A stretch of DNA of 43,687 nucleotides from Bacteroidaceae bacterium (GTDB lineage: Bacteria; Bacteroidota; Bacteroidia; Bacteroidales; Bacteroidaceae): positions 1 to 43,687 of the forward strand of contig JAGCNQ010000086.1 in assembly GCA_017645845.1 (NCBI GenBank), given 5' to 3'. Below, one piece after another: positions 1 through 43,687 of this stretch. Numbering within the stretch: the stretch's first letter is position 1; the number at the start of each line of letters is the position of its first letter. The position numbers and the translations under genes are program-made. The notes beneath the pieces are model-generated. The model saw only the letters and a program-made list of their open reading frames with translations, ran no database searches and was not told where the DNA came from.

Positions 1-218
1 ACTACCGTGTCGCAATTCTCGCGAAGTGTCTGAACGGTGGCTTGGAGCTTCGTCATGAACTCAGCTGTGATACTGCTGGGCAAGTGGAGCCAACCCAGGA
101 AATCATTACCTGCACAGGTTCCAGCTTCGAGAGCCTTCTGTGCCTCTTCTGCCTTCGGAGCAAAGGCTGCAATCTGCTCTGCACTCAGCAGAGCCTTGGA
201 ATAATCGAGTTTTAACAT
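1..218 (-). CDS. pgi: glucose-6-phosphate isomerase, N-terminal 72 codons (gene runs off the window start)
   Basis: Reverse-strand ATG at 216-218. My translation is MLKLDYSKALLSAEQIAAFAPKAEEAQKALEAGTCAGNDFLGWLHLPSSITAEFMTKLQATVQTLRENCDTV. The GNDFLGWLHLP block is typical of the bacteroidetal Pgi N-terminus. It is absent from the ORF track because the window edge truncates it. Confidence 0.75.
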   Translation of the reverse strand, partial: MLKLDYSKALLSAEQIAAFAPKAEEAQKALEAGTCAGNDFLGWLHLPSSITAEFMTKLQATVQTLRENCDTV

Positions 219-269
219 CGTGTTGATTTACTATTTGTCAATATTATTATTTACAATTTATTTCGCGTG

Positions 270-277
270 CAAAGGTA
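270..277 (-). promoter_or_regulatory. Bacteroidota -7 promoter box (TACCTTTG on minus strand) for pgi
   Basis: The plus strand reads caaaggta inside ttcgcgtgcaaaggtacgaaaaaaa, an exact TAnnTTTG match about 52 nt upstream of the ATG at 218. The same TTCGTACCTTTGCACGCGAAA context recurs at 9085 and 30619. Confidence 0.6.
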
Positions 278-287
278 CGAAAAAAAA

Positions 288-315
288 GTGAGGAGTGAAG
301 AGTGAAGGAAGAAGA
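288..315. repeat. tandem 7-mer word array (GTGAGGA GTGAAGA GTGAAGG AAGAAGA)
   Basis: Read directly from the sequence. It lies immediately upstream (gene sense) of the pgi -7 box. Confidence 0.6.
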
Positions 316-381
316 ATTTCCTGCTATATACAAAAAGCCGTCCGAAGGTCTTGGAATTGAGGCATTCGGACAGCAATATAC

Positions 382-1911
382 TCACTTAACTACGACCTTC
401 TTTCCGTTTACGATATAGACACCACGCTGTATTTGTAAATTGTCCATTTTGCGGCCGCTGAGGTCGTATATCTTTGATTCTGTTGGGATTGCATCCTGAG
501 ACGTTTGTCCTATCTCGGTAGATATCTCATTGAACTGCCAGCTGTCGAAGTCCATCATTGATGAGCCGTTTCCTAAGAAGGTAAAGAAAATGTCACAGAT
601 GTTTTTAATGGGTGAGGACAGATTACATTCAAAGTCTTGCCATTCGCCATTGGTAGGTTGCACGTTGACTTTTCCTTTTATCGTCCCTGTCTTGCTACCA
701 ATGCGCAACGTAAGTGCGCATCTCTGCGTGGCGCGTACTCTGATAGAAAACGTCTGCGTCCCTGTTTCACCGAAATCTACCCCACGCACCTTGATGTAGT
801 CGTCTTTGCTGATGTTTGTCACGTAGCATTGGTTGTAGTCGCCCTCGCATGTCACTCCAGAACACTGGTTGATAGTTTCTGCCTCCTGCCGTTCGTATGG
901 ATTGACAGTCTGAAGTTGCGCCACGCCTTCGGAGGTAAAAGGAATATAAGGTATTGTGCCGTCCTGGTTCGGCGTAAACTCCTCTATGCAGGTAGAACGA
1001 TGGAACCCGCCGCCACCTGGCAGGTTGCCGTTGTGATAGAACATATAGTGGTGTCCCTTGTATTCAACGCTTCCACCGTGAATGGTAAAGCTGTTTGGGG
1101 CTTCCCCCATTATCTTGCCTTGGTAAGTCCACGGCCCGGTAATGTTGTCGGCGGAGGAATATGCCCAATGTTCTGGAACTCCGCCTGCTGCATATTCGAG
1201 ATAGTATTTGTTGCCTCGTTTGTATATCCACGAAGCCTCTTCGAAGTTGGTCTTTGGGTTGCCGTTGTCATCGTAGCCCTTGTAGGGGCCGAAGGCTGTT
1301 TCGTCTTTTGTTGTCACCTCTTTCTCCCCGCCTGTTATGGCCGTCATGCTCTTGGTGAGTTTGGCGTACCACAGCATGTTGTTGCCATAGAAAAGATATG
1401 CCTGTCCGTCATCGTCAATGAAGACCGAGGGGTCAATCTTGAACCATCCCTTTACCAAGGGTTTGCCAATAGGGTCTCTGTATGGTCCAGCAGGACTGTC
1501 GGCCACTGCGACGCCGATGCCGGGATATGCCTCTCCCTTGATGGTGGCGGTTACGTACCAGTACCATTTGCCGTTGCGCTCTATGCACTGACTGGCCCAG
1601 CAGTCGTTGTCCTGCTTGGCCCATTTTGAGAATGTCGCAGAGGTGAGCGGAGTGCCGCGATATGTCCAGTTCACCATATCGACTGTACTGTAGAGTAGCC
1701 AGTCCTTCATGGTGTAATAACCATTCTCCAGCTGCTCCTCGTCGTGGTCAACGAAGAGGTAGAGTGTGTCTCCGTGCACGTATGGTGCAGGGTCGGGGGT
1801 GTAGCGGTCACAGATAATGGGGTTTTGCGATAGGATGGAAACTGTTGGCAGACAGGCAATCCAAAGCATCAGAGCATATCGAAGAATCTTATTGTACATG
1901 GCTTCATTCAT
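382..1911 (-). CDS. GH43 glycoside hydrolase (arabinofuranosidase/xylosidase-like) with CBM6-like module and T9SS C-terminal sorting domain
   Basis: 509-aa ORF with a signal peptide. The N-terminal DPAPYVHGDTLYLFVDHDE and WASQCIERNGKWYWYV blocks are typical of the GH43 five-bladed propeller. YERQEAETINQCSGV...YIKVRGVDFG resembles CBM6. The tail IYDLSGRKM...GVYIVNGKKVVVK is a T9SS CTD. Its start overlaps the stop of the upstream esterase gene (1908-1911). Confidence 0.85.
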   Translation of the reverse strand: MNEAMYNKILRYALMLWIACLPTVSILSQNPIICDRYTPDPAPYVHGDTLYLFVDHDEEQLENGYYTMKDWLLYSTVDMVNWTYRGTPLTSATFSKWAKQDNDCWASQCIERNGKWYWYVTATIKGEAYPGIGVAVADSPAGPYRDPIGKPLVKGWFKIDPSVFIDDDGQAYLFYGNNMLWYAKLTKSMTAITGGEKEVTTKDETAFGPYKGYDDNGNPKTNFEEASWIYKRGNKYYLEYAAGGVPEHWAYSSADNITGPWTYQGKIMGEAPNSFTIHGGSVEYKGHHYMFYHNGNLPGGGGFHRSTCIEEFTPNQDGTIPYIPFTSEGVAQLQTVNPYERQEAETINQCSGVTCEGDYNQCYVTNISKDDYIKVRGVDFGETGTQTFSIRVRATQRCALTLRIGSKTGTIKGKVNVQPTNGEWQDFECNLSSPIKNICDIFFTFLGNGSSMMDFDSWQFNEISTEIGQTSQDAIPTESKIYDLSGRKMDNLQIQRGVYIVNGKKVVVK

Positions 1912-3340
1912 TTAGTGGCAACTTTCTTTCCGTTCACGATATACACGCCCTTCTTCACTGTAAATTCTACGCGACGACCCAGCAGGTCGTAGATTCTTCC
2001 CTCATTTTGAATTTTTGTTCCGCGACTACTATCGCGCCCTGGTGCTAAACCATCCAAGAATTTTGAATTTTGAACTTCTTCAATTCCTGTCTCGTCTTCG
2101 CCGTTATCGGTACGCAGCACAATGTTGCTGACGGTTATGTCATCGGTGGAGGATTGGCGCGTAAAGAGGATTTTGTATTGTCCGAAGTCATCTTTCTTGA
2201 TTTCGAATGGAATGGTGGTTTCTTCGCCTACCGCCACGTTTTTGCTGAATACAAGTTTAGAGTTTGAGTATCTCTGTAGTCGCACGTTGATGGTCTTTCC
2301 TGCCTCGCCGTCGGCACGGAAGCTGAGTTTGTAGCGACCAGTAGTAAGCTGGAGCGAATGATAGACATTCTGGTTGGCATCGGTCTTCTCTCCGAAGCCA
2401 AAGGCCAACAGCGTCCTGCCCTGGTTCACTGTCCACCCGTGATTCTGGGGAGCAAAGCCCTCAGCCTCAATGCGCGGCATCCACTTCAGCGTGGTGTCGC
2501 ACGGCGTGTCGAGGGTATATCTGCGGAAGAACCTCCACATGGTCAGCGAGGAATTGCCGTCTTCGGTATTGGTAGTGAAGTCGTTGTGCCCCATACCGTC
2601 TATTTCATAGAAGATGTATGGGAAACTACCTTCCGTAGCCACGTAAACGCTTTTGTCGTACTTGCCGCTCACACTCGTCTTCACCGGCACAGGATTGGCA
2701 CCCATGCGCGCCACCATTTCATCGACGATGGTGGGTATCAGACTATAGCGCACAAAATCGTCGTTCTTCCCATGGATGTGCAGGAAGGGAACCGGGCGTT
2801 TGCCCGTATGGCGTAGGTGGAACTCGTTGAGCGGGAAGCCGCTGATGCTGGCAAAGGCGGCGAAAACATCGCTGCACGCATTGGCCATAGCATAGGTGTT
2901 CATGCCGCCGTTGGAGAAGCCGCAGCAATAGACGCGGCGGCGGTCTATCTCATAGTTTTGGGACAGCTCGTCGATGATGGCTCTGAGGAAATCGGCCTCG
3001 GCATTGTCTTCGCCCGAGGCATTCCACCCCGTGACACAGTGCCACCGAACACAGGGAATTATATTAGTTCACCCTGCGGATAGGCTACGACGAACTTCGC
3101 CGTGTCGGCAATGTTGTTGAAATGTGGAGCTTGGTCGTTGCTACTACCGCTGGCGCCGTGCATGGCGATGACCAGCGGGGCGCCTGTCTTCAAACCTCTC
3201 GGCACATAGAGTCTGTAGGAGCGCGTCTTTTCACCTACGGTAATTTCAACAATCTTGTTGACAGCCTGAAATGCGTTAATCTCTCCTAATCCTGCGACAA
3301 GCAATACCAGCGCGAGCGATAATTTGTGGATGATGTTCAT
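1908..3340 (-). pseudogene. CE1/PHB-depolymerase-family esterase (feruloyl-esterase-like) with CBM-like module and T9SS CTD, interrupted by a single frameshift
   Basis: The 93-aa ORF (3059-3340) carries a signal peptide plus YRLYVPRGLKTGAPLVIAMHGASGSS...VVAYPQG. The second frame is open from 3068 downward and, by my translation, contains ...CVRWHCVTGWNASGEDNAEADFLRAIIDELSQNYEIDRRRVYCCGFSNGGMNTYAMA. That includes the GFSNGG nucleophile elbow upstream of the track's Met at 2903. The tail is GVYIVNGKKVATK. The two frames overlap only within 3062-3068. Confidence 0.7.
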
Positions 3341-3389
3341 GGTTCTTCTGTTATAATTCTGATTCGCTCTGCAGAAGCAAAAAAAACAA

Positions 3390-4388
3390 TTATCTGAACG
3401 CGTCGCTCAGGAGCTTTACCTCGATGGTGGGGTTGATGTTCTTGTAGAGGATGTTATTAACGACATCGAGGATGGGCATATTGACATGTAAGTGCTTGTT
3501 GATGTCCATCATACACTTCGTTGCGAAATACCCTTCGGCAATCATCTCCATCTCAATCTGAGCGGTCTTGACATTGTACCCCTGCCCTATCATCGTACCG
3601 AAGACACGGTTGCGGCTGAAATTGGAATAGCCAGTTACAAGCAGGTCGCCCGTATAGACGCTGTCAGTGATGTTGCGCTCGATGGGATGTACCGTGTTGA
3701 GGAAACGTTCCATCTCCTGAATTGCATTACTCATGAGGACGGCCTGGAAGTTGTCGCCGTATTTAAGTCCGTGACAGATGCCTGCTGCAATTGCATAGAC
3801 GTTCTTCAGGACGCTGGCGTACTCGATGCCTATGACATCGCTACTGGTCTTGGCCTTTACATAATCGCTGGAAATCATCTTAACAAAGGCTTTTGCCTTC
3901 TCTTGGTCGGCACAGCCAATGGTAAGATAGGTGAGACGATTGAGGGCAACCTCTTCAGCATGACTCGGTCCCCCGAGCACCGCAAGGTTCTCCTCCGGCA
4001 CATTATACATCTGGTTGAAGAAGTCAGAACAGATAAGGTTCTCGTCGGGCACAATACCCTTGATGGCAGTTACGACAAACTTGTCGCGCAGACGGACATG
4101 AAGCCGCTTAAGGTGTCCTTTCAGATAAGGAGAAGGCGTTACGAAGATGAGCGTCTGACAAGCCTCTACCACACGGTTGATATCGCTCTCGAAAGTGATG
4201 CGGTTCACATCGAAATGCACGCTGGTGAGGTAGGCGGGATTGTGACCTAGTCGCTTGAAGTCCTCGATGCGGTCATCCCTGCGAAGGTACCACCAGATGT
4301 GGTCATTCTTCTCGAGCAACATCTTGGCAATTGCCGTTGCCCAGCTGCCACCGCCCAGCACTGCTATGTTTCCTAATTCGTTGTTCAT
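3390..4388 (-). CDS. gpsA: NAD(P)H-dependent glycerol-3-phosphate dehydrogenase
   Basis: 332 aa with the N-terminal Rossmann motif [16 protein letters not shown]. Length and downstream blocks are typical of GpsA. Confidence 0.9.
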
Positions 4389-6318
4389 AATAGAGTAGCC
4401 CCTCTAAATCTCCTCGATGGGAGGCTTTTGAGTCTTTAAGGTTCTTGGCAGGTTCTTGGCCGTCCTCTCCCCTTAGGGAATCTGGAGGGGGGACCGTCCA
4501 TTTAGCAATGAGGTCTTGCGAGGGCTTTTCGACCTCGAGTTTGTATTTCTTGATGATTTCGATAATCTGCTGCTGTATCTTGGCAGGAGCAACGCCTTGC
4601 AGGGTGCTTACCAAATTATAGCCGGCCTTGCGCAGAATGGGGATTATGTCGGCAGGAACGTCTTTCTCGAGGAAGAGCTCGTCCTTGTCGCGTGGAGCCT
4701 TCACTTCGGGCTTCATCTGGGGAAAGAAAAGGACTTCCTGGATGAATGGCTTGCCGGTCATCAACATAGCCAGACGGTCGATGCCGATACCGATGCCGCT
4801 CGTTGGAGGCATACCGTATTGGAGGGCACGCAGGAAGTCGTGGTCGATTACCATTGCCTCGTCGTCGCCCTTATCGGCAAGCTTCATCTGTTCGATGAAA
4901 CGTTCTTCCTGGTCGATGGGGTCGTTCAACTCGGAATAGGCATTGGCCAGTTCCTTGCCGTTCACCATCAGTTCGAAGCGTTCGGTCAGGCCGGGCTTTG
5001 AGCGATGCATCTTCGTCAGCGGGGACATCTCAACGGGATAGTCCGTGATGAAGGTGGGCTGGATGAAGGTGCCCTCGCATGTCTCGCCGAATATCTCATC
5101 GATGAGCTTGCCCTTGCCCATCGTCTCGTCAACTTCTACGCCGCACTTCTTAGCCACCTCGCGCATCTCTTCCTCGCTCATGCCATCGAGGTCGTAGCCT
5201 GTCTTTTCCTTGATGGCATCCAGAATGGGCAGACGGCGGAAAGGAGCCTTGAATGAGATAATCTTGCCGTCAATCTCTGTCTCGGGCTTGCCATTCACAG
5301 CGACGCAAATCTCTTCGAGGAGTTGCTCTGTGAAGGACATCATCCAGTTGTAGTCCTTGTAGCTGACATACAGCTCCATGCAGGTGAACTCGGGATTGTG
5401 GTTCTTGTCCATGCCCTCGTTGCGGAAGTTCTTGCCAATCTCATATACGCCTTCGAAGCCACCCACGATGAGCCGCTTCAGATAAAGCTCGGTGGCAATA
5501 CGCATATACATCGGGATGTTCAGGGCATTGAAATGCGTGATGAAAGGACGGGCCGTTGCGCCTCCGGCAATGGCCTGGAGAGTGGGCGTCTCAACCTCTG
5601 TGTAGCCGTGACGGTCGAAGAAAGCTCGCATGGTCTTGAGGATGACAGCACGCTTCAGGAATGTATCCTTCACGCCATCATTCACGACAAGGTCTACATA
5701 ACGCTGCCGGTAACGAAGTTCAGGGTCGTCGAAAGAGTCATAGACATTTCCTTCAGCATCTGTCTTAACGATGGGCAGAGGACGAAGACTCTTGGATAGC
5801 ACGGTCAGCTCCTGAGCATGAACACTAATCTCACCTGTCTGTGTGCGGAACACATAGCCCTTGATGCCGATGAAGTCACCCAGGTCGAGCAACTTTTTGA
5901 AGACGGTATTGTAGAGGACGACTCCCTCTAAATCTCCCCGAGGGGAGACTTCCGGGCTATTTTCTCTCCCTCGGGGGAGTTGGAGGGGGGCCAGCCCATC
6001 CCTCGTCAAGTACACCTGTATTCTTCCCTTGCTGTCCTGCAACTCGGCAAAAGCAGCTTTTCCCATGATGCGTTTCGACATAATACGGCCAGCGATGCAG
6101 ACATTTCGAGAGTTCTCCGGAGTGGCTGTCTCGCGAATGTCTTTGCCTTCTTCGTCCTTGCCGACAACGGGCAGGTCAACGAAGTTTTCCTTGATTTCAG
6201 TACTGAAAGCATTGGTTGGATATTCTGCTGCGGGATAAGGGTCAATTCCCAGCTCGCGCATCTGTTGCAGGTTGTTGCGACGGATTATCTCCTGCTCGCT
6301 CAGTTCAAGTATGTTCAT
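4303..6318 (-). CDS. lysS: lysine--tRNA ligase (class II), carrying two in-frame repeat-element insertions; 3' end extended 86 nt into gpsA
   Basis: 671-aa ORF. The N-terminus [30 protein letters not shown], the class II core (FRNEGMD..., [12 protein letters not shown]) and the Bacteroidales-type C-terminal extension ([11 protein letters not shown]...KKYKL) are all present. It is about 95 aa longer than I expect for the family, which the elements at 5924-5990 and 4399-4492 explain. Confidence 0.9.
4399..4492 (-). repeat. nested-hairpin palindromic element, copy A (94 bp) at the lysS 3' end / gpsA start junction
   Basis: Plus strand: cccctctaaatctcctcgatgggagg...cctctccccttagggaatctggagggggg. 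The termini CCCCTCTAAATCTCC and GGAATCTGGAGGGGGG are imperfect inverted repeats, and each arm holds a small hairpin. In gene sense it is translated as [31 protein letters not shown]. Confidence 0.8.
5924..5990 (-). repeat. nested-hairpin palindromic element, copy B (about 67 bp) inside lysS
   Basis: Plus strand: ccctctaaatctccccgaggggagacttccgggctattttctctccctcgggggagttggagggggg. It has two CTCCCC-n-GGGGAG hairpins flanked by inverted termini. Translated in gene sense it gives [23 protein letters not shown]. Confidence 0.85.
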
Positions 6319-6365
6319 CGATATTATTTACGATTTGACGATTTAATATTTACAAATTTCGCTTG

Positions 6366-6373
6366 CAAAGGTA
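6366..6373 (-). promoter_or_regulatory. -7 promoter box (TACCTTTG on minus strand) for lysS
   Basis: caaaggta within tttcgcttgcaaaggtacgaatta, 48 nt upstream of the ATG at 6318. Confidence 0.6.
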
Positions 6374-6417
6374 CGAATTATAATTCAAAAAACATAATTA
6401 AGGAATTCAAAATTATA

Positions 6418-7308
6418 TTATTTTGAATCGGAAGGGACTGTTGGCTCTGGCAGGGTGAGCTGCATAAGCTCCTCGAGTGAGCCGTTGAAGATGTTGCAAT
6501 CGACAAAACCCTTGATGCCGGAAACTTTGCCACAGTCGGTATGTTGCCAGAAAGTCCACTTTCCCTTATATTGGAGCTCCTCTACATAGTAATGGGCTAT
6601 CCAATAGGGATAGACATTAAATTCGGGGGTGTTCAGATAGTCAACCTTAAACTTGTACCCGGTATAGAGGATTGGCTTGACACCATATTCCTTTTCGACG
6701 ATATCAAGCCAAATCTTAACGTCGCGACGCAACTGGTCCGGAGTCAGGTCACCTTTCTTCTCAATATCAAGAACTGGTGGCAAGTCACCTGGTTCCAACT
6801 GAGCAATACTCAAATAATAGTCTGCTTGCTTCCTTGGGTTAATTCCAGGAACGAAGAAATGATAAGCGCCTCGTAACAAGTCATTCCGCTTCGCATTGGC
6901 AAAGTTTCTGTTGAAGTTATCATCCAATAGCTTTTCGCCTTCAGTTGCCTTGATAAAGACGAAACTGACGGGAGCGTTTCCGATGGAGGCATTACGCAGT
7001 TTCTCCCAGTTGATACGCCCCTGATAGTGACTGATGTCGATACCTCTTACCTCATAGCCTTCAGGATAAGTCGGTTCGCCATAAATCGCTCGCCAACGGA
7101 AGCTGAAAGGAGTGACGAAGAAGTGATAGAAGAGGCCTATGTAGGCAGCTGCGATGAGTAGGCCGCCAAACCATATCAACCAGGAAGGGAAGCCACGGAA
7201 GAAATGTAAGAAAGAAAGCCCCCTCCCTGCTCCCCCTCTTGGGGAGTGCTTCTTTTTTACTCTCTTAACAGAGGAAGAGCGGGAAGCGGACTTCTTTTTC
7301 ATGTTCAA
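6418..7308 (-). CDS. GH25 family muramidase (lysozyme) with N-terminal basic tail and transmembrane anchor
   Basis: 296 aa. GIDISHYQGRINWEKL...FVFIKATEG...DDNF matches the GH25 signature. A TM helix is present (WLIWFGGLLIAAAYIGLFY). It lies 40 nt downstream of pfp and is probably co-transcribed. Confidence 0.8.
   Translation of the reverse strand: MNMKKKSASRSSSVKRVKKKHSPRGGAGRGLSFLHFFRGFPSWLIWFGGLLIAAAYIGLFYHFFVTPFSFRWRAIYGEPTYPEGYEVRGIDISHYQGRINWEKLRNASIGNAPVSFVFIKATEGEKLLDDNFNRNFANAKRNDLLRGAYHFFVPGINPRKQADYYLSIAQLEPGDLPPVLDIEKKGDLTPDQLRRDVKIWLDIVEKEYGVKPILYTGYKFKVDYLNTPEFNVYPYWIAHYYVEELQYKGKWTFWQHTDCGKVSGIKGFVDCNIFNGSLEELMQLTLPEPTVPSDSK
7219..7246 (-). repeat. solo arm of the palindromic element family, inside the GH25 N-terminal tail
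   Basis: Plus strand: ccccctccctgctccccctcttggggag (CCCCTCC + CTCCCC-ctctt-GGGGAG). In gene sense it encodes SPRGGAGRG. Confidence 0.55.
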
Positions 7309-7348
7309 ATTATAAATTTACACTCCACCAAGGGGGAGTCAGAAGGGG

Positions 7349-9040
7349 CTATGCCTGTTCCAAAGCCAATGTCTTTGTACACTGGTCACACACTTCGCTC
7401 GGTCCCCAGTACTGGATGGGACCTGGATAAACGTAGCAAGTGTTCTTGGCCCACTCTTCACGCTTGCTTGCGAAGAACTTGAAGGGTGCACCGTCAAGCT
7501 CGACGAGAGCCTTACGGATAACGGGCTTCATGGCACCATTACGGCGCTCCATGTTCATCATCATCGTGATGGGCACACCGCCTGCAATCCATTCTGAAGC
7601 AGGAGCGGTCGTGTTCTTGATGACACTCATGTAGCCGGTTTTGCCGTTGGCAATCAGGCGGCTGGCATTGTAACCGAGGCTATAGCAGTAGTCGGCATCA
7701 TAGTTGCTGGGAGCAGCGCAACGTCCTTCGTAACCGAAGAAGTGGTGCTGGGGAGCGAACTTGCCGTTGTACTTGCTTTCCTTCTTCCATGCGTCGAGCT
7801 TCATGGCAACCATGGCGCTGAGCAGCTTCTCTGTCTCGATGAGGCTGACCTGCACGTTGCCGTGGGGGTCACGGTCGAGGCAAAGCTGACGCTCTACGTC
7901 TCTCGGCAGGCTCTCGAGGACTGCAAGGTTCTCAGGAGCAATATGGCTCTTCACGAAGGCCACCTGTGCGTCCTTGCTCTCGAACTCACGGCTCTCACCC
8001 GTTGCAGGGTCTGTGAGGACTTCGTTGAGCTCTGCGATGAGCTTCTTGATGGAAGGAACGAATTCAATCAGACCTTCGGGAATGAGGACAGTACCGAAGT
8101 TGTTGCCTTCTGCGGCGCGGTCAGCCACAATCTTTGCAATGTAGGTCACAACATCGTCAAGGCTCATGGCCTTCTGCTCGACCTCCTCGCTGATGAGGCA
8201 GATATTGGGCTGTGTCTCCAGGGCACACTCCAGGGCAATGTGGCTTGCGCTACGGCCCATCAGCTTGATGAAGTGCCAGTACTTGCGGGCGCTGTTGCAG
8301 TCACGCTGGATGTTGCCAATCAACTCGCTATAAGTCTTGCAGGCAGTATCGAAGCCGAAACTGGTCTCAATCTGCTCGTTCTTCAGGTCGCCGTCGATGG
8401 TCTTGGGACAGCCAATAACCTGTACACCATAGTTCTTGGCAGCATAGTATTCGGCCAGCACACAAGCATTGGTGTTGCTGTCGTCGCCACCGATGATGAC
8501 AAGCGCCTTGATGTCGAGCTTGCGCAGAATCTCAATGCCGCTCTCGAACTGAGCTTCCTTCTCGAGCTTCGTACGGCCGGAGCCGATGATGTCGAAGCCG
8601 CCAGTGTTGCGATAATCGTCAATGAAAGCGTCTGTGAACTCAACATACTTGTGGTCAACGAGACCGCCAGGTCCCATCAGGAAGCCATAGAGCTTGCTGT
8701 TCTTGTTGAGGGACTTAACGCCGTCATAAAGGCCGCTGATGACATTGTGACCACCAGGAGCCTGACCACCGCTAAGAATGATTCCGACGTTAAGACCCTC
8801 TAAATCTCCCTTAAAGGGAGACTTATTGTTCTCCGCCCCTTTAAGGGGAGGTTGGGAGGGGTCCGCCTCAAACGTAATAACAGGCATACCGTAGGTGTTG
8901 GGGAACATAGCCTTGATTTCATCTTGATTGCCAACGCTCTGAGTGGCAGCGCCCTCCACTGCCACAACGGGACCTTGCAAGGCCTTGGGAAGTTTGGGCT
9001 GATAGGCAGCACGAGCCACCTGAAGTGCACTTTTCTTCAT
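7349..9040 (-). CDS. pfp: diphosphate--fructose-6-phosphate 1-phosphotransferase (PPi-PFK) with one in-frame repeat-element insertion
   Basis: 563 aa. GIILSGGQAPGGHNVISG, GGFDIIGSGRTK, IIGGDDSNTNA and PKTIDGDL are canonical PFK/PFP motifs. Length and the N-terminus MKKSALQVARAAYQPKLPKAL match Bacteroidales Pfp. Confidence 0.9.
   Translation of the reverse strand: MKKSALQVARAAYQPKLPKALQGPVVAVEGAATQSVGNQDEIKAMFPNTYGMPVITFEADPSQPPLKGAENNKSPFKGDLEGLNVGIILSGGQAPGGHNVISGLYDGVKSLNKNSKLYGFLMGPGGLVDHKYVEFTDAFIDDYRNTGGFDIIGSGRTKLEKEAQFESGIEILRKLDIKALVIIGGDDSNTNACVLAEYYAAKNYGVQVIGCPKTIDGDLKNEQIETSFGFDTACKTYSELIGNIQRDCNSARKYWHFIKLMGRSASHIALECALETQPNICLISEEVEQKAMSLDDVVTYIAKIVADRAAEGNNFGTVLIPEGLIEFVPSIKKLIAELNEVLTDPATGESREFESKDAQVAFVKSHIAPENLAVLESLPRDVERQLCLDRDPHGNVQVSLIETEKLLSAMVAMKLDAWKKESKYNGKFAPQHHFFGYEGRCAAPSNYDADYCYSLGYNASRLIANGKTGYMSVIKNTTAPASEWIAGGVPITMMMNMERRNGAMKPVIRKALVELDGAPFKFFASKREEWAKNTCYVYPGPIQYWGPSEVCDQCTKTLALEQA
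8796..8861 (-). repeat. nested-hairpin palindromic element, copy C (66 bp) inside pfp
   Basis: Plus strand: ccctctaaatctcccttaaagggagacttattgttctccgcccctttaaggggaggttgggaggggt. Translated in gene sense it gives DPSQPPLKGAENNKSPFKGDLEG, immediately before the conserved NVGIILSGGQAPGGHN block. Confidence 0.85.
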
Positions 9041-9084
9041 GATTCTTGAGTTTATTTATTTATAGGTTTTTAATTTTTCGCGTG

Positions 9085-9092
9085 CAAAGGTA
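9085..9092 (-). promoter_or_regulatory. -7 promoter box (TACCTTTG on minus strand) for pfp
   Basis: caaaggta within tttcgcgtgcaaaggtacgaaaaaaaaa, 45 nt upstream of the ATG at 9040. Confidence 0.6.
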
Positions 9093-9102
9093 CGAAAAAA
9101 AA

Positions 9103-9134
9103 ATGAGGGAATGAAAGAATGAGGGAATGAAAAG
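9103..9134. repeat. tandem 8-mer word array (ATGAGGGA ATGAAAGA ATGAGGGA ATGAAAAG)
   Basis: Read directly from the sequence. It abuts the A-run next to the pfp -7 box. Confidence 0.65.
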
Positions 9135-9193
9135 TGATAATTAAAATATAATTTTATTTTTATTCCCAATAACTCCTACTTGTAAAAAAGGGA

Positions 9194-9223
9194 CCCCCCT
9201 AAATCTCCCCGAGAAGGATGGGT
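9194..9223 (-). repeat. degenerate solo arm of the palindromic element family (intergenic)
   Basis: Plus strand: cccccctaaatctccccgagaaggatggg. It shares the CCCTCTAAATCTCCCCGAGG terminus with copies A-C but no matching second arm was found. Confidence 0.45.
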
Positions 9224-9241
9224 GCGCCAGAGAGACTTCCT

Positions 9242-10204
9242 TCAGACAAAGAGCACTTCACGTCCGTGAAAGAGGAAATTACCTGCCACGACGTATTCCC
9301 TGCAGGTTGGAGAAAACTGGTCTTCTACGGTGACATGTTCATGCCCTGCCAGGATGCAACGCAAAAGAGGTTCGCCATGCAGATATTGGATGAAGTCACG
9401 GGTCACAGGGTCCTCCAACTGACATTTGTAGTCACCCGTCGGCTTTGGAACCTCACGGTAGGTTAACTGCTCCTTATCGGTCCAGAAGCGTACAGCAGCC
9501 CGCCATATATTATCAGTAAAGAACGGAACGTGCATACATAATACGATGGGCAGTCCTTTGCCGACTTCCTCATGGAACAGTCTGACCTGAGCTTCTGTCA
9601 CGTAACCGTAAACATCATCGAGCGTGACGAAGTTGACGCCGTGAACTACCTGACTATTTAAGGAGATATTGAAGGGGTAAACGCTTTGAAGTCTGTTGCG
9701 CGTATTATCCTTATATGCTTCACTCTTTTCCTCCTTGGGGTCGCTAAGCCACATGTCCGTACTGAACTCGTGATTGCCCATGGAACCGATGACGCCCTCG
9801 CCAAAGTATTTCTTCACAAGGTCGAAATTTGCTTCACTCTGCCAGTCTATAAGGTCCCCTGTATGGACCACGTAGTCCACATGCTGCTTTGCCCAGGCCA
9901 GTGCATCGCGCAACGCCTCTTCCTGACGCCCTCCAAAGGTAGTGGTGCGGTTCTTGTGTAACTGCTGCTTCTTCTCGTTCTCATGGTCATAGGCTGCTGT
10001 GAGATGGGTGTCTGAGATGTGTAAGACAGAAAAGGGATGCTCCAATCCTATTTCCACCGTCGCATAGCTTAATGACAGTCGTTCGTATTTTCCCCGTTTG
10101 GGAAACAAAGCGGGATTGTCATCTGCCAGCGCTGGCAGCTTGGAGGTTGCTATGAGTATTCCCGCTCCTGCAACACGTTTAATGAATGTTCTTCTATCTG
10201 CCAT
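9242..10204 (-). CDS. metallophosphoesterase (calcineurin-like) with Tat-type signal peptide
   Basis: MADRRTFIKRVAGAGILIATSKLPALA is a twin-arginine leader. ISDTHL, GDLID, GNHE and GHEH are phosphoesterase metal-binding motifs. The start was moved from 10261 to the ATG at 10204 because the exact -7 box (10232-10239) lies inside the longer ORF. Confidence 0.75.
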   Translation of the reverse strand: MADRRTFIKRVAGAGILIATSKLPALADDNPALFPKRGKYERLSLSYATVEIGLEHPFSVLHISDTHLTAAYDHENEKKQQLHKNRTTTFGGRQEEALRDALAWAKQHVDYVVHTGDLIDWQSEANFDLVKKYFGEGVIGSMGNHEFSTDMWLSDPKEEKSEAYKDNTRNRLQSVYPFNISLNSQVVHGVNFVTLDDVYGYVTEAQVRLFHEEVGKGLPIVLCMHVPFFTDNIWRAAVRFWTDKEQLTYREVPKPTGDYKCQLEDPVTRDFIQYLHGEPLLRCILAGHEHVTVEDQFSPTCREYVVAGNFLFHGREVLFV

Positions 10205-10231
10205 GGTATCAATGTTTATCGGTTCTGCGTA

Positions 10232-10239
10232 CAAAGATA
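10232..10239 (-). promoter_or_regulatory. -7 promoter box (TATCTTTG on minus strand) for the metallophosphoesterase
   Basis: caaagata in ctgcgtacaaagatacgaataat, 28 nt upstream of the ATG at 10204. Confidence 0.55.
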
Positions 10240-10342
10240 CGAATAATAATTCACAATCCATAATACTTCGCTTCTTTTCTCAAGAATGAAGGGGCAGTTT
10301 GGACAAAAGTTTCATTTTTTTTCTAAATCATGTAGTTTTTCG

Positions 10343-10350
10343 TAACTTTG
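10343..10350 (+). promoter_or_regulatory. -7 promoter box (TAACTTTG) for the ECF sigma operon
   Basis: Exact TAnnTTTG match 39 nt upstream of the ATG at 10389. Confidence 0.55.
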
Positions 10351-10388
10351 TTGCGTCTAATGGGTGAAACGATTCGAAACAAACGACA

Positions 10389-10868
10389 ATGACAGACACA
10401 GAAAAACAATTCGCCAAGACTATTGCAGAGCACAAAAGCACTATCTACACTGTGTGCTACATGTTCTCGAAGGACGACGACGAGGTGAACGACTTGTTCC
10501 AAGAGGTGCTGATAAACCTGTGGAAAGGCTTCGAGGGCTTCGGACATCGCAGCGACATCAGAACGTGGATTTACCGCGTCGCCCTCAACACTTGTATCTC
10601 GATGGACAGAAGGAAACGGCGCACAGCTGCTGTCCGCCTGGAGATGGACATCAGCCTCTTTGAAGACCGCGACGAAGACACGCGGCAAGTCGATATGCTC
10701 CACAAACGCATATCCCGCTTGCAACCTTTCGACCGCGCCATCGTCCTGCTTTGGCTCGAAGACCTCTCTTATGAAGAGATTGGTCAAATAGTAGGCATCT
10801 CGACGAAGAACGTCAGTGTCCGTTTGTTTAGAATCCGTGAGCAACTGAAGAACATGTCAAACGATTAA
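10389..10868 (+). CDS. RNA polymerase ECF-type sigma-70 factor
   Basis: 159 aa. The region 2 block (DLFQEVLINLWKGFEGF...TWIYRVALNTCI) and the region 4 HTH (LSYEEIGQIVGISTKNVSVRLFRIREQLK) are both present. Confidence 0.85.
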   Translation: MTDTEKQFAKTIAEHKSTIYTVCYMFSKDDDEVNDLFQEVLINLWKGFEGFGHRSDIRTWIYRVALNTCISMDRRKRRTAAVRLEMDISLFEDRDEDTRQVDMLHKRISRLQPFDRAIVLLWLEDLSYEEIGQIVGISTKNVSVRLFRIREQLKNMSND

Positions 10869-10881
10869 ACCTTTGCCCATT

Positions 10882-11481
10882 ATGAATACCGAACTTGAAG
10901 AGATGCGTGAGCAGATGACCACGCTGAAGAAGAAACTTGAAAAGCAGGAGATAATTAGCGAACGCCTCATCAGCAAGACAAAGGAGTCGCTGAAAAAGGA
11001 TATGGCTACTGTGCGAAGGCAGTACAGGATGGGATACATTGTCAACTTTATTACAGTACCCTTTTTCTACTACATAATGGTTTATCGCCTTGGTCTTTCA
11101 ATGACTTTTGGAATCGGCACTGCTATATGGGCACTCGTCACCTTCGTTTTCTTTTTCTGGCGAAAAGGCCACCTGTACAATCTGCAGTCAGACAATCTGC
11201 TGGAGGCACAGCGGAAGGTGATAACCCTCAAGCAACGTTACAACAAATGGCTCAAACTCGATTATCTTTCCCTGATATGCTGGATGGCTTGGTTTGGGTG
11301 GGAAATCTATCAGAAGTGTACGATGGAGAATGCGGGGAATGTACCCGTCCGCCTCTACTTCGGCTTTGTCATCGGTTTTCTGATTGGAATTCCCATACAC
11401 ATTTGGAAGGTCGTCAAGACGCAGCGTCGCTACCAAAGAATGCTCGACCAGATAGAAGACCTCAAGGCAGAGGACCAATAG
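10882..11481 (+). CDS. membrane protein with N-terminal coiled coil, possible anti-sigma partner
   Basis: The ATG at 10882 lies 13 nt after the sigma stop; the track's 10873 start is a TTG. A charged helical N-terminus is followed by about four hydrophobic helices. No recognisable domain was seen, so the function is inferred from position only. Confidence 0.55.
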   Translation: MNTELEEMREQMTTLKKKLEKQEIISERLISKTKESLKKDMATVRRQYRMGYIVNFITVPFFYYIMVYRLGLSMTFGIGTAIWALVTFVFFFWRKGHLYNLQSDNLLEAQRKVITLKQRYNKWLKLDYLSLICWMAWFGWEIYQKCTMENAGNVPVRLYFGFVIGFLIGIPIHIWKVVKTQRRYQRMLDQIEDLKAEDQ

Positions 11482-11499
11482 GTCATCTCCTCCGTCGCA

Positions 11500-11520
11500 A
11501 GAGGGGACTTGCTCCCCTCT
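11500..11520 (+). terminator. stem-loop after the sigma/membrane operon (weak terminator candidate)
   Basis: AGAGGGGA-cttgc-TCCCCTCT has an 8-bp stem and lies 19 nt after the stop. No U-tract follows. A second palindrome, GCAATGGC-G-GCCATTGC, sits at 11529-11545. Confidence 0.35.
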
Positions 11521-11820
11521 GCGCGGTTGCAATGGCGGCCATTGCTGTAAACACCGCGTTCGCCCCAAGTGGTGGCTTATATCAACAAGACCGTTAGGCT
11601 TGAAGGTGAAAACAAATTTTATTCGAGTGTGGAGAAAAAGTTTTTAGTCCGAAGAGAAAAAAATTTTTCTCCGTGGAGCATTTTTCATTTCAGGTCGTGG
11701 GATATATGTACCAAACCTTTGTATATGTGTTCTAGGGCTTAAAACATAAGTCTCAAGCCCTGGAACAGAAAATAGTCTTAAGGGAAAAACTCCTTATCCT
11801 ACGGGGGAAAAGATTCCTTT

Positions 11821-11985
11821 TTATTCTTCCTCCCAGTCGGTGTCGTCATAGTTGTCATGGTTGCTGCGGTTGCCGCGACGGCGGCGAGCTCCAGAAGGTC
11901 CTCCGCTCATATATTCCATGAACCTGTCTTCGCCTGACAGTGTGACGACAATCGCGGACGGATATTCATATTGTTTCTTTTCCAT
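11821..11985 (-). CDS. unannotated 54-aa ORF immediately downstream of the giant surface-protein gene
   Basis: My translation is MEKKQYEYPSAIVVTLSGEDRFMEYMSGGPSGARRRRGNRSNHDNYDDTDWEEE. The ATG at 11985 is only 4 nt after the giant gene's TAG (11990-11992). It falls below the 60-aa cut-off of the ORF track. C/G-ending codons are consistent with neighbouring genes. Confidence 0.35.
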   Translation of the reverse strand: MEKKQYEYPSAIVVTLSGEDRFMEYMSGGPSGARRRRGNRSNHDNYDDTDWEEE

Positions 11986-11989
11986 ATTT

Positions 11990-14900
11990 CTATTTTTTAA
12001 TGCGTTTTACTCCATTATCAATATAAATTCCTTTCTGAGGCTTGCCTGGGAGTTTCCGGCCTGAGAGGTCGTAATATTGGTGGGTACCGTCGCCATCGAT
12101 GGTGTGGATGACGGGGTTGATGCCCGTACCGTCCTCGTTTATGTCGCCCACATACTCGTCGGGCAATTTCTCCCAATCGGGATTGACGACATCCTCGCCA
12201 GCTGGCAGGTACTTGAACTTGGTTTCATAAGCATACGGGCCTTTGTACTCCAACGGAACGAAGTAGGACCGGAATTGCGGAATGTAGCTTGCACGATGGC
12301 TCTCTGTATCATTGTTAAAGGGTTTCCACTTACCGTCCTTCGTCGAAAGCCCGAAAGCGTGCATCTGGGTGCTCTCATCGTTGTCGATGACGCGGAAGGT
12401 GCCGCGCCACCAACCTACCAGGTCGTCAGGTTCTCCCCATGTCTCGAGGCTGGAGCTGACGATACTCTCCTCAACGTGCTCGTTGGGGTGTGCCAGCATC
12501 TTCACATTATCGGCATTGAGATTGAGGCTTCCATTCTCCACTACCAGCAGACAAGGCGTGCCGGCATTGATTACGGGTGCATCACCGATGAATACAAACT
12601 CAAGGTCTTCATTAACGGCAGCCAGTTGGTACAAACGGATCTGGCCTGCATCGAACTGCTCCCACAGGTCCTTCGTGTACGGCAGACAGACGGTGAAGGC
12701 GCAGCTGGTCCATGTTCCGTCGCCATTGTCGTTGGCCGCGAACTGACGGTCGTAGGCGACGTTCACCATATGGCCTCCGTATCGGTTCAGGGTCTCGCTG
12801 TTGTCGGCGAGGTCTGTCAGGCTGACATCGGCAATACCCCACAGGAGTCCTGGGTTGTCGATGCCACCGTCAACATGGGCGTAGGAAGCGGAGTTGGTAT
12901 TGTAATCGTAGCGGGTTCCGTTCTGGCCTACAAGGGAACTTGCATGGTTGAACATGTAGGCGGAAGTCTCCACCTTGTCCATCGTCCAGCCCTCGCCCAC
13001 GGTGATGGTGGTCAGCGCATAGTCGTTCTCGAACATCATCCGGACATTGGTCACGTTGCCGGTGTCGAAGCTGGTCAGGTTCAGGTCTTTCAACGACTGG
13101 CAATTCTTGAACATTCCGTTCATGTTGGTGACTTGAGTGGTGTTGAAGTTGGACACGTCGATGTCGGCCAGGTTTCGGCATTGGAAGAACATGTACCGCA
13201 TGTTTGTTACAGACCGCGTGTCGAAACTATCGATGTTCAGTTCCTGCAGGTTGGCGCAGTTGCTGAACATGTACTCCATATTCGTAACCTGCGATGTCTG
13301 CCATCCGTATGGGTTGAGCCACTCGAGTGCGGTGCAGCCACTGAACATGTAACGCATGTCTGTGACATTGCTGGTGTCGAAGAATCCCAGGATTATCTCT
13401 TTGAGCGAAGAGCAGCTCGCGAACATGGAGACCATGGTGGTCACTTCGGATGTGCGGAGGTTATGCAGACCATCGATGTCTGTCAGGTTCCTAAAGTTGC
13501 GGAACCATCCGTAGCAGCTGGTGGGGCGAACGCGTCCGAAGCTCTCGTGGAACACCACATGCTCTACCTGGCTGTTCACCTGCTTCCATCCGGGCGAATC
13601 GGCTCCTGTCATCAGGACGTCAGCACCCTTCCATAGCATCGTCACGGCCTGTCCATCGTAGCTGTCTCCGACATTCACGCGGCTTTCGGGAACGGTGAAG
13701 TGAAGCGTCTTGGTGTCCTCGCACCAGAAGGCGTAGGCCACGTCGAAGTACCCTGTCAGGGGTTCGATGGCGTCATAGTCGGTACCATCTGTGTAGTTGA
13801 CGCAGACGCTGCTGAAGTCGTCGGTTACCTCATTGTCCATCACGAAGTAGGCCTGGAATCCGGGCAGGATGTAGCTCTCGGCACGGCTGTCGGCCACGAA
13901 GAGCTTCGCCTGGTCGCTCTCGGAGAGGGTGACGGGCATGTAGCTGCCATAGAGTGCCACGCCGTTGTAGTCAGCACTATCGGCCTTGGCGGTGGTGATG
14001 TCTATGTCTGAGAAGGTCATCTCGTCGGGAGCACCGTTGGTCCATCTGATGATGGCAGGTTTTCCGGCGGGAGCTGCCTCACTTTCATTGCAGAAGAGCG
14101 TCAGGGTGCCGTTCTCTTTCTTGGCACCGGCAAACTCCAACAGCTCGCCACTCCATTTCTCTGCCATCTGTGCGGTCATCTCGAAGGGCAGACAAAGTGC
14201 CTGCCAACCGTTAGCCGCTGTCGTGGTGCGGTTCAGTACCACCTGCTGGGCTGTAAAGTCATACAAGGGTGCGAAGCCATACCGGTCATCAAGTATCAGC
14301 TTGTTGCAGATGCCGCCCGAAACCACGTTGTCGGCAGGCTGGGCTTTGCCGGCAGGCAGATAGACGATGGCCCCTTCGTTCAGACCGAAGAAGGGCGTGT
14401 CGGGTGTGGTACGGTCTATGGTGAGGGGTTTCAGTCCCAAGCAGCGAGTCATGTCGAGTGCCGTAATCTCGTGTCCCACGCTGCTGAAGGCATTGGCATC
14501 AACAGAGCGGACAGCCAGAGGAACTTCATCGCCGTCTATGTTGACGGTAATGCTGTCGGCAACCTCAACGATGCCGCCCTCACCTGTGTAGCGGGCAAGG
14601 GTAACATCTTCAAAGTCAACAATCTTATTGTAAAGGACAGAATAGGAGGCGTACTCGTCATCTACTTCCATATACTCGGAGGGATTGTCCATGCTGATAT
14701 CCACCTCCACATCGGTCACGCCGACGCTGGTAGCCTCAAGGGTAAAGTATGCCTTCATGGCGTGTATGCAGCTGTCGGCGCCCATTGAATTGCGAATCGT
14801 CATCAGCATCTTATCGCTATTCCTTAAGTCGAGCGATGCATAGCTGGGATGGAAGGTGACATGTCCGTCGCTGCTGGTCTCCTCGACCAGTGAGTTGTCG

Positions 14901-17900
14901 AAGAAGGTTACGTTCTCAAAGGTGGGGTTAGGTATGTCTTCACCTTTGTTCCAGCTTACCAGATAGGGCTTGCCGGCCTCTATCTCATAGGCATTTTCGA
15001 AGGCGAGGTTCAATTGTCCCGTAGCGGCATCGAACGATGTGTATTCGGGGTCGAACTCGAAGATGGTGGCATTCTTCAACGGAGACTTCTTGATGTCCCT
15101 GCCCAGGATGTTGAACGGCAGGGTCACCAGGTTCATGCGCCCGTCCTTGTAGAAGGTGCGCCCGCCTAATGTCACGCTGTTGACGACACGGCCATGGTAC
15201 GACTGTATCGTCCCGTTGTTGTCGCCGTCGGCGAAGAGTATCACGTCATCCACCGTGGGCGGGACGTCGCTGGGATTCAGGTAGTAAGCCAGGAGGTCCT
15301 TTAGGCCGTTGTGGTAGAAATAGACATCACCCTCGGCTATCGGGTCGCCGATGGCAGCCATGAAGAAGCCATAGACCCCGTTGCGCATGCCAAAGACATA
15401 GTGGTGCTTGGTGCCGATGACTGTCCCGTCGGAGACTTGCAGGATGCCCTGCCCCGCGATGTAGGAATCGTCGGGTCGCGTCAGGGGGATATTGTACAAG
15501 GCTCCGGGGGTGTCGCTCTTCAGCAGCATCACGTTGCCCATGGGACATTCCTCCAGGGCGGTCATCGTCACCAGCTGCGTGTCTTCGTTTGCATTCACGA
15601 CCTCAAGGGCCTGTATGTTCAGCAGACCGATACCATCGAAGTCGATGGGGCTCGTGATGAGGCGTGGCACATAGGTTTGCCCTTCCGGGAACTGGATGCT
15701 CTGGCACAACTCGCCGCCGATAGTGATGGAATCGCCCAGGCGGTAGTTGCCGGACGTGCCATAGACGTATATCCTGAGTTCTACCTTGCCATAGAGGCAC
15801 AGCTCCTCAGCCTTGGACGGAGCCTTGGGCTTCAGGGTGTCGAGCTTCATGACGTTCTGCGGCACGTTTTGGAAGATGGTGTCGGCCTTGTTGCCCCGCT
15901 CGTCGATGAGCATGAGGCGGACATTCGCCTTCGTGCCAGTATTGACGGGCATCGTGTAGAGGTTTGTCGTCTTGGGCTTGAAGGAGTAGCCCTCCTTCAC
16001 TTCGAAGGTTACGCACATGTAGCGGTCTTCGTCGAACTGTGCCGGCATCTCGATGAGCGACGTGCCGGTGGCGTGAACGCTGGGCGTCACCTTCAGGTTG
16101 CCTCGGTTCTCAACGTCGGAGAGGTTGTAGAGCAGACAGCCCGACTCCCCTACTTTCGACTGAGTGGTGATGGTGCTCTCGGCCTTGTTGACGGTAGGCC
16201 GTATCATCAGCTCGTTGTCGCCGCCCGGATAGGAAGCCTCCAGGTAGATCAGTTCCATGTCCTCGCCAATCTCCACTACCACGGAATCAAGGTCTGTGCG
16301 GTAGTAGTGCATGGTGGCAAGGCAGTTATTTCCCACTTTGGAATAGATGAAGTCCTTGGAGCCTGCGATTCTGACATTTGAAAGCCGTTTCGTGGTCAGC
16401 AGCTTGTAGGTGGCACCGTACTTGGCAGGCACAGTCATCTTCGTCCCCTTGCCTACGAAGGTGTTGCCCTCGGCCTTTCGCAGGTCGTTGGTGATGAGTC
16501 CCTTGGTGGCATCGATGGTCATTGCCACATCGATGTAATAGGATGCGAACTCGGTGGGCATCACGTAGGGGAAACGGGCATCCGCGCCATGCTGGTTGCG
16601 GAACAGAGCCATGCTGTCGGGCAGGTCGAAACGCCAAGTGACGGTGACGGTATTGTCGCCCATGTCCTCCTCGTTGAGAGCTGTGACGGGCACCATCTCC
16701 ACGTCTTCCGTCAGGGTCTCCGTGGTCACCTTGTTGTCCTGCAGCAGATTGTCCACGAGATAGGTCTTGCCATTGCTGCCCGTCCAGCTTTGCACGGTAT
16801 TGGCAAAGGCTTTCTGCTTAATATAATCATAGTTATAGTAGTTCTGTGTGATGCTGACGACGCCCTTGCTGTCGGCATAGCGCACCAGCGGAGAGCCCCT
16901 GAAGGTCAGTTTCTTGTGCTCGATGTAACGGGCCTCCACCTGCGTGTTCTTGCCGACGATCAAGGAAAGCGAACTGGTCGTATTGTTCTGCTTCACGCCG
17001 TCCACATACCACTCCAGGTCGTAGCCGACACCCACGGTAGCAAAGAAAGTAAGAATGCTGCCGCGCGACACCACATCATCGAGAGCCAGGCATTTGTTCC
17101 CGTTCCACACCTCCACATCGGGCCACCACTCGGGCTTGCCAGTCTGTGTGACATGGATGATGTAGTCACCCGAGACGAAATTGAACCTTTCAAACATCTC
17201 CTGGCTCAGTATGCAGGCCTGGAAAGCGGCGTGCTCCCTGCCCTTCGTTTCCGAGAAACTGGGGCCATGCACCTCGGTGGTGTACATATCCTCTATGGTG
17301 CTTGCACTGTACAGACCTTGCAGGGTACAAGCCGGATAAACCTTCTGCTCGGGAGCAGCGGCAGACACCGTCACATCATGGAACACGGGAGACTGCAAGT
17401 CCCCGCCAGGCGTATTCCAAAGACCGTAATACAGCTTGCCGGCCTCAATCTTGCTGACAGCAGGGCCTATCCTCAGGCGCATCTCCCTGTCCATCACCTG
17501 GATGTTGGCTATCTCGTGAATCTCGGCACCTGCCAAAGGCGTAACATAGATGTTGTTGATGGTGAACGGCACGCAGAGTGTAAAGCCCTCGCGCACCAGC
17601 TTCAGGCCTTGCAGGGTCACGTCGCACACAGACCCGTCGGCAGCCTCTAACCAAGCCGAGTTGTCCCCATTGGCATTAAGAGTGAGCGAACTCAGGTCAC
17701 CAACGAAGTCGGCAGGAAGTTTGTCCGACTTGCCCTTGTAGCCTTCCAGCTGATCGGAGAACACATGCCAGCGCGGCTTGTTACCGAACCGGTTCTCCCC
17801 TACTTGCAGCTTGCCTGCCGTCGGGTAGCAATACACATCATTCGCATTGGCGTCGAGGAAGGCATTTTTCCCGATGCTGGTCATGCTCAGGGGGATAGTG

Positions 17901-19099
17901 ATGTCGTTTATCTGATGGCTTTGGGCGAACGCCGTTTCACCAATCCTGGTTACACCTTCCTCGAAGATGAGGGTCTGAATCTCATCCCTGTACTCATGCC
18001 AGGGCGCATCATTCACCCCACCGTAGTCGCTCATCTCACCGCCACCGGCTGTGGGACTAACGGTGAGTGTGGTGCCCTCCAGACGGCAGACAGTCGTACC
18101 GCTCGTCCATTCCACCGTGGCCTCCTCCTGAGTGATGTTGACATCCTCCTCGCCCATCGTCAGGCTATATTGGCCATCGGAGGCTGTCAGAACCTGTCCG
18201 TTGGCCATTATCATTGAACGCGACGTGATGGTATTGCCTTCCACAGAGAAAGTCACCGTCTCGCCCTTGACAGCCAGACGGTTTCCGGTGTAAGAGAATC
18301 CGTTCTCGTAAGCAATGATTTTCGATACGGTGTAGTTCGCAATCGGTGTCCCATAGTTAAGAGTGGCTCCGAGAATGTGATTGTCGATATAGAAGGCGGG
18401 CTGCGTACCGACGATGGGGCGTCCGGCATCCACATACAAGCTGTGCTGCACGACGCACGTCTCGTCCTTGGAGCCCACGATGCCGTACCCTTCAGTTTCA
18501 CCCTCTATCTTTGCGAGGCTGGAGCATCCCAGCACCTTGGCACCGTTCTTCAGCAGTCCGGCCACATGACCCACACGTGCTTCGCCCTGCAGCCTCACGC
18601 TCGACTCTATGCGGCAGTCGGCAATTGTGGCATTCTCTGCAGCGCCGGCAATGCTGCCCACGTGCTCGTTGCTTGTAAAGGCACTGTTCACCATCAGCAC
18701 ATCTTCCACGCTGCCGCCGCTGACGTATCCGAACAGGCCAGCATAGTCGCAGCCTTCCTTTGGGGGATGCACGCCACTGATGGAATAGCCATCGCCGTTG
18801 AAGCTTCCCCGGAACGGATGCTCCGTTGTTCCGATGGGAGTCCATTCGTTTCGGTACAGGTTGAGGTGAGCCTTCAGCGTAATCGTCTTGTTCTTGAAGT
18901 CATACCCCTGACCCACCATGTAGGCGAACTTAGCCAGATCACTCTCATTGTTGATGTCGTAGCTGTTTCTCGAGTCGTAGTCGTTACCCCAGCTTTGGCT
19001 CTGGTAGTTTTTGTCGCTCCAGCTGCCGCTTTGGGCCATCGCCAGTCCCGAAGACAGAACGAGCGACATCGCCATTATACATAGAATTCTTCTTCTCAT
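11990..19099 (-). CDS. giant (2369 aa) T9SS-secreted surface protein: GLUG-like domain, BspA-type LRRs, 4-5 copies of an unnamed about 150-aa module, DUF285/BspA-like 26-aa repeats, T9SS CTD
   Basis: Signal peptide MRRRILCIMAMSLVLSSGLAMAQ. The start was set at the ATG at 19099 because the -7 box at 19137-19144 lies inside the longer ORF. HPFRGSFNGDGYSISG...GLFGYVSGGSVEDV resembles GLUG. The repeats FDTSNVTDMRYMFSGC / FDTRSVTNMRYMFFQC / FNTTQVTNMNGMFKNC / FDTGNVTNVRMMFEND (about nt 13007-13550) are DUF285/BspA-like. The tail HQYYDLSGRKLPGKPQKGIYIDNGVKRIKK is a T9SS CTD. Confidence 0.85.
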   Translation of the reverse strand: MRRRILCIMAMSLVLSSGLAMAQSGSWSDKNYQSQSWGNDYDSRNSYDINNESDLAKFAYMVGQGYDFKNKTITLKAHLNLYRNEWTPIGTTEHPFRGSFNGDGYSISGVHPPKEGCDYAGLFGYVSGGSVEDVLMVNSAFTSNEHVGSIAGAAENATIADCRIESSVRLQGEARVGHVAGLLKNGAKVLGCSSLAKIEGETEGYGIVGSKDETCVVQHSLYVDAGRPIVGTQPAFYIDNHILGATLNYGTPIANYTVSKIIAYENGFSYTGNRLAVKGETVTFSVEGNTITSRSMIMANGQVLTASDGQYSLTMGEEDVNITQEEATVEWTSGTTVCRLEGTTLTVSPTAGGGEMSDYGGVNDAPWHEYRDEIQTLIFEEGVTRIGETAFAQSHQINDITIPLSMTSIGKNAFLDANANDVYCYPTAGKLQVGENRFGNKPRWHVFSDQLEGYKGKSDKLPADFVGDLSSLTLNANGDNSAWLEAADGSVCDVTLQGLKLVREGFTLCVPFTINNIYVTPLAGAEIHEIANIQVMDREMRLRIGPAVSKIEAGKLYYGLWNTPGGDLQSPVFHDVTVSAAAPEQKVYPACTLQGLYSASTIEDMYTTEVHGPSFSETKGREHAAFQACILSQEMFERFNFVSGDYIIHVTQTGKPEWWPDVEVWNGNKCLALDDVVSRGSILTFFATVGVGYDLEWYVDGVKQNNTTSSLSLIVGKNTQVEARYIEHKKLTFRGSPLVRYADSKGVVSITQNYYNYDYIKQKAFANTVQSWTGSNGKTYLVDNLLQDNKVTTETLTEDVEMVPVTALNEEDMGDNTVTVTWRFDLPDSMALFRNQHGADARFPYVMPTEFASYYIDVAMTIDATKGLITNDLRKAEGNTFVGKGTKMTVPAKYGATYKLLTTKRLSNVRIAGSKDFIYSKVGNNCLATMHYYRTDLDSVVVEIGEDMELIYLEASYPGGDNELMIRPTVNKAESTITTQSKVGESGCLLYNLSDVENRGNLKVTPSVHATGTSLIEMPAQFDEDRYMCVTFEVKEGYSFKPKTTNLYTMPVNTGTKANVRLMLIDERGNKADTIFQNVPQNVMKLDTLKPKAPSKAEELCLYGKVELRIYVYGTSGNYRLGDSITIGGELCQSIQFPEGQTYVPRLITSPIDFDGIGLLNIQALEVVNANEDTQLVTMTALEECPMGNVMLLKSDTPGALYNIPLTRPDDSYIAGQGILQVSDGTVIGTKHHYVFGMRNGVYGFFMAAIGDPIAEGDVYFYHNGLKDLLAYYLNPSDVPPTVDDVILFADGDNNGTIQSYHGRVVNSVTLGGRTFYKDGRMNLVTLPFNILGRDIKKSPLKNATIFEFDPEYTSFDAATGQLNLAFENAYEIEAGKPYLVSWNKGEDIPNPTFENVTFFDNSLVEETSSDGHVTFHPSYASLDLRNSDKMLMTIRNSMGADSCIHAMKAYFTLEATSVGVTDVEVDISMDNPSEYMEVDDEYASYSVLYNKIVDFEDVTLARYTGEGGIVEVADSITVNIDGDEVPLAVRSVDANAFSSVGHEITALDMTRCLGLKPLTIDRTTPDTPFFGLNEGAIVYLPAGKAQPADNVVSGGICNKLILDDRYGFAPLYDFTAQQVVLNRTTTAANGWQALCLPFEMTAQMAEKWSGELLEFAGAKKENGTLTLFCNESEAAPAGKPAIIRWTNGAPDEMTFSDIDITTAKADSADYNGVALYGSYMPVTLSESDQAKLFVADSRAESYILPGFQAYFVMDNEVTDDFSSVCVNYTDGTDYDAIEPLTGYFDVAYAFWCEDTKTLHFTVPESRVNVGDSYDGQAVTMLWKGADVLMTGADSPGWKQVNSQVEHVVFHESFGRVRPTSCYGWFRNFRNLTDIDGLHNLRTSEVTTMVSMFASCSSLKEIILGFFDTSNVTDMRYMFSGCTALEWLNPYGWQTSQVTNMEYMFSNCANLQELNIDSFDTRSVTNMRYMFFQCRNLADIDVSNFNTTQVTNMNGMFKNCQSLKDLNLTSFDTGNVTNVRMMFENDYALTTITVGEGWTMDKVETSAYMFNHASSLVGQNGTRYDYNTNSASYAHVDGGIDNPGLLWGIADVSLTDLADNSETLNRYGGHMVNVAYDRQFAANDNGDGTWTSCAFTVCLPYTKDLWEQFDAGQIRLYQLAAVNEDLEFVFIGDAPVINAGTPCLLVVENGSLNLNADNVKMLAHPNEHVEESIVSSSLETWGEPDDLVGWWRGTFRVIDNDESTQMHAFGLSTKDGKWKPFNNDTESHRASYIPQFRSYFVPLEYKGPYAYETKFKYLPAGEDVVNPDWEKLPDEYVGDINEDGTGINPVIHTIDGDGTHQYYDLSGRKLPGKPQKGIYIDNGVKRIKK

Positions 19100-19136
19100 A
19101 AAACTGATTTTATTTATATTATTTATATTTTGCTCG

Positions 19137-19144
19137 CAAATATA
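19137..19144 (-). promoter_or_regulatory. -7 promoter box (TATATTTG on minus strand) for the giant gene
   Basis: caaatata in tgctcgcaaatatacgcaaattt, 38 nt upstream of the ATG at 19099. Confidence 0.55.
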
Positions 19145-19392
19145 CGCAAATTTCATGGAAAAATAATATCATCTTTGAAAAAAAAAGAAAAGCATCATTT
19201 TCTTTCAACACATCCACGCAAAAACGCCATCAGCAGCACGAAGTTTGAAAGCGTTACAATTGTAACAGTTTTGTTTCAAAGCGTGAATAGCAAGGTGGGG
19301 GACAATTGTCCCCCACCCTTTTCGGGAGAAGGTCACAAAAAGGGTCTGATTTTACCTCTTAAACATTTTAACATTTATTTTTGGCGTTTTCG

Positions 19393-19423
19393 TTTGTAGA
19401 GTCAGAAAAAAAGTGTATCTTTG
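19393..19423 (+). promoter_or_regulatory. complete Bacteroidota promoter (-33 TTTG, -7 TATCTTTG) for the 19544 gene
   Basis: TTTG at 19393-19396 and TATCTTTG at 19416-19423, separated by a 19-nt spacer. This predicts a 5' UTR of about 115 nt. Confidence 0.6.
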
Positions 19424-19468
19424 ACCTTCGGACGGGAGTGCCGCCGCCCGGCAGGGAGCAAAACCGAT

Positions 19469-19508
19469 GAAAATTAAAAAATTAAAAAATTGAAAAATTA
19501 TAAAATTA
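19469..19508. repeat. tandem 8-mer word array (GAAAATTA AAAAATTA AAAAATTG AAAAATTA TAAAATTA)
   Basis: Read directly from the sequence. It lies inside the predicted 5' UTR of the 19544 gene. Confidence 0.7.
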
Positions 19509-19543
19509 AATTGAAGCCTTTTCACTCTTTATATATCTGACTT

Positions 19544-19807
19544 ATGAAACGCAAAGACCTGAAAAAACACATCAACTATCTCTGCGGCGAACTGCTGGCA
19601 GAATGTATCGCTGCTGACGGATTCAGCAAGAAGGATAACAGGCAGGACATTGAGAATGTCATGCTCGGCATCCTCAGGATGCAGAACGACTGGATCTGCC
19701 GCCTCTCGCATGTGGAACCCGGCAGCACCCGCCTGTTCTTCAAGAAACTGAAGGAAGACATGCAGAAGGGAACCGATGAGATTATCGAACAGATACAAAA
19801 CCTTTGA
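19544..19807 (+). CDS. small conserved-looking helical hypothetical protein (87 aa)
   Basis: The ORF has genome-typical C/G third positions and a charged helical composition. The opposite-strand ORFs (19529-19798, 19576-19761) look like shadows. Confidence 0.6.
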   Translation: MKRKDLKKHINYLCGELLAECIAADGFSKKDNRQDIENVMLGILRMQNDWICRLSHVEPGSTRLFFKKLKEDMQKGTDEIIEQIQNL

Positions 19808-19848
19808 AAAGTTGAAAAGTTGAAAAGTTAAAAAGTAAAAAAATAAAA
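19806..19848. repeat. tandem 8-mer word array (GAAAAGTT x3, decaying to AAAAAGT AAAAAAAT AAAA)
   Basis: Read directly from the sequence. It fills the whole spacer between the 19807 stop and the ATG at 19849. Confidence 0.7.
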
Positions 19849-20400
19849 ATGAAGCCTTTTCACTCTTTTAGCAATTGGCTTCTCTTCAGCCGGTTCCATT
19901 TCACGGAAACCGTGACTGAGCCAATGCCGGAAAAGTGCATCATAGCCCTTGCCCCGCATACGAGCAACTGGGACTTCATCATCGGCAACCTGTACAGCAG
20001 GGCACGGAACTTCCACTGTGATTTCCTGATGAAGAAGGAGTGGTTCTTCTGGCCGATGGGCATCCTGATGCGAAGGCTGGGCGGCATTCCCGTTTACCGC
20101 AGCAAACAGATGCACTCGACCGACCTGATAGCGGAACAGGCCCGGCAGGCCGAGAAGTTCCGTCTGTGCATCACCCCCGAAGGTACCCGTAAGGCCCAGT
20201 CCGAATGGAAGAAGGGCTTTTACTATATTGCTCTGAAAGCCGAGATTCCCATCCTGCTCTACGGCCTGGACTATGCCGAGCGGAGAATCGTCTGCACCAA
20301 GACTATCATCCCCAATGGCGACATCGAGACGCAGATGCGGGAAATCAAGGAATACTATTCGGACTTCAAGGGACTGCACCCCGAAAAATTCATTAATTAA
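19849..20400 (+). CDS. lysophospholipid/glycerol-3-phosphate acyltransferase family protein (HxxxxD)
   Basis: 183 aa. APHTSNWDF (H-x4-D catalytic motif) and ITPEGTR (substrate-binding block) are typical of the PlsC-like superfamily. Confidence 0.75.
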   Translation: MKPFHSFSNWLLFSRFHFTETVTEPMPEKCIIALAPHTSNWDFIIGNLYSRARNFHCDFLMKKEWFFWPMGILMRRLGGIPVYRSKQMHSTDLIAEQARQAEKFRLCITPEGTRKAQSEWKKGFYYIALKAEIPILLYGLDYAERRIVCTKTIIPNGDIETQMREIKEYYSDFKGLHPEKFIN

Positions 20401-20401
20401 A

Positions 20402-20433
20402 AGATTATGAAATTATAAGATTATAAAATTATA
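20402..20433. repeat. tandem 8-mer word array (AGATTATG AAATTATA AGATTATA AAATTATA)
   Basis: Read directly from the sequence, in the spacer upstream of the 20476 gene. Confidence 0.7.
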
Positions 20434-20475
20434 AAATGAAGATTTTTCACCTTTTTACTCTTTAGCACTTGGCTT

Positions 20476-23415
20476 ATGAAACGCATATATTCCCTCCTTT
20501 TTATTCTATGTCTTAATACGCTGTTGTCTGTTGTCCGTTGTCCGCTGTCTGTTCTACAGGCCCAGAACAATGGCATAGACAACCTGCGCGAGTATTTCGC
20601 CGGATATACGAATCCCAGTTTCCCTGACCTCGCCATGATTAATGTCGAGGACATCCAGACGGATGCTGTGGAGAAACGCGTGACGGTGGTTCTGAGTGAC
20701 AACTTCATCGGGCAACCCCTGACGCCACTCATCGTGGGCAACATCTACGCGGATGTCAAGCGCCTCTTGCCGGCTACCTTCAGCAACTACCAACTGACTA
20801 TCATTGCCAAAAACACGCCCATCGAGCAACTGATACCGACAAGTATGATGGACAGGCCCGACCCTTCGCGCGTCTATAAGAACGAGCTGTACAAGGGCAA
20901 TGCGTGGGTGACTCCGCTCAGCCGTCCCTATACCTTCAAGAAGGGCTTGCTGGGCAGGCATCTCGGCGTCTGCCAGAGTCACGGCAAATACTTCAGCTTC
21001 GACAAGCAGGAATGGAGATGGCAGCGTCCAAGGCTCTTCTGCACCACAGAGGACCTCTTCACGCAGACGATGGTTGTGCCCTACCTGATTCCGATGCTCG
21101 AGAATGCGGGTGCTGTGGTATTCACTCCGCGTGAACGTGACTGGCAGAAGAAGGAAATCATCGTGGATAACGACGTTATCACGGACGGCAGCCGCTACGA
21201 GGAGCGTGTCAGCAGATTCCACTGGCAATTCGGCGGTACGGGCTTTGCCAACCCCCGAGAGGGCTACGAGAACGGCGAGAACCCCTTCCGCATGGGAACC
21301 TTCCAAATCACTGAAGCGACACAGAACAGAAAAATGACGAGCGATGTTGTCTGGATACCGGAGGTGCTCGTCGAGGACGACTATGCTGTCTATGTCTCCT
21401 ACCAGACAGTATCGGGCAGCATCCCAGATGCCAACTATACCGTCATGCATGGCGGCATTGCCACAGACTTCCGCGTCAACCAGCAGATGGGCGGCGGGAC
21501 ATGGGTCTATCTCGGCACCTTCCACTTCACTAAGGGGAAGAGTGAGGCCAACTGCGTGAAGCTCTCCAACCTAAGCAATCACAAGGGAGTGGTGACTGCA
21601 GATGCTGTTCGCTTTGGAGGCGGAATGGGCAACATCGTCCGGGGTGACACGACAATGGTTCTGCCTATCAGCAGCGATCTGCCCCGTTGCCTGGAGGCCG
21701 CCCGCTACTCCGCACAATGGTACGGAATGCCCGACAGCGTCTATTCTCCCCGAGGCAACGACGACGGCAAGGATGACGTGAATACGCGACCCTTTGCAGA
21801 AAACTACGTGGCAAGGGGCAGTAACTATCTGCCTGGCGAAGGTGGCCTGTGCGTGCCCATCGAACTCTATATGGCTGTTCACAGCGATGCCGGCTTCCGT
21901 ACCGACAATTCCCTGGTAGGTTCACTTGGCATCTATTCAACAGATTTCTATGACGGCATCACGGGAACGGGGCTTTCCAGACTGGTGAGCCGCGACCTTG
22001 CCGACCTGGTGATGACACAAATCAGCACGGACATGACCCGGGAACTGGGTGTATGGAACCGTCGCGCACTGTACGACCGCAACTACGGCGAGACACGCGA
22101 CCCTCAGTTCCCTGCCATCATCATAGAAACACTCAGCCATCAGAACTGGGCTGACATGTGCATCGGGCACGACCCTTGGTTCAAGTTCCTCATTTCGCGC
22201 TCAATCTATAAGGCCATTCTTCGCTTCATCACTACGATTCACGGCGAAAAGGACTACGTCGTGCAACCCCTGCCGGTAGCCGGGCTTGCAGCCGAGGCGA
22301 ACAGCGAGAGGAACGATATTACCGTGCGCTGGACACCAAGGACGGACATCGGAGAACCGACGGCAACTCCAACCGGCTACGTTGTCTATACAAAGCAGGC
22401 TGGCGGCGACTTTGACAACGGACATTATCTGAGTGGGAATGACTGCTACTACCGGATGCCAGCCACTCCCGGAGTCCTTTACAGCTTCCGCGTGGCAGCC
22501 GTCAACGAAGGCGGTGCAAGTCTGTTGAGCGATGAGGTGTGTGCCGCAATCTCCAGAACTCCCAATTCCCCTTCCATCCTCCTGGTTGATGCGTTCCAGA
22601 GGCTGGCCGGTCCGTTACCTTTCGACAACGAGACAACGGGTGGCTTCGACTTCGACCAAGACCCGGGAGTGATTGATGTGAAATCACCCGGCTACTGCGG
22701 CCGTCAGCTGAGCTTCGACAAGAGTCAATATGGCAAGGAGACAGGCGAGGGCTTTGGCGTAAGCGGTGACGAACTGGAAGGGATGATTCTGGCCGGCAAT
22801 ACGCATGACTACAGCGTACGCAATGCTGCGGACATCCTGGCAAAGCATCCAGACTGCAACATCAGCAGCACCACACCGATACAGCTTGCCAGCCTTGACC
22901 TACGAAGCTACCGCGTCGCAGACTTCATCCTCGGTGCCCAGAAGGATGACGGCTACTCACTCACCCGTCGCAAAGCCTTTACACCCGAGATGTACACTGC
23001 CATTTCCCAGTTATCACTTCAAGGCACGTCGATTATGGTGAGCGGAGCATTCATCGGAAGCGACGTACTGTCTCCCGAAGCAAAGAATTTCATAGCGGAA
23101 AAGCTGAAGTACCGTTTCGTGACAAAGGTTCCGACTGACAGCATCTGCACCGTTCAGGGTCTGAACAACACAGCCACCATCTGGAGCAGACCCAGCGAAG
23201 AGAACTATTGGGTACGAAGCACGGATGTCATCGAGGCTGTCGGCGGAGCTTTCAGCGCAATGAAATATACAGCCGGAAACTATTCTGCCGCCATTGCTTA
23301 TCCAGGTCCCGGATATCGCGTCTTAGCATTCGGTTTCCCCTTGGAATGCATCACCGACGAAGAAACCCGACGCAACATCTTCAATATTTCCATCGACTTC
23401 CTGTTAGGAAAATAA
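20476..23415 (+). CDS. large secreted protein with Amidase_3 (MurNAc-LAA)-like core and FN3 domain; specific function unknown
   Basis: 979 aa with signal peptide MKRIYSLLFILCLNTLLSV. MAVHSDAG...IIIETLSHQN resembles the zinc-ligand blocks of the amidase_3 fold. ITVRWTP...YSFRVAAVNEGGAS is FN3-like. I recall homologues sometimes being annotated as xanthan lyase, but this is unverified. Confidence 0.65.
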   Translation: MKRIYSLLFILCLNTLLSVVRCPLSVLQAQNNGIDNLREYFAGYTNPSFPDLAMINVEDIQTDAVEKRVTVVLSDNFIGQPLTPLIVGNIYADVKRLLPATFSNYQLTIIAKNTPIEQLIPTSMMDRPDPSRVYKNELYKGNAWVTPLSRPYTFKKGLLGRHLGVCQSHGKYFSFDKQEWRWQRPRLFCTTEDLFTQTMVVPYLIPMLENAGAVVFTPRERDWQKKEIIVDNDVITDGSRYEERVSRFHWQFGGTGFANPREGYENGENPFRMGTFQITEATQNRKMTSDVVWIPEVLVEDDYAVYVSYQTVSGSIPDANYTVMHGGIATDFRVNQQMGGGTWVYLGTFHFTKGKSEANCVKLSNLSNHKGVVTADAVRFGGGMGNIVRGDTTMVLPISSDLPRCLEAARYSAQWYGMPDSVYSPRGNDDGKDDVNTRPFAENYVARGSNYLPGEGGLCVPIELYMAVHSDAGFRTDNSLVGSLGIYSTDFYDGITGTGLSRLVSRDLADLVMTQISTDMTRELGVWNRRALYDRNYGETRDPQFPAIIIETLSHQNWADMCIGHDPWFKFLISRSIYKAILRFITTIHGEKDYVVQPLPVAGLAAEANSERNDITVRWTPRTDIGEPTATPTGYVVYTKQAGGDFDNGHYLSGNDCYYRMPATPGVLYSFRVAAVNEGGASLLSDEVCAAISRTPNSPSILLVDAFQRLAGPLPFDNETTGGFDFDQDPGVIDVKSPGYCGRQLSFDKSQYGKETGEGFGVSGDELEGMILAGNTHDYSVRNAADILAKHPDCNISSTTPIQLASLDLRSYRVADFILGAQKDDGYSLTRRKAFTPEMYTAISQLSLQGTSIMVSGAFIGSDVLSPEAKNFIAEKLKYRFVTKVPTDSICTVQGLNNTATIWSRPSEENYWVRSTDVIEAVGGAFSAMKYTAGNYSAAIAYPGPGYRVLAFGFPLECITDEETRRNIFNISIDFLLGK

Positions 23416-23425
23416 AGCCCCCTCC

Positions 23426-23460
23426 AATTCTTAATTCTTAACTCTTAATTCTTAATTCCC
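23426..23460. repeat. tandem 7-mer word array (AATTCTT AATTCTT AACTCTT AATTCTT AATTCCC)
   Basis: Read directly from the sequence, just after the 23415 stop. Confidence 0.7.
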
Positions 23461-23483
23461 TCGTGTATACCATCCTCTGCAAT

Positions 23484-23753
23484 ATGAAGGGCTCCCGCAA
23501 GCTCACGGTTACTGAAGCCCATCTGAATACCATCGACAAATATGCCCTCTTCTCCGACCTGCTCGACAGCAACGGCATCGTTGAGGAAGGCGTCCTTGAA
23601 AAGCTGCGTCTGAATGTTCGCTCCCTGCTTTCTGCCGGAGAGCCTGACCCACAGTTGCTCGACTTCTGCGAACACATCCTTTTCCACAGCGACATGAAGG
23701 CCTTCGGTCTGCATCAACTCATCTTGCTCTATATTGACTGGAAAAAGGAATAA
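23484..23753 (+). CDS. hypothetical small protein (89 aa from the ATG; 96 aa if the GTG at 23463 is used)
   Basis: The plus-strand frame has strongly C/G-biased third positions like its neighbours. The overlapping minus-strand 111-aa ORF has shadow-like V/G/E-rich composition. It overlaps the ygiQ TTG start by 20 nt. Confidence 0.4.
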   Translation: MKGSRKLTVTEAHLNTIDKYALFSDLLDSNGIVEEGVLEKLRLNVRSLLSAGEPDPQLLDFCEHILFHSDMKAFGLHQLILLYIDWKKE

Positions 23754-25635
23754 GACCGACTGGCTTCCAACAACGCGCAAAGAGATGGAACTGCGCGGCT
23801 GGGACTGTGCTGATGTGATTCTCTTCAGTGCGGATGCCTACGTTGACCATCCTGCTTTTGGCGCAGCAGTCATTGGACGACTGTTTGAGGCAGAAGAACT
23901 GCGTGTCTGCATTGTTCCCCAACCGGATTGGCACGGAGACTTTCGCGACTTCCGCAAACTGGGACGGCCCCGACTCTTCTTCGGCATCTCGCCTGGCTGC
24001 ATGGACTCGATGGTCAACAAATATACAGCAGCCCGACGGCTCAGGAGCGAGGATGCCTATAGCCCTGATGGGCGCCACGACCTCCGTCCCGAATATCCGA
24101 CTATAGTCTATACAAACATCCTTCGGAAACTCTATCCGGATGTGCCTATCGTGCTTGGCGGCATTGAGGCAAGTATGCGGCGAGTGATGCACTATGACTA
24201 TTGGCAGGAACGTTTTCGCCCCAGCATTCTCTGTGACTGCGATGCCGACCTTATCACCTACGGTATGGGGGAGAAGGTGAATCTGGAACTCGTCCGCCTC
24301 CTCATCGAAGCCATCAACGATTCCCATCCCTTGCTCCATTATGACGAGAATGGTGAGCCTTGTATTACCCGCCAACTGTTGCGTGAAGTGGCAGCCAGAG
24401 AACTCCAACAAACCGTATCCCTTTGGAAAAAGGAAGATATTCCTGGTGGCATTCAGGCTAACGATATTGTATTGCACAGTTATGAGGAGTGTCTCAGGCA
24501 ACCGCGACTTCATGCCGAGAACTTCCGGCATATTGAGGAAGAAAGCAATAAGATGCATGCCCAACGCCTTTTGCAGCAGACGGGCAATCGCTGGGTAGTG
24601 GTCAATCCGCCCTACCCTCCTCTATCCTCTGAAGAACTTGACCGTAGTTTCGACCTGCCCTATACTCGTTTGCCGCATCCCAAATATGAAGGCAAGCGTA
24701 TCCCTGCCTATGAGATGATTAAGTTCAGTGTGACGCTGCATCGCGGATGCTTTGGGGGCTGTGCCTTCTGCACTATCAGCGCCCATCAGGGCAAGTTCAT
24801 TGTGAGCCGCTCAAAAGAGAGCATCCTTCAGGAAGTGAAAGCCATCACACAGATGCCGGACTTCAAGGGCTACCTGAGCGACCTTGGCGGACCGAGTGCC
24901 AACATGTACAAGATGCGAGGCAAGCGGCATGAGCTGTGCGAGAAATGCAAGCGCCCTTCGTGCATCCATCCGGCCATCTGTCCCAACATGAATGGTGACC
25001 ACAGACCCTTGCTCGACATCTATAGGGCTGTTGACCGTCTGCCTGGCATCAAGAAAAGTTTCATTGGCAGCGGAGTTCGCTATGATATGCTTCTGCACGA
25101 CTGGAAGGACGAAACTCTCAATCGCGCTGCTACAGAATATACAAAGGAACTGATTACGAAGCATGTCAGCGGTCGTCTGAAAGTGGCTCCGGAACATACC
25201 AGCGATACTGTGCTGAACCTTATGCGCAAGCCCTCCTTTGGCCTCTTCCGACAGTTTAAGAGTATTTTTGACGATACCTGTCGCAGAGCCGGATTGAGGC
25301 AGCAAATCATTCCGTACTTCATCAGCAGCCATCCAGCCTGTACTGCACTCGATATGGCACAACTCGCTATTGCAACGAAACAGATGGACTTTCAGTTGGA
25401 ACAGGTTCAGGACTTCACACCTACGCCACTCACAATGGCAACTACATGCTGGGCAACAGGCTACAATCCCTATACGCTTGAGCCAGTCTTCTCGGCCAAG
25501 ACGCCGCAGGAGAAACAGCAACAACGCATGTTTTTCTTTTGGTATAAACCCGAAGAACGCCGCCAGATTGGCAAGTATCTGCGAAGTATCGGCCGTCCGG
25601 ATATCATAAAGAAGCTATTTCATAATTCCAAATAA
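23734..25635 (+). CDS. ygiQ: YgiQ-family (UPF0313) radical SAM protein
   Basis: 633 aa. The N-terminus WLPTTRKEMELRGWDCADVILFSADAYVDHPAFG and the CFGGCAFC radical-SAM cysteine cluster are characteristic of YgiQ. The only in-frame start upstream of the conserved LPTT block is the TTG at 23734. Confidence 0.85.
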   Translation: MTGKRNKTDWLPTTRKEMELRGWDCADVILFSADAYVDHPAFGAAVIGRLFEAEELRVCIVPQPDWHGDFRDFRKLGRPRLFFGISPGCMDSMVNKYTAARRLRSEDAYSPDGRHDLRPEYPTIVYTNILRKLYPDVPIVLGGIEASMRRVMHYDYWQERFRPSILCDCDADLITYGMGEKVNLELVRLLIEAINDSHPLLHYDENGEPCITRQLLREVAARELQQTVSLWKKEDIPGGIQANDIVLHSYEECLRQPRLHAENFRHIEEESNKMHAQRLLQQTGNRWVVVNPPYPPLSSEELDRSFDLPYTRLPHPKYEGKRIPAYEMIKFSVTLHRGCFGGCAFCTISAHQGKFIVSRSKESILQEVKAITQMPDFKGYLSDLGGPSANMYKMRGKRHELCEKCKRPSCIHPAICPNMNGDHRPLLDIYRAVDRLPGIKKSFIGSGVRYDMLLHDWKDETLNRAATEYTKELITKHVSGRLKVAPEHTSDTVLNLMRKPSFGLFRQFKSIFDDTCRRAGLRQQIIPYFISSHPACTALDMAQLAIATKQMDFQLEQVQDFTPTPLTMATTCWATGYNPYTLEPVFSAKTPQEKQQQRMFFFWYKPEERRQIGKYLRSIGRPDIIKKLFHNSK

Positions 25636-25640
25636 CTAAA

Positions 25641-25668
25641 ATTCTTCATTCTTAACTCTTAATTCATT
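25641..25668. repeat. tandem 7-mer word array (ATTCTTC ATTCTTA ACTCTTA ATTCATT)
   Basis: Read directly from the sequence, in the spacer between ygiQ and the 25681 gene. Confidence 0.65.
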
Positions 25669-25680
25669 ATATATATAGCA

Positions 25681-26127
25681 ATGCAAAGTGAATGGTTTGA
25701 ATGCAAGGTCCGTTATGACAAGACCTTGGAAAGCGGTCTCATCAAGAAGACTACAGAGAGTTATTTAGTTGACGCCCTCAGCTTTACCGAAGCCGAGAAG
25801 CGTTTCATCGAGGAGATTAAGCCCTTTATAACGGGTGAGTTCATCGTTACCGACATCAAACGGGCCCGTCTTTCAGACCTGCTTGACAGCGAAGACCTCA
25901 ACGATGACCGTTGGTTCAAAGCCCGCATCGCCTACATCACTATCGACGAAAAGAGTGCGGTTGAGAAGCGTACTATACAGTCAGCCCTCATTCAGGCAAA
26001 GGACTTCCACCGTGCACTCAGCAGACTCGATGAAGGCATGAAAGGAACGCTGGGCGACTGGGAAATCGTCTCAATTACTGAGACTACAATAGTTGACGTT
26101 TTCAATTTCAAGGCTAACGAGGATTAG
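25681..26127 (+). CDS. conserved Bacteroidota hypothetical protein (DUF4494-like, from memory)
   Basis: 148 aa. I recall the N-terminal WFECKVRYDKT...YLVDALSFTEAE pattern from DUF4494-type proteins, but this is unverified. Confidence 0.6.
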   Translation: MQSEWFECKVRYDKTLESGLIKKTTESYLVDALSFTEAEKRFIEEIKPFITGEFIVTDIKRARLSDLLDSEDLNDDRWFKARIAYITIDEKSAVEKRTIQSALIQAKDFHRALSRLDEGMKGTLGDWEIVSITETTIVDVFNFKANED

Positions 26128-26150
26128 GGACTAGAGATTAGGGATTAATT

Positions 26151-26822
26151 ATGAATATTGTATCAAGAATAAACAATATCAAACAGACCCTGCCCGCAGG
26201 AGTCCGGCTTGTTGCTGTCAGCAAATACCATCCTGCCTCACTCATTCAGGAAGCCTACGATGGTGGTCAGCGCATCTTCGGAGAGAGCCATGTCCAGGAG
26301 TTAGTCGCGAAGTACGAGGTGCTGCCCAAGGATATTGAATGGCACTTCATCGGCCATCTGCAAACGAACAAGGTCAAGTACATTGCTCCCTTCATCAGCC
26401 TTATTCATGCCGTCGATTCTGAACATTTGATTAAGGAGATTGACAAGCAGGCGAAGCGTTGCCAGCGCACTATTCCCATTCTCTTGGAAGTGCATGTTGC
26501 CAAGGAAGAGACGAAGTACGGCTTCACCCCAGACGAATTGCTTGCCTTTATGGAGAGCGGCACCTGGCAACAATATACAAACGTCAGCATTGCCGGCCTG
26601 ATGTGTATGGCGACGAACACAGACGACGAAACACTCATTGCCTCCGAGTTCGAAAGGGCTTATCAGTTGTTCAAGCAAATCAAGGAGAAGTTCTCTCCTG
26701 TTACGGGGGAGCCAGATGGGATTTGTTCTTGGGGCATGAGCAACGACTACCTTATTGCTGTTGCTCACGGCAGCAATATGGTTCGAATCGGCAGCCTGAT
26801 ATTCGGTGAAAGAGTATATTAG
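26151..26822 (+). CDS. yggS: YggS-family pyridoxal-phosphate homeostasis protein
   Basis: 223 aa. LVAVSKYHP contains the PLP lysine context. HFIGHLQTNKVKY and MSNDYLIAVAHGSNMVRIGSLIFG are canonical YggS/PROSC blocks. Confidence 0.85.
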   Translation: MNIVSRINNIKQTLPAGVRLVAVSKYHPASLIQEAYDGGQRIFGESHVQELVAKYEVLPKDIEWHFIGHLQTNKVKYIAPFISLIHAVDSEHLIKEIDKQAKRCQRTIPILLEVHVAKEETKYGFTPDELLAFMESGTWQQYTNVSIAGLMCMATNTDDETLIASEFERAYQLFKQIKEKFSPVTGEPDGICSWGMSNDYLIAVAHGSNMVRIGSLIFGERVY

Positions 26823-26833
26823 CGTATATTAAT

Positions 26834-26866
26834 AAAAAACCTCTCCCGAATGGAAGAGGTTTTTTA
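26834..26866. terminator. bidirectional intrinsic terminator between convergent yggS and the acyl-CoA ligase gene
   Basis: AAAAAACCTCT-cccgaatgga-AGAGGTTTTTT is a stem flanked by an A-run and a T-run, located between the stops at 26822 and 26876. Confidence 0.65.
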
Positions 26867-26875
26867 TTAATATGT

Positions 26876-28549
26876 TTATAGCTCCAGATTCTGATAGAGG
26901 AATCGTTTGATACTCTTTTTAGGCGTCTTCTCGAACTCATTCTCCATCACCTTGATGCTGGATAGCTGGGCATAGGCGGGAAGGTTCGGATTGATTTCCT
27001 TGCGGTTCTGCTCCATGATGCTCTCGACGTCTGCTGCTGAGAGCCGTAACTTCTTCATTTGTTCCTGATCGGGATATACAAGGCCAACGAGCTTGTCACC
27101 CTTTTGAACCACCAGACATTCGTTGACAAGCATCATATTGCTGAGTTTGTCCTCAATTTCCTCTGGATAGATATTTTGTCCGTTAGCACCGAGCAGCATA
27201 TTCTTGCTGCGACCCTTAATGTAGAGGTTACCATTCTTGATTATGCCGAGGTCACCTGTATGATACCAGCCTTCCTTATCGATGGCTTCTTTTGTGGCCT
27301 CCTCATTCTTGTAGTAGCCAAGCATCACGTTCAAACCTCTCGTCAGTATCTCGCCAGCAATATTCTCTGGATCTGGGCTGTCGATGCGCAGTTCCTGATG
27401 GATGACACACTTACCGCAACTGCCTACTTCCTGATCCTTCCAATCATTGTAGGCAATGATGGGAGCGCACTCCGTGGCACCATAGCCAACAGTATAGCGG
27501 AAACCAATATCGTGAAGCAACTGCTCTATCTCCTGATTGAGAGCGGCGCCACCAATGATGACCTCATAGAAATTGCCGCCCAGAGCCTCTGTCAGTCCGT
27601 CGCATATTCTCTTGCGGATGCGGTCGCCAATAATCGGAACATTCATCAGCATCCTCACCTTCGAGTCTTGAATCCTGGGTAGAACAGCCTTGCGCACTAC
27701 CTTCTCGATGATGAGAGGAACCACGACAAGAACAACAGGCTTCACTTCAGCCAAAGCCTTCATCAGGATTGTGGGAGAAGCCATCTTTGTGAGGAAATTG
27801 ACGTGTGCACCCACCATGAACTCATAGGTGAACTCGAAAGCCATACCATACGTATGAGCCATCGGTAACATACTGAGCACCTCGTCGCCCGTCTTGACTG
27901 CATGCCCCATCACATGATGGGCAAAGTCGTAGTTGCTCCAGAGTGCGCGATATGGAATCATCACACCCTTCGAGTTGCTGGTAGTTCCACTAGTATAATT
28001 CAGTACAGCGAGTTCATCGGGCTGGTCCTCATAGTATTTGAGATACTTCGGCAGGAAACGGCTGGGGAACTTTTCACCAAAGAGGCGGTTCAGATTTTCA
28101 CGTGCATAACCAAGCTTCTCATTACGGCACACCAACAGACTATAGTCGGTCAGCGATATGATACCCTGCAAGTCGGGCATTTCGTCTGAATTAAGTGCCG
28201 GCCAAACCTTGTCGCCCACAAAAAGGAGCTTCGAATCAGAGTGGTTTACGATATCGTGTACCTGTGAGGGGTGGAACTCATGCAGGATAGGCACAGCCAC
28301 AGCACCGTAGGTCAAGATGCTCATGAAGGCAGAACCCCATCGACTCAAATTACGTCCGCAGAGCGCTATCTTGTCACCTGGTTTGATGCCAGCATTTTCA
28401 AACAGGATATGCATCTTCTCGATGATTCGAGCCACATCCTTATATTGTAAGGTAAAGTCTCCATAGTCCGACATCGAATTCATGAACCAATGATCCTGAA
28501 TGCTCTGCCGAATCAGCTGGTTATACGAAGGTACTTCCGTTGGTTTCAT
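26876..28549 (-). CDS. long-chain-fatty-acid--CoA ligase (AMP-binding enzyme family)
   Basis: The YTSGTTSNSKGV AMP-binding motif and the GYGATE and GWYHTGDLG blocks are present. The start was set at the ATG at 28549 (MKPTEVPSYNQL) because the -7 box at 28574-28581 lies inside the longer ORF. Confidence 0.85.
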   Translation of the reverse strand: MKPTEVPSYNQLIRQSIQDHWFMNSMSDYGDFTLQYKDVARIIEKMHILFENAGIKPGDKIALCGRNLSRWGSAFMSILTYGAVAVPILHEFHPSQVHDIVNHSDSKLLFVGDKVWPALNSDEMPDLQGIISLTDYSLLVCRNEKLGYARENLNRLFGEKFPSRFLPKYLKYYEDQPDELAVLNYTSGTTSNSKGVMIPYRALWSNYDFAHHVMGHAVKTGDEVLSMLPMAHTYGMAFEFTYEFMVGAHVNFLTKMASPTILMKALAEVKPVVLVVVPLIIEKVVRKAVLPRIQDSKVRMLMNVPIIGDRIRKRICDGLTEALGGNFYEVIIGGAALNQEIEQLLHDIGFRYTVGYGATECAPIIAYNDWKDQEVGSCGKCVIHQELRIDSPDPENIAGEILTRGLNVMLGYYKNEEATKEAIDKEGWYHTGDLGIIKNGNLYIKGRSKNMLLGANGQNIYPEEIEDKLSNMMLVNECLVVQKGDKLVGLVYPDQEQMKKLRLSAADVESIMEQNRKEINPNLPAYAQLSSIKVMENEFEKTPKKSIKRFLYQNLEL

Positions 28550-28573
28550 TTGCACATTTTTACAAATTTTGTG

Positions 28574-28581
28574 CAAAGGTA
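28574..28581 (-). promoter_or_regulatory. -7 promoter box (TACCTTTG on minus strand) for the acyl-CoA ligase gene
   Basis: caaaggta within ttttgtgcaaaggtacgataaat, 25 nt upstream of the ATG at 28549. Confidence 0.55.
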
Positions 28582-28854
28582 CGATAAATATGGTATATTC
28601 CAAACAATTACGGTATAAATTTTCAAAAAAGGGAGATATTCATAAAAAATAGCGTGGATTTTTGCAGAAAAAATTATGCAAAAACACGGATTTGAGGTTT
28701 ATTTATCGTAATCAACACGAGTAAAGGCTATTTACTTACATTTCGAAAGAAATATCCCTAGTTTTTCATCAGCTCTTCCTTTTTTTGAGGACTACGAATC
28801 ATTACATCAATTACGTCAGCATAAAGCCTTCCATTGAAATAAATGGGCTTAAAT

Positions 28855-28890
28855 ATAATGAAGGAGAGCGGCCCCACTCTCCTTCATTAT
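28855..28890 (-). terminator. 14-bp stem-loop downstream of the MlaD/amidase operon
   Basis: ATAATGAAGGAGAG-cggcccca-CTCTCCTTCATTAT, 42 nt after the stop at 28932. The flank is A/T-rich. Confidence 0.45.
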
Positions 28891-28931
28891 GTTCTATTCT
28901 GCCCCCCAATATAGGATCTTAGGTTGTAAAA

Positions 28932-29822
28932 TTACTTTTTCCCTTCCTTCTTTCCAAAAACGGAGAAGTGTACGTAACGTTTGGGATGAGTCTTTAGGTC
29001 GGTAACGAGGCTGTCAGCACTCTGAACCGTGTGGTTGAGATTGTTGTAAAGCTCAGGGTCGGCCATCATCTTTCCGAGTGTGCCATCGGGACTCTGTATC
29101 TGTACCATCATTTCATGAACGCTACTGATAGTCTGATTGACATTGTCGAGCGTTGCCTGCAGGTCGAGTTGATTCATTTTTCCCGTCAGTTGTTCAACAT
29201 TCTCGCCAACTTTCGTGAAAGTGCCCGTCATCTGCGGTATATTGGTGCGGAGCAAAGTGTTCAACTGCTCGCTACTTCTGTTAAGGTTTTCAGTGACAAG
29301 TTCAGCATTCTGCAAAATCAGCGGCAGATTGGGGTTGGAGAATAAGGTATTGAGCGTTGCGACAAGTGTATCAACCTTTGCAACGACCTCTTCCAACTGC
29401 GGCACCATACCGCCCACCTGTGCCATCAAGCCATTCACATCGTTTCCCTTGATGGTATCGCCTGGATGATAGGCCTCTCTAAAGTTTGTTGCAAGCAACA
29501 TATTGAGGGTACAACCACCCAGTAAAGCTTCATCAAGTTGTGCTGAACTACCTTTGGGAATACGGAGGCCTTTTTCAGTATTGATTTCGACTATAACTTC
29601 TCCTGGATGGTTATAGTCATACTGGATATCACTTACGATACCCACCTTATAGCCATCAGCATAAACAGCACTACTCTTCGTCAACCCTTTTGTATTTGCA
29701 AAAGAGATGTAATACTTCTCGCTGGAACTAAAAAGATTAATACCTTTCAGGAAGTTAATACCGAGGTAAAGTGCCACAAGGGCAATGACTCCCGTGAGTC
29801 CTATCTTGACTTCTGTTTTCAC
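28932..29822 (-). CDS. MlaD/MCE-family protein (lipid-transport ABC system substrate-binding component)
   Basis: 296 aa. It has an N-terminal TM anchor (KIGLTGVIALVALYLGINFL), an MCE-like beta core (GLTKSSAVYADGYKVGIVSDI) and a long helical C-terminus. Confidence 0.7.
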   Translation of the reverse strand: MKTEVKIGLTGVIALVALYLGINFLKGINLFSSSEKYYISFANTKGLTKSSAVYADGYKVGIVSDIQYDYNHPGEVIVEINTEKGLRIPKGSSAQLDEALLGGCTLNMLLATNFREAYHPGDTIKGNDVNGLMAQVGGMVPQLEEVVAKVDTLVATLNTLFSNPNLPLILQNAELVTENLNRSSEQLNTLLRTNIPQMTGTFTKVGENVEQLTGKMNQLDLQATLDNVNQTISSVHEMMVQIQSPDGTLGKMMADPELYNNLNHTVQSADSLVTDLKTHPKRYVHFSVFGKKEGKK

Positions 29823-29852
29823 CTTAGTAATTACTATTATACGATTTACTAT

Positions 29853-30593
29853 TTATTTCTTATAGGCGACGAATGCGTTGTAAATACTCTTGGCGAGAGC
29901 GTTCACCCCTGAAGTAGAGGTAAGATAGGTCGCTTCACTTGGATTGTTTATATAGCCGAGTTCAATGAGAACGCTGGGCATACTTGTAGCACGCAGTACG
30001 AGGAAACCAGCCTGATGCACTCCCTTATCCACACGACCTGCATAGTTGCGGAACTGCTTCTGGATGAGGCTAGCAAGTTTGACACTGCTCTCCATGTTCT
30101 TGTCCTGCATGAGTTCGAAGATGATGTAACTCTCGCTAGAGTTCGGGTCGAAACCCTCATACTTCTGCTCATAATCGTTTTCGAGGGTGATGACGGAGTT
30201 CTCGCGTTTGGCGACAGCAAGGTTATCCGCTGCACGGTGCATACCGAGAGTATAGGTCTCTGTACCGCTAGGTCCCACCTTAGCTGCCGTAGCGTTCGTA
30301 TGGATACTGATGAAAAGGTCGGCCTTAGCGCGATTAGCGATATTTGCACGCTCGTCTAACTCCACGAAGACATCCGTTTTGCGCGTATAGATCACTTTGA
30401 CATCGGGACAATTCTGCTCCACAAGTTTACCGAAAGCAAGAGCGACAGCCAGATTGATGTTCTTCTCCTTTGCTGTCCGGGACATTGCACCTGGGTCTTT
30501 TCCTCCGTGTCCAGCATCAATAACTAACGTATAAGGCAAGGCCAAAATGCAGCATGAAAAAAGCAAAATGGTGGCAATATATCGTTTTATCAT
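29853..30593 (-). CDS. N-acetylmuramoyl-L-alanine amidase (Amidase_3)
   Basis: 246 aa. VIDAGHGGKDPGA, DLFISIHTNA and VLIELGYINN are the canonical amidase_3 zinc-site blocks. Confidence 0.85.
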   Translation of the reverse strand: MIKRYIATILLFSCCILALPYTLVIDAGHGGKDPGAMSRTAKEKNINLAVALAFGKLVEQNCPDVKVIYTRKTDVFVELDERANIANRAKADLFISIHTNATAAKVGPSGTETYTLGMHRAADNLAVAKRENSVITLENDYEQKYEGFDPNSSESYIIFELMQDKNMESSVKLASLIQKQFRNYAGRVDKGVHQAGFLVLRATSMPSVLIELGYINNPSEATYLTSTSGVNALAKSIYNAFVAYKK

Positions 30594-30618
30594 GTAGTAA
30601 AATACTCAGTTTCGCGTG

Positions 30619-30626
30619 CAAAGGTA
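30619..30626 (-). promoter_or_regulatory. -7 promoter box (TACCTTTG on minus strand) for the amidase-MlaD operon
   Basis: caaaggta in tttcgcgtgcaaaggtacgaataag, 26 nt upstream of the ATG at 30593. Confidence 0.55.
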
Positions 30627-30721
30627 CGAATAAGCGAGCACAATACAAAAGAAGAATCAAAGTTTTTTCTTTTTATTGTCGAGCGGAAGTACTTTAGACG
30701 CATGTCAAAGGTACTATATAT

Positions 30722-30761
30722 AATTCAAAATTCAAAATTAATAAATTCAAAATTATGAAAA
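30722..30761. repeat. tandem 8-mer word array (AATTCAAA ATTCAAAA TTAATAAA TTCAAAAT TATGAAAA), followed by a C/T-rich word run to about 30845
   Basis: Read directly from the sequence, in the divergent intergenic region between the amidase gene and asnA. Confidence 0.6.
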
Positions 30762-30919
30762 TGGAATGGGATTTAACTTCCCATTAACTTCCTTTCCATT
30801 CCCTTAAACCCTTAAACTCTTACGCCTTTAAACTTCTCACCTTATACACAATAAGGGCAAAATTCCGATAATTTGTAACTTTTTTACCCATTTTGCTTGA
30901 CAAATTGAAATAAAAGCCC

Positions 30920-30927
30920 TAACTTTG
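30920..30927 (+). promoter_or_regulatory. -7 promoter box (TAACTTTG) for asnA
   Basis: Exact TAnnTTTG match 53 nt upstream of the ATG at 30981. A TTTG at 30892-30895 is a possible -33 element, though the spacer is somewhat long. Confidence 0.55.
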
Positions 30928-30980
30928 CAACCTCAAAGTCGCGAAAAACAAAAAAGCAATACCGAAAAACAAAATAAAAC

Positions 30981-32018
30981 ATGAGTAAACTCTTGAAGCC
31001 TGCTGACTACAAGGCTTTGCTGAACTTGAATCAGACAGAGCAGGCAATTAAGAATATCAAGGACTTCTTTTTAGGCAGCCTCAGTACAGAACTGAGGTTG
31101 CGCCGTGTCACAGCCCCTCTTTTCGTGCTTCGCGGATTGGGCATTAACGACGACCTCAACGGTGTGGAGCGTCCTGTCAGCTTCCCCATCAAGGATATGA
31201 ACGATGCTGTGGCCGAGGTAGTACACTCTCTTGCAAAATGGAAGCGTGTCACGCTTGCTGAATACAAGACGCAGCCAGGCTTCGGTATTGTGACCGATAT
31301 GAACGCCATCCGAGCTGATGAGGAGTTGGACAACATCCACAGCCTCTATGTCGATCAATGGGACTGGGAACGTGTGCTCCTGGCCGAGAACCGCAACGAA
31401 GCCTATTTGCGCCGCATCGTCAGCAAGATTTACAGCGCCATCCTGCGCACAGAGTTTTACATCTGCGAGACTTATTCCCAACTCAAACCCTTCCTGCCTG
31501 AAGATATCCATTTTATCCACAGCGAGGAACTGTTGCAGATGTACCCCGACAAGACGGCAAAGGAGCGCGAACACCTCATCTGCCAGAAATACGGAGCCGT
31601 ATTTATAATAGGTATAGGTGGTAAACTCAGCAATGGGAAAGTGCATGATATGCGCGCTCCCGACTATGATGACTGGAGCACCCCGAACGAAAGCGGTTTC
31701 TATGGACTCAACGGTGACCTGCTCGTCTGGTATCCTCTGCTCAATCGCAGCATCGAACTGAGTTCTATGGGTATCCGTGTGGATAAGGAAGCACTTCTCC
31801 GACAGCTTGCTCTTCAGGGTAAGGAAGAACGCAAAGAACTATACTTCCACCAGCGTCTTCTTGGAGACACACTACCTCTGACCATCGGTGGAGGTATCGG
31901 ACAAAGCCGTCTTTGTATGGTGCTCCTGCACAAAGCACATATTGGTGAAACACAGGCCAGTATCTGGCCAAACGAGATGCGAAAAGAATGCAGAGAAGCA
32001 GGAATGCCGTTGATTTAG
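30981..32018 (+). CDS. asnA: aspartate--ammonia ligase (asparagine synthetase A)
   Basis: 345 aa. The blocks TEQAIKNIKDFF, VTAPLFV, DEELDNIHSLYVDQWDWE, GGGIGQSRLCMVLL and ASIWP are typical of AsnA. Confidence 0.9.
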   Translation: MSKLLKPADYKALLNLNQTEQAIKNIKDFFLGSLSTELRLRRVTAPLFVLRGLGINDDLNGVERPVSFPIKDMNDAVAEVVHSLAKWKRVTLAEYKTQPGFGIVTDMNAIRADEELDNIHSLYVDQWDWERVLLAENRNEAYLRRIVSKIYSAILRTEFYICETYSQLKPFLPEDIHFIHSEELLQMYPDKTAKEREHLICQKYGAVFIIGIGGKLSNGKVHDMRAPDYDDWSTPNESGFYGLNGDLLVWYPLLNRSIELSSMGIRVDKEALLRQLALQGKEERKELYFHQRLLGDTLPLTIGGGIGQSRLCMVLLHKAHIGETQASIWPNEMRKECREAGMPLI

Positions 32019-34054
32019 TTGTTTGGCGACAGTTTGCACGCAAGGGCTATAGTGCTTTTGCGAGCCTTCATAAGCAGATTTGTATCGGTATCCTTAGTGT
32101 TGCCACATTAAGTGTGGCGGCGAGAACCCCATCTGGCTCCCCCCTAGAGAGGAAGGAACATAAAGTCTCTTCTCTAAGGGGAGATTTTGAAGGGGATGGA
32201 GATATAGAAGAATCTTTGGCGGAGTTAACCGTGAGCGGCACGATGGCTCCGCTCTCGCAGTTGCAGGCAGCACGAATTGTCTGTGTGCTCACCCGTCAGG
32301 AAATAGAACAAGCGGCGGCGCAGAGTCTTAATGACATCTTGAAATTAGTTACCGGCGTGGATGTCCGGCAGCGCGGTGGCTTTGGTATTCAGACGGACAT
32401 CAGCATCGATGGCGGCACATTCGAACAGGTCACGATTCTGCTCAACGGCATCGACATCAGCAATCCCCAAATAGGACATCTTTCAGCAGACTTCCCCGTC
32501 AGCATCAGCGACATAGAACGCATTGAGGTGCTCGAAGGTGCAGCAAGTCGTGTGTATAGCGGACAGAGCTTCGGCGGGGCCATCAACATCATTACACGGC
32601 ACGACCGCGAGCAAAGCATCGAGTTTGAGGGCAGAGGCGGTTCCTTCGGTACTGCGGAGGGTGAGGCTCGCATCTCACTCACAACTAAACGTTTCAGTAA
32701 CCGCATCAGCGGAGGAGGTGGCAGAAGCGATGGCGGAACGCTCAACAGTTCCTGGCAAAAGGGACAGCTCTACTATCAGGGTGATTATGAAGATGATGCT
32801 TTGCGCCTCGACTGGCAGTTCGGTTTTTCGAAGAAGAGCTACGGGGCCAACACTTTTTACAGCGCCAACTATCCCGACCAATACGAGCGTAACCAACGCC
32901 TCATGACCAGCATCAGCGCAGAGACAAAGGGCAAATTTCACTTCACGCCTCAGGTCTTCTGGCAGCGCTCACACGATAACTTTGAGTTAGTTTGCGGCAC
33001 TTCTTTCGGTGAGAATTTCCACAGGACAGACGTTTATGGTCTCAAGGCTGGCGGATACGTCAACTGGTCTTTCGGCAAAACTGCCGTCTCTGCACTGCTT
33101 AGACACGAAGGCATCCTCAGCACCAATCTCGGCAAAGACACGCCTCCAGAAGGGAATTTGGGAGTCTATACCCGCAGCGACAACCGCACAACGGTTTCCT
33201 TTGGCCTCGAGCACAACATTCTCTTGAAGCGTTGGACGATTTCAGCCGGATTGATGGCAAGTATGACATCCAGCATCGACCATCTTTTTCGCTTCTATCC
33301 GGGCATCGATATCGCTTATCGTCCCGCATCAAACTGGAAAGTATTGCTCTCCTACAACAAAGGGTTCCGTTTGCCGTCTTTCACAGAGCTATATTATAAG
33401 AGCCCGACGCATGAAGGAAACCGAGACTTGAAACCCGAGCACAACCACTCCCTATCGCTCGGAACAGAGTACAGACGGTGTGGCATCGAGGGCAGCATCC
33501 GAGGCTTTTATCATCGTGGAACACAAATGATTGACTGGGTAATGTATTCGGCGGATGATATCTACCATACTGCGGCTTTTGACCTCGATAATGTGGGTGT
33601 TCAGGTTCATGGAAAAGTTTCACCTTCCGAGCTTCTCGGCCATGATACATGGGTATATTCTCTCTCTGCTGGCTATACCTTTATCCACCAGAACAAGCAC
33701 GATGCCGAGGGTGTCGTCAAGAGCAATGCCCAAATGGAGTATTTGCGGCACAAGTTTGTCGCAAGCCTGACGCACCGCATTATAAGCCGGCTCTTAATGA
33801 GTTGGAATTTCCGTTGGCAGGAACGGGTGGGCTGTTATCTGAGCGACGGAAAACTAGTCCCCTATCATCCTTATGCGATGCTGGATGCCAAGTTGCTATG
33901 GGAAGCAACGCGATACCAACTTTATGTCCAGGCAACCAACATCACCAATCACAGCTACTACGACCTCGCAGCAGTCCCCCAGCCCGGCATCTGGATAATG
34001 GCAGGCGCACGCCTAAAGATTTTCAAGAAATCACGAGCCACCCCATCCTTTTAA
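31988..34054 (+). CDS. TonB-dependent outer-membrane receptor with an in-frame repeat-element insertion after the signal region
   Basis: 688 aa. It has plug motifs (SLNDILKLVTGVDVRQRGGFGIQTDISIDGG, IERIEVLEGAASRVYS), beta-barrel repeats and a terminal aromatic region. The only in-frame start upstream of the conserved RKGYSAF..L.VATL leader is the ATG at 31988, which overlaps asnA by 31 nt. Confidence 0.8.
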   Translation: MQRSRNAVDLVVWRQFARKGYSAFASLHKQICIGILSVATLSVAARTPSGSPLERKEHKVSSLRGDFEGDGDIEESLAELTVSGTMAPLSQLQAARIVCVLTRQEIEQAAAQSLNDILKLVTGVDVRQRGGFGIQTDISIDGGTFEQVTILLNGIDISNPQIGHLSADFPVSISDIERIEVLEGAASRVYSGQSFGGAINIITRHDREQSIEFEGRGGSFGTAEGEARISLTTKRFSNRISGGGGRSDGGTLNSSWQKGQLYYQGDYEDDALRLDWQFGFSKKSYGANTFYSANYPDQYERNQRLMTSISAETKGKFHFTPQVFWQRSHDNFELVCGTSFGENFHRTDVYGLKAGGYVNWSFGKTAVSALLRHEGILSTNLGKDTPPEGNLGVYTRSDNRTTVSFGLEHNILLKRWTISAGLMASMTSSIDHLFRFYPGIDIAYRPASNWKVLLSYNKGFRLPSFTELYYKSPTHEGNRDLKPEHNHSLSLGTEYRRCGIEGSIRGFYHRGTQMIDWVMYSADDIYHTAAFDLDNVGVQVHGKVSPSELLGHDTWVYSLSAGYTFIHQNKHDAEGVVKSNAQMEYLRHKFVASLTHRIISRLLMSWNFRWQERVGCYLSDGKLVPYHPYAMLDAKLLWEATRYQLYVQATNITNHSYYDLAAVPQPGIWIMAGARLKIFKKSRATPSF
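32127..32195 (+). repeat. nested-hairpin palindromic element, copy F (69 bp) inside the TonB-dependent receptor gene
   Basis: Plus strand: ccccatctggctcccccctagagaggaaggaacataaagtctcttctctaaggggagattttgaagggg. It has the same architecture as copies A-C and the same orientation relative to the host gene. It is translated as PSGSPLERKEHKVSSLRGDFEG. Confidence 0.75.
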
Positions 34055-34117
34055 TTCCATTATCTTCGTCGGGCAAGCCTTGACGCATTACCGCACTTCA
34101 GGCAGTCGGGATTGTCA

Positions 34118-34849
34118 TTAGGAGTCATCTCCGCCATAAAACACCTTGTTATCGCCATCGGTAGAGAAAGAATTTGTAATGTAAGCCTCATTACCGTTCT
34201 GGTCGTATTCGGCCTTAATCTCCACTCCCTCTCCAATTGTTCCGTTCACGCGAAGCCATGTCCCCTTATTCAAATAGGCATAACCGTCATTCATATTACC
34301 TTTAACGATAAGCGTGGTACCGCCGTCTGTGAGTTGAACACCTCCGCTAACGTCCCCATTCACGGTAAGAGTTCCGCAGTACTCTATAAAAGTCGGCCTA
34401 TTATGTCCTGCCTGCAATGCAATTTTACCTGGATTGTTGATTGTGGCCACGCTGGTATAATCAACCCATATTCTCGGAACCCTTGGTTTTCTCCATGAAA
34501 CACGATTAACGATACTTTGCAAATCCACACACCCATTAATAACGGTGCCATCCTCAATCCTCAATCCGATATCTCCTCTGCCTATTATATCACCATAGAC
34601 AATACCGCTGACAGTATAGACTCCGCCATCTTCCAGTATGTAGTTACCCTGTTCGTTCTTGAATACATGTGTTTTAGGATTGACATCAGTCCGAATGATA
34701 TCCTCCTTTGTCATCTTCACAGTTGTCTCATTGTAGCTCTCAGGCTCCAATCCGGTTGCAAGAATCGCTCCACATACCAGAAGCAAGTTTGCTACAGAAA
34801 AGACACTTTTATATCCTTCTGCTAGAGAAATGTCAAATCGTAAATTCAT
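34118..34849 (-). CDS. hypothetical lipoprotein with beta-helix-like G/D/N-rich repeats
   Basis: 243 aa. A lipobox-like LLLVCG is present, along with repetitive VNG..GG / GDI.G segments. No family was recognised. Confidence 0.5.
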   Translation of the reverse strand: MNLRFDISLAEGYKSVFSVANLLLVCGAILATGLEPESYNETTVKMTKEDIIRTDVNPKTHVFKNEQGNYILEDGGVYTVSGIVYGDIIGRGDIGLRIEDGTVINGCVDLQSIVNRVSWRKPRVPRIWVDYTSVATINNPGKIALQAGHNRPTFIEYCGTLTVNGDVSGGVQLTDGGTTLIVKGNMNDGYAYLNKGTWLRVNGTIGEGVEIKAEYDQNGNEAYITNSFSTDGDNKVFYGGDDS

Positions 34850-34863
34850 AACTGCTTATTTGT

Positions 34864-35088
34864 TCAGACCTGCTTGTGATTTAATTCCCTCGAATTCGAG
34901 GGGTTTAAATTGACATTATGAAGAGTCTCCCACAAACCAAGATACTCAATGGTATTACGATTGCGCAGCCAATTGGAGAAGAAGAACTCACCATCTTTAG
35001 CTTTCAGCATATCCGTAAGGCTAATATAGTCATCTTCATTCTGCTTAATGACCGTTATCTCCGTATTTTGTACAGTTATCTTTGCCAT
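34864..35088 (-). pseudogene. KilA-N domain gene remnant (N-terminal about 74 codons only)
   Basis: MAKITVQNTEITVIKQNEDDYISLTDMLKAKDGEFFFSNWLRNRNTIEYLGLWETLHN matches the N-terminal half of KilA-N proteins as I recall them. The frame then decays. A -1 frame reads FKPLEFEGIKSQAGLNK*, and the expected C-terminal part of roughly 150-200 aa is missing. Confidence 0.5.
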
Positions 35089-35244
35089 ATCTATACGCCT
35101 ATTATACAAACTTTGCGGTGTAAAGTTACTGATTTTTCATCAAAATAGAGCAGGAATGACAGACTTTAACATGCCATGATGCACATTTCGCTTCCATACG
35201 AGCAAAATCAACATTTTTCTGTAAGATAAATTGGAATTTACATA

Positions 35245-36069
35245 TTACATATCACTCAGCTTACGTCGTGCAAATTCAAGACTTCCATTGAATATAACGT
35301 TTTTATCCTTGTCGAGAATCAACACCCTGGGGTACTGCCGAATGTCACATTTCTTCAAAATAGGGCTTTTGGCATCGATGGTATAGACAGGAATGTCACA
35401 TCCTAACTCCTTCATGATGCGTTGACCATCAACGGCAGTTTCACCATCAATCAATGTTACAAACAGGGAGACCACTTCCACCTTGCCTGTCTTTTTGTAT
35501 TCATTCCGCAATTCTTCTACATGTGGCATTTCACGTAAACACACACCACAGCGACTGTACCAGACGTCAAGCACAAGAAATTCGGATTTTATCGTTGAGA
35601 GGCTTAAAGTATGTTCGCCATCTGTCACTTCGCAATCAGCGAGGCTGACTGTTCCAACGGGTTTGTCACTATACTGCACCCATTCTACCCATTGTTTGTG
35701 GCCTTCAGTCACTCCATAGAGCCATAGAACGGCGCAAAGCAAGAGTAGCAGCACATTCCGCCGACGGTAGAATAAGGCCATAGTGACAACTGCCCATAAC
35801 GGCATAATGGTAACGGAAAGTGAAAAAAGATTTTCACCTATTATCAGGCGCGCCACCAACTCAAACAACCATGGGGCGAGTAGTGGGAGCATCACTTTCC
35901 AGAACTCAGTTTTATGGGCAAATTTAGCGAGTGCCCACCATGTCAGGATGGCGAAAACAACACTATGAGCAACACTTGCCCATTGGAAGTTCACACCTCT
36001 TAAAGGCATGATTAAGGCGTATAGGAGCAGAGCAATAATCCAAAGCAGAAGATAGATTTTCTTTTTCAT
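35245..36069 (-). CDS. membrane-anchored TlpA/ResA-like thiol:disulfide oxidoreductase (thioredoxin fold, CGVC)
   Basis: 274 aa. About four N-terminal TM helices are followed by LVLDVWYSRCGVCLREMPHVEELRNEYKK, a CxxC redoxin motif in TlpA-like context. Confidence 0.7.
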   Translation of the reverse strand: MKKKIYLLLWIIALLLYALIMPLRGVNFQWASVAHSVVFAILTWWALAKFAHKTEFWKVMLPLLAPWLFELVARLIIGENLFSLSVTIMPLWAVVTMALFYRRRNVLLLLLCAVLWLYGVTEGHKQWVEWVQYSDKPVGTVSLADCEVTDGEHTLSLSTIKSEFLVLDVWYSRCGVCLREMPHVEELRNEYKKTGKVEVVSLFVTLIDGETAVDGQRIMKELGCDIPVYTIDAKSPILKKCDIRQYPRVLILDKDKNVIFNGSLEFARRKLSDM

Positions 36070-36092
36070 ATAAATTCTGATTTACCTGTCTG

Positions 36093-36100
36093 CAAATTTA
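36093..36100 (-). promoter_or_regulatory. -7 promoter box (TAAATTTG on minus strand) for the TlpA-like gene
   Basis: caaattta in ctgtctgcaaatttacgg, 24 nt upstream of the ATG at 36069. Confidence 0.5.
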
Positions 36101-36610
36101 CGGTTTTGTTCCCACTTTACAAAATAATTCCATTATTTTCTTCTCAGAAAAAGATACCCCAGAAACCAGGAAAATTATAGTTGCGGATTTTACAATCTGT
36201 TTTCCATTTTGACAAATGGCCAAATGACCACGCTATTTTCCTAAAATTGAAAGTAGGGGTGTCAACAGTAATGACGCCCCTCGTTGTGGTTTGATGATGT
36301 TTCTTGTTTTGGTGTTTTACGAAGGCATCATTCTGGTGACAAAATCGAGTCTTGAAGACCTCTGTTTCCAGCAACTAAAATTCTTTGAATTTTAATTTCT
36401 CGTTTTAAGCCGTTCTGAGCGCGTTTCTCAGGTCGGGGTGATGCAATATACCCCGAAGGGGTTTGAAGCGATTCTGGGGCAAATTAGAGGGGAAAGTCGG
36501 GGCGTCCGTGAAAAGTTTGTTGCCGCGAGGCTGCCGAGGAACTTCTCCTGGTAGGAGGCCTTGTAAAGGAGGACATGTGAAAATGTAAAAAAAAAGAAAA
36601 AGTGAGAAAT

Positions 36611-36761
36611 GTATCAGTTGTATCAGTGTATCAGTTTGAAAAAAGATGGTCTATACTTCTTTATAATATTATATATATTATTAATATATAGATAGTTATA
36701 TATATAATAAGAGGAGAATGAGACCTCAAAAAACAAACTGATACAACTGATACACTGATAC
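36611..36761. repeat. 151-bp composite palindrome: inverted triple GTATCAG heptamers flanking an AT-rich core
   Basis: Left arm: gtatcagttgtatcagtgtatcagtttg (36611-36638). Right arm: caaactgatacaactgatacactgatac (36734-36761). These are reverse complements except for a swapped T/TT spacer. Inner inverted GAKGGTCT/AGACCTC boxes flank a 68-nt core with very high AT content by eye (36653-36720). Confidence 0.8.
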
Positions 36762-37002
36762 AAAACCAAATTCATTTCTTTATAAATAGCAGAAAATCAA
36801 TAAAATACGACGTAACTAAACATACAGTACCTAAGATGCCAAAGCTCGAAAAAGGGACAAAATGCATCAAAATCCTGCTCTTTTAGGCCTCAAAAGACGT
36901 ACGTGAACCCCTTGTTCCGATGTTTTTCCCTATATTTGGCGCACACATCAGCAATTATAAATTTCAATCTCAAGGCCTCATTTGAAGGTTTTTTGTAGCA
37001 AT

Positions 37003-37112
37003 ATAGCCGTTTTATTCATAGAATAGGCCGTTTTACTCACAGAAAAAGGCGTTTTCACTCACAGAAAAAGGACGTTTCACATAACAAGAAACGAGACTTC
37101 ACACACACTTGT
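37003..37112 (+). repeat. five tandem direct repeats with exact 22-bp period (iteron-like)
   Basis: The five units are atagccgttttattcatagaat / aggccgttttactcacagaaaa / aggcgttttcactcacagaaaa / aggacgtttcacataacaagaa / acgagacttcacacacactt. Units 2 and 3 are nearly identical (2 substitutions plus a 1-nt indel compensated within the unit), and similarity decays outward. Confidence 0.75.
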
Positions 37113-37165
37113 GTTTGCAGGTTCGAGGAACGGACACATGCAGACGCCCGGAACTCGCACGTGCA

Positions 37166-37205
37166 GGGTCGGGACCCCCTCCCGACCCTCCCCGAGGGGA
37201 GGAGA
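37166..37205 (+). repeat. solo 5' arm of the palindromic element family plus adjacent 9-bp hairpin (intergenic)
   Basis: GGGTCGGGA-ccccc-TCCCGACCC is followed by CTCCCCGAGGGGAGGAGAAAGG. Compare the gene-sense 5' arm of copy B: CCCCCCTCCAACTCCCCCGAGGGAGAGAAAA. Confidence 0.55.
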
Positions 37206-37291
37206 AAGGTCTCTTAAAACCTTGACCTTTTCCGCGACTATTGCTCAGCGGACCAAATCTATCTCCTCGGCGGAGAAGTTGAAACTGGACA

Positions 37292-37331
37292 ATTAGAAGA
37301 TTAGAAAATTAGAACAATTATGAATTAGAAA
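37292..37331. repeat. tandem 8-mer word array (ATTAGAAG ATTAGAAA ATTAGAAC AATTATGA ATTAGAAA)
   Basis: Read directly from the sequence, upstream of the fasciclin lipoprotein gene. Confidence 0.7.
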
Positions 37332-37446
37332 AAAGTAAGAAAAGGGATATGATAATTATTCAGCACTTTTTTGGCCAAAAATTTGCGAATTATTATACTT
37401 TTTTGTTACTTTGCAGAGAAATTCAAACATTATAGCACCAATTATC

Positions 37447-39552
37447 GTGAGAAAGCTACTATTCTGCCTGATTGCTGCAACCATCCTGCTGCTCGGTTGC
37501 AAAGAAGATATCGACACCTCTGCCCGCTATGTCTTCAAGGATGAAACGGTATTGAGCTACCTGCAGAAGCACGAGGTCTATTCCGAATACGTCAGACTGC
37601 TTCAACTGGTGCCCATCAGCTATCGCAGCAAGAGCACTGTCTATCAGCTCCTCAGTGCCCGCGGACACTTCACCTGCTTTGCACCCACCAACGAGGCTAT
37701 TGCCGAATACCTGCAGGACCAGGTGGAAGCCGGCTTCATCGAAGAACCATCGTGGGACAGCTTCACGAGCGACAAACTGCGCGACAGCATCATGCGCGTC
37801 ATCGTCTATAACAGCATCATCGACGGAGGCGACGAGGAAATCTATGAGACGATGAGTTTCCCCCAGAAAAACAATGACGAGTTCGGCCGGCCCAACATGA
37901 ACGACATCAAGCTCAGCGTCTATCGCCCCAAAGACCCGGACAGCATCTACATCAACCGCATCTATCCCATCAATGTGCGCAACCGCGACATCCCCGCCAT
38001 CAACGGCGTTATCCACCAGATGGAAAAGGTCATTGCTCCGCGGGATATAACGCTGAACAGCATCCTGAAAGAACAGCTCGAGGGCTATGCAGACGGCTAT
38101 GTGGTGATGGCCCGCATCATTCAGGCTTGCGGTCTGATGGACACGCTCAGCAAGATAAGGGACGAGGTCTATGAAACGCTCTACCAGACAGGCATGATAG
38201 AGGAGAAGACGCCCGCCCGCGGACTTGCCACAATGGATGGCGGATACTCCTACGCCCCTGAACACAGAAAATACGGCTTTACCATCTTCGCCGAGCCGGA
38301 CGAATTCTGGCAAAAAGCCATAGGAAAGCCTGCCGATGAGATTACACCGGAGGATGTGCAGGACTGGGTGGATGCTCGCGGATACTACCCCGAAGCCACG
38401 ACAGGAACGGACTTCAAGAACCCCGCGAACATGCTCTATCAGTGGACCACCTACCACGTCTTGCCCTTCAAACTATCGCCAGAACGACTCGTATTCCACT
38501 ACAACGAGAAGGGCTACGACTATGTGGGCTCACCCTACAAACTCTCCATTCCCGTGATGGAATACTATGTGACGATGGGACAGCGGCGACTGCTCAAAAT
38601 CTTTGAGAGCCTGGAGTCGAACGGTGTCTATCTCAACCGCTTCCCCACCCTAGACAACGGCCGGCACGGAACGGGGCACGAGACGGGCTGCGACCCTGCA
38701 AAAGTCGGAGCAAGGGTGATGAGCGAAGACGAAGACCTGGACAAACGTACAGCCCTCAACGGCTATATGTACAGGATAGATGCACCCATAGCCTATAGCG
38801 AAGAGACGCGCAACAACCTGGCCCGCACCCGCATCCGAATGGACTGCATGAGTTTCTTCCCCGAAGTGATGAACAACGACATTCGCCGTGTTCCCCTCAC
38901 CGATGCGCGCCATCAATGGGTACATTTCCCCGACGATGCAGAATACAAGTACATCGGCAACCTGAGCATCAACGAAGGCTCCACATTTGTGTACTATAAT
39001 GCATATAACTACAAGTTCGGAAGTCTCTGCGGCGACGAAGTGAAGTGCGTAGGGCGATGGGAGCTTATGTTCACCCTGCCGCCTGTCCCCAAACGCGGCA
39101 CATACGAAGTGCGATACCGCATCCTCACAAACAGCGACCGAGGAGTGGCACAATTCTATTTCGGTGACAAGCCTGGCAGCATGCCGGCAGCAGGCATCCC
39201 AGTCAACCTTACCCTGGGTGGAGCAGACCCCATAACAGGTTGGATTGGAGACACAGGAACAGACGACGATGCTGACGCAGAAGCCGACAAACAGATGCGC
39301 AACAACGGCTTCATGAAAGGCGAGGAGAGTATCCTCATCCTCAAAAACCCAGGCACTACGGCCCGGGCCAATGTTAACCGCAACATCGTTCGACGCATCG
39401 TCACCCGACAGACACTCGACCCGGACAAGACCTACTACCTGAAGATTAAGTCCGTGCTTGATACCGAGACAGCCGAGTTCTATATGGACCACATTGAATA
39501 CTGTCCAAAGGAAATCTTCGACAACCCGATGCATCCGGAGGATATCTGGTAG
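37447..39552 (+). CDS. fasciclin (FAS1) domain lipoprotein with large C-terminal beta-rich domain
   Basis: The GTG at 37447 gives MRKLLFCLIAATILLLGCKED, a lipobox. The track's 37411 start is a TTG inside a promoter-like TTACTTTGCAG. FTCFAPTNEAIAEYL and INGVIHQMEKVIAP are FAS1 H1/H2-like motifs. Confidence 0.7.
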   Translation: MRKLLFCLIAATILLLGCKEDIDTSARYVFKDETVLSYLQKHEVYSEYVRLLQLVPISYRSKSTVYQLLSARGHFTCFAPTNEAIAEYLQDQVEAGFIEEPSWDSFTSDKLRDSIMRVIVYNSIIDGGDEEIYETMSFPQKNNDEFGRPNMNDIKLSVYRPKDPDSIYINRIYPINVRNRDIPAINGVIHQMEKVIAPRDITLNSILKEQLEGYADGYVVMARIIQACGLMDTLSKIRDEVYETLYQTGMIEEKTPARGLATMDGGYSYAPEHRKYGFTIFAEPDEFWQKAIGKPADEITPEDVQDWVDARGYYPEATTGTDFKNPANMLYQWTTYHVLPFKLSPERLVFHYNEKGYDYVGSPYKLSIPVMEYYVTMGQRRLLKIFESLESNGVYLNRFPTLDNGRHGTGHETGCDPAKVGARVMSEDEDLDKRTALNGYMYRIDAPIAYSEETRNNLARTRIRMDCMSFFPEVMNNDIRRVPLTDARHQWVHFPDDAEYKYIGNLSINEGSTFVYYNAYNYKFGSLCGDEVKCVGRWELMFTLPPVPKRGTYEVRYRILTNSDRGVAQFYFGDKPGSMPAAGIPVNLTLGGADPITGWIGDTGTDDDADAEADKQMRNNGFMKGEESILILKNPGTTARANVNRNIVRRIVTRQTLDPDKTYYLKIKSVLDTETAEFYMDHIEYCPKEIFDNPMHPEDIW

Positions 39553-39584
39553 GAACAATAGACAATAAACGATACACTAGACTG

Positions 39585-41747
39585 ATGAGAAACTTCATTT
39601 CCACATTCATCCTATTGTTTGCCCTGACTGCTCAGGCGCAGGAGAAGACGACGTTTCAGACAGCAGGACCTTGGAAGCCCGTTACGGACATTCGTTCCGA
39701 CCTCGTTATGGTGTATGGTGCCAACGATAGCCGTCGGATGACATTCCGCGAGCGTGTGGATTCGTGGCGGAAGCATGGCTATACTACCCACTTCATGACG
39801 GGCATTGCTTGGGGTGAGTACCAGGACTACTTCACAGGCAAGTGGGACGGGAAATGGCATCTGGACGAAGGGCAGAAAACGTCAAGAGGCGATACTATCT
39901 GGCACGGGCGGCTCATTCCCTATATCGTTCCAACAAAGAACTACCTGTCGTACTTCAAAGAGCGGCACATCAAGCCTGTAATAGATGCAGGCATAGACGC
40001 CATCTTCCTGGAGGAGCCTGAGTTCTGGGCTCGGGCAGGATACAGCGAGGCCTTCAAACGCGAATGGCAGGAATATTACGGCTTCTCTTGGCGGCCTCAG
40101 CATGAGAGTGCAGAAAACACCTACCTTTCCAACAAACTGAAGTACCACCTCTATTACCGAGCCCTCGACGAAGCCTTTACCTACGCCAAGCTATACGGAC
40201 AGGAGAAGGGAATGAACATCCGCTGCTATGTGCCCACCCATTCGCTACTCAACTACTCTCAATGGCAAATCGTATCGCCCGAAGCCTCCTTGGCTTCTCT
40301 GGAGAGCTGCGACGGCTACATCGCCCAAGTGTGGACAGGAACCTCGCGCGAACCCAACTATTTCAACGGGAAGGCCAAAGAACGCGTCTTCGAGACAGCT
40401 TTCCTGGAGTACGGATGTATGGAGTCTATGACGCGTCCGACAGGCCGTAAGATGTTCTTCCTGACCGACCCAATAGAGGACCGCGCCAAAGACTGGGAGG
40501 ACTACAAACGCAACTATCAGGCCACCTTCACCGCCCAGCTGCTTTATCCGCAGATAGCCGACTACGAGGTTATGCCTTGGCCCGACCGTATCTACGAAGG
40601 GCTGTACAAAGTGAGTGCTGACAGCGACGAGAAAGCACATATCCCCCGTTTCTATTCCACACAGATGCAGGTGATGATAAACACCCTCAACAGTATGGCG
40701 CTTTCCGAAAACCGAGTAAGCGGTTCGCAAGGCATCTCTGTGCTGATGGCCAACTCCCTGATGTTCCAACGCTCTCCACGTCCTGTTGAAGGGTACGACG
40801 ACCCTCAACTCTCTAACTTCTACGGCGAGGCGCTGCCCCTGCTCAAACGAGGTGTACCCGTCAGTATCACACATCTGGAGAACGTGGGATATGCCGATAC
40901 CTGGAAAGGATTACGCATCCTGCTGATGTCCTACAGCAACATGAAGCCGCTCTCGCCCGAGGCACATACGCATCTGGCAGAGTGGGTAAGGAAGGGCGGC
41001 ATCATTGTCTATTCAGGCAGGGACGACGACCCCTATCAGAGCGTCTTGGAGTGGTGGAACCAGAATGGCATGAACTACAAAGCACCCTCGCAGCACCTCT
41101 TCTCCCTGATGGGCATCCCCGAAAAGGCCGAGGAAGGCGAATATAAATATGGTAAGGGCAAGGTCTATGTGCTGCGACACGACCCCAAAGAATATGTGCT
41201 CAGCGAAGGCGGGGACAAGCAGTTTGTGGAAGTCGTCACCAAAGCATACGGAAAACTGGAGATGAAGAACTCCTTCTATTTGGAACGCGGCCCCTATACC
41301 CTTGCTGCCGTACTTGATGAGGATGTGGTCAGCAACCAGCCACTCGTACTCAAGGGCGACTATATCGACCTTTTCTCGCCCGAACTCACCTACCATTCAG
41401 AACTCAGCATACTGCCCGGCACACAGGCTTTTCTCTATGATTTAAGGAAGATTGACAAAAAACGCCCTCAAGTGATAGCTGCAGCCTCGCGACAGTATGA
41501 TGAGAAGGCAACGGAAGACGGGTACAGCTTCACCTGTAAATCTCCCCTCTACACCACCAACATCATCTGCCTCTATCTTCCCAAGACAATCACTTCGGCA
41601 GGTATTCAATGTACCGATGCTGTAGGGAATCCCGTAAATCATAGGCTGAGGACTTCGGAAGCGCCCGCCAACACCCTTGCCGGCCGCCTGTTCTGGCTCT
41701 CTTTCGAGAACTCGCCAGAAGGAGTAAAGGTTAGTATTGAGAATTAA
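39585..41747 (+). CDS. secreted protein of unknown function (720 aa), possibly a TIM-barrel glycosidase-like fold
   Basis: Signal peptide MRNFISTFILLFALTAQAQ. The long ORF shows normal codon bias. The segment IDAGIDAIFLEEPEFWARAGYSE only loosely suggests a glycosidase-like barrel, and no family was recognised. Confidence 0.6.
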   Translation: MRNFISTFILLFALTAQAQEKTTFQTAGPWKPVTDIRSDLVMVYGANDSRRMTFRERVDSWRKHGYTTHFMTGIAWGEYQDYFTGKWDGKWHLDEGQKTSRGDTIWHGRLIPYIVPTKNYLSYFKERHIKPVIDAGIDAIFLEEPEFWARAGYSEAFKREWQEYYGFSWRPQHESAENTYLSNKLKYHLYYRALDEAFTYAKLYGQEKGMNIRCYVPTHSLLNYSQWQIVSPEASLASLESCDGYIAQVWTGTSREPNYFNGKAKERVFETAFLEYGCMESMTRPTGRKMFFLTDPIEDRAKDWEDYKRNYQATFTAQLLYPQIADYEVMPWPDRIYEGLYKVSADSDEKAHIPRFYSTQMQVMINTLNSMALSENRVSGSQGISVLMANSLMFQRSPRPVEGYDDPQLSNFYGEALPLLKRGVPVSITHLENVGYADTWKGLRILLMSYSNMKPLSPEAHTHLAEWVRKGGIIVYSGRDDDPYQSVLEWWNQNGMNYKAPSQHLFSLMGIPEKAEEGEYKYGKGKVYVLRHDPKEYVLSEGGDKQFVEVVTKAYGKLEMKNSFYLERGPYTLAAVLDEDVVSNQPLVLKGDYIDLFSPELTYHSELSILPGTQAFLYDLRKIDKKRPQVIAAASRQYDEKATEDGYSFTCKSPLYTTNIICLYLPKTITSAGIQCTDAVGNPVNHRLRTSEAPANTLAGRLFWLSFENSPEGVKVSIEN

Positions 41748-41755
41748 AGACCTCC

Positions 41756-43618
41756 CTACTCTATTTCGCTGAGTTCGAGCCAGCGCATGGATTTCTCGTC
41801 GAGAAGGTCGTTTACGACGGGCAGGCGCTTGCTCATATCGATGATTTCCTGAGTAGTAAGGGTACCACTACTGAGAGCAGCCTCGATATCCGACTTCTCC
41901 TTCTCCAAGGCATCTATCTCTTCTCCCAAAGCCTGGAACTCCTGCTTCTCGCGGAAAGTCATCTTGCGCTTTCTCTCTCCTTGAAAACTCTGAGTATTCC
42001 GAGTATTCTGAGTACTCTGTTTTTTCTGAGGCGCCGGCTCCAGTTTCTCCCATTCACGGTACTGTGTATAGTTGCCTGGAAAGTCCTTTACGACACCATC
42101 GCCCTTGAAGACAAAGAGGTGGTCAACAACCTTATCCATGAAATAACGGTCGTGACTGATGATGATGACACAGCCCTTGAAATCCTTCAGGTACTGCTCC
42201 AGTATTTGCAAGGAGTTGATGTCCAAGTCGTTGGTCGGCTCGTCAAGTACCAGGAAGTTAGGGCTTTGCATGAGAACGGTACAGAGATAGAGTCGCCGTT
42301 TCTCGCCACCCGAGAGCTTGTAGATATAGTTCTGCTGCTGCTGGGGCGAGAACATGAAGTGCTGCAGGAACTGCATAGCCGAGAGCTTTTGTCCACCTCC
42401 GAGGTCCACATATTCTGCTGTCTTACGAACGGCATCGATGACCTTCATTTGCTCGTCGAACTGCATTCCATCCTGGCTGTAATAACCGAAACGAACGGTC
42501 TCGCCTACGACAAATCGTCCGCTGTCGGGCTTGACTAGACCGAGTAGCATCTTGACGAAGGTACTCTTTCCCGTTCCGTTATTGCCCACAATACCGAGTT
42601 TCTCGTAACGCGAGAAATTATAGTAGAAATCTTTGAGTAGGACGAGGTCGCCATACGCCTTGCTTACATACTCGGCCTCGAAAATCTTGCTCCCGATGTA
42701 GGCGGACTTCATTTGGAGCCTGACTTGTTGCTCTTCGATACGGCGATGCGCCTGCTTCTCCAACTCGTAGAAGGCCTCTTCACGATAGCGAGCCTTGTGT
42801 CCTCGAGCTTGAGGCATACGACGCATCCAATCGAGTTCCGTGCGGTAGAGGTTTGTAGCACGAGCAATCTCAGCCCTCGCCACTTCCAACCGCTGTGCCC
42901 GCTGCTCGAGGAAATAGGCATAGTTCCCGTGATAGGTATAGATGGTCTCATCGTCCAATTCGAGAATAACCGAACAGATACGGTCAAGAAAATAGCGGTC
43001 GTGTGTGACCATAAGAAGCGTAACATTGGAGCGAGACAAGTAGTTTTCGAGCCACTCTATCATCTGAAGGTCCAGATGGTTGGTCGGTTCATCGAGGATG
43101 AGCAAATCGGGCTCCATAATGAGCGTATTGGCCAAAGCCACACGCTTGAGTTGCCCGCCAGATAACTGCGAGAGAGGCTTGTTGAACTCCGTAATGAAGA
43201 GCTGCGAGAGGATGGTCTTGGCACGTGTCTCATAGTCCCAGGCCTTCTGCTGTTCCATACGGTCCAAAATGTCCTGCAGGCCCTCTTGAGTCTCGGAGGC
43301 CATACAGGTCTCATACTCACGGATGAGGTTCGTTGTCTCGTTTCCGTGCCAAAAGCAAGCCTCGATAACAGTAAGATCGAGGGGATAGCAGGGTGTCTGC
43401 TCAAGATAGCCGACGCGAAGGTCGTTACGAAAGACAATTTGCCCCTCATCGGCCTGATCCATCCCGCCCAGAATGTTGAGTAGCGTACTCTTTCCTGTGC
43501 CGTTCTTGGCGATGAGACCCACTTTCTGGCCCTCGCCTATGCTGAATGAAAGGTCCTTGAAAAGCGTCTTGTCCCCTACGCTTCGCGTCAGATTCTGTAC
43601 TTGTAAGTATGAAACCAT
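41756..43618 (-). CDS. ABC-F family ATPase (two ABC domains, no TM domain, Uup/EttA-like) with C-terminal coiled coil
   Basis: 620 aa. There are two Walker A sites (GKNGTGKST, GNNGTGKST), two LSGG signatures (LSGGQLKRV, LSGGEKRRL), an inter-domain linker and a charged C-terminal helix. Confidence 0.9.
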   Translation of the reverse strand: MVSYLQVQNLTRSVGDKTLFKDLSFSIGEGQKVGLIAKNGTGKSTLLNILGGMDQADEGQIVFRNDLRVGYLEQTPCYPLDLTVIEACFWHGNETTNLIREYETCMASETQEGLQDILDRMEQQKAWDYETRAKTILSQLFITEFNKPLSQLSGGQLKRVALANTLIMEPDLLILDEPTNHLDLQMIEWLENYLSRSNVTLLMVTHDRYFLDRICSVILELDDETIYTYHGNYAYFLEQRAQRLEVARAEIARATNLYRTELDWMRRMPQARGHKARYREEAFYELEKQAHRRIEEQQVRLQMKSAYIGSKIFEAEYVSKAYGDLVLLKDFYYNFSRYEKLGIVGNNGTGKSTFVKMLLGLVKPDSGRFVVGETVRFGYYSQDGMQFDEQMKVIDAVRKTAEYVDLGGGQKLSAMQFLQHFMFSPQQQQNYIYKLSGGEKRRLYLCTVLMQSPNFLVLDEPTNDLDINSLQILEQYLKDFKGCVIIISHDRYFMDKVVDHLFVFKGDGVVKDFPGNYTQYREWEKLEPAPQKKQSTQNTRNTQSFQGERKRKMTFREKQEFQALGEEIDALEKEKSDIEAALSSGTLTTQEIIDMSKRLPVVNDLLDEKSMRWLELSEIE

Positions 43619-43666
43619 GCTGTTTTTCCTGCAAAATTAGACAAAAAATAGAGAAAAACAAAGAAT

Positions 43667-43687
43667 TTTTCACTTTTCACTTTTCAC
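43667..43687. repeat. tandem 7-mer word array (TTTTCAC x3), truncated by the window end
   Basis: Read directly from the sequence, upstream (gene sense) of the ABC-F gene. Confidence 0.6.

Follow-up and report, generated by a model that had tools for sequence, protein, structure and literature searches.

Palindromic elements within and between genes of a Bacteroidaceae bacterium share their ends with predicted DUF559 endonuclease cassettes

The palindromic repeats dispersed over a 43,687-nucleotide contig stretch of a rumen Bacteroidaceae bacterium (the window, i.e. the whole stretch of DNA analysed) share their ends with widespread cassettes that carry a gene for a predicted Vsr-like endonuclease of the DUF559 type and are lodged in frame in housekeeping genes of several phyla. 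With a probability of about 0.78, the window elements represent miniature, ORF-less forms within a family of such small selfish cassettes. No description of these cassettes was found in the searchable literature, and the family apparently is undescribed.

Palindromic elements of the window and their host genes

A unit covariance model (R1), whose training set included 11 of the 12 units that it recovered, matched these 12 at ≥19 bits (E ≤0.01) in the window, the runner-up reaching only 11.6 bits. The units form five full elements (66–135 nt) and two solo units. At up to three mismatches, GGGAGATTTAGAGGG occurred nine times in the window against 0.95 expected, a count reached by none of 100 shuffles, and the dispersed palindromic family is thereby in excess of chance. 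Each full element runs from a C-rich terminus through a hairpin, a spacer and a second hairpin to a G-rich terminus, its two halves being inverted copies of each other. This layout agrees with the nested two-hairpin architecture proposed in the initial annotation, whereas the lowest-energy predicted fold was usually a single long hairpin, with z-scores of −2 to −5 (just −0.2 for E1). No match for the repeats was found in Rfam. The four full copies reported initially (E1, E2, E4 and E5) were all recovered by the covariance model with coordinates shifted by a few bases. The presumed solo arm at 7219–7246 proved to pair with an overlooked unit at 7319–7351, giving a fifth full element, E3, and a weak trace suggested at 36466–36493 found no support (E >10 with R1).

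E1 (99 nt, 4396..4494, minus strand; R1 20.4 + 23.7 bits) consists of a left unit, in gene sense, at 4462–4494 and a right unit at 4396–4428, separated by a 40-nt spacer that includes an 11-nt duplication. The element is found at the 3′ end of lysS (4303..6318, minus strand, open frame of 671 aa), whose natural end at about residue 608 falls inside the element, and gpsA starts 8 nt further on. E2 (73 nt, 5920..5992, minus strand; 28.2 + 21.5 bits) occupies a loop of the LysRS anticodon-binding domain and reads as a 24-residue peptide, a stretch that stays unaligned against solved LysRS structures. E3 (135 nt with a 69-nt spacer, 7217..7351, minus strand; 25.5 + 19.3 bits; fold −56.9 kcal/mol, z −4.9) begins at the pfp stop codon and comprises units at 7217–7249 (minus, 25.5 bits) and 7319–7351 (plus, 19.3 bits), the latter being the one unit outside the training set; the right unit of E3 reads HSPRGGAGRGL. 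Its spacer includes the start codon of a gene for a GH25 lysozyme-like protein (6418..7308, minus strand), of which the first ∼30 codons also lie inside E3. E4 (73 nt, 8792..8864, minus strand; 29.8 + 20.5 bits) is located in pfp, encoding a pyrophosphate-dependent phosphofructokinase of 563 aa (7349..9040, minus strand), where it directly precedes the conserved NVGIILSGGQAPGGHN motif and yields the peptide DPSQPPLKGAENNKSPFKGDLEGL, adding residues relative to the solved structure 1KZH. The most degenerate element, E5 (74 nt, 32124..32197, plus strand; 21.1 + 21.2 bits), lies between the signal peptide and the plug domain (residues 94–198, Pfam) of a TonB-dependent receptor (31988..34054, plus strand) and reads TPSGSPLERKEHKVSSLRGDFEGD. 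Both solo units are intergenic: S1 (9191..9223, minus strand; 24.5 bits), with a degenerate hairpin, lies just 3′ of the stop codon of a Metallophos gene and upstream of pfp, and S2 (37173..37205, minus strand; 33.6 bits), with a perfect 7-bp hairpin, lies upstream of a fasciclin-domain gene. Of the four copies initially placed inside open reading frames, E1 sits on the natural lysS stop.

All window copies share one orientation and one frame relative to the host gene, as had been noted at the outset. Because two of the three sense frames contain stops in each of E1, E2, E4 and E5, the shared frame is largely a filter effect and only the shared orientation (∼1/36) is informative; it coincides with the direction in which the DUF559 gene of the parent cassette is read. 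The in-frame read-through of the elements in conserved genes without stop codons, likened earlier to the behaviour of Rickettsia palindromic elements (RPEs), was supported. Relatives read GGDLEG, RGELEG or LGDLEG where the window has R-G-D, which upholds the view that this tripeptide is a by-product of GGGGAGAT.

Insert sites in related strains

In relatives, lysS ends with ...ATWTA* and overlaps gpsA. The same-species strain L208 has E1, its lysS stopping inside the element (..AKWTAPL*), and the 64-aa extension of lysS in the window hinges on a 1-nt difference from L208 in a C run. E2 is missing from 591-aa LysS alleles, and other variants are found at the same site elsewhere. Pfp has 548 aa in most relatives and the 548-aa alleles lack E4; in L208 the element is replaced by heptamer repeats, the pfp site differing here between strains that are 97.7% identical. 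E3 is identical and S1 conserved in L208, S2 is identical in L266, and E5 is identical in the same-species L265 and L266 and present in all same-species strains compared. E2, E5, S1 and S2 show no variation between the strains of the species that were compared, and recent movement is documented at the pfp site only.

Orthologues more than 90% identical lack the LysS and Pfp inserts or have other variants at the same loop sites, bearing out the absence of these segments from orthologues that had been claimed initially. The comparison with relatives revealed presence/absence polymorphism but no target-site duplication or clean empty site at the insert sites compared: native loop codons are missing there, the inserts replacing codons.

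Relatives of the elements and DUF559 cassettes

An exact-pattern scan of other genomes returned many further copies in several phyla. The matches listed, which are a lower bound, came from Mucilaginibacter, Chitinophagaceae, Prolixibacteraceae and Prevotella, and also from cyanobacteria, Desulfuromonadales and candidate-phyla bacteria. The family therefore spans Bacteroidota, reaches other phyla and is not confined to Prevotella or Bacteroides. In other genomes (871 kb), long open frames contained only 9 of 57 pairs and 21 of 110 solo units, ∼80–85% of copies being outside them, so insertion into genes is a minority behaviour of the family.

In five of 120 loci with the unit pattern (L034, L015, L067, L093 and L069, the last a pseudogene), inverted units flank a DUF559 gene; the sources are Mucilaginibacter, Prolixibacteraceae, a metagenome-assembled Shapirobacteria genome and two genome assemblies with either a Gammaproteobacteria label or none noted. 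The gene fits exactly in the spacer, with ∼5–25 nt to spare on each side. No other gene family recurs beside the units in the 871 kb, large multi-copy ABC-ATPase and histidine-kinase families aside. Conversely, a perfect C-rich hairpin within 220 nt was present upstream of 69 of 80 metagenomic DUF559 loci (86%) and downstream of 59 (74%), compared with 5.9% of control windows; these 80 were the best matches to seeds found via the units, and the association holds for that subfamily only. Hairpin density was 4.09 per kb beside DUF559 genes against 0.32 per kb in controls on the same contigs (∼13-fold), and none of 22 distant phage DUF559-like genes had such hairpins. The two ends of one cassette resemble each other (median similarity 0.86) and differ between cassettes, and across host contexts DUF559 similarity and end similarity are only weakly correlated. 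The DUF559 profile matched 3HRL (1e-29) and 3R3P (1.2e-3), the latter being the catalytic domain of the homing endonuclease I-Bth0305I.

Direct matches tie the window elements to these cassettes. The ends of E2 agree with those of the rumen cassette L261 (ilvB-DUF559-ilvN) at 24 of the first 25 bases on the left and 30 of 32 on the right, and with L207 at 30 of 30; E2 and L261 share their left/right asymmetry, the DUF559 sense direction of L261 being that of the host gene, and E2 matches the two ends of the rumen cassette with the gene missing. S1 matches the unit upstream of DUF559 in L207 at 19 of 20 bases and S2 the unit 36 nt upstream of DUF559 in the rumen locus L206 at 29 of 30. Identical 30-nt units stand beside DUF559 genes of other organisms.

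Complete cassettes also occur within host genes. In 47 of the 80 loci the DUF559 gene is part of a single open frame that continues for 300 nt or more beyond it in either direction. According to Pfam, the hosts split by DUF559 include RecG, MetH, CinA, DegT, MetRS, an epimerase, a Type ISP restriction enzyme, GH31 and LeuRS. None of the 47 embedded copies has an internal stop, and the catalytic-type D, E-x-D-G, R and N residues are present in all of them (H in 46). Pfam shows no Hint/intein domain in 10 host proteins with an embedded cassette, and the insert is therefore apparently retained in the protein. Site A of LeuRS exists in three states in different lineages, all in frame: heptamer repeats (L128, L132), a short element (L129–131) and the full cassette (L136, L154, L184, L202, L167, L173).

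Origin of the elements and known systems compared

According to the explanation that we favour, a full cassette starts with a C-rich outer terminus (GCCCCnCYYAA) and a C/G hairpin, continues with a DUF559 gene of ∼120 codons for a predicted Vsr-like, PD-(D/E)XK endonuclease, and closes with a second hairpin and a G-rich outer terminus (TTRGRGGGGGC), the ends being inverted copies of each other. Judged by its tight packing between host genes, it apparently lacks a promoter, and it lies co-directionally in transcribed DNA, at gene junctions or in frame within loops of conserved proteins; production of the endonuclease would therefore be part of, or coupled to, that of the host protein. The C/G runs of the ends encode Pro/Gly-rich linkers, which loops tolerate. 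Short elements have both ends around a 10–70 nt spacer, occur at the same host sites as cassettes and keep their end sequences and asymmetry; they probably derive from cassettes that lost the gene enclosed by the inverted units. As to how the elements move, we only tentatively propose a nuclease-driven, homing-like mobility, in which the putative nuclease would break or nick an unoccupied site or an ORF-less element and repair would copy in the filled copy, the ∼30-bp units supplying homology for ectopic conversion. Rare new sites may arise via break repair; this would account for the loss of native codons as well as for the lack of target duplications. The window elements themselves would be passive, transcribed and translated as ∼24-aa loop insertions (E2, E4, E5), E1 forming a C-terminal tail and E3 the start region of the downstream gene.

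Counted against this explanation are the absence of a DUF559 gene from the window and from ∼60 kb of same-species DNA read, and the fact that units without an ORF are far commoner than DUF559 genes (5 of 120 loci). Weighing the same way are the lack of target-site duplications and clean empty sites, the weak correlation of DUF559 and end similarity, the choice of the 80 loci through unit-derived seeds, and the fixation of E2, E5, S1 and S2. The reverse order of events fits the excess of ORF-less units as well: the palindromes could have come first as an independent REP/BIME-like repeat, with DUF559 genes as secondary invaders homing specifically into the spacer, in the way that REP sequences are targeted by some insertion sequences, so that the window copies would be empty homing sites and not deletion derivatives. 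The great surplus of solo units and ORF-less pairs, the exact fit of the gene in the spacer and the weak coupling between DUF559 identity and end sequence all suit this order, but the 871 kb hold no further recurrent neighbour of the units that could be a candidate for mobilising them, both ends co-vary within each cassette, and the short elements keep the cassette's asymmetry and orientation. None of these points is decisive, and this alternative, which we regard as unlikely, differs from the favoured explanation in the order of events only.

Much less probable is that the hairpins were selected by the host as terminators, mRNA stabilisers or protein-binding sites, the DUF559 link being incidental. 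The position of E1, E3 and S1 right after stop codons, the stable folds and the location of most copies elsewhere outside long open frames would speak for such roles; yet termination is impossible for the copies inside lysS, pfp and the TonB receptor gene, only TTT follows the hairpin, Rfam holds no match, near-identical genomes differ at identical sites in the presence or the variant of the element, and the hairpin density next to DUF559 genes is ∼13 times that of the remainder of these contigs. That the inserts lie in loops varying in length among homologues could also suggest ancient lineage-specific loops of LysRS and Pfp, alike by composition alone. This origin, to which we attach next to no probability, is refuted by the alleles of more than 90% identity that lack the inserts and by the identical 30-nt units adjoining DUF559 genes in other organisms, and the palindromic DNA is common to unrelated genes and intergenic sites.

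As probable ORF-less members of a DUF559-cassette family, the elements can be set beside several known systems. Like RPEs, they are short palindromic repeats inserted in frame in coding genes without stops, in loops of conserved proteins, and also between genes; they differ in having no sequence relation to RPEs, another host phylum, a shorter length (66–135 nt), a spread over several phyla and ends that also bracket a DUF559 gene, whereas to our knowledge RPEs have no associated protein gene. With REP/BIME/REPIN sequences and their RAYTs they share ∼30-nt units made of a short tag and a G+C hairpin, single or in inverted pairs, mostly extragenic and bracketing one small, presumably mobilising gene. 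Here, however, the GTAG and CGTC tags are missing, the enclosed gene encodes a PD-(D/E)XK DUF559 nuclease instead of an HUH Y1 transposase, and copies as well as the embedded gene lie in frame in coding sequence. Small non-coding elements that share terminal inverted repeats with a longer coding relative offer another likeness, but no target-site duplication was seen here, insertions replace native codons, and the longer relative codes for nothing but a nuclease domain, with no known transposase or integrase. Vsr-like (EDxHD) homing endonucleases such as I-Bth0305I have a related nuclease domain (3R3P, E 1.2e-3) and, like homing endonucleases, the cassettes occupy fixed positions beside conserved motifs of conserved genes and are present or absent among lineages; like inteins, they are in frame. 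They differ by the lack of an intron ribozyme, by the lack of a Hint/intein domain in the 10 embedded hosts, and by conserved palindromic ends with abundant ORF-less copies at many unrelated sites.

The mobile G+C clusters and byps of yeast mitochondria are short, G+C-rich palindromic inserts in coding sequences, some of them optional and in frame (var1), and resemble the window elements as short palindromic mobile inserts inside coding sequence. These inserts belong to another domain of life, and the byps are skipped by the ribosome; in contrast, the open frame is kept here, which argues that the elements are translated.

Palindromic elements of the window and their strain variation

The four full palindromic elements that the initial annotation had placed in lysS, pfp and a TonB-dependent receptor gene were all found in the window, and a fifth was added. 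A covariance model of the unit (∼33 nt, made up of a C/G hairpin and a G-rich terminus), for which 11 window units and 39 from other sources served as the training set of 50, detected 12 window units at 19 bits or more, the next match scoring 11.6 bits. These correspond to five full elements, each with two units in inverted arrangement around a spacer (E1, 4396–4494; E2, 5920–5992; E3, 7217–7351; E4, 8792–8864; E5, 32124–32197), and to two solo units (S1, 9191–9223; S2, 37173–37205). E3 is new: the stretch at 7219, previously taken for a solo arm, pairs with 7319–7351, which lay outside the training set. The weak trace suspected at 36466 found no support when the window was scanned with the unit model.

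Read in the sense of the host gene, the elements run from a C-rich terminus through a hairpin, a spacer and a second hairpin to a G-rich terminus with the end GGGAGATTTAGAGGG, a 15-mer which, with three mismatches or fewer, occurs nine times in the window compared with 0.95 expected. The hairpin–spacer–hairpin order described earlier is borne out in the sequence, but not as two nested hairpins in the RNA, whose predicted lowest-energy fold is mostly a single long hairpin (z of −2 to −5, with E1 the exception at −0.2); the elements are predicted to fold more stably on the antisense than on the sense strand. Rfam gave no match in the window at gathering thresholds, and a permissive scan of two elements returned only generic hairpins (microRNA precursor) far below threshold. 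A function of the units as terminators was considered but rejected because copies lie inside genes and the T run is short.

E2, E4 and E5 lie inside ORFs and are free of stop codons; E3 begins on the pfp stop codon and carries the GH25 start codon within its spacer. All window copies share one orientation, as had been noted before, an agreement with a chance probability of roughly 1/36, and in each the right unit reads S-P-x-G-(D/G)-x-(E/G)-G. The common frame, put forward together with the orientation, did not hold up as a signal: in E1, E2, E4 and E5 two of three sense frames contain stops, leaving a single open one (one or two in antisense), and the shared frame therefore reflects a survivorship filter. 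Among units within open frames of at least 600 nt in other genomes, 22 of 43 were in that same sense frame, a preference that is not exclusive.

Comparison of alleles showed that copies of the repeat family are optional and polymorphic. The predicted absence of the inserted segments from LysS and Pfp orthologues was confirmed by plain alleles of 589–591 aa for LysRS and 548 aa for Pfp. Within LysRS relatives of 82–96% identity, some 589–591-aa alleles possess the plain loop TRDALAQGEDTTLYN, and many others carry different inserts at the exact position of E2, of which, at the DNA level, three are variants of the palindromic architecture and one consists of tandem heptamers. Pfp alleles likewise occur in three states, plain (548 aa, ITFEAGEQKPLEPFNVG), with palindromic variants, or with a heptamer-repeat insert. 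The same-species contig L208, fully syntenic with the window and 97.7% identical over 19 kb, has heptamers at the pfp site where the window has E4, and does not differ from the window at E2, E3 and S1. Two strains that share 99.9% and 98.6% identity with the window have E5 and S2 unchanged.

E1 is present in L208, yet lysS terminates within it there (..AKWTAPL, followed by the stop), and the 64-aa extension of LysRS into gpsA in the window therefore hangs on one base of a C-run (4486–4492). E1, one of the two copies assigned to lysS by the initial annotation, is best described as placed over the stop codon of that gene. More distant relatives have an overlap of lysS with gpsA and no element there. 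The E1 spacer (4439–4460) contains an exact 11-nt duplication, AGGTTCTTGGC twice; the corresponding region of L208 is 8 nt shorter and its second copy is not intact, and E1 diverges more between the window and L208 than the surrounding DNA does.

The presence/absence polymorphism expected between sister strains was observed, but not the target-site duplications, none being visible at the LysS, Pfp and LeuRS junctions among alleles that are not truly isogenic. Nor are the inserts clean insertions, since native loop codons are missing at them, namely GEQKPLEPF from Pfp and NGEDTT from LysRS. Their positions, for which surface loops had been anticipated, were examined by alignment to solved structures, as AlphaFold models were unusable (mean pLDDT 45.8 for Pfp and 41.7 for LysRS). 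This placed the extra residues of E4 ahead of the first PFK-core strand relative to 1KZH, while LysRS residues 110–141, the E2 peptide included, did not align to the solved LysRS chains. A 743-aa Pfp relative, P0121, which outscored all other matches, combines PFK with an isochorismatase domain (PF00857), for which either a fusion of genes or an error of gene calling could account.

Heptamers and other repeats

Tandem heptamers occur as alternative alleles at in-gene sites that bear elements elsewhere (L124:10330–10400, L208:10170–10215, L128 and L132; compare 5920–5992 and 8792–8864 in the window). Their sequences are GGACAAC/TCAATGK in LysS, ACAGACA in Pfp of the same-species strain, and YAATCAC and YCAAGAG in LeuRS, and they are inserted in frame, giving peptides such as TTDNGQQ. 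Heptamers were not generally enriched near units in other genomes (5/132 compared with 6/360 controls), the same in-gene sites being used in four cases; they could represent footprints or targets of the element, or a second type of tolerated insertion. Short tandem arrays of 7–8-nt period and differing unit sequences abound in the intergenic DNA of the window (287–307, 6326–6353, 9098–9133, 19470–19510, 19804–19849, 20395–20437, 23426–23458, 25640–25665, 30722–30754, 37291–37332 and 43667–43687); these arrays resemble the heptamer repeats of cyanobacteria.

Several other repeats were seen in the window. The sequence TTTCGCGTGCAAAGGTACGAA is present in five copies (261–293, 6357–6389, 9076–9108, 10223–10255 and 30610–30642), and three or more of these precede the start of a minus-strand gene by a few tens of bases (lysS, pfp and an amidase-like ORF); its reverse complement contains TAccTTTG, in agreement with the −7 promoter box known for Bacteroidota, and it is probably an ordinary strong-promoter consensus. 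At 36610–36636 and 36736–36763, TGTATCAG(T) is repeated about three times in each of two arrays that are inverted relative to each other and surround ∼100 nt of near-pure A/T, and at 37005–37080, ∼100 nt from S2, a 21–22-nt unit, AGCCGTTTTACTCACAGAAAA, stands three times in tandem; strain L266 has one 9-nt copy fewer in the former and one copy fewer of the latter. A 2388-aa ORF on the minus strand (11990–19156) has internal repeats with a 78-nt period, and its counterpart in a syntenic relative is a giant LRR_5/DUF285 repeat protein.

Distribution of the units and association with DUF559 genes

An exact scan for TCTCCC-N(2–8)-GGGAGATTTAGAGGG in one genome per species retrieved at least 120 loci, establishing the existence of further copies in other genomes. 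Among the matches listed were Bacteroidota (Mucilaginibacter, Chitinophagaceae, Prolixibacteraceae, Paludibacteraceae and rumen-metagenome Prevotella/Bacteroidaceae), Nostoc, Hyella, Desulfuromonadales, Patescibacteria and Poribacteria, and also assembled genomes labelled Gammaproteobacteria. A strict detector applied to 871 kb around these loci found 57 pairs and 110 solo units, of which 9 and 21, respectively, were well inside long open frames; in-gene residence is therefore a minority state.

In a Mucilaginibacter locus (L034), a DUF559 domain (Vsr-like endonuclease, PF04480, E = 1.9e-32) was located between inverted units 430 nt apart, the entire block lying in frame within LeuRS, and four more loci from other lineages likewise had a DUF559 gene, or a decayed one, between inverted units. 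All-against-all clustering of the ORFs in the 871 kb around 120 loci revealed no other specific gene family recurring near the units, and no recurrent RAYT or other transposase. In the reverse direction, a DUF559 alignment was used to collect 80 metagenomic loci. As these were the best matches to unit-derived seeds, the association holds for this DUF559 subfamily only. Perfect C-rich hairpins with stems of 6 bp or more were present within 220 nt upstream of the gene in 69 and downstream in 59 of the 80 loci, compared with 5.9% of same-contig control windows (4.09 hairpins per kb beside DUF559, 0.32 per kb in controls). The two ends of one cassette, that is, of a DUF559 gene between inverted units, were similar to each other (median 0.86, with identical loops in 23 of 44), and the ends differed widely from cassette to cassette. 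A comparison of nuclease and end similarity between host contexts, made for signs of co-evolution, gave a weak and uninformative result. Phage contigs were considered as carriers and rejected, since they contained only distant DUF559-like genes, none of which had the hairpins (0/22).

The DUF559 gene is absent from the window and from the same-species DNA read, and free-standing relatives of 122–128 aa are common in metagenome-assembled Bacteroidaceae and Prevotella. Four of these (P0249, P0306, P0310 and P0328, ∼125 aa) have JGI names that include ‘5-methyltetrahydrofolate--homocysteine methyltransferase’ and ‘guanylate kinase’, which may have been transferred from hosts with an embedded DUF559. 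Many DUF559 genes were on contigs of ∼600 nt; assemblies may break at the repeats.

In 47 of the 80 loci the frame remained open for at least 300 nt past both sides of DUF559. Pfam analysis placed the domain between the two helicase domains of RecG, between the B12 cap and the B12-binding domain of MetH, and also inside CinA, a DegT aminotransferase, MetRS, an epimerase, a Type ISP restriction enzyme, GH31 and LeuRS, and guanylate kinase had DUF559 fused at its N-terminus. The embedded in-frame nuclease domains are conserved: no internal stops were found in the 80 DUF559 domains, and the catalytic-type D, E-x-D-G, R and N positions were retained in all 47 embedded copies and the H in 46. The DUF559 profile matched PDB 3HRL (1e-29) and 3R3P, the catalytic domain of I-Bth0305I (1.2e-3). 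The cassettes occupied 31 host contexts, with recurrent insertion across lineages at LeuRS sites A and B, RecG, MetH and CinA, and some were free-standing (L143, L206, L207 and L261). The embedded cassettes were rejected as inteins because no Hint/intein Pfam family was found in 10 embedded host proteins and intein junction residues were absent, the junctions of an embedded insert reading ...YN/PAPSK... and ...DLEGA/EYAY....

Full cassettes and short forms share host sites. LeuRS site A, between NWIGKS..F and IEVFTTR, was found in three states across lineages, all in frame, namely heptamer repeats (L128 and L132), a short element of ∼26–31 aa (L129–L131) and the full DUF559 cassette (L136, L154, L184, L202, L167 and L173). 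As judged by sequence comparison, the ends of short elements also match those of cassettes. In rumen Bacteroidaceae (L261 and L262) a cassette between ilvB and ilvN has the left end GCCCCCCTCCAACTCCCCCGAGGGTGAGAG and the right end AAGTCTCCCCTCTGGGAGATTTAGAGGGAATC, and E2 agrees with these ends at 24 of 25 positions from the start of the left one and at 30 of 32 in the right one; the two have the left/right asymmetry in common, and the DUF559 sense of the cassette corresponds to the reading direction of E2 in lysS. Furthermore, E2 matches the DUF559-adjoining unit of L207 at 30 of 30 positions, and S2 a unit of L206 at 29 of 30. At gene junctions, the left unit of cassettes or elements supplies a translated tail to the upstream gene, and the downstream gene begins anew at an ATG close to the 3′ end of the cassette, from which reading passes through the right unit, as in ilvN (L261), gpsA (L127) and GH25 (E3). 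Directly after the right end of the ilvB–ilvN cassette, L261 has a second right-type unit of another variant (2880–2950, CTCCCCCTCGGGGGAGCCGGTGGGGGGCC), and L132 has two left units in tandem; units can therefore stack, perhaps by nested or successive insertions.

Proposed mode of spread and comparison with known systems

We suggest, with a probability of about one half, that the palindromes belong to an undescribed class of selfish DNA, consisting of promoter-less DUF559 cassettes with nested palindromic Pro/Gly-coding ends that colonize genes in frame in the manner of non-splicing inteins, together with miniature copies devoid of the ORF. Cassettes of this class would reside in LeuRS, MetRS, RecG, MetH, CinA and other proteins, from Bacteroidota to cyanobacteria, Desulfuromonadales and candidate-phyla bacteria, and the window elements would be part of large leftover populations of ORF-less miniature copies. 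Their spread would be driven by the DUF559 nuclease in a homing-like, repair-mediated process, with loss of the gene giving rise to the short forms; the insert peptides would be kept within the host proteins, and C/G runs would be favoured since Pro/Gly linkers result in any frame. Alternatively, the palindromes may have existed first and the DUF559 gene homed into them later, which we regard as less likely; apart from which step preceded the other, the two accounts are the same.

Proteins with DUF559, annotated as ‘endonuclease domain-containing protein’, are very common and have no assigned role. If the link is true, DUF559 would be the engine of a selfish element, giving an orphan family a directly testable role, and endonuclease genes would have, besides introns and inteins, a third route of survival in essential genes, namely translation as a tolerated loop domain with flexible linkers encoded by their own ends. 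The elements bring length variation to aminoacyl-tRNA synthetases and glycolytic enzymes and remodel gene ends, E1 removing the lysS stop codon and the lysS–gpsA overlap and E3 providing the GH25 start codon. Pro/Gly-coding palindromes could flag permissive sites in conserved proteins as a guide for protein engineering, and polymorphic copies could serve as strain markers in rumen Bacteroidaceae. No published description of the DUF559–palindrome arrangement was found in open-access papers and bioRxiv, and a paper on miniature transposable elements of Thiomargarita and a PD-(D/E)XK survey had no bearing on the association of units with DUF559.

The likeness to Rickettsia palindromic elements pointed out in the initial annotation is justified as shared behaviour only, both being palindromes read through in frame within protein-coding genes, as seen in E2, E4 and E5. 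Here, however, a protein gene shares the ends, and the elements were not filed with the Rickettsia family given their rumen Bacteroidaceae host and C/G-tract hairpin units common to other phyla. Like the REP/REPIN–RAYT system, the units are imperfect palindromes of 20–40 nt, single or in inverted doublets, and one small gene is bracketed by the repeats. One end of a REP palindrome is marked by a conserved tag, GTAG or CGTC (Di Nocera et al., 2013; PMC3733652), whereas the present units end in GCCCCnCYYAA/TTRGRGGGGGC with neither tag, and the bracketed gene is DUF559 and not a Y1 (IS200-like) transposase. The short forms resemble MITEs in being small, non-coding and bounded by terminal inverted repeats, and in having ends common to a longer coding element (E2 with L261 and L207, S2 with L206, and LeuRS site A), but no target duplication is visible at the junctions compared, and their partner encodes no known transposase. 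Inteins differ by their Hint domain, N-terminal nucleophile and His-Asn plus Cys/Ser/Thr junctions, none of which was found in the embedded host proteins and junctions given above. The closest system to the cassette is that of the Vsr-like/EDxHD homing endonuclease genes, whose nuclease domain is homologous (I-Bth0305I, 3R3P) and whose fixed positions in conserved genes, filled in some alleles and empty in others, have a parallel in LeuRS, RecG, MetH, CinA, LysS and Pfp. Classically such genes reside in a self-splicing intron or intein or stand free between genes; some cassettes are free-standing, and 47 of 80 lie in frame within the host protein with neither intron nor intein, which is not the classical arrangement. 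The conserved palindromic ends of the cassette are a further difference.

Follow-up and report, generated by a model that had tools for sequence, protein, structure and literature searches.

A dispersed triplex-motif repeat lies in frame within lysS of a rumen Prevotella-like bacterium and is probably translated passively

INTRODUCTION

To our knowledge, about 30 years after BoxC/PIT/TM repeats were first noticed, neither a function nor a mode of spread has been assigned to them. The BoxC/PIT (potential intrastrand triplex) repeats of Escherichia coli, cyanobacteria and others were reportedly described by Hoyne and co-workers in 2000, and REPIN repeats are said to have been described by Bertels and Rainey in 2011. 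BoxC/PIT/TM repeats form a triplex in vitro; in vivo DMS footprinting in E. coli detected no stable triplex (Holder et al. 2015, PMC4666352). No association with mobile elements was seen for the TM repeats of E. coli, and the PIT elements of this species had neither promoter nor terminator activity (PMC4666352). Bacteroidota are absent from the discussion in the text of that paper, whose per-genome totals are given in the supplement only. Rickettsia palindromic elements (RPEs), in the passages devoted to them in PMC10969869 and PMC3733652 (after Ogata et al. 2000), are ~100–150 bp long and confined to Rickettsia and relatives, while REPs are depleted from divergent spacers (PMC3733652).

Here, a 67-bp palindromic element is analysed that lies in frame within the essential lysS gene of a rumen Prevotella-like bacterium, at positions 5924–5990 of a 43,687-nt stretch of DNA (the window, meaning the whole stretch analysed). 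The BoxC/PIT/TM class is known and has been described as strictly intergenic; what is new is a sequence-distinct Bacteroidota branch that, in gut lineages, is often intragenic.

RESULTS

The lysS element is an inverted pair of triplex-motif units

On the plus strand the element reads CCCTCTAAATCTCCCCGAGGGGAGAC...TCTCCCTCGGGGGAGTTGGAGGGGGG, which agrees with the palindrome reported at this site in the initial annotation. No stop codon occurs across it, and LysS residues A110–G132 are encoded, the frame being open as had been claimed. The whole element is palindromic because two inverted units flank a variable spacer (Table 1); the 25–27-nt unit sequences are GTCTCCCCTCGGGGAGATTTAGAGGG and CTCCCTCGGGGGAGTTGGAGGGGGG. 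Each unit (~25–38 nt in the family) follows the same plan. A pyrimidine (C-rich) arm and a purine arm are separated by a loop; TT(T) comes next, and a tail of purines and T closes the unit as a mirror image of the purine arm. The mirror tails of the lysS element are GGGAGA-TTT-AGAGGG and GGGGGAG-TTG-GAGGGGG, and can supply a 3′ mirror domain of G.G-C and A.A-T / T.A-T triads. Two perfect 6-bp hairpins had been proposed for this DNA: the first stands (TCTCCC/GGGAGA, loop CGAG), while the second comes down to five perfect pairs (CTCCC/GGGAG). Judged as Watson-Crick hairpins with a 1–6-nt loop and at least 6 nt in an all-purine 3′ arm, unit 1 is perfect and unit 2 has 5–6 bp with at most one mismatch; the strict scan found unit 2 in the register 5964–5988, with one stem mismatch and a perfect mirror. 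The earlier description missed that the element is a copy of a dispersed repeat and that each of its halves bears a mirror tail. Its length is 67–72 nt in lysS, family elements measuring 67–92 bp.

Table 1. Features of the lysS region and other copies of the repeat in the window
Feature	Position	Strand	Basis or remark
lysS, class IIb lysine--tRNA ligase, 671 aa as written	4303..6318	-	ORF, Pfam, PDB matches, homologues
lysS element, inverted pair of triplex-motif units	5924..5990	-	both halves pass strict class II scan
Unit 1, TCTCCC-ctcg-GGGAGA-TTT-AGAGGG	5924..5948	G-rich strand = minus (sense)	perfect 6-bp stem, perfect mirror tail
Variable spacer between the lysS units	5949..5965		unrelated to other copies' spacers (alignment of copies)
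Unit 2, CTCCC-tcgg-GGGAG-TT-G-GAGGGGG	5966..5990	+ (G-rich strand)	strict scan
Partly decayed pair at lysS 3′-end	4399..4492	-	sits at relatives' stop codon position
11-nt tandem duplication AGGTTCTTGGC x2, spacer of lysS 3′ copy	4439..4460		private to window
Single unit, N-terminal tail of GH25 muramidase ORF (6418..7308), ...HSPRGGAGRG...	7220..7246	-	strict scan
Degenerate single unit, 40-nt spacer just 3′ of pfp stop	7323..7348	+	by eye
Pair in PPi-phosphofructokinase pfp (ORF 7349..9040), in frame as DPSQPPLKGAENNKSPFKGDLEG	8796..8861	-	strict scan, alignment
Decayed unit, intergenic upstream of pfp	9193..9222	+	repeat families D7/D12
Degenerate pair, TonB-dependent receptor linker (ORF 31988..34054)	32122..32197	+	nhmmer E 2.4e-6, translation, Pfam
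Strict single unit CCTCCC-ctcg-GGGAGG-gtcg-GGAGGG, intergenic	37177..37202	-	strict scan

The element is real and not an assembly artefact: in metagenomes, it was found intact in contigs of four runs belonging to four studies, with 0–2 differences and no gaps. Two metatranscriptomes yielded a single contig, covering 5610–5789 and ending short of the element.

A second copy at the lysS 3′-end accounts for the unusual LysS tail

As written, LysS ends in an odd 62-residue tail that overlaps gpsA. This tail, and the frame shift leading to it, are due to the 11-nt duplication in the spacer of the second lysS copy. All four metagenomic runs lack the 11 nt, and LysS then ends inside the 3′ element. 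An exact look-up of the 671-aa protein returned no identical database protein, probably on account of the same duplication. The tail and the lack of an identical protein are the points in favour of an artefact or a non-functional gene, whether a chimeric assembly, a lysS pseudogene in decay or an intein- or intron-like segment that is excised. However, the tail has its explanation in the other copy, every column invariant across 45 LysS sequences is kept, and related lineages preserve the open frame of an orthologous insert. In addition, inteins and group I/II introns are much longer than 67–72 nt, and Rfam gave no match in the whole window at gathering thresholds (a permissive scan of 4300–9400 gave chance-level matches only). 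With the four independent runs, this largely refutes an artefact or pseudogene, the chance of which we hold to be close to negligible.

The element occupies a variable loop of the LysRS OB fold

The element was initially placed in the N-terminal, anticodon-binding part of LysRS, and Pfam indeed splits its OB-fold match there. The insert site, as judged by Pfam and by alignment to the solved LysRS 3a74, falls between β3 and the helix of the OB fold, with ~24 extra residues between ...YLTRD and LYNTVFKK. The closest empty alleles read RDALANGEDTTLYN. The addition of ~23 residues proposed at first is thus correct for what is encoded, but relative to these alleles the net gain is 18, because the native loop is replaced. 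In an AF2 model, residues 108–131 are coil with a pLDDT of about 30 while the flanking OB strands reach 75–85, and disorder is predicted for the inserted Pro/Gly/charged segment (about 23 residues). Since this model is poor overall (mean pLDDT 51) and poor outside the OB domain, the assignment to a surface loop rests mainly on the alignment to the solved LysRS.

A segment of the same length throughout relatives had been named as counter-evidence to an insertion; instead, the short native loop was present in 86 of the 120 closest LysS relatives, the others bearing triplex-pair inserts (28) or an unrelated tandem repeat (6). The 28 insert-bearing relatives, all ≥82% identical, contain at least nine different triplex-pair inserts at this one loop. 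Presence and absence are scattered on the LysS tree, and a near-identical insert occurs in a clade that is only about 85% identical. No target-site duplication was seen at five LysS alleles. No filled/empty allele pair with otherwise identical flanks was found, so that in-situ evolution or conversion may account for the difference as well as insertion, and the element ends given here are provisional.

The repeat is multicopy in the window

The repeat is dispersed over at least eight sites of the window, the lysS 3′ copy included. Nhmmer and repeat searches recovered copies at 4392–4491, 5916–5997, 8789–8869, 32124–32195 and 37167–37231, plus fragments. As in class II motifs, the units are over-represented and multicopy: six strict triplex-type units were found vs 0.12 ± 0.41 expected from 100 dinucleotide shuffles, and a 16-mer of the element (≤3 mismatches) occurs four times vs 0.31 expected. 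Apart from the 5924–5990 copy, at least four more lie inside ORFs (lysS 3′, pfp, the TonB-dependent receptor and GH25), so that the lysS ORF hosts two. The mirror tail is perfect in every family unit of the window, save for one mirror mismatch (and one stem mismatch), scored by eye, in the degenerate unit just 3′ of the pfp stop. A possible decayed partner of the intergenic unit at 37177..37202 was noticed near 37259–37285. A further match at 26702–26723 (repeat I19) was discarded as a chance match to ordinary YggS coding sequence.

The pfp insert adds ~13 residues relative to structure 1kzh. In metagenomes, its unit at 8797–8823 reached 45–80 times the depth of its own flanks, with many different flanks starting at the unit edges; the family is multicopy, and the entity conserved is the unit. 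The copy in the TonB-dependent receptor lies between the signal peptide and the plug domain; it is predicted to be translated, and was fixed and at single-copy depth in the four runs.

The window copies have open frames in only two or three of the six. Four of them share the same frame, which was considered as a sign of insertion preference and rejected: each orientation has one stop-free frame only, and the lysS 3′ copy enters the shared frame only through the 11-nt duplication.

The tail covaries with the purine arm as expected of a triplex

Covariation was assessed in 191 distinct units, none of which had been chosen by the search pattern. The tail was a perfect mirror of the arm in 60% of them vs 19% after tail swapping (maximum 27% in 1000 swaps), and the triads comprised 658 G.G, 91 A.A and 78 T.A, as the purine-motif rules prescribe. 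When the arms were asymmetric, the mirror model was preferred to a direct-repeat tail by 95 to 5, and the latter was rejected. A G-quadruplex was likewise rejected, as the commonest unit, GGGGAGA-TTT-AGAGGGG, has two G-tracts only and its A/T positions covary as mirror images. By these sequence comparisons the tail covaries with the arm according to triplex rules, and we infer that the units are able to form triplexes. Such covariation argues on evolutionary grounds for the in vivo importance of the three-stranded fold, or of something reading it. The two lysS halves could also join in a single long hairpin (RNA −42.8 kcal/mol, z −2.97, from ViennaRNA, which models no triplexes).

Related units occur across Bacteroidota and are often read through in gut lineages

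The unit is spread across Bacteroidota, two collections each yielding at least 120 loci; its dominant form there is TCTCCCC/GGGGAGA-TTT-AGAGGGG. In most of the other Bacteroidota sampled it is mostly extragenic. In rumen and gut contigs, by contrast, 66 of the 132 copies among the matches listed are predicted to be read through, in one frame per orientation (46 as SPFKGDLEG vs 20 as PSKSPLKGD, among the same matches). A sample of 46 host ORFs gave matches to 58 Pfam families (IleRS, MutS, Mur ligases and MetH among them), which suggests translation of the element within many unrelated housekeeping genes. Xylanibacter brevis ATCC 19188 is among the carriers of the repeat, and Mucilaginibacter is rich in its units.

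The peptide ...SP(R/F)(G/K)GDLEG recurs in several proteins, and the insert is retained in the species across the four samples, as might be expected of an adaptive module, an RGD-like or Pro-rich surface loop giving LysRS and other proteins a new interaction. It is nevertheless the DNA that is conserved: the element is read in both orientations, yielding unrelated peptides, arm and tail covary by nucleic-acid rules, and most other Bacteroidota sampled have their units mostly outside genes. Moreover, the hosts are cytoplasmic enzymes of unrelated function and the LysS segment is predicted to be disordered, all of which makes a selected peptide very improbable.

A different proposal is that the element acts in lysS as a host-functional nucleic-acid signal: a transcription pause or terminator, a hairpin that stabilises the mRNA or is targeted by RNases, a site of replication pausing or one for a nucleoid protein. 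The ribosome pausing and RNase targeting suggested at first belong here. Its fold and exact 14–27-mers are conserved phylum-wide (identical 14–27-mers are found in several Bacteroidota classes), the predicted mRNA hairpin is strong, and many extragenic units of other Bacteroidota consist of a hairpin followed by a T-run downstream of genes. Against it, the 86 close relatives with the native loop do without the element, the occupied alleles differ widely, and intragenic copies reside in dozens of unrelated genes. The terminator-like side is preferentially antisense, suggesting avoidance rather than use; in 4300–9400, three terminator-like matches were found, all of them units antisense to their host genes. 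The inactivity of E. coli PIT elements as promoters or terminators (PMC4666352) points the same way. We regard a signalling role in lysS as improbable, although the exact 14–27-mers, the depletion of extragenic units from divergent spacers and the 46:20 orientation bias may leave room for some host function.

The spread of the units, as opposed to their presence in one gene, could be explained by a non-autonomous transposon of the REP/REPIN or MITE type, a trans-acting enzyme such as an HUH/Y1 (RAYT-like) protein inserting the folded single-stranded unit. This would fit the inverted doublets of short palindromic units without target-site duplication, the high copy number with many different flanks, the scattered distribution on the LysS tree with its near-identical insert in a ~85%-identical clade, and the depletion from divergent spacers, which REPs also show (PMC3733652). 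On the other hand, no GTAG or CGTC tag adjoins the hairpins, and no transposase was found among the window genes scanned. The copies have unrelated spacers and the partner of a unit varies, unlike in REPINs and MITEs, which move whole, and the E. coli TM repeats have no association with mobile elements (PMC4666352). Such a transposon is a possible but rather unlikely source of the units; it is compatible with the explanation favoured below.

DISCUSSION

The element at 5924–5990 is probably a dispersed triplex-motif DNA repeat that is passively translated, in the manner of an RPE, wherever frame and loop permit. The propagated or selected entity would be the DNA, or a single-stranded DNA structure, and the peptide a by-product. 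In lysS, an inverted unit pair stands in place of the native β3-to-helix surface loop (NGEDTT) of the LysRS OB fold and would be transcribed and translated along with the gene. To survive inside a gene, a unit pair would need its orientation's single stop-free frame to be in phase and a permissive loop, linker or terminus to receive it; the hairpin and T-run would preferably be antisense, so that they do not act as a terminator in the mRNA. Arrival and turnover would proceed by a DNA-level process without target-site duplication, for which single-strand transposition by some enzyme, or recombination or gene conversion among units, are candidates. The many different pairs seen at the same LysS loop would follow from such turnover.

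A bolder version of this passive-translation reading is that the units form an active, phylum-wide, self-propagating or mobile system, recognised as a single-stranded three-stranded fold, that has colonised coding sequence at scale in rumen and gut Prevotella-like bacteria and continually remodels the surface loops of essential enzymes. We offer it tentatively and consider it doubtful. Should the units prove mobile, a new question would be by what mechanism their triplex-shaped ends are recognised and copied.

The translated copies of gut Prevotella-like genomes provide a large set of natural examples of loop insertions that are tolerated, with LysRS, IleRS, MutS, Mur ligases, MetH and other enzymes as hosts. 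They account for odd P/G-rich segments and for variable length among Prevotella proteins. The elements also break metagenome assemblies at unit edges, and frameshifted tails such as the one at the lysS 3′-end in the window can arise through them.

Comparison with known repeats

With BoxC/PIT/TM repeats, the units share the class II order (Y arm, loop, R arm, short spacer, reverse-Hoogsteen tail) and the G.G-C and A/T.A-T triads of the tail. Both are G/C-rich, multicopy and often arranged in inverted ('palindromic') pairs, their loci are hypervariable among close strains, and no transposase is known to be associated with them. They differ in location: the E. coli copies are always intergenic, while the lysS element is not, and about half of the gut-type copies, among the matches listed, appear to be translated. 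The TMECO consensus CCCTCNCCC-N3-6-GGGNGAGGG-N3-GGGNGAGGG had no exact match in the window or in any of the loci, so the units share the structural class of the E. coli repeats without being members of their sequence family; loose matches (≤3 substitutions) numbered 14 among the loci, none of them in the window. BLAST of a BoxC-like Bacteroidota unit, a short and low-complexity query, gave no match in E. coli genomes.

REP, BIME and REPIN repeats resemble the units in being short palindromes, frequently in inverted doublets and mostly downstream of genes (PMC3733652); REPs, too, occasionally lie within genes, those for tRNA synthetases and DNA repair among them (Di Nocera et al. 2013, PMC3733652). 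Differences lie in the mirror tail, which REPs do not have, in the far higher intragenic fraction seen here, and in the tag, as the unit consensus ...AGAGGGGGCT / ...GGGTGGGGCT has neither GTAG nor CGTC. A CGTC does stand beside the lysS copy; it is not common to other copies. No RAYT (Y1 transposase) was found among the window genes scanned. REPINs are doublets with a conserved spacer, whereas the spacers and partner units vary here, and, as compared with MITEs, the ends are inverted-repeat-like but the centres are not conserved and the five LysS alleles carry no duplication.

A further parallel is with RPEs. As these are portrayed in the passages cited above, they too are palindromic repeats in frame in many unrelated housekeeping genes, aminoacyl-tRNA synthetases included, tolerated in apparent surface segments, the peptide being a by-product of selfish or neutral DNA. 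The same passages do not describe RPEs as triplex motifs. The elements studied here are 67–92 bp long, modular (two ~25-nt units plus a free spacer) and hosted by free-living or gut Bacteroidota; length and the host descriptions in those passages set them apart from RPE families 1–10, membership of which is not claimed. Finally, H-DNA requires a purine mirror repeat, and the commonest unit, GGGGAGA-TTT-AGAGGGG, is one. Unlike in H-DNA, the complementary pyrimidine arm is on the same strand, so that all three strands of the triplex can come from one, and the units constitute a dispersed conserved family rather than a simple tract.

Palindromic unit pair in the OB fold of LysS

The initial annotation had placed a palindromic element in the anticodon-binding part of lysine-tRNA ligase. 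This was borne out: the Pfam match to the OB-fold domain of LysS is split in two, and alignment to solved LysRS structures placed some 24 additional residues between ...YLTRD and LYNTVFKK, in the loop joining strand beta3 to the following helix. The element (sense strand: GCC CCC CTC CAA CTC CCC CGA GGG AGA GAA AAT AGC CCG GAA GTC TCC CCT CGG GGA GAT TTA GAG GGA) encodes A110-G132 without a stop codon, so the open frame is indeed intact. In an AF2 model that is poor overall (mean pLDDT only 51), the OB strands (72-105 and 149-174) and helix (132-146) reached a pLDDT of 75-85, and residues 108-131 formed a coil at about 30. Two perfect 6-bp hairpins had also been proposed; the first has 6 bp, the second only 5 perfect pairs. 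The two halves of the element can also pair with each other to give one long hairpin, with predicted energies of -42.8 kcal/mol as RNA (z -2.97) and -21.1 kcal/mol as DNA (z -2.7). Contigs of four metagenome runs from four different studies contained the element with 0-2 differences and zero gaps; being near-identical in all four, it is real. At least 8 studies of bovine-gut metagenomes contained the lysS locus.

The core 16-mer of the element recurs in the window above chance expectation. Copies were located using repeat families D7 and D12 plus an nhmmer profile, and their host genes were named by Pfam (see table). Every intragenic copy sits in a loop, linker or terminus. Since the copy in the TonB-dependent receptor gene is inverted on the plus strand, its orientation relative to the host is the same as that of the other copies. 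No transposase was found among the window genes scanned with Pfam. Strict triplex-type units numbered 6 in the window versus 0.12 ± 0.41 in dinucleotide shuffles, and both halves of the 5924-5990 element qualify as such.

Features of the window, with the position of element copies in their host proteins
Feature	Position	Strand	Location or remarks	Located by
lysS	4303..6318	minus	ORF; class II core PF00152 + OB-fold anticodon domain PF01336	
Element in lysS	5924-5990		LysS, beta3-to-helix loop of OB fold	
Element copy, lysS 3' end	4392-4491		LysS C-terminus	nhmmer/repeat families
11-nt tandem duplication (AGGTTCTTGGC x2)	4439-4460		lysS 3' end	
Element copy, PPi-phosphofructokinase (PFP) gene	8789-8869		loop preceding first strand of PFK domain; about 13 extra residues vs 1kzh	nhmmer/repeat families
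Element copy, TonB-dependent receptor gene	32124-32195	plus	inverted; linker, signal peptide to plug domain	nhmmer/repeat families
Element copy, GH25 muramidase (the fragment at 7220-7246)			N-terminal tail; single unit	
Element copy, intergenic	37167-37231			nhmmer/repeat families
Element fragments	7220-7246, 7323-7348, 9193-9222			nhmmer/repeat families
TTTCGCGTGCAAAGGTACGAA motif (families D2/D4)	261-293, 6357-6389, 9076-9108, 10223-10255, 28571-28588, 30610-30642			
AT-rich arrays (family D1)	19462-19538, 19808-19868, 20385-20461		intergenic, around 19.4-20.5 kb	
2388-aa ORF	11990-19156	minus		
78-nt-period repeat (family D5)	13169-13366		internal to 2388-aa ORF	
22-nt inverted repeat	26826-26873		between convergent genes 26151..26822 and 26876..28603	

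The window holds other repeats as well. The TTTCGCGTGCAAAGGTACGAA motif lies just upstream of minus-strand genes, lysS and pfp (the PFP gene) included; its reverse complement contains TAccTTTG, resembling TAnnTTTG, the Bacteroidetes -7 promoter consensus, and the motif is probably an ordinary promoter. The D1 arrays have an 8-nt period (AAAATTAA / AAAGTTGA ...) and each terminates in GAAGCCTTTTCACTCTTT. The 22-nt inverted repeat (95% complementary; ATATTAATAAAAAACCTCTCCC / GGAAGAGGTTTTTTATTAATAT) looks like a bidirectional intrinsic terminator.

Unit anatomy and covariation

A unit makes up half of an inverted pair. Its pyrimidine arm is followed by a 3-5-nt loop, a purine arm and TT(T), after which comes a tail mirroring the purine arm (e.g. 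GGGAGA-TTT-AGAGGG, GGGGGAG-TTG-GAGGGGG, AGGGAGA-TTT-AGAGGGT and GGGGAG-cagg-GAGGGG). A Watson-Crick hairpin adjoined by a mirror purine tail has the layout of an antiparallel purine-motif triplex. Covariation was analysed in 191 distinct units from the window and the other loci collected, none of them selected by the arm-and-tail search pattern. The tail was a perfect mirror in 60% of these units, compared to 19% when units exchanged tails (at most 27% in any of 1000 shuffles). A tail directly repeating the arm is rejected, the mirror model being favoured 95 to 5 among the 137 asymmetric arms, and a G-quadruplex would not suit the commonest unit, in which there are two G-tracts only. The triads counted (G.G 658, A.A 91, T.A 78) are exactly those allowed in the purine motif. 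Such covariation would represent natural evidence for the triplex fold, one reason why the element matters.

Turnover at the LysS loop and the gpsA junction

MAGs from the rumen and gut, labelled Bacteroidaceae bacterium, supplied the closest LysS relatives. Among the 120 closest (82-96% identical to that of the window) the segment is not universal: the native 9-10-residue loop (ALANGEDTT and variants) is kept in 86, another 28 have P/G-rich inserts, of no fewer than 9 kinds, and 6 have an unrelated tandem-repeat insert. In all five alleles analysed as DNA, the P/G-rich insert was an inverted pair of triplex units in place of the native loop; its boundaries differed by a few codons, and no target-site duplication was present at any of the five. 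Loop states are scattered over the LysS tree: the nearest relative of the window protein (P0004, 96% identical) has an empty loop, and the P0072/P0073 clade, only about 85% identical, has an insert almost matching that of the window. This scatter may stem from repeated gains, losses, or conversion between units; no filled/empty allele pair with identical flanks was found.

The tandem-repeat insert (homologues P0003 (L005/L006 6300-6400), P0001, P0005, P0018, P0053 and P0080) is made of GGACAAC plus GGTCAATGTTCAAT repeats, encoding DNGQQNGQCSMVNVQ. Since unit pairs and this repeat occur at one and the same site, the loop can take up insertions of different origins. Another homologue, P0088 (687 aa), has ~111 catalytic-domain residues duplicated internally, probably an assembly or gene-call artefact.

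The 3' copy in lysS occupies the site of the stop codon in relatives. The 11-nt duplication frameshifts the 3' end, producing a tail of 62 aa with an 86-nt overlap at the gpsA start (4388); without the duplication, LysS has 623 aa and its stop codon lies within the element's spacer. All four runs lack the duplication, so the tail is private to the window. The duplication represents a rare variant or else an assembly error, and illustrates the instability of element loci. At two related loci with no 3' element (L001 and L129, compared with window 4380-4400), there is a 13-nt overlap between the lysS stop and a gpsA TTG start; the gpsA of the window has an ATG start (MNNELGN...) just past the 3' element. 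As the gpsA start differs with the 3' element, the lysS-gpsA junction has also been reshaped by it.

Copy number, translation and distribution

In four metagenomes, the depth of the pfp unit was 45-80 times that of its single-copy flanks, and many different sequences started at its edges (about 8792-8794 and about 8824-8830). This excess, with the varied flanks, indicates that what is conserved and dispersed is the single unit (~32-38 nt), joined to partner units and spacers that vary. When metagenomes were scanned with an exact 27-mer of the pfp unit, most record names among the matches listed were rumen or gut samples. Among the contigs of these listed matches, an open frame of 450 nt or more ran through 66 of 132 copies, always in one frame per orientation (SPFKGDLEG, the reading found in the window, for 46 copies and PSKSPLKGD for 20) because the other two hold stop codons. 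The constant frame of the window copies therefore reflects a stop-codon filter rather than an insertion preference. The longest ORFs at 46 sites together matched 58 Pfam families; the hosts include IleRS (4), MutS/MutS2 (6), Mur ligases (5), MetH (3) and ETF (3), as well as Dus, GH3, CobQ and ABC transporters. Three terminator-like sites occur in 4300-9400, all of them units on the strand antisense to the host genes; antisense placement would keep the hairpin and T-run out of the mRNA, a plausible cause of the orientation bias. The extent to which coding sequences are colonised in gut Prevotella-like bacteria is the second reason why the element matters.

One genome per species was scanned with the pattern CCCTCTAAATCTCC-N5-9-GGAG, which yielded at least 120 loci. 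Nearly all the matches listed were in Bacteroidota, hosts including Mucilaginibacter, Pedobacter, Sphingobacterium, Chitinophagaceae, Saprospiraceae, Flavobacteriaceae, Prolixibacteraceae, Paludibacteraceae, Petrimonas and Prevotella, with Xylanibacter brevis ATCC 19188. The only others listed were in the cyanobacterium Hyella patelloides (L033) and a doubtful 'Acinetobacter' MAG (L120). The MAG match shows no unit structure and would seem to be due to chance or mis-binning. In Hyella a full inverted pair is present (CCCTCTAAATCTCCCAAATTTGGGAGAC...CCCCCCAGAATTGGGGGGTTAGGGGGG), consistent with reports of cyanobacteria rich in TM, the G/C-rich triplex motif discussed below. Among the matches listed, the typical copy is an inverted pair with an AT-rich spacer, 95 of 113 copies outside gut Bacteroidales lie in no long open frame, and divergent spacers are avoided (5 of 69 copies versus a 17.5% background).

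Interpretation and comparison with known repeat classes

These sequence data point to the lysS element being a repeat at the DNA level whose translation is passive. The interpretation in the initial annotation is partly supported. Selection would act on the nucleic acid rather than the peptide, since covariation between arm and tail obeys nucleic-acid pairing rules, the two orientations are both in use and give unrelated peptides, and elsewhere in the phylum these units are mostly extragenic.

The triplex architecture has already been described for E. coli BoxC, the PIT elements (Hoyne et al. 2000) and the G/C-rich TM motif (Holder et al. 2015; PMC4666352). The TM consensus is CCCTCNCCC-N3-6-GGGNGAGGG-N3-GGGNGAGGG, class II having a Y arm, an R arm and a reverse-Hoogsteen tail; the isolated strand forms an NMR-confirmed triplex in vitro (Tm 78-82 C), which in vivo DMS footprinting did not detect in E. 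coli (PMC4666352). Neither promoter or terminator activity nor a link to transposons was found for E. coli TM; all 23 copies in MG1655 are intergenic, with inverted pairs at five sites, and TM loci are unusually variable among strains (PMC4666352). The text of that paper contains neither Bacteroidetes nor intragenic copies, and its supplement gives per-genome totals only. The window units share this structural class but do not match the E. coli consensus, and thus belong to a different sequence family. The defining features of REP/REPIN (tag, conserved spacer) and of classical MITEs (target-site duplication, conserved centre) are absent from the element. In-frame palindromic repeats are known separately, as Rickettsia palindromic elements (RPEs) and occasional intragenic REPs, some in tRNA synthetase genes (PMC3733652, PMC10969869); the likeness to RPEs lies in a tolerated in-frame palindrome. 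Judged by its sequence, the element appears RPE-like in behaviour and of the BoxC/PIT/TM class in structure.

Follow-up and report, generated by a model that had tools for sequence, protein, structure and literature searches.

The pfp gene of this locus (7349..9040, minus strand) encodes an intact diphosphate--fructose-6-phosphate 1-phosphotransferase of 563 aa, of the rumen Prevotella type, and carries a palindrome within its coding sequence, which raises the question of whether the pairing of that palindrome is maintained for the sake of the gene or of something that the gene merely hosts. The identity of the enzyme in the analysed stretch of DNA (43,687 nt, hereafter the window) was confirmed by a match to TIGR02477 (832.9 bits) and by sequence alignment with structure 1KZH (E = 1e-185).

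The palindromic element in pfp and its Pfp loop

The initial annotation had placed a palindromic element inside the PPi-phosphofructokinase gene, and such an element, copy C, was indeed found at 8794..8863 of the plus strand (~70 nt), with its top strand (GACCCTCTAAATCTCCCTTAAAGGGAGACTTATTGTTCTCCGCCCCTTTAAGGGGAGGTTGGGAGGGGTC) antisense to pfp. It has the architecture of an imperfect long hairpin, composed of a 5′ arm (GACCCTCTAAATCTCCC), the core TTAAA/TTTAA and a 3′ arm (GGGGAGGTTGGGAGGGGTC), and the top strand folded into one long hairpin of −34.2 kcal/mol. A covariance model, R1, which was built only from Mucilaginibacter copies, matched copy C on the plus strand with 36.6 bits (E = 7e-8), compared with 33.0 bits on the minus strand. 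Read from the bottom strand in the "GDLEG" frame, pfp codons 60-82 (8795..8863, minus strand) encode DPSQPPLKGAENNKSPFKGDLEG, followed in the pfp translation by L-NVGIILSGGQAPGGHNV, and copy C stands immediately N-terminal of NVGIILSGGQAPGGHN. The size given earlier, exactly 66 bp or 22 codons, has to be corrected, as the quoted peptide comprises 23 residues and 69 nt.

Metagenome contigs break at the repeat, which could suggest that copy C is a chimera joined there during assembly, or else a palindrome arisen by chance in a variable loop. Exact contigs from four independent public runs spanned both junctions, indicating that copy C is not an assembly artefact. Together with the intact frame, the E-value of the R1 match and the frequency of the 5′ arm motif in the window (8 occurrences against 0.42 expected, above all shuffles), this leaves chance or chimerism with hardly any credibility.

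Comparison with Pfp orthologues, as proposed along with the initial annotation, revealed that the insert is secondary. Among 120 orthologues, 107 are of 548 aa and have a 10-aa loop (VITFE-AGEQKPLEPF-NVG) without the insert, which is also missing from the pfp of the conspecific contig L001 (97-99% identical to the window over 19 kb) and from the conspecific protein P0002, which is 98% identical to the window Pfp. The insert is therefore not a feature of all Prevotellaceae Pfp proteins, and its lack in most orthologues favours insertion. It was not a clean insertion, though: although the peptide has 23 aa, the gene is longer by a net 15 codons only than most orthologues, which means that the peptide took the place of about 8 native loop residues. 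In L001, an unrelated 41-nt loop allele corresponds to window positions 8794-8867 (74 nt), and the net gain relative to this element-free allele is 11 codons.

The Pfp loop proved to be hypervariable (10-14 aa, unrelated sequences), and a microsatellite-like allele occurs in the same species. The loop contains other copies of the element in two further proteins, P0003 and P0024, the copy of P0003 lying in the opposite orientation with the frame still kept; element-derived peptides are thus found at this position in three lineages. No clean empty site was found among the three pfp cases, native loop residues being partly replaced in each, and no target-site duplication was seen at the pfp junctions. 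The structural mapping is based on the 1KZH sequence alignment only, since an AlphaFold2 model of Pfp (pLDDT 46.6) was too poor for loop placement owing to a shallow alignment. The metatranscriptome contigs searched did not cover the window pfp allele.

Copies in the window and the repeat family

At least 5-7 copies or fragments of the element are present in the window. Copy B (5920..5991, plus strand; R1 35.7 bits, E = 1e-7) is located inside lysS (4303..6318, minus strand), of which it encodes 23 residues, and has the CGAG core that had been read from it earlier. Copy A (4397..4494, plus strand), at the 3′ end of lysS, is longer and degenerate and was only weakly matched by R1 (14.4 bits). 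Both lysS copies are common to the window and L001; in L001, copy A supplies the lysS stop codon, and through a 1-nt difference in the window copy, the open reading frame continues there for ~60 extra codons, in the GDLEG frame, into the start of gpsA. Copy E, whose top strand is the minus strand (32125..32197; R1 25.9 bits, E = 8e-5), lies in a TonB-dependent receptor gene (31988..34054, plus strand) and encodes ...SGSPLERKEHKVSSLRGDFEGD; it was present in every conspecific contig fetched, among which no empty site was found. A probable degenerate copy, G (7217..7292, plus strand; R1 19.4 bits, E = 0.005), encodes ...KKKHSPRGGAGRGLSF at the N-terminus of a GH25 muramidase gene (6418..7308, minus strand). 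Two intergenic fragments complete the set, namely D (9191..9228, plus strand; R1 11.3 bits), upstream of pfp, which retains the 5′ arm only (CCCCCCTAAATCTCCCCGAGAAGGA), and F (37150..37210, minus strand; R1 12.4 bits), which retains the 3′ half only (GAGACCTT...CCCCTCGGGGAGGGTCGGGAGGGGGTC).

The window copies belong to a large family of interspersed repeats, whose members number in the hundreds and are spread over many phyla. A pattern scan of genomes yielded at least 120 loci in Bacteroidota, Chloroflexota, Patescibacteria, Synergistota and others, and copies were identified in the cultivable strain Xylanibacter brevis ATCC 19188, which makes experiments feasible. The elements are ~65-110 nt long and follow the consensus (G/A)(A/C)CCCCTCTAAATCTCCCC, core, GGGGAGACTT, spacer, CCCTCCC, complementary core, GGGAGGGTT(T)GGGAGGGG(T/C)(C/T), with inverted ends (AGCCCC...GGGGCT and GACCCC...GGGGTC). 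Over the element, metagenome depth increased from ~20-100 to 1300-4200, a 20- to 100-fold rise. No consistent direct repeats indicative of target-site duplication were detected in 40 aligned flanks, which are merely AT-rich, and all-against-all clustering of the neighbouring ORFs disclosed no recurrent transposase. A search of Rfam returned no family at the gathering score, and one spurious miRNA match (E = 0.27) at the E-value threshold. When plasmid and phage collections were searched by blastn with a consensus copy, nothing matched, for which the low-complexity filter is possibly responsible, and a scan of viral contigs gave 3 matches only. No description of the family was found in the searchable literature, by exact sequence or by topic, and Bacteroidota do not feature in a 2024 review of prokaryotic MITEs.

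Pairing, orientation and reading frame

The complementary changes in the stems that the initial annotation had pointed out are real and statistically supported. In a covariation test of 150 model-aligned copies against 500 shuffles and slid controls, 90.4% of cells were paired (79.6 +/- 0.3 in shuffles), 28 of 31 pairs had changed on both sides (18.3 +/- 2.0), and the covariation score was 0.350 (0.180 in shuffles, 0.056-0.076 in slid controls); for none of these three measures did any of the 500 shuffles reach the observed value. An alignment-free pairing test agreed (z = -12.3). The covarying positions join the variable core of the 5′ arm to that of the 3′ arm, for example CCCCCGG[T/G/C/A]AGGGG with TCCCT[A/C/G/T]CCGGGGA, and four T·G wobble positions are near-invariant (82-88 of 95 copies). 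The paired unit is therefore one long hairpin or cruciform and not the two local stem-loops described previously, in which the covarying bases would be unconstrained loop bases. RNAalifold applied to a plain MAFFT alignment had reported two local hairpins only, because the 3′ arms were misaligned, and was replaced by the model-based alignment.

The gene context of the copies is strongly biased. In rumen Prevotellaceae, 21 of the 27 sampled copies, about three quarters, lie inside genes; each of these 21 runs antisense to its host gene and is read in the "...GDLEG" frame; the four clear intragenic copies of the window are likewise antisense without exception (4/4). Of 31 copies, 29 have an open GDLE frame, and the mean hydropathy (GRAVY) of this frame is -1.07. 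The host genes, which include pfp, lysS (twice) and genes for the TonB receptor, GH25 and restriction-modification enzymes, are mutually unrelated, as are the insertion positions. In other phyla, unlike in Prevotellaceae, the element DNA abounds in intergenic regions, and the intergenic copies in Sphingobacteriia also favour the antisense orientation (24 vs 4), implying that selection on the peptide alone is not a sufficient explanation. The bias might alternatively stem from the replication strand rather than from transcription. Gene direction and GC skew in the window both switch near 19-20 kb, between the plus- and minus-oriented copies, and in the window and the locus L083 opposite copy orientations track local gene direction within a few kb.

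The strong covariation and conserved wobble pairs, the orientation bias relative to transcription even in intergenic copies and the conservation of the arms across phyla would all be expected of a structured RNA or DNA module that serves the host, for instance in mRNA stability, processing, local translation speed or transcription, and on which host selection has produced the covariation. Such a module is unlikely, as the copies sit at unrelated positions of unrelated genes, many being fragmentary or degenerate, and resemble no Rfam family; moreover, the pfp copy is missing from a conspecific strain and most orthologues. The strand present in transcripts is also the less stable one: the top strand folded with −41.2 kcal/mol and its complement with −39.0 kcal/mol, and the top strand was more stable in 92 copies and less stable in 43 (p = 6e-9). 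Accordingly, the covariation, which had been taken as a sign of selection on structure here, describes a constraint on the repeat family, and the pairing is best read as reflecting what the element needs for its propagation and not a structure selected in pfp.

A benefit residing in the peptide was also considered. A flexible loop or an interaction motif (ending in R/K-G-D-L-E-G) that had been recruited repeatedly as an adaptation of Pfp and other hosts would account for the three lineages with element peptides in the same Pfp loop, for the single frame of the intragenic Prevotellaceae copies and for a hydrophilic, linker-like composition. We regard this as improbable, because the loop accepts unrelated sequences anyway, the host proteins have no function in common and the same DNA abounds between genes elsewhere; an RGD-type adhesion role is implausible for Pfp hosts, which are cytoplasmic.

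We therefore consider copy C to be, probably, a tolerated insertion of a selfish repeat resembling the Rickettsia palindromic elements (RPEs) instead of a functional structure specific to pfp. According to this proposal, a non-autonomous, hairpin-forming interspersed repeat of ~65-110 nt would have inserted into the hypervariable linker ahead of the first beta-strand and the phosphate-binding loop of Pfp, replacing part of that linker, and the ribosome would read straight through. The copy would have survived because it keeps the frame, contains no stop codon and adds a hydrophilic, Gly-, Pro-, Ser- and Glu-rich peptide where changes of length and sequence are tolerated; the insert is presumably neutral for Pfp. 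The complementarity of the arms would persist because propagation is limited to copies able to form a single-stranded hairpin or cruciform, and not through any need of pfp for structure.

Link to DUF559 genes and comparison with known systems

DUF559 is a very large family of uncharacterised endonucleases. At the loci ascertained by the element (~0.95 Mb), all seven DUF559 domains (Pfam E = 1e-28 to 1e-34) adjoin element arms. A second sample of 53 loci was ascertained by DUF559, using a single-protein query, and not by the element. Here, an inverted repeat of at least 20 nt brackets the ORF in 30/53 loci, arm motifs occur at most 300 nt from the DUF559 ORF in 44/53 loci compared with 14/134 control windows, and covariance-model matches flank the ORF in 22/53; the linkage was seen in several phyla. 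The catalytic motif of the element-adjacent proteins is E-x-D-G-x-x-H, not EDxHD. Neither the window nor the conspecific loci fetched contain a DUF559 gene, and the arms flanking DUF559 genes in the rumen are mostly of the symmetric GACCCCACCCCC subtype, not of the CTCTAAATCTCC subtype. The DUF559 gene is located beyond the outer ends of the element instead of within its loop, so the short repeats did not simply arise by internal deletion from a DUF559 transposon.

DUF559 has been placed together with the T/G-mismatch nickase Vsr and the homing endonuclease I-Bth0305I (PMC3424549). The position of the genes suggests that the DUF559 protein (Vsr / PD-(D/E)XK type) is likely the enzyme that recognises, mobilises or targets the repeats, and the conserved T·G wobble pairs may be the feature recognised. 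More tentatively, the repeats and the DUF559 genes they bracket could form a previously unrecognised mobile system, in which a Vsr-like endonuclease would recognise T·G in the extruded hairpin or cruciform, copy itself and its short palindromic partners, move between phyla (for example inside Type ISP restriction-modification genes) and have colonised rumen Prevotellaceae coding sequences in one orientation and frame; we offer this as a possibility on which we would not yet rely. The positional link provides a testable function for this large endonuclease family and may also explain why DUF559 genes are found among predicted invertible loci, DUF559 proteins being enriched among genes flanked by invertible repeats (PMC9881135). 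For annotation, the inserts call for caution, in that they add to the length of proteins, give rise to apparent C-terminal extensions, as in lysS, and break metagenome assemblies.

Several known systems share features with the element. The GC-clusters and "byp" palindromic elements of yeast mitochondria are GC-rich mobile hairpins that invade coding sequence, and in this they resemble the present repeat. Byps are skipped by the ribosome, whereas the element described here is in frame, free of stop codons and presumably translated, and its hosts are bacterial. DUF559 proteins are not known to act on palindromic repeats. The element-adjacent genes are bona fide DUF559 members, and conserved T·G mismatches are present in the folded element, which fits the Vsr / DUF559 / EDxHD clade with its T/G-mismatch nickase and homing endonuclease (PMC3424549, PMC9403480); the DUF559 genes here lie outside introns and inteins and are linked to the element by position only.

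Elements of the MITE, REP and BIME type (Correia, ERIC, BOX, QMITE1, REPINs) are likewise non-autonomous and high-copy, with terminal inverted symmetry, hairpin or cruciform potential and occasional in-frame gene fusions. With MITEs the element shares terminal inversion, small size and the lack of its own coding capacity, whereas target-site duplication is absent; its arms bracket DUF559 endonuclease genes, while no transposase family of the kind expected of MITE parents recurs nearby. Its arms also differ by fixed transitions, unlike simple terminal inverted repeats, and the family spans phyla. REPs and REPINs were rejected, since the element has no GTAG/CGTC head, is longer than 20-40 nt and is mostly intragenic in Prevotellaceae, and no RAYT (REP-associated transposase) or IS partner was found among the neighbouring ORFs.

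The element and the RPEs (Ogata et al. 2000, as summarised in PMC10969869) are alike in several respects. Each is a small, palindromic and interspersed repeat that occurs in frame in unrelated housekeeping genes as well as between genes, and each is translated, in the present case presumably, into an extra surface peptide compatible with protein function. The present element differs in its hosts (Bacteroidota, Chloroflexota, Patescibacteria and others, not Rickettsia), its length (~65-110 nt against ~100-150 bp), its richness in C/G runs with conserved T·G wobble pairs, its strict antisense orientation and single frame in Prevotellaceae, and its link to DUF559 genes. Membership of the Rickettsia families proper (RPE-1 to RPE-10) was rejected on the grounds of hosts and length. 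In functional class, the element is an RPE-like in-frame palindromic repeat, being present in many copies, keeping the frame in unrelated genes and constituting a secondary insert. The invasion of essential genes by selfish DNA, of which the Rickettsia palindromic elements were the first case described, is thus not peculiar to Rickettsia, and in rumen Prevotellaceae the main glycolytic kinase and lysyl-tRNA synthetase are among its hosts.

An element-bearing allele of pfp

The pfp gene (7349..9040, minus strand) encodes a complete PPi-dependent phosphofructokinase of 563 aa (TIGR02477, 832.9 bits), and its product matched the Borrelia Pfp (PDB 1KZH) with E = 1e-185. Copy C of the hairpin-forming repeat was located inside this gene at 8794-8863 on the plus strand (DNA GACCCTCTAAATCTCCCTTAAAGGGAGACTTATTGTTCTCCGCCCCTTTAAGGGGAGGTTGGGAGGGGTC); codons 60-82 of pfp read DPSQPPLKGAENNKSPFKGDLEG, immediately followed by L-NVGIILSGGQAPGGHNV. 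The initial annotation had proposed an exact 66-bp insertion of 22 codons at 8796-8861, each end of which proved to be 1-2 nt short, and the peptide counted 23 residues (69 nt). Among the best 120 Pfp homologues (88-96% identical), 107 were 548 aa long with the loop VITFE-AGEQKPLEPF-NVGIILSGG or a same-length variant. The lengths of 563 and 548 aa therefore imply that the 23 element-derived residues replace about 8 native ones, and the event was not a clean insertion. No target-site duplication was found in the element flanks or at the pfp junctions, where native codons were lost instead. Both junctions were crossed by window-identical contigs in several independent public runs, which showed that this allele is real.

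A metagenome scaffold of the same species (L001), 96.7-98.7% identical to window positions 1-19040, carried 41 unrelated nt (L001 10174-10214) against the 74 nt at window 8794-8867. Since L001 differs exactly there, the Pfp loop is hypervariable even among members of one species, with the element as one allele. The unusual loop of L001 (KEQTTDNGQQTAPF) is encoded by DNA rich in CAGACAA-like short tandem repeats, so slippage also contributes to the evolution of this loop. The same loop contained different copies of the element family in two further lineages, represented by the Pfp homologues P0003 (ETLSGSPLKGEKQEASPLRGGLEGS) and P0024 (PSDPSQGGGEKDACPSGNGLEGS). These copies differ, and that in P0003 is reversed with the frame still kept, so at least two independent events occurred at this site.

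The motif TTTCGCGTGCAAAGGTACGAA was observed at 261-293, 6357-6389, 9076-9108, 10223-10255 and 30610-30642, a short distance 5′ of minus-strand start codons, with pfp and lysS among the genes concerned; its gene-strand sequence includes TACCTTTGCA, in agreement with the Bacteroidota -7 promoter consensus TAnnTTTG. Three A-rich repeat blocks with 8-nt periodicity (AAAATTAAAAAATT...), each ending ...GAAGCCTTTTCACTCTTT, lie at 19454-19512, 19799-19857 and 20384-20461 within a 1.3-kb gap where gene direction turns from minus to plus, and may represent curved DNA or a promoter region. LRR_5 and DUF285 domains in the conspecific counterpart of a 2388-aa ORF (11990-19156, minus strand) suggest a BspA-like surface protein.

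Architecture and pairing of the element

From 5′ to 3′, the consensus comprises an outer 5′ arm CCCCTCTAAATCTCCCC, a variable core, GGGGAGACTT, a variable spacer, CCCTCCC, the core's reverse complement and GGGAGGGTT(T)GGGAGGGG. The cores vary among lineages and match within each copy, as in CGGTA/TACCG, CGGGA/TCCCG, CGCTTCGCAA/TTGCGAAGCG, TTCTACGAA/TTCGTAGAA and, in the pfp copy, TTAAA/TTTAA. In an alignment-free test, 69 distinct 5′ cores paired with their own 3′ arms at -21.2 kcal/mol vs -18.0 with the arms of other copies (z = -12.3; none of 2000 permutations as extreme). In 150 model-aligned matches, an alignment fitted to the structure and hence leaning towards it, 90.4% of cells were paired vs 79.6 ± 0.3 in shuffles, both sides had changed in 28 of 31 pairs vs 18.3 ± 2.0, and the covariation score was 0.350 vs 0.180 (0.056-0.076 in slid controls); none of 500 shuffles attained any of these values. 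The 95 top-strand rows alone gave 92.7% canonical pairs and 255 double-change cells vs 62.5 ± 6.4 in shuffles. The compensatory changes noticed in the initial annotation were thus borne out by three tests; they link one arm with the other in a single long hairpin. Two independent small stem-loops, as first drawn, lack support because the covarying bases would there be unconstrained loop bases.

The arms are more than plain inverted copies of each other, as they differ by fixed transitions (5′ arm CCCCCTCTAAATCTCCCC vs 3′ arm reverse complement CCCCTCCCAAACCCTCCCC). Four T·G wobble pairs are thereby present on the top strand in 82-88 of 95 copies, a count in which the T bases were set by the search pattern and the partner G bases were free, and the complementary strand has C·A mismatches at the same four positions. 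The top strand folded at -41.2 kcal/mol vs -39.0 for its complement, being more stable in 92 copies and less stable in 43 (p = 6e-9). The 3′ arm (GGGGAGGGTTTGGGAGGGG) and the 5′ arm (CCCCCTCTAAATCTCCCCC) of the consensus are each mirror repeats, the former with four G-runs, which makes it conceivable that a G-quadruplex or triplex forms; the G-runs of the Prevotella copies in the window are weaker.

Spread, orientation and neighbouring genes

The 5′ arm motif occurred 8 times in the window vs 0.42 expected. A covariance model built solely from 16 Mucilaginibacter copies was run on the window and recovered copy C (36.6 bits, E = 7e-8), copy B inside lysS (5920-5991, 35.7 bits), copy E inside a TonB-dependent receptor gene (32125-32197 within 31988-34054, plus strand; 25.9 bits) and a probable degenerate copy G (7217-7292, 19.4 bits, E = 0.005) in a GH25 gene (6418..7308, minus strand). 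Copy A lies at the lysS 3′ end (4397-4494), and D and F are half-copies. The diverged copy E, encoding SGSPLERKEHKVSSLRGDFEGD between the signal region and the plug of a receptor with Plug and beta-barrel domains, was fixed in every conspecific contig fetched, and the GH25 muramidase N-terminus (…KKKHSPRGGAGRGLSF…) resembles a decayed copy (G). Copy A covers the lysS stop codon, in a region (4303-4494) comprising the lysS 3′ end and the gpsA start (4388). LysS of L001 has 611 aa and ends ...AKWTAPL* with the stop codon within the element. In the window, a 1-nt C-run difference shifts the frame into a GDLEG-frame read-through of the element, yielding a LysS of 671 aa that runs about 60 codons beyond it and overlaps the gpsA start; the extra C-terminal stretch is either genuine or the product of a homopolymer sequencing error.

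Across the element's first 40 nt, k-mer depth in rumen metagenomes rose from about 20-100 to 1300-4200, and contigs break at this point. Scanning one genome per species with the pattern CCCTCTAAATCTCC-N40-70-GGAGGGG yielded at least 120 loci. The matches listed included Mucilaginibacter and other Sphingobacteriaceae, Prolixibacteraceae, and rumen Prevotellaceae and Bacteroidaceae (the latter two groups with cultured Xylanibacter brevis ATCC 19188 among them), together with Anaerolineae and other Chloroflexota, Patescibacteria, Synergistaceae, Binatia and others.

Long open frames contained 43 of 142 copies; 21 of 27 copies were intragenic in rumen Prevotellaceae and related Bacteroidales, and 5 of 52 in Sphingobacteriia. 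In all 21 rumen intragenic copies, the top strand ran antisense to the host gene, which read the copy in the frame ending ...GDLE(G); two sense frames were also open through most of them. The four clear intragenic window copies, on both DNA strands, all followed this rule. An open GDLE frame was present in 29 of 31 rumen copies, and the encoded peptides were hydrophilic and Gly/Pro/Ser/Glu-rich (mean GRAVY -1.07). Selection on the peptide is not the whole explanation, because intergenic Sphingobacteriia copies between co-directional genes were mostly antisense too (24 vs 4); transcription-linked or replication-linked effects, inseparable within the window, are possible sources of the bias. Owing to the sequence of the arm, the intragenic peptides end R/K-G-D-(L/F)-E-G (e.g., 5923-5940, 4400-4416 and 32180-32196). 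Given that Pfp and LysRS are cytoplasmic proteins, the RGD or KGD tripeptide is probably a by-product of the element DNA.

Clustering of neighbouring ORFs yielded no recurrent transposase near the copies. It revealed an approximately 110-aa domain common to several phyla, DUF559 (PF04480, Pfam E = 1e-28 to 1e-34), and all seven such domains in the element-ascertained loci, which total about 0.95 Mb, adjoined element arms. The DUF559 ORF directly follows the ...GGGGAGG(G)TC top-strand end in loci of Prolixibacteraceae (L006) and Anaerolineales (L077), and lies between inverted G-rich arms in a Prevotella locus (L067). In L053 (1870-2540) and L071 (3770-4280), the order [element][DUF559][second 3′ arm] is in frame within the Type ISP restriction-modification C-terminal specificity domain (PF18135), and L093 (about 4500-6400) has two such cassettes within one 1666-aa ORF. 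These last three loci belong to MAGs of other phyla, and their cassettes recall homing-endonuclease insertion without an intein. A further, independent set of 68 metagenome loci was chosen through the DUF559 protein and not through the element; the element model matched beside the ORF in 22 of these. In 30 of 53 loci with enough flank, the ORF was bracketed by an inverted repeat of 20 nt or more. Arm motifs were present within 300 nt in 44 of the 53, vs 14 of 134 control windows; the rumen unit reads ...CTCCCCTCCCTTCAAGGGGAGGGGCTGGGGGTGGGGTCTGTAAC-[DUF559]-GTTACAGACCCCACCCCCAACCCCTCCCCTTGAAGGGAGGGG....

DUF559 has been grouped with the T/G-mismatch nickase Vsr and the homing endonuclease I-Bth0305I (PMC3424549, PMC9403480, PMC12907096), and genes flanked by predicted invertible repeats are enriched in DUF559 proteins (PMC9881135). 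We infer that the DUF559 nuclease, a candidate partner enzyme, recognises the folded, T·G-containing element. No DUF559 gene was present within the window. In DUF559-bearing loci this gene lies outside the outer ends of the element, so simple deletion from it does not account for the short repeats.

A probable selfish palindrome in a variable loop

The best-supported reading of copy C is a selfish palindromic repeat, tolerated as an in-frame insertion in a loop free to vary in length and sequence. On this reading, the structure would be kept for the element's own propagation and not for host use. A host-level RNA function of the element or an adaptive role of the inserted peptide is possible but less likely, because members of one species differ in whether they have the pfp insert, copies occupy unrelated hosts and many have decayed, and the strand carried by transcripts is the weaker-folding one.

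No matching family was found in Rfam, and no description of the family was found in the searchable literature by exact sequence and topic; it is apparently a new family within a known type of element. Tolerated in-frame insertion has been described for Rickettsia palindromic elements (PMC10969869), which copy C resembles. The cross-phylum spread, the single orientation and frame kept strictly in Prevotellaceae, and the linkage to DUF559 genes go beyond known examples, and raise the more novel possibility that the repeats and the DUF559 genes they bracket form an unrecognised mobile system.
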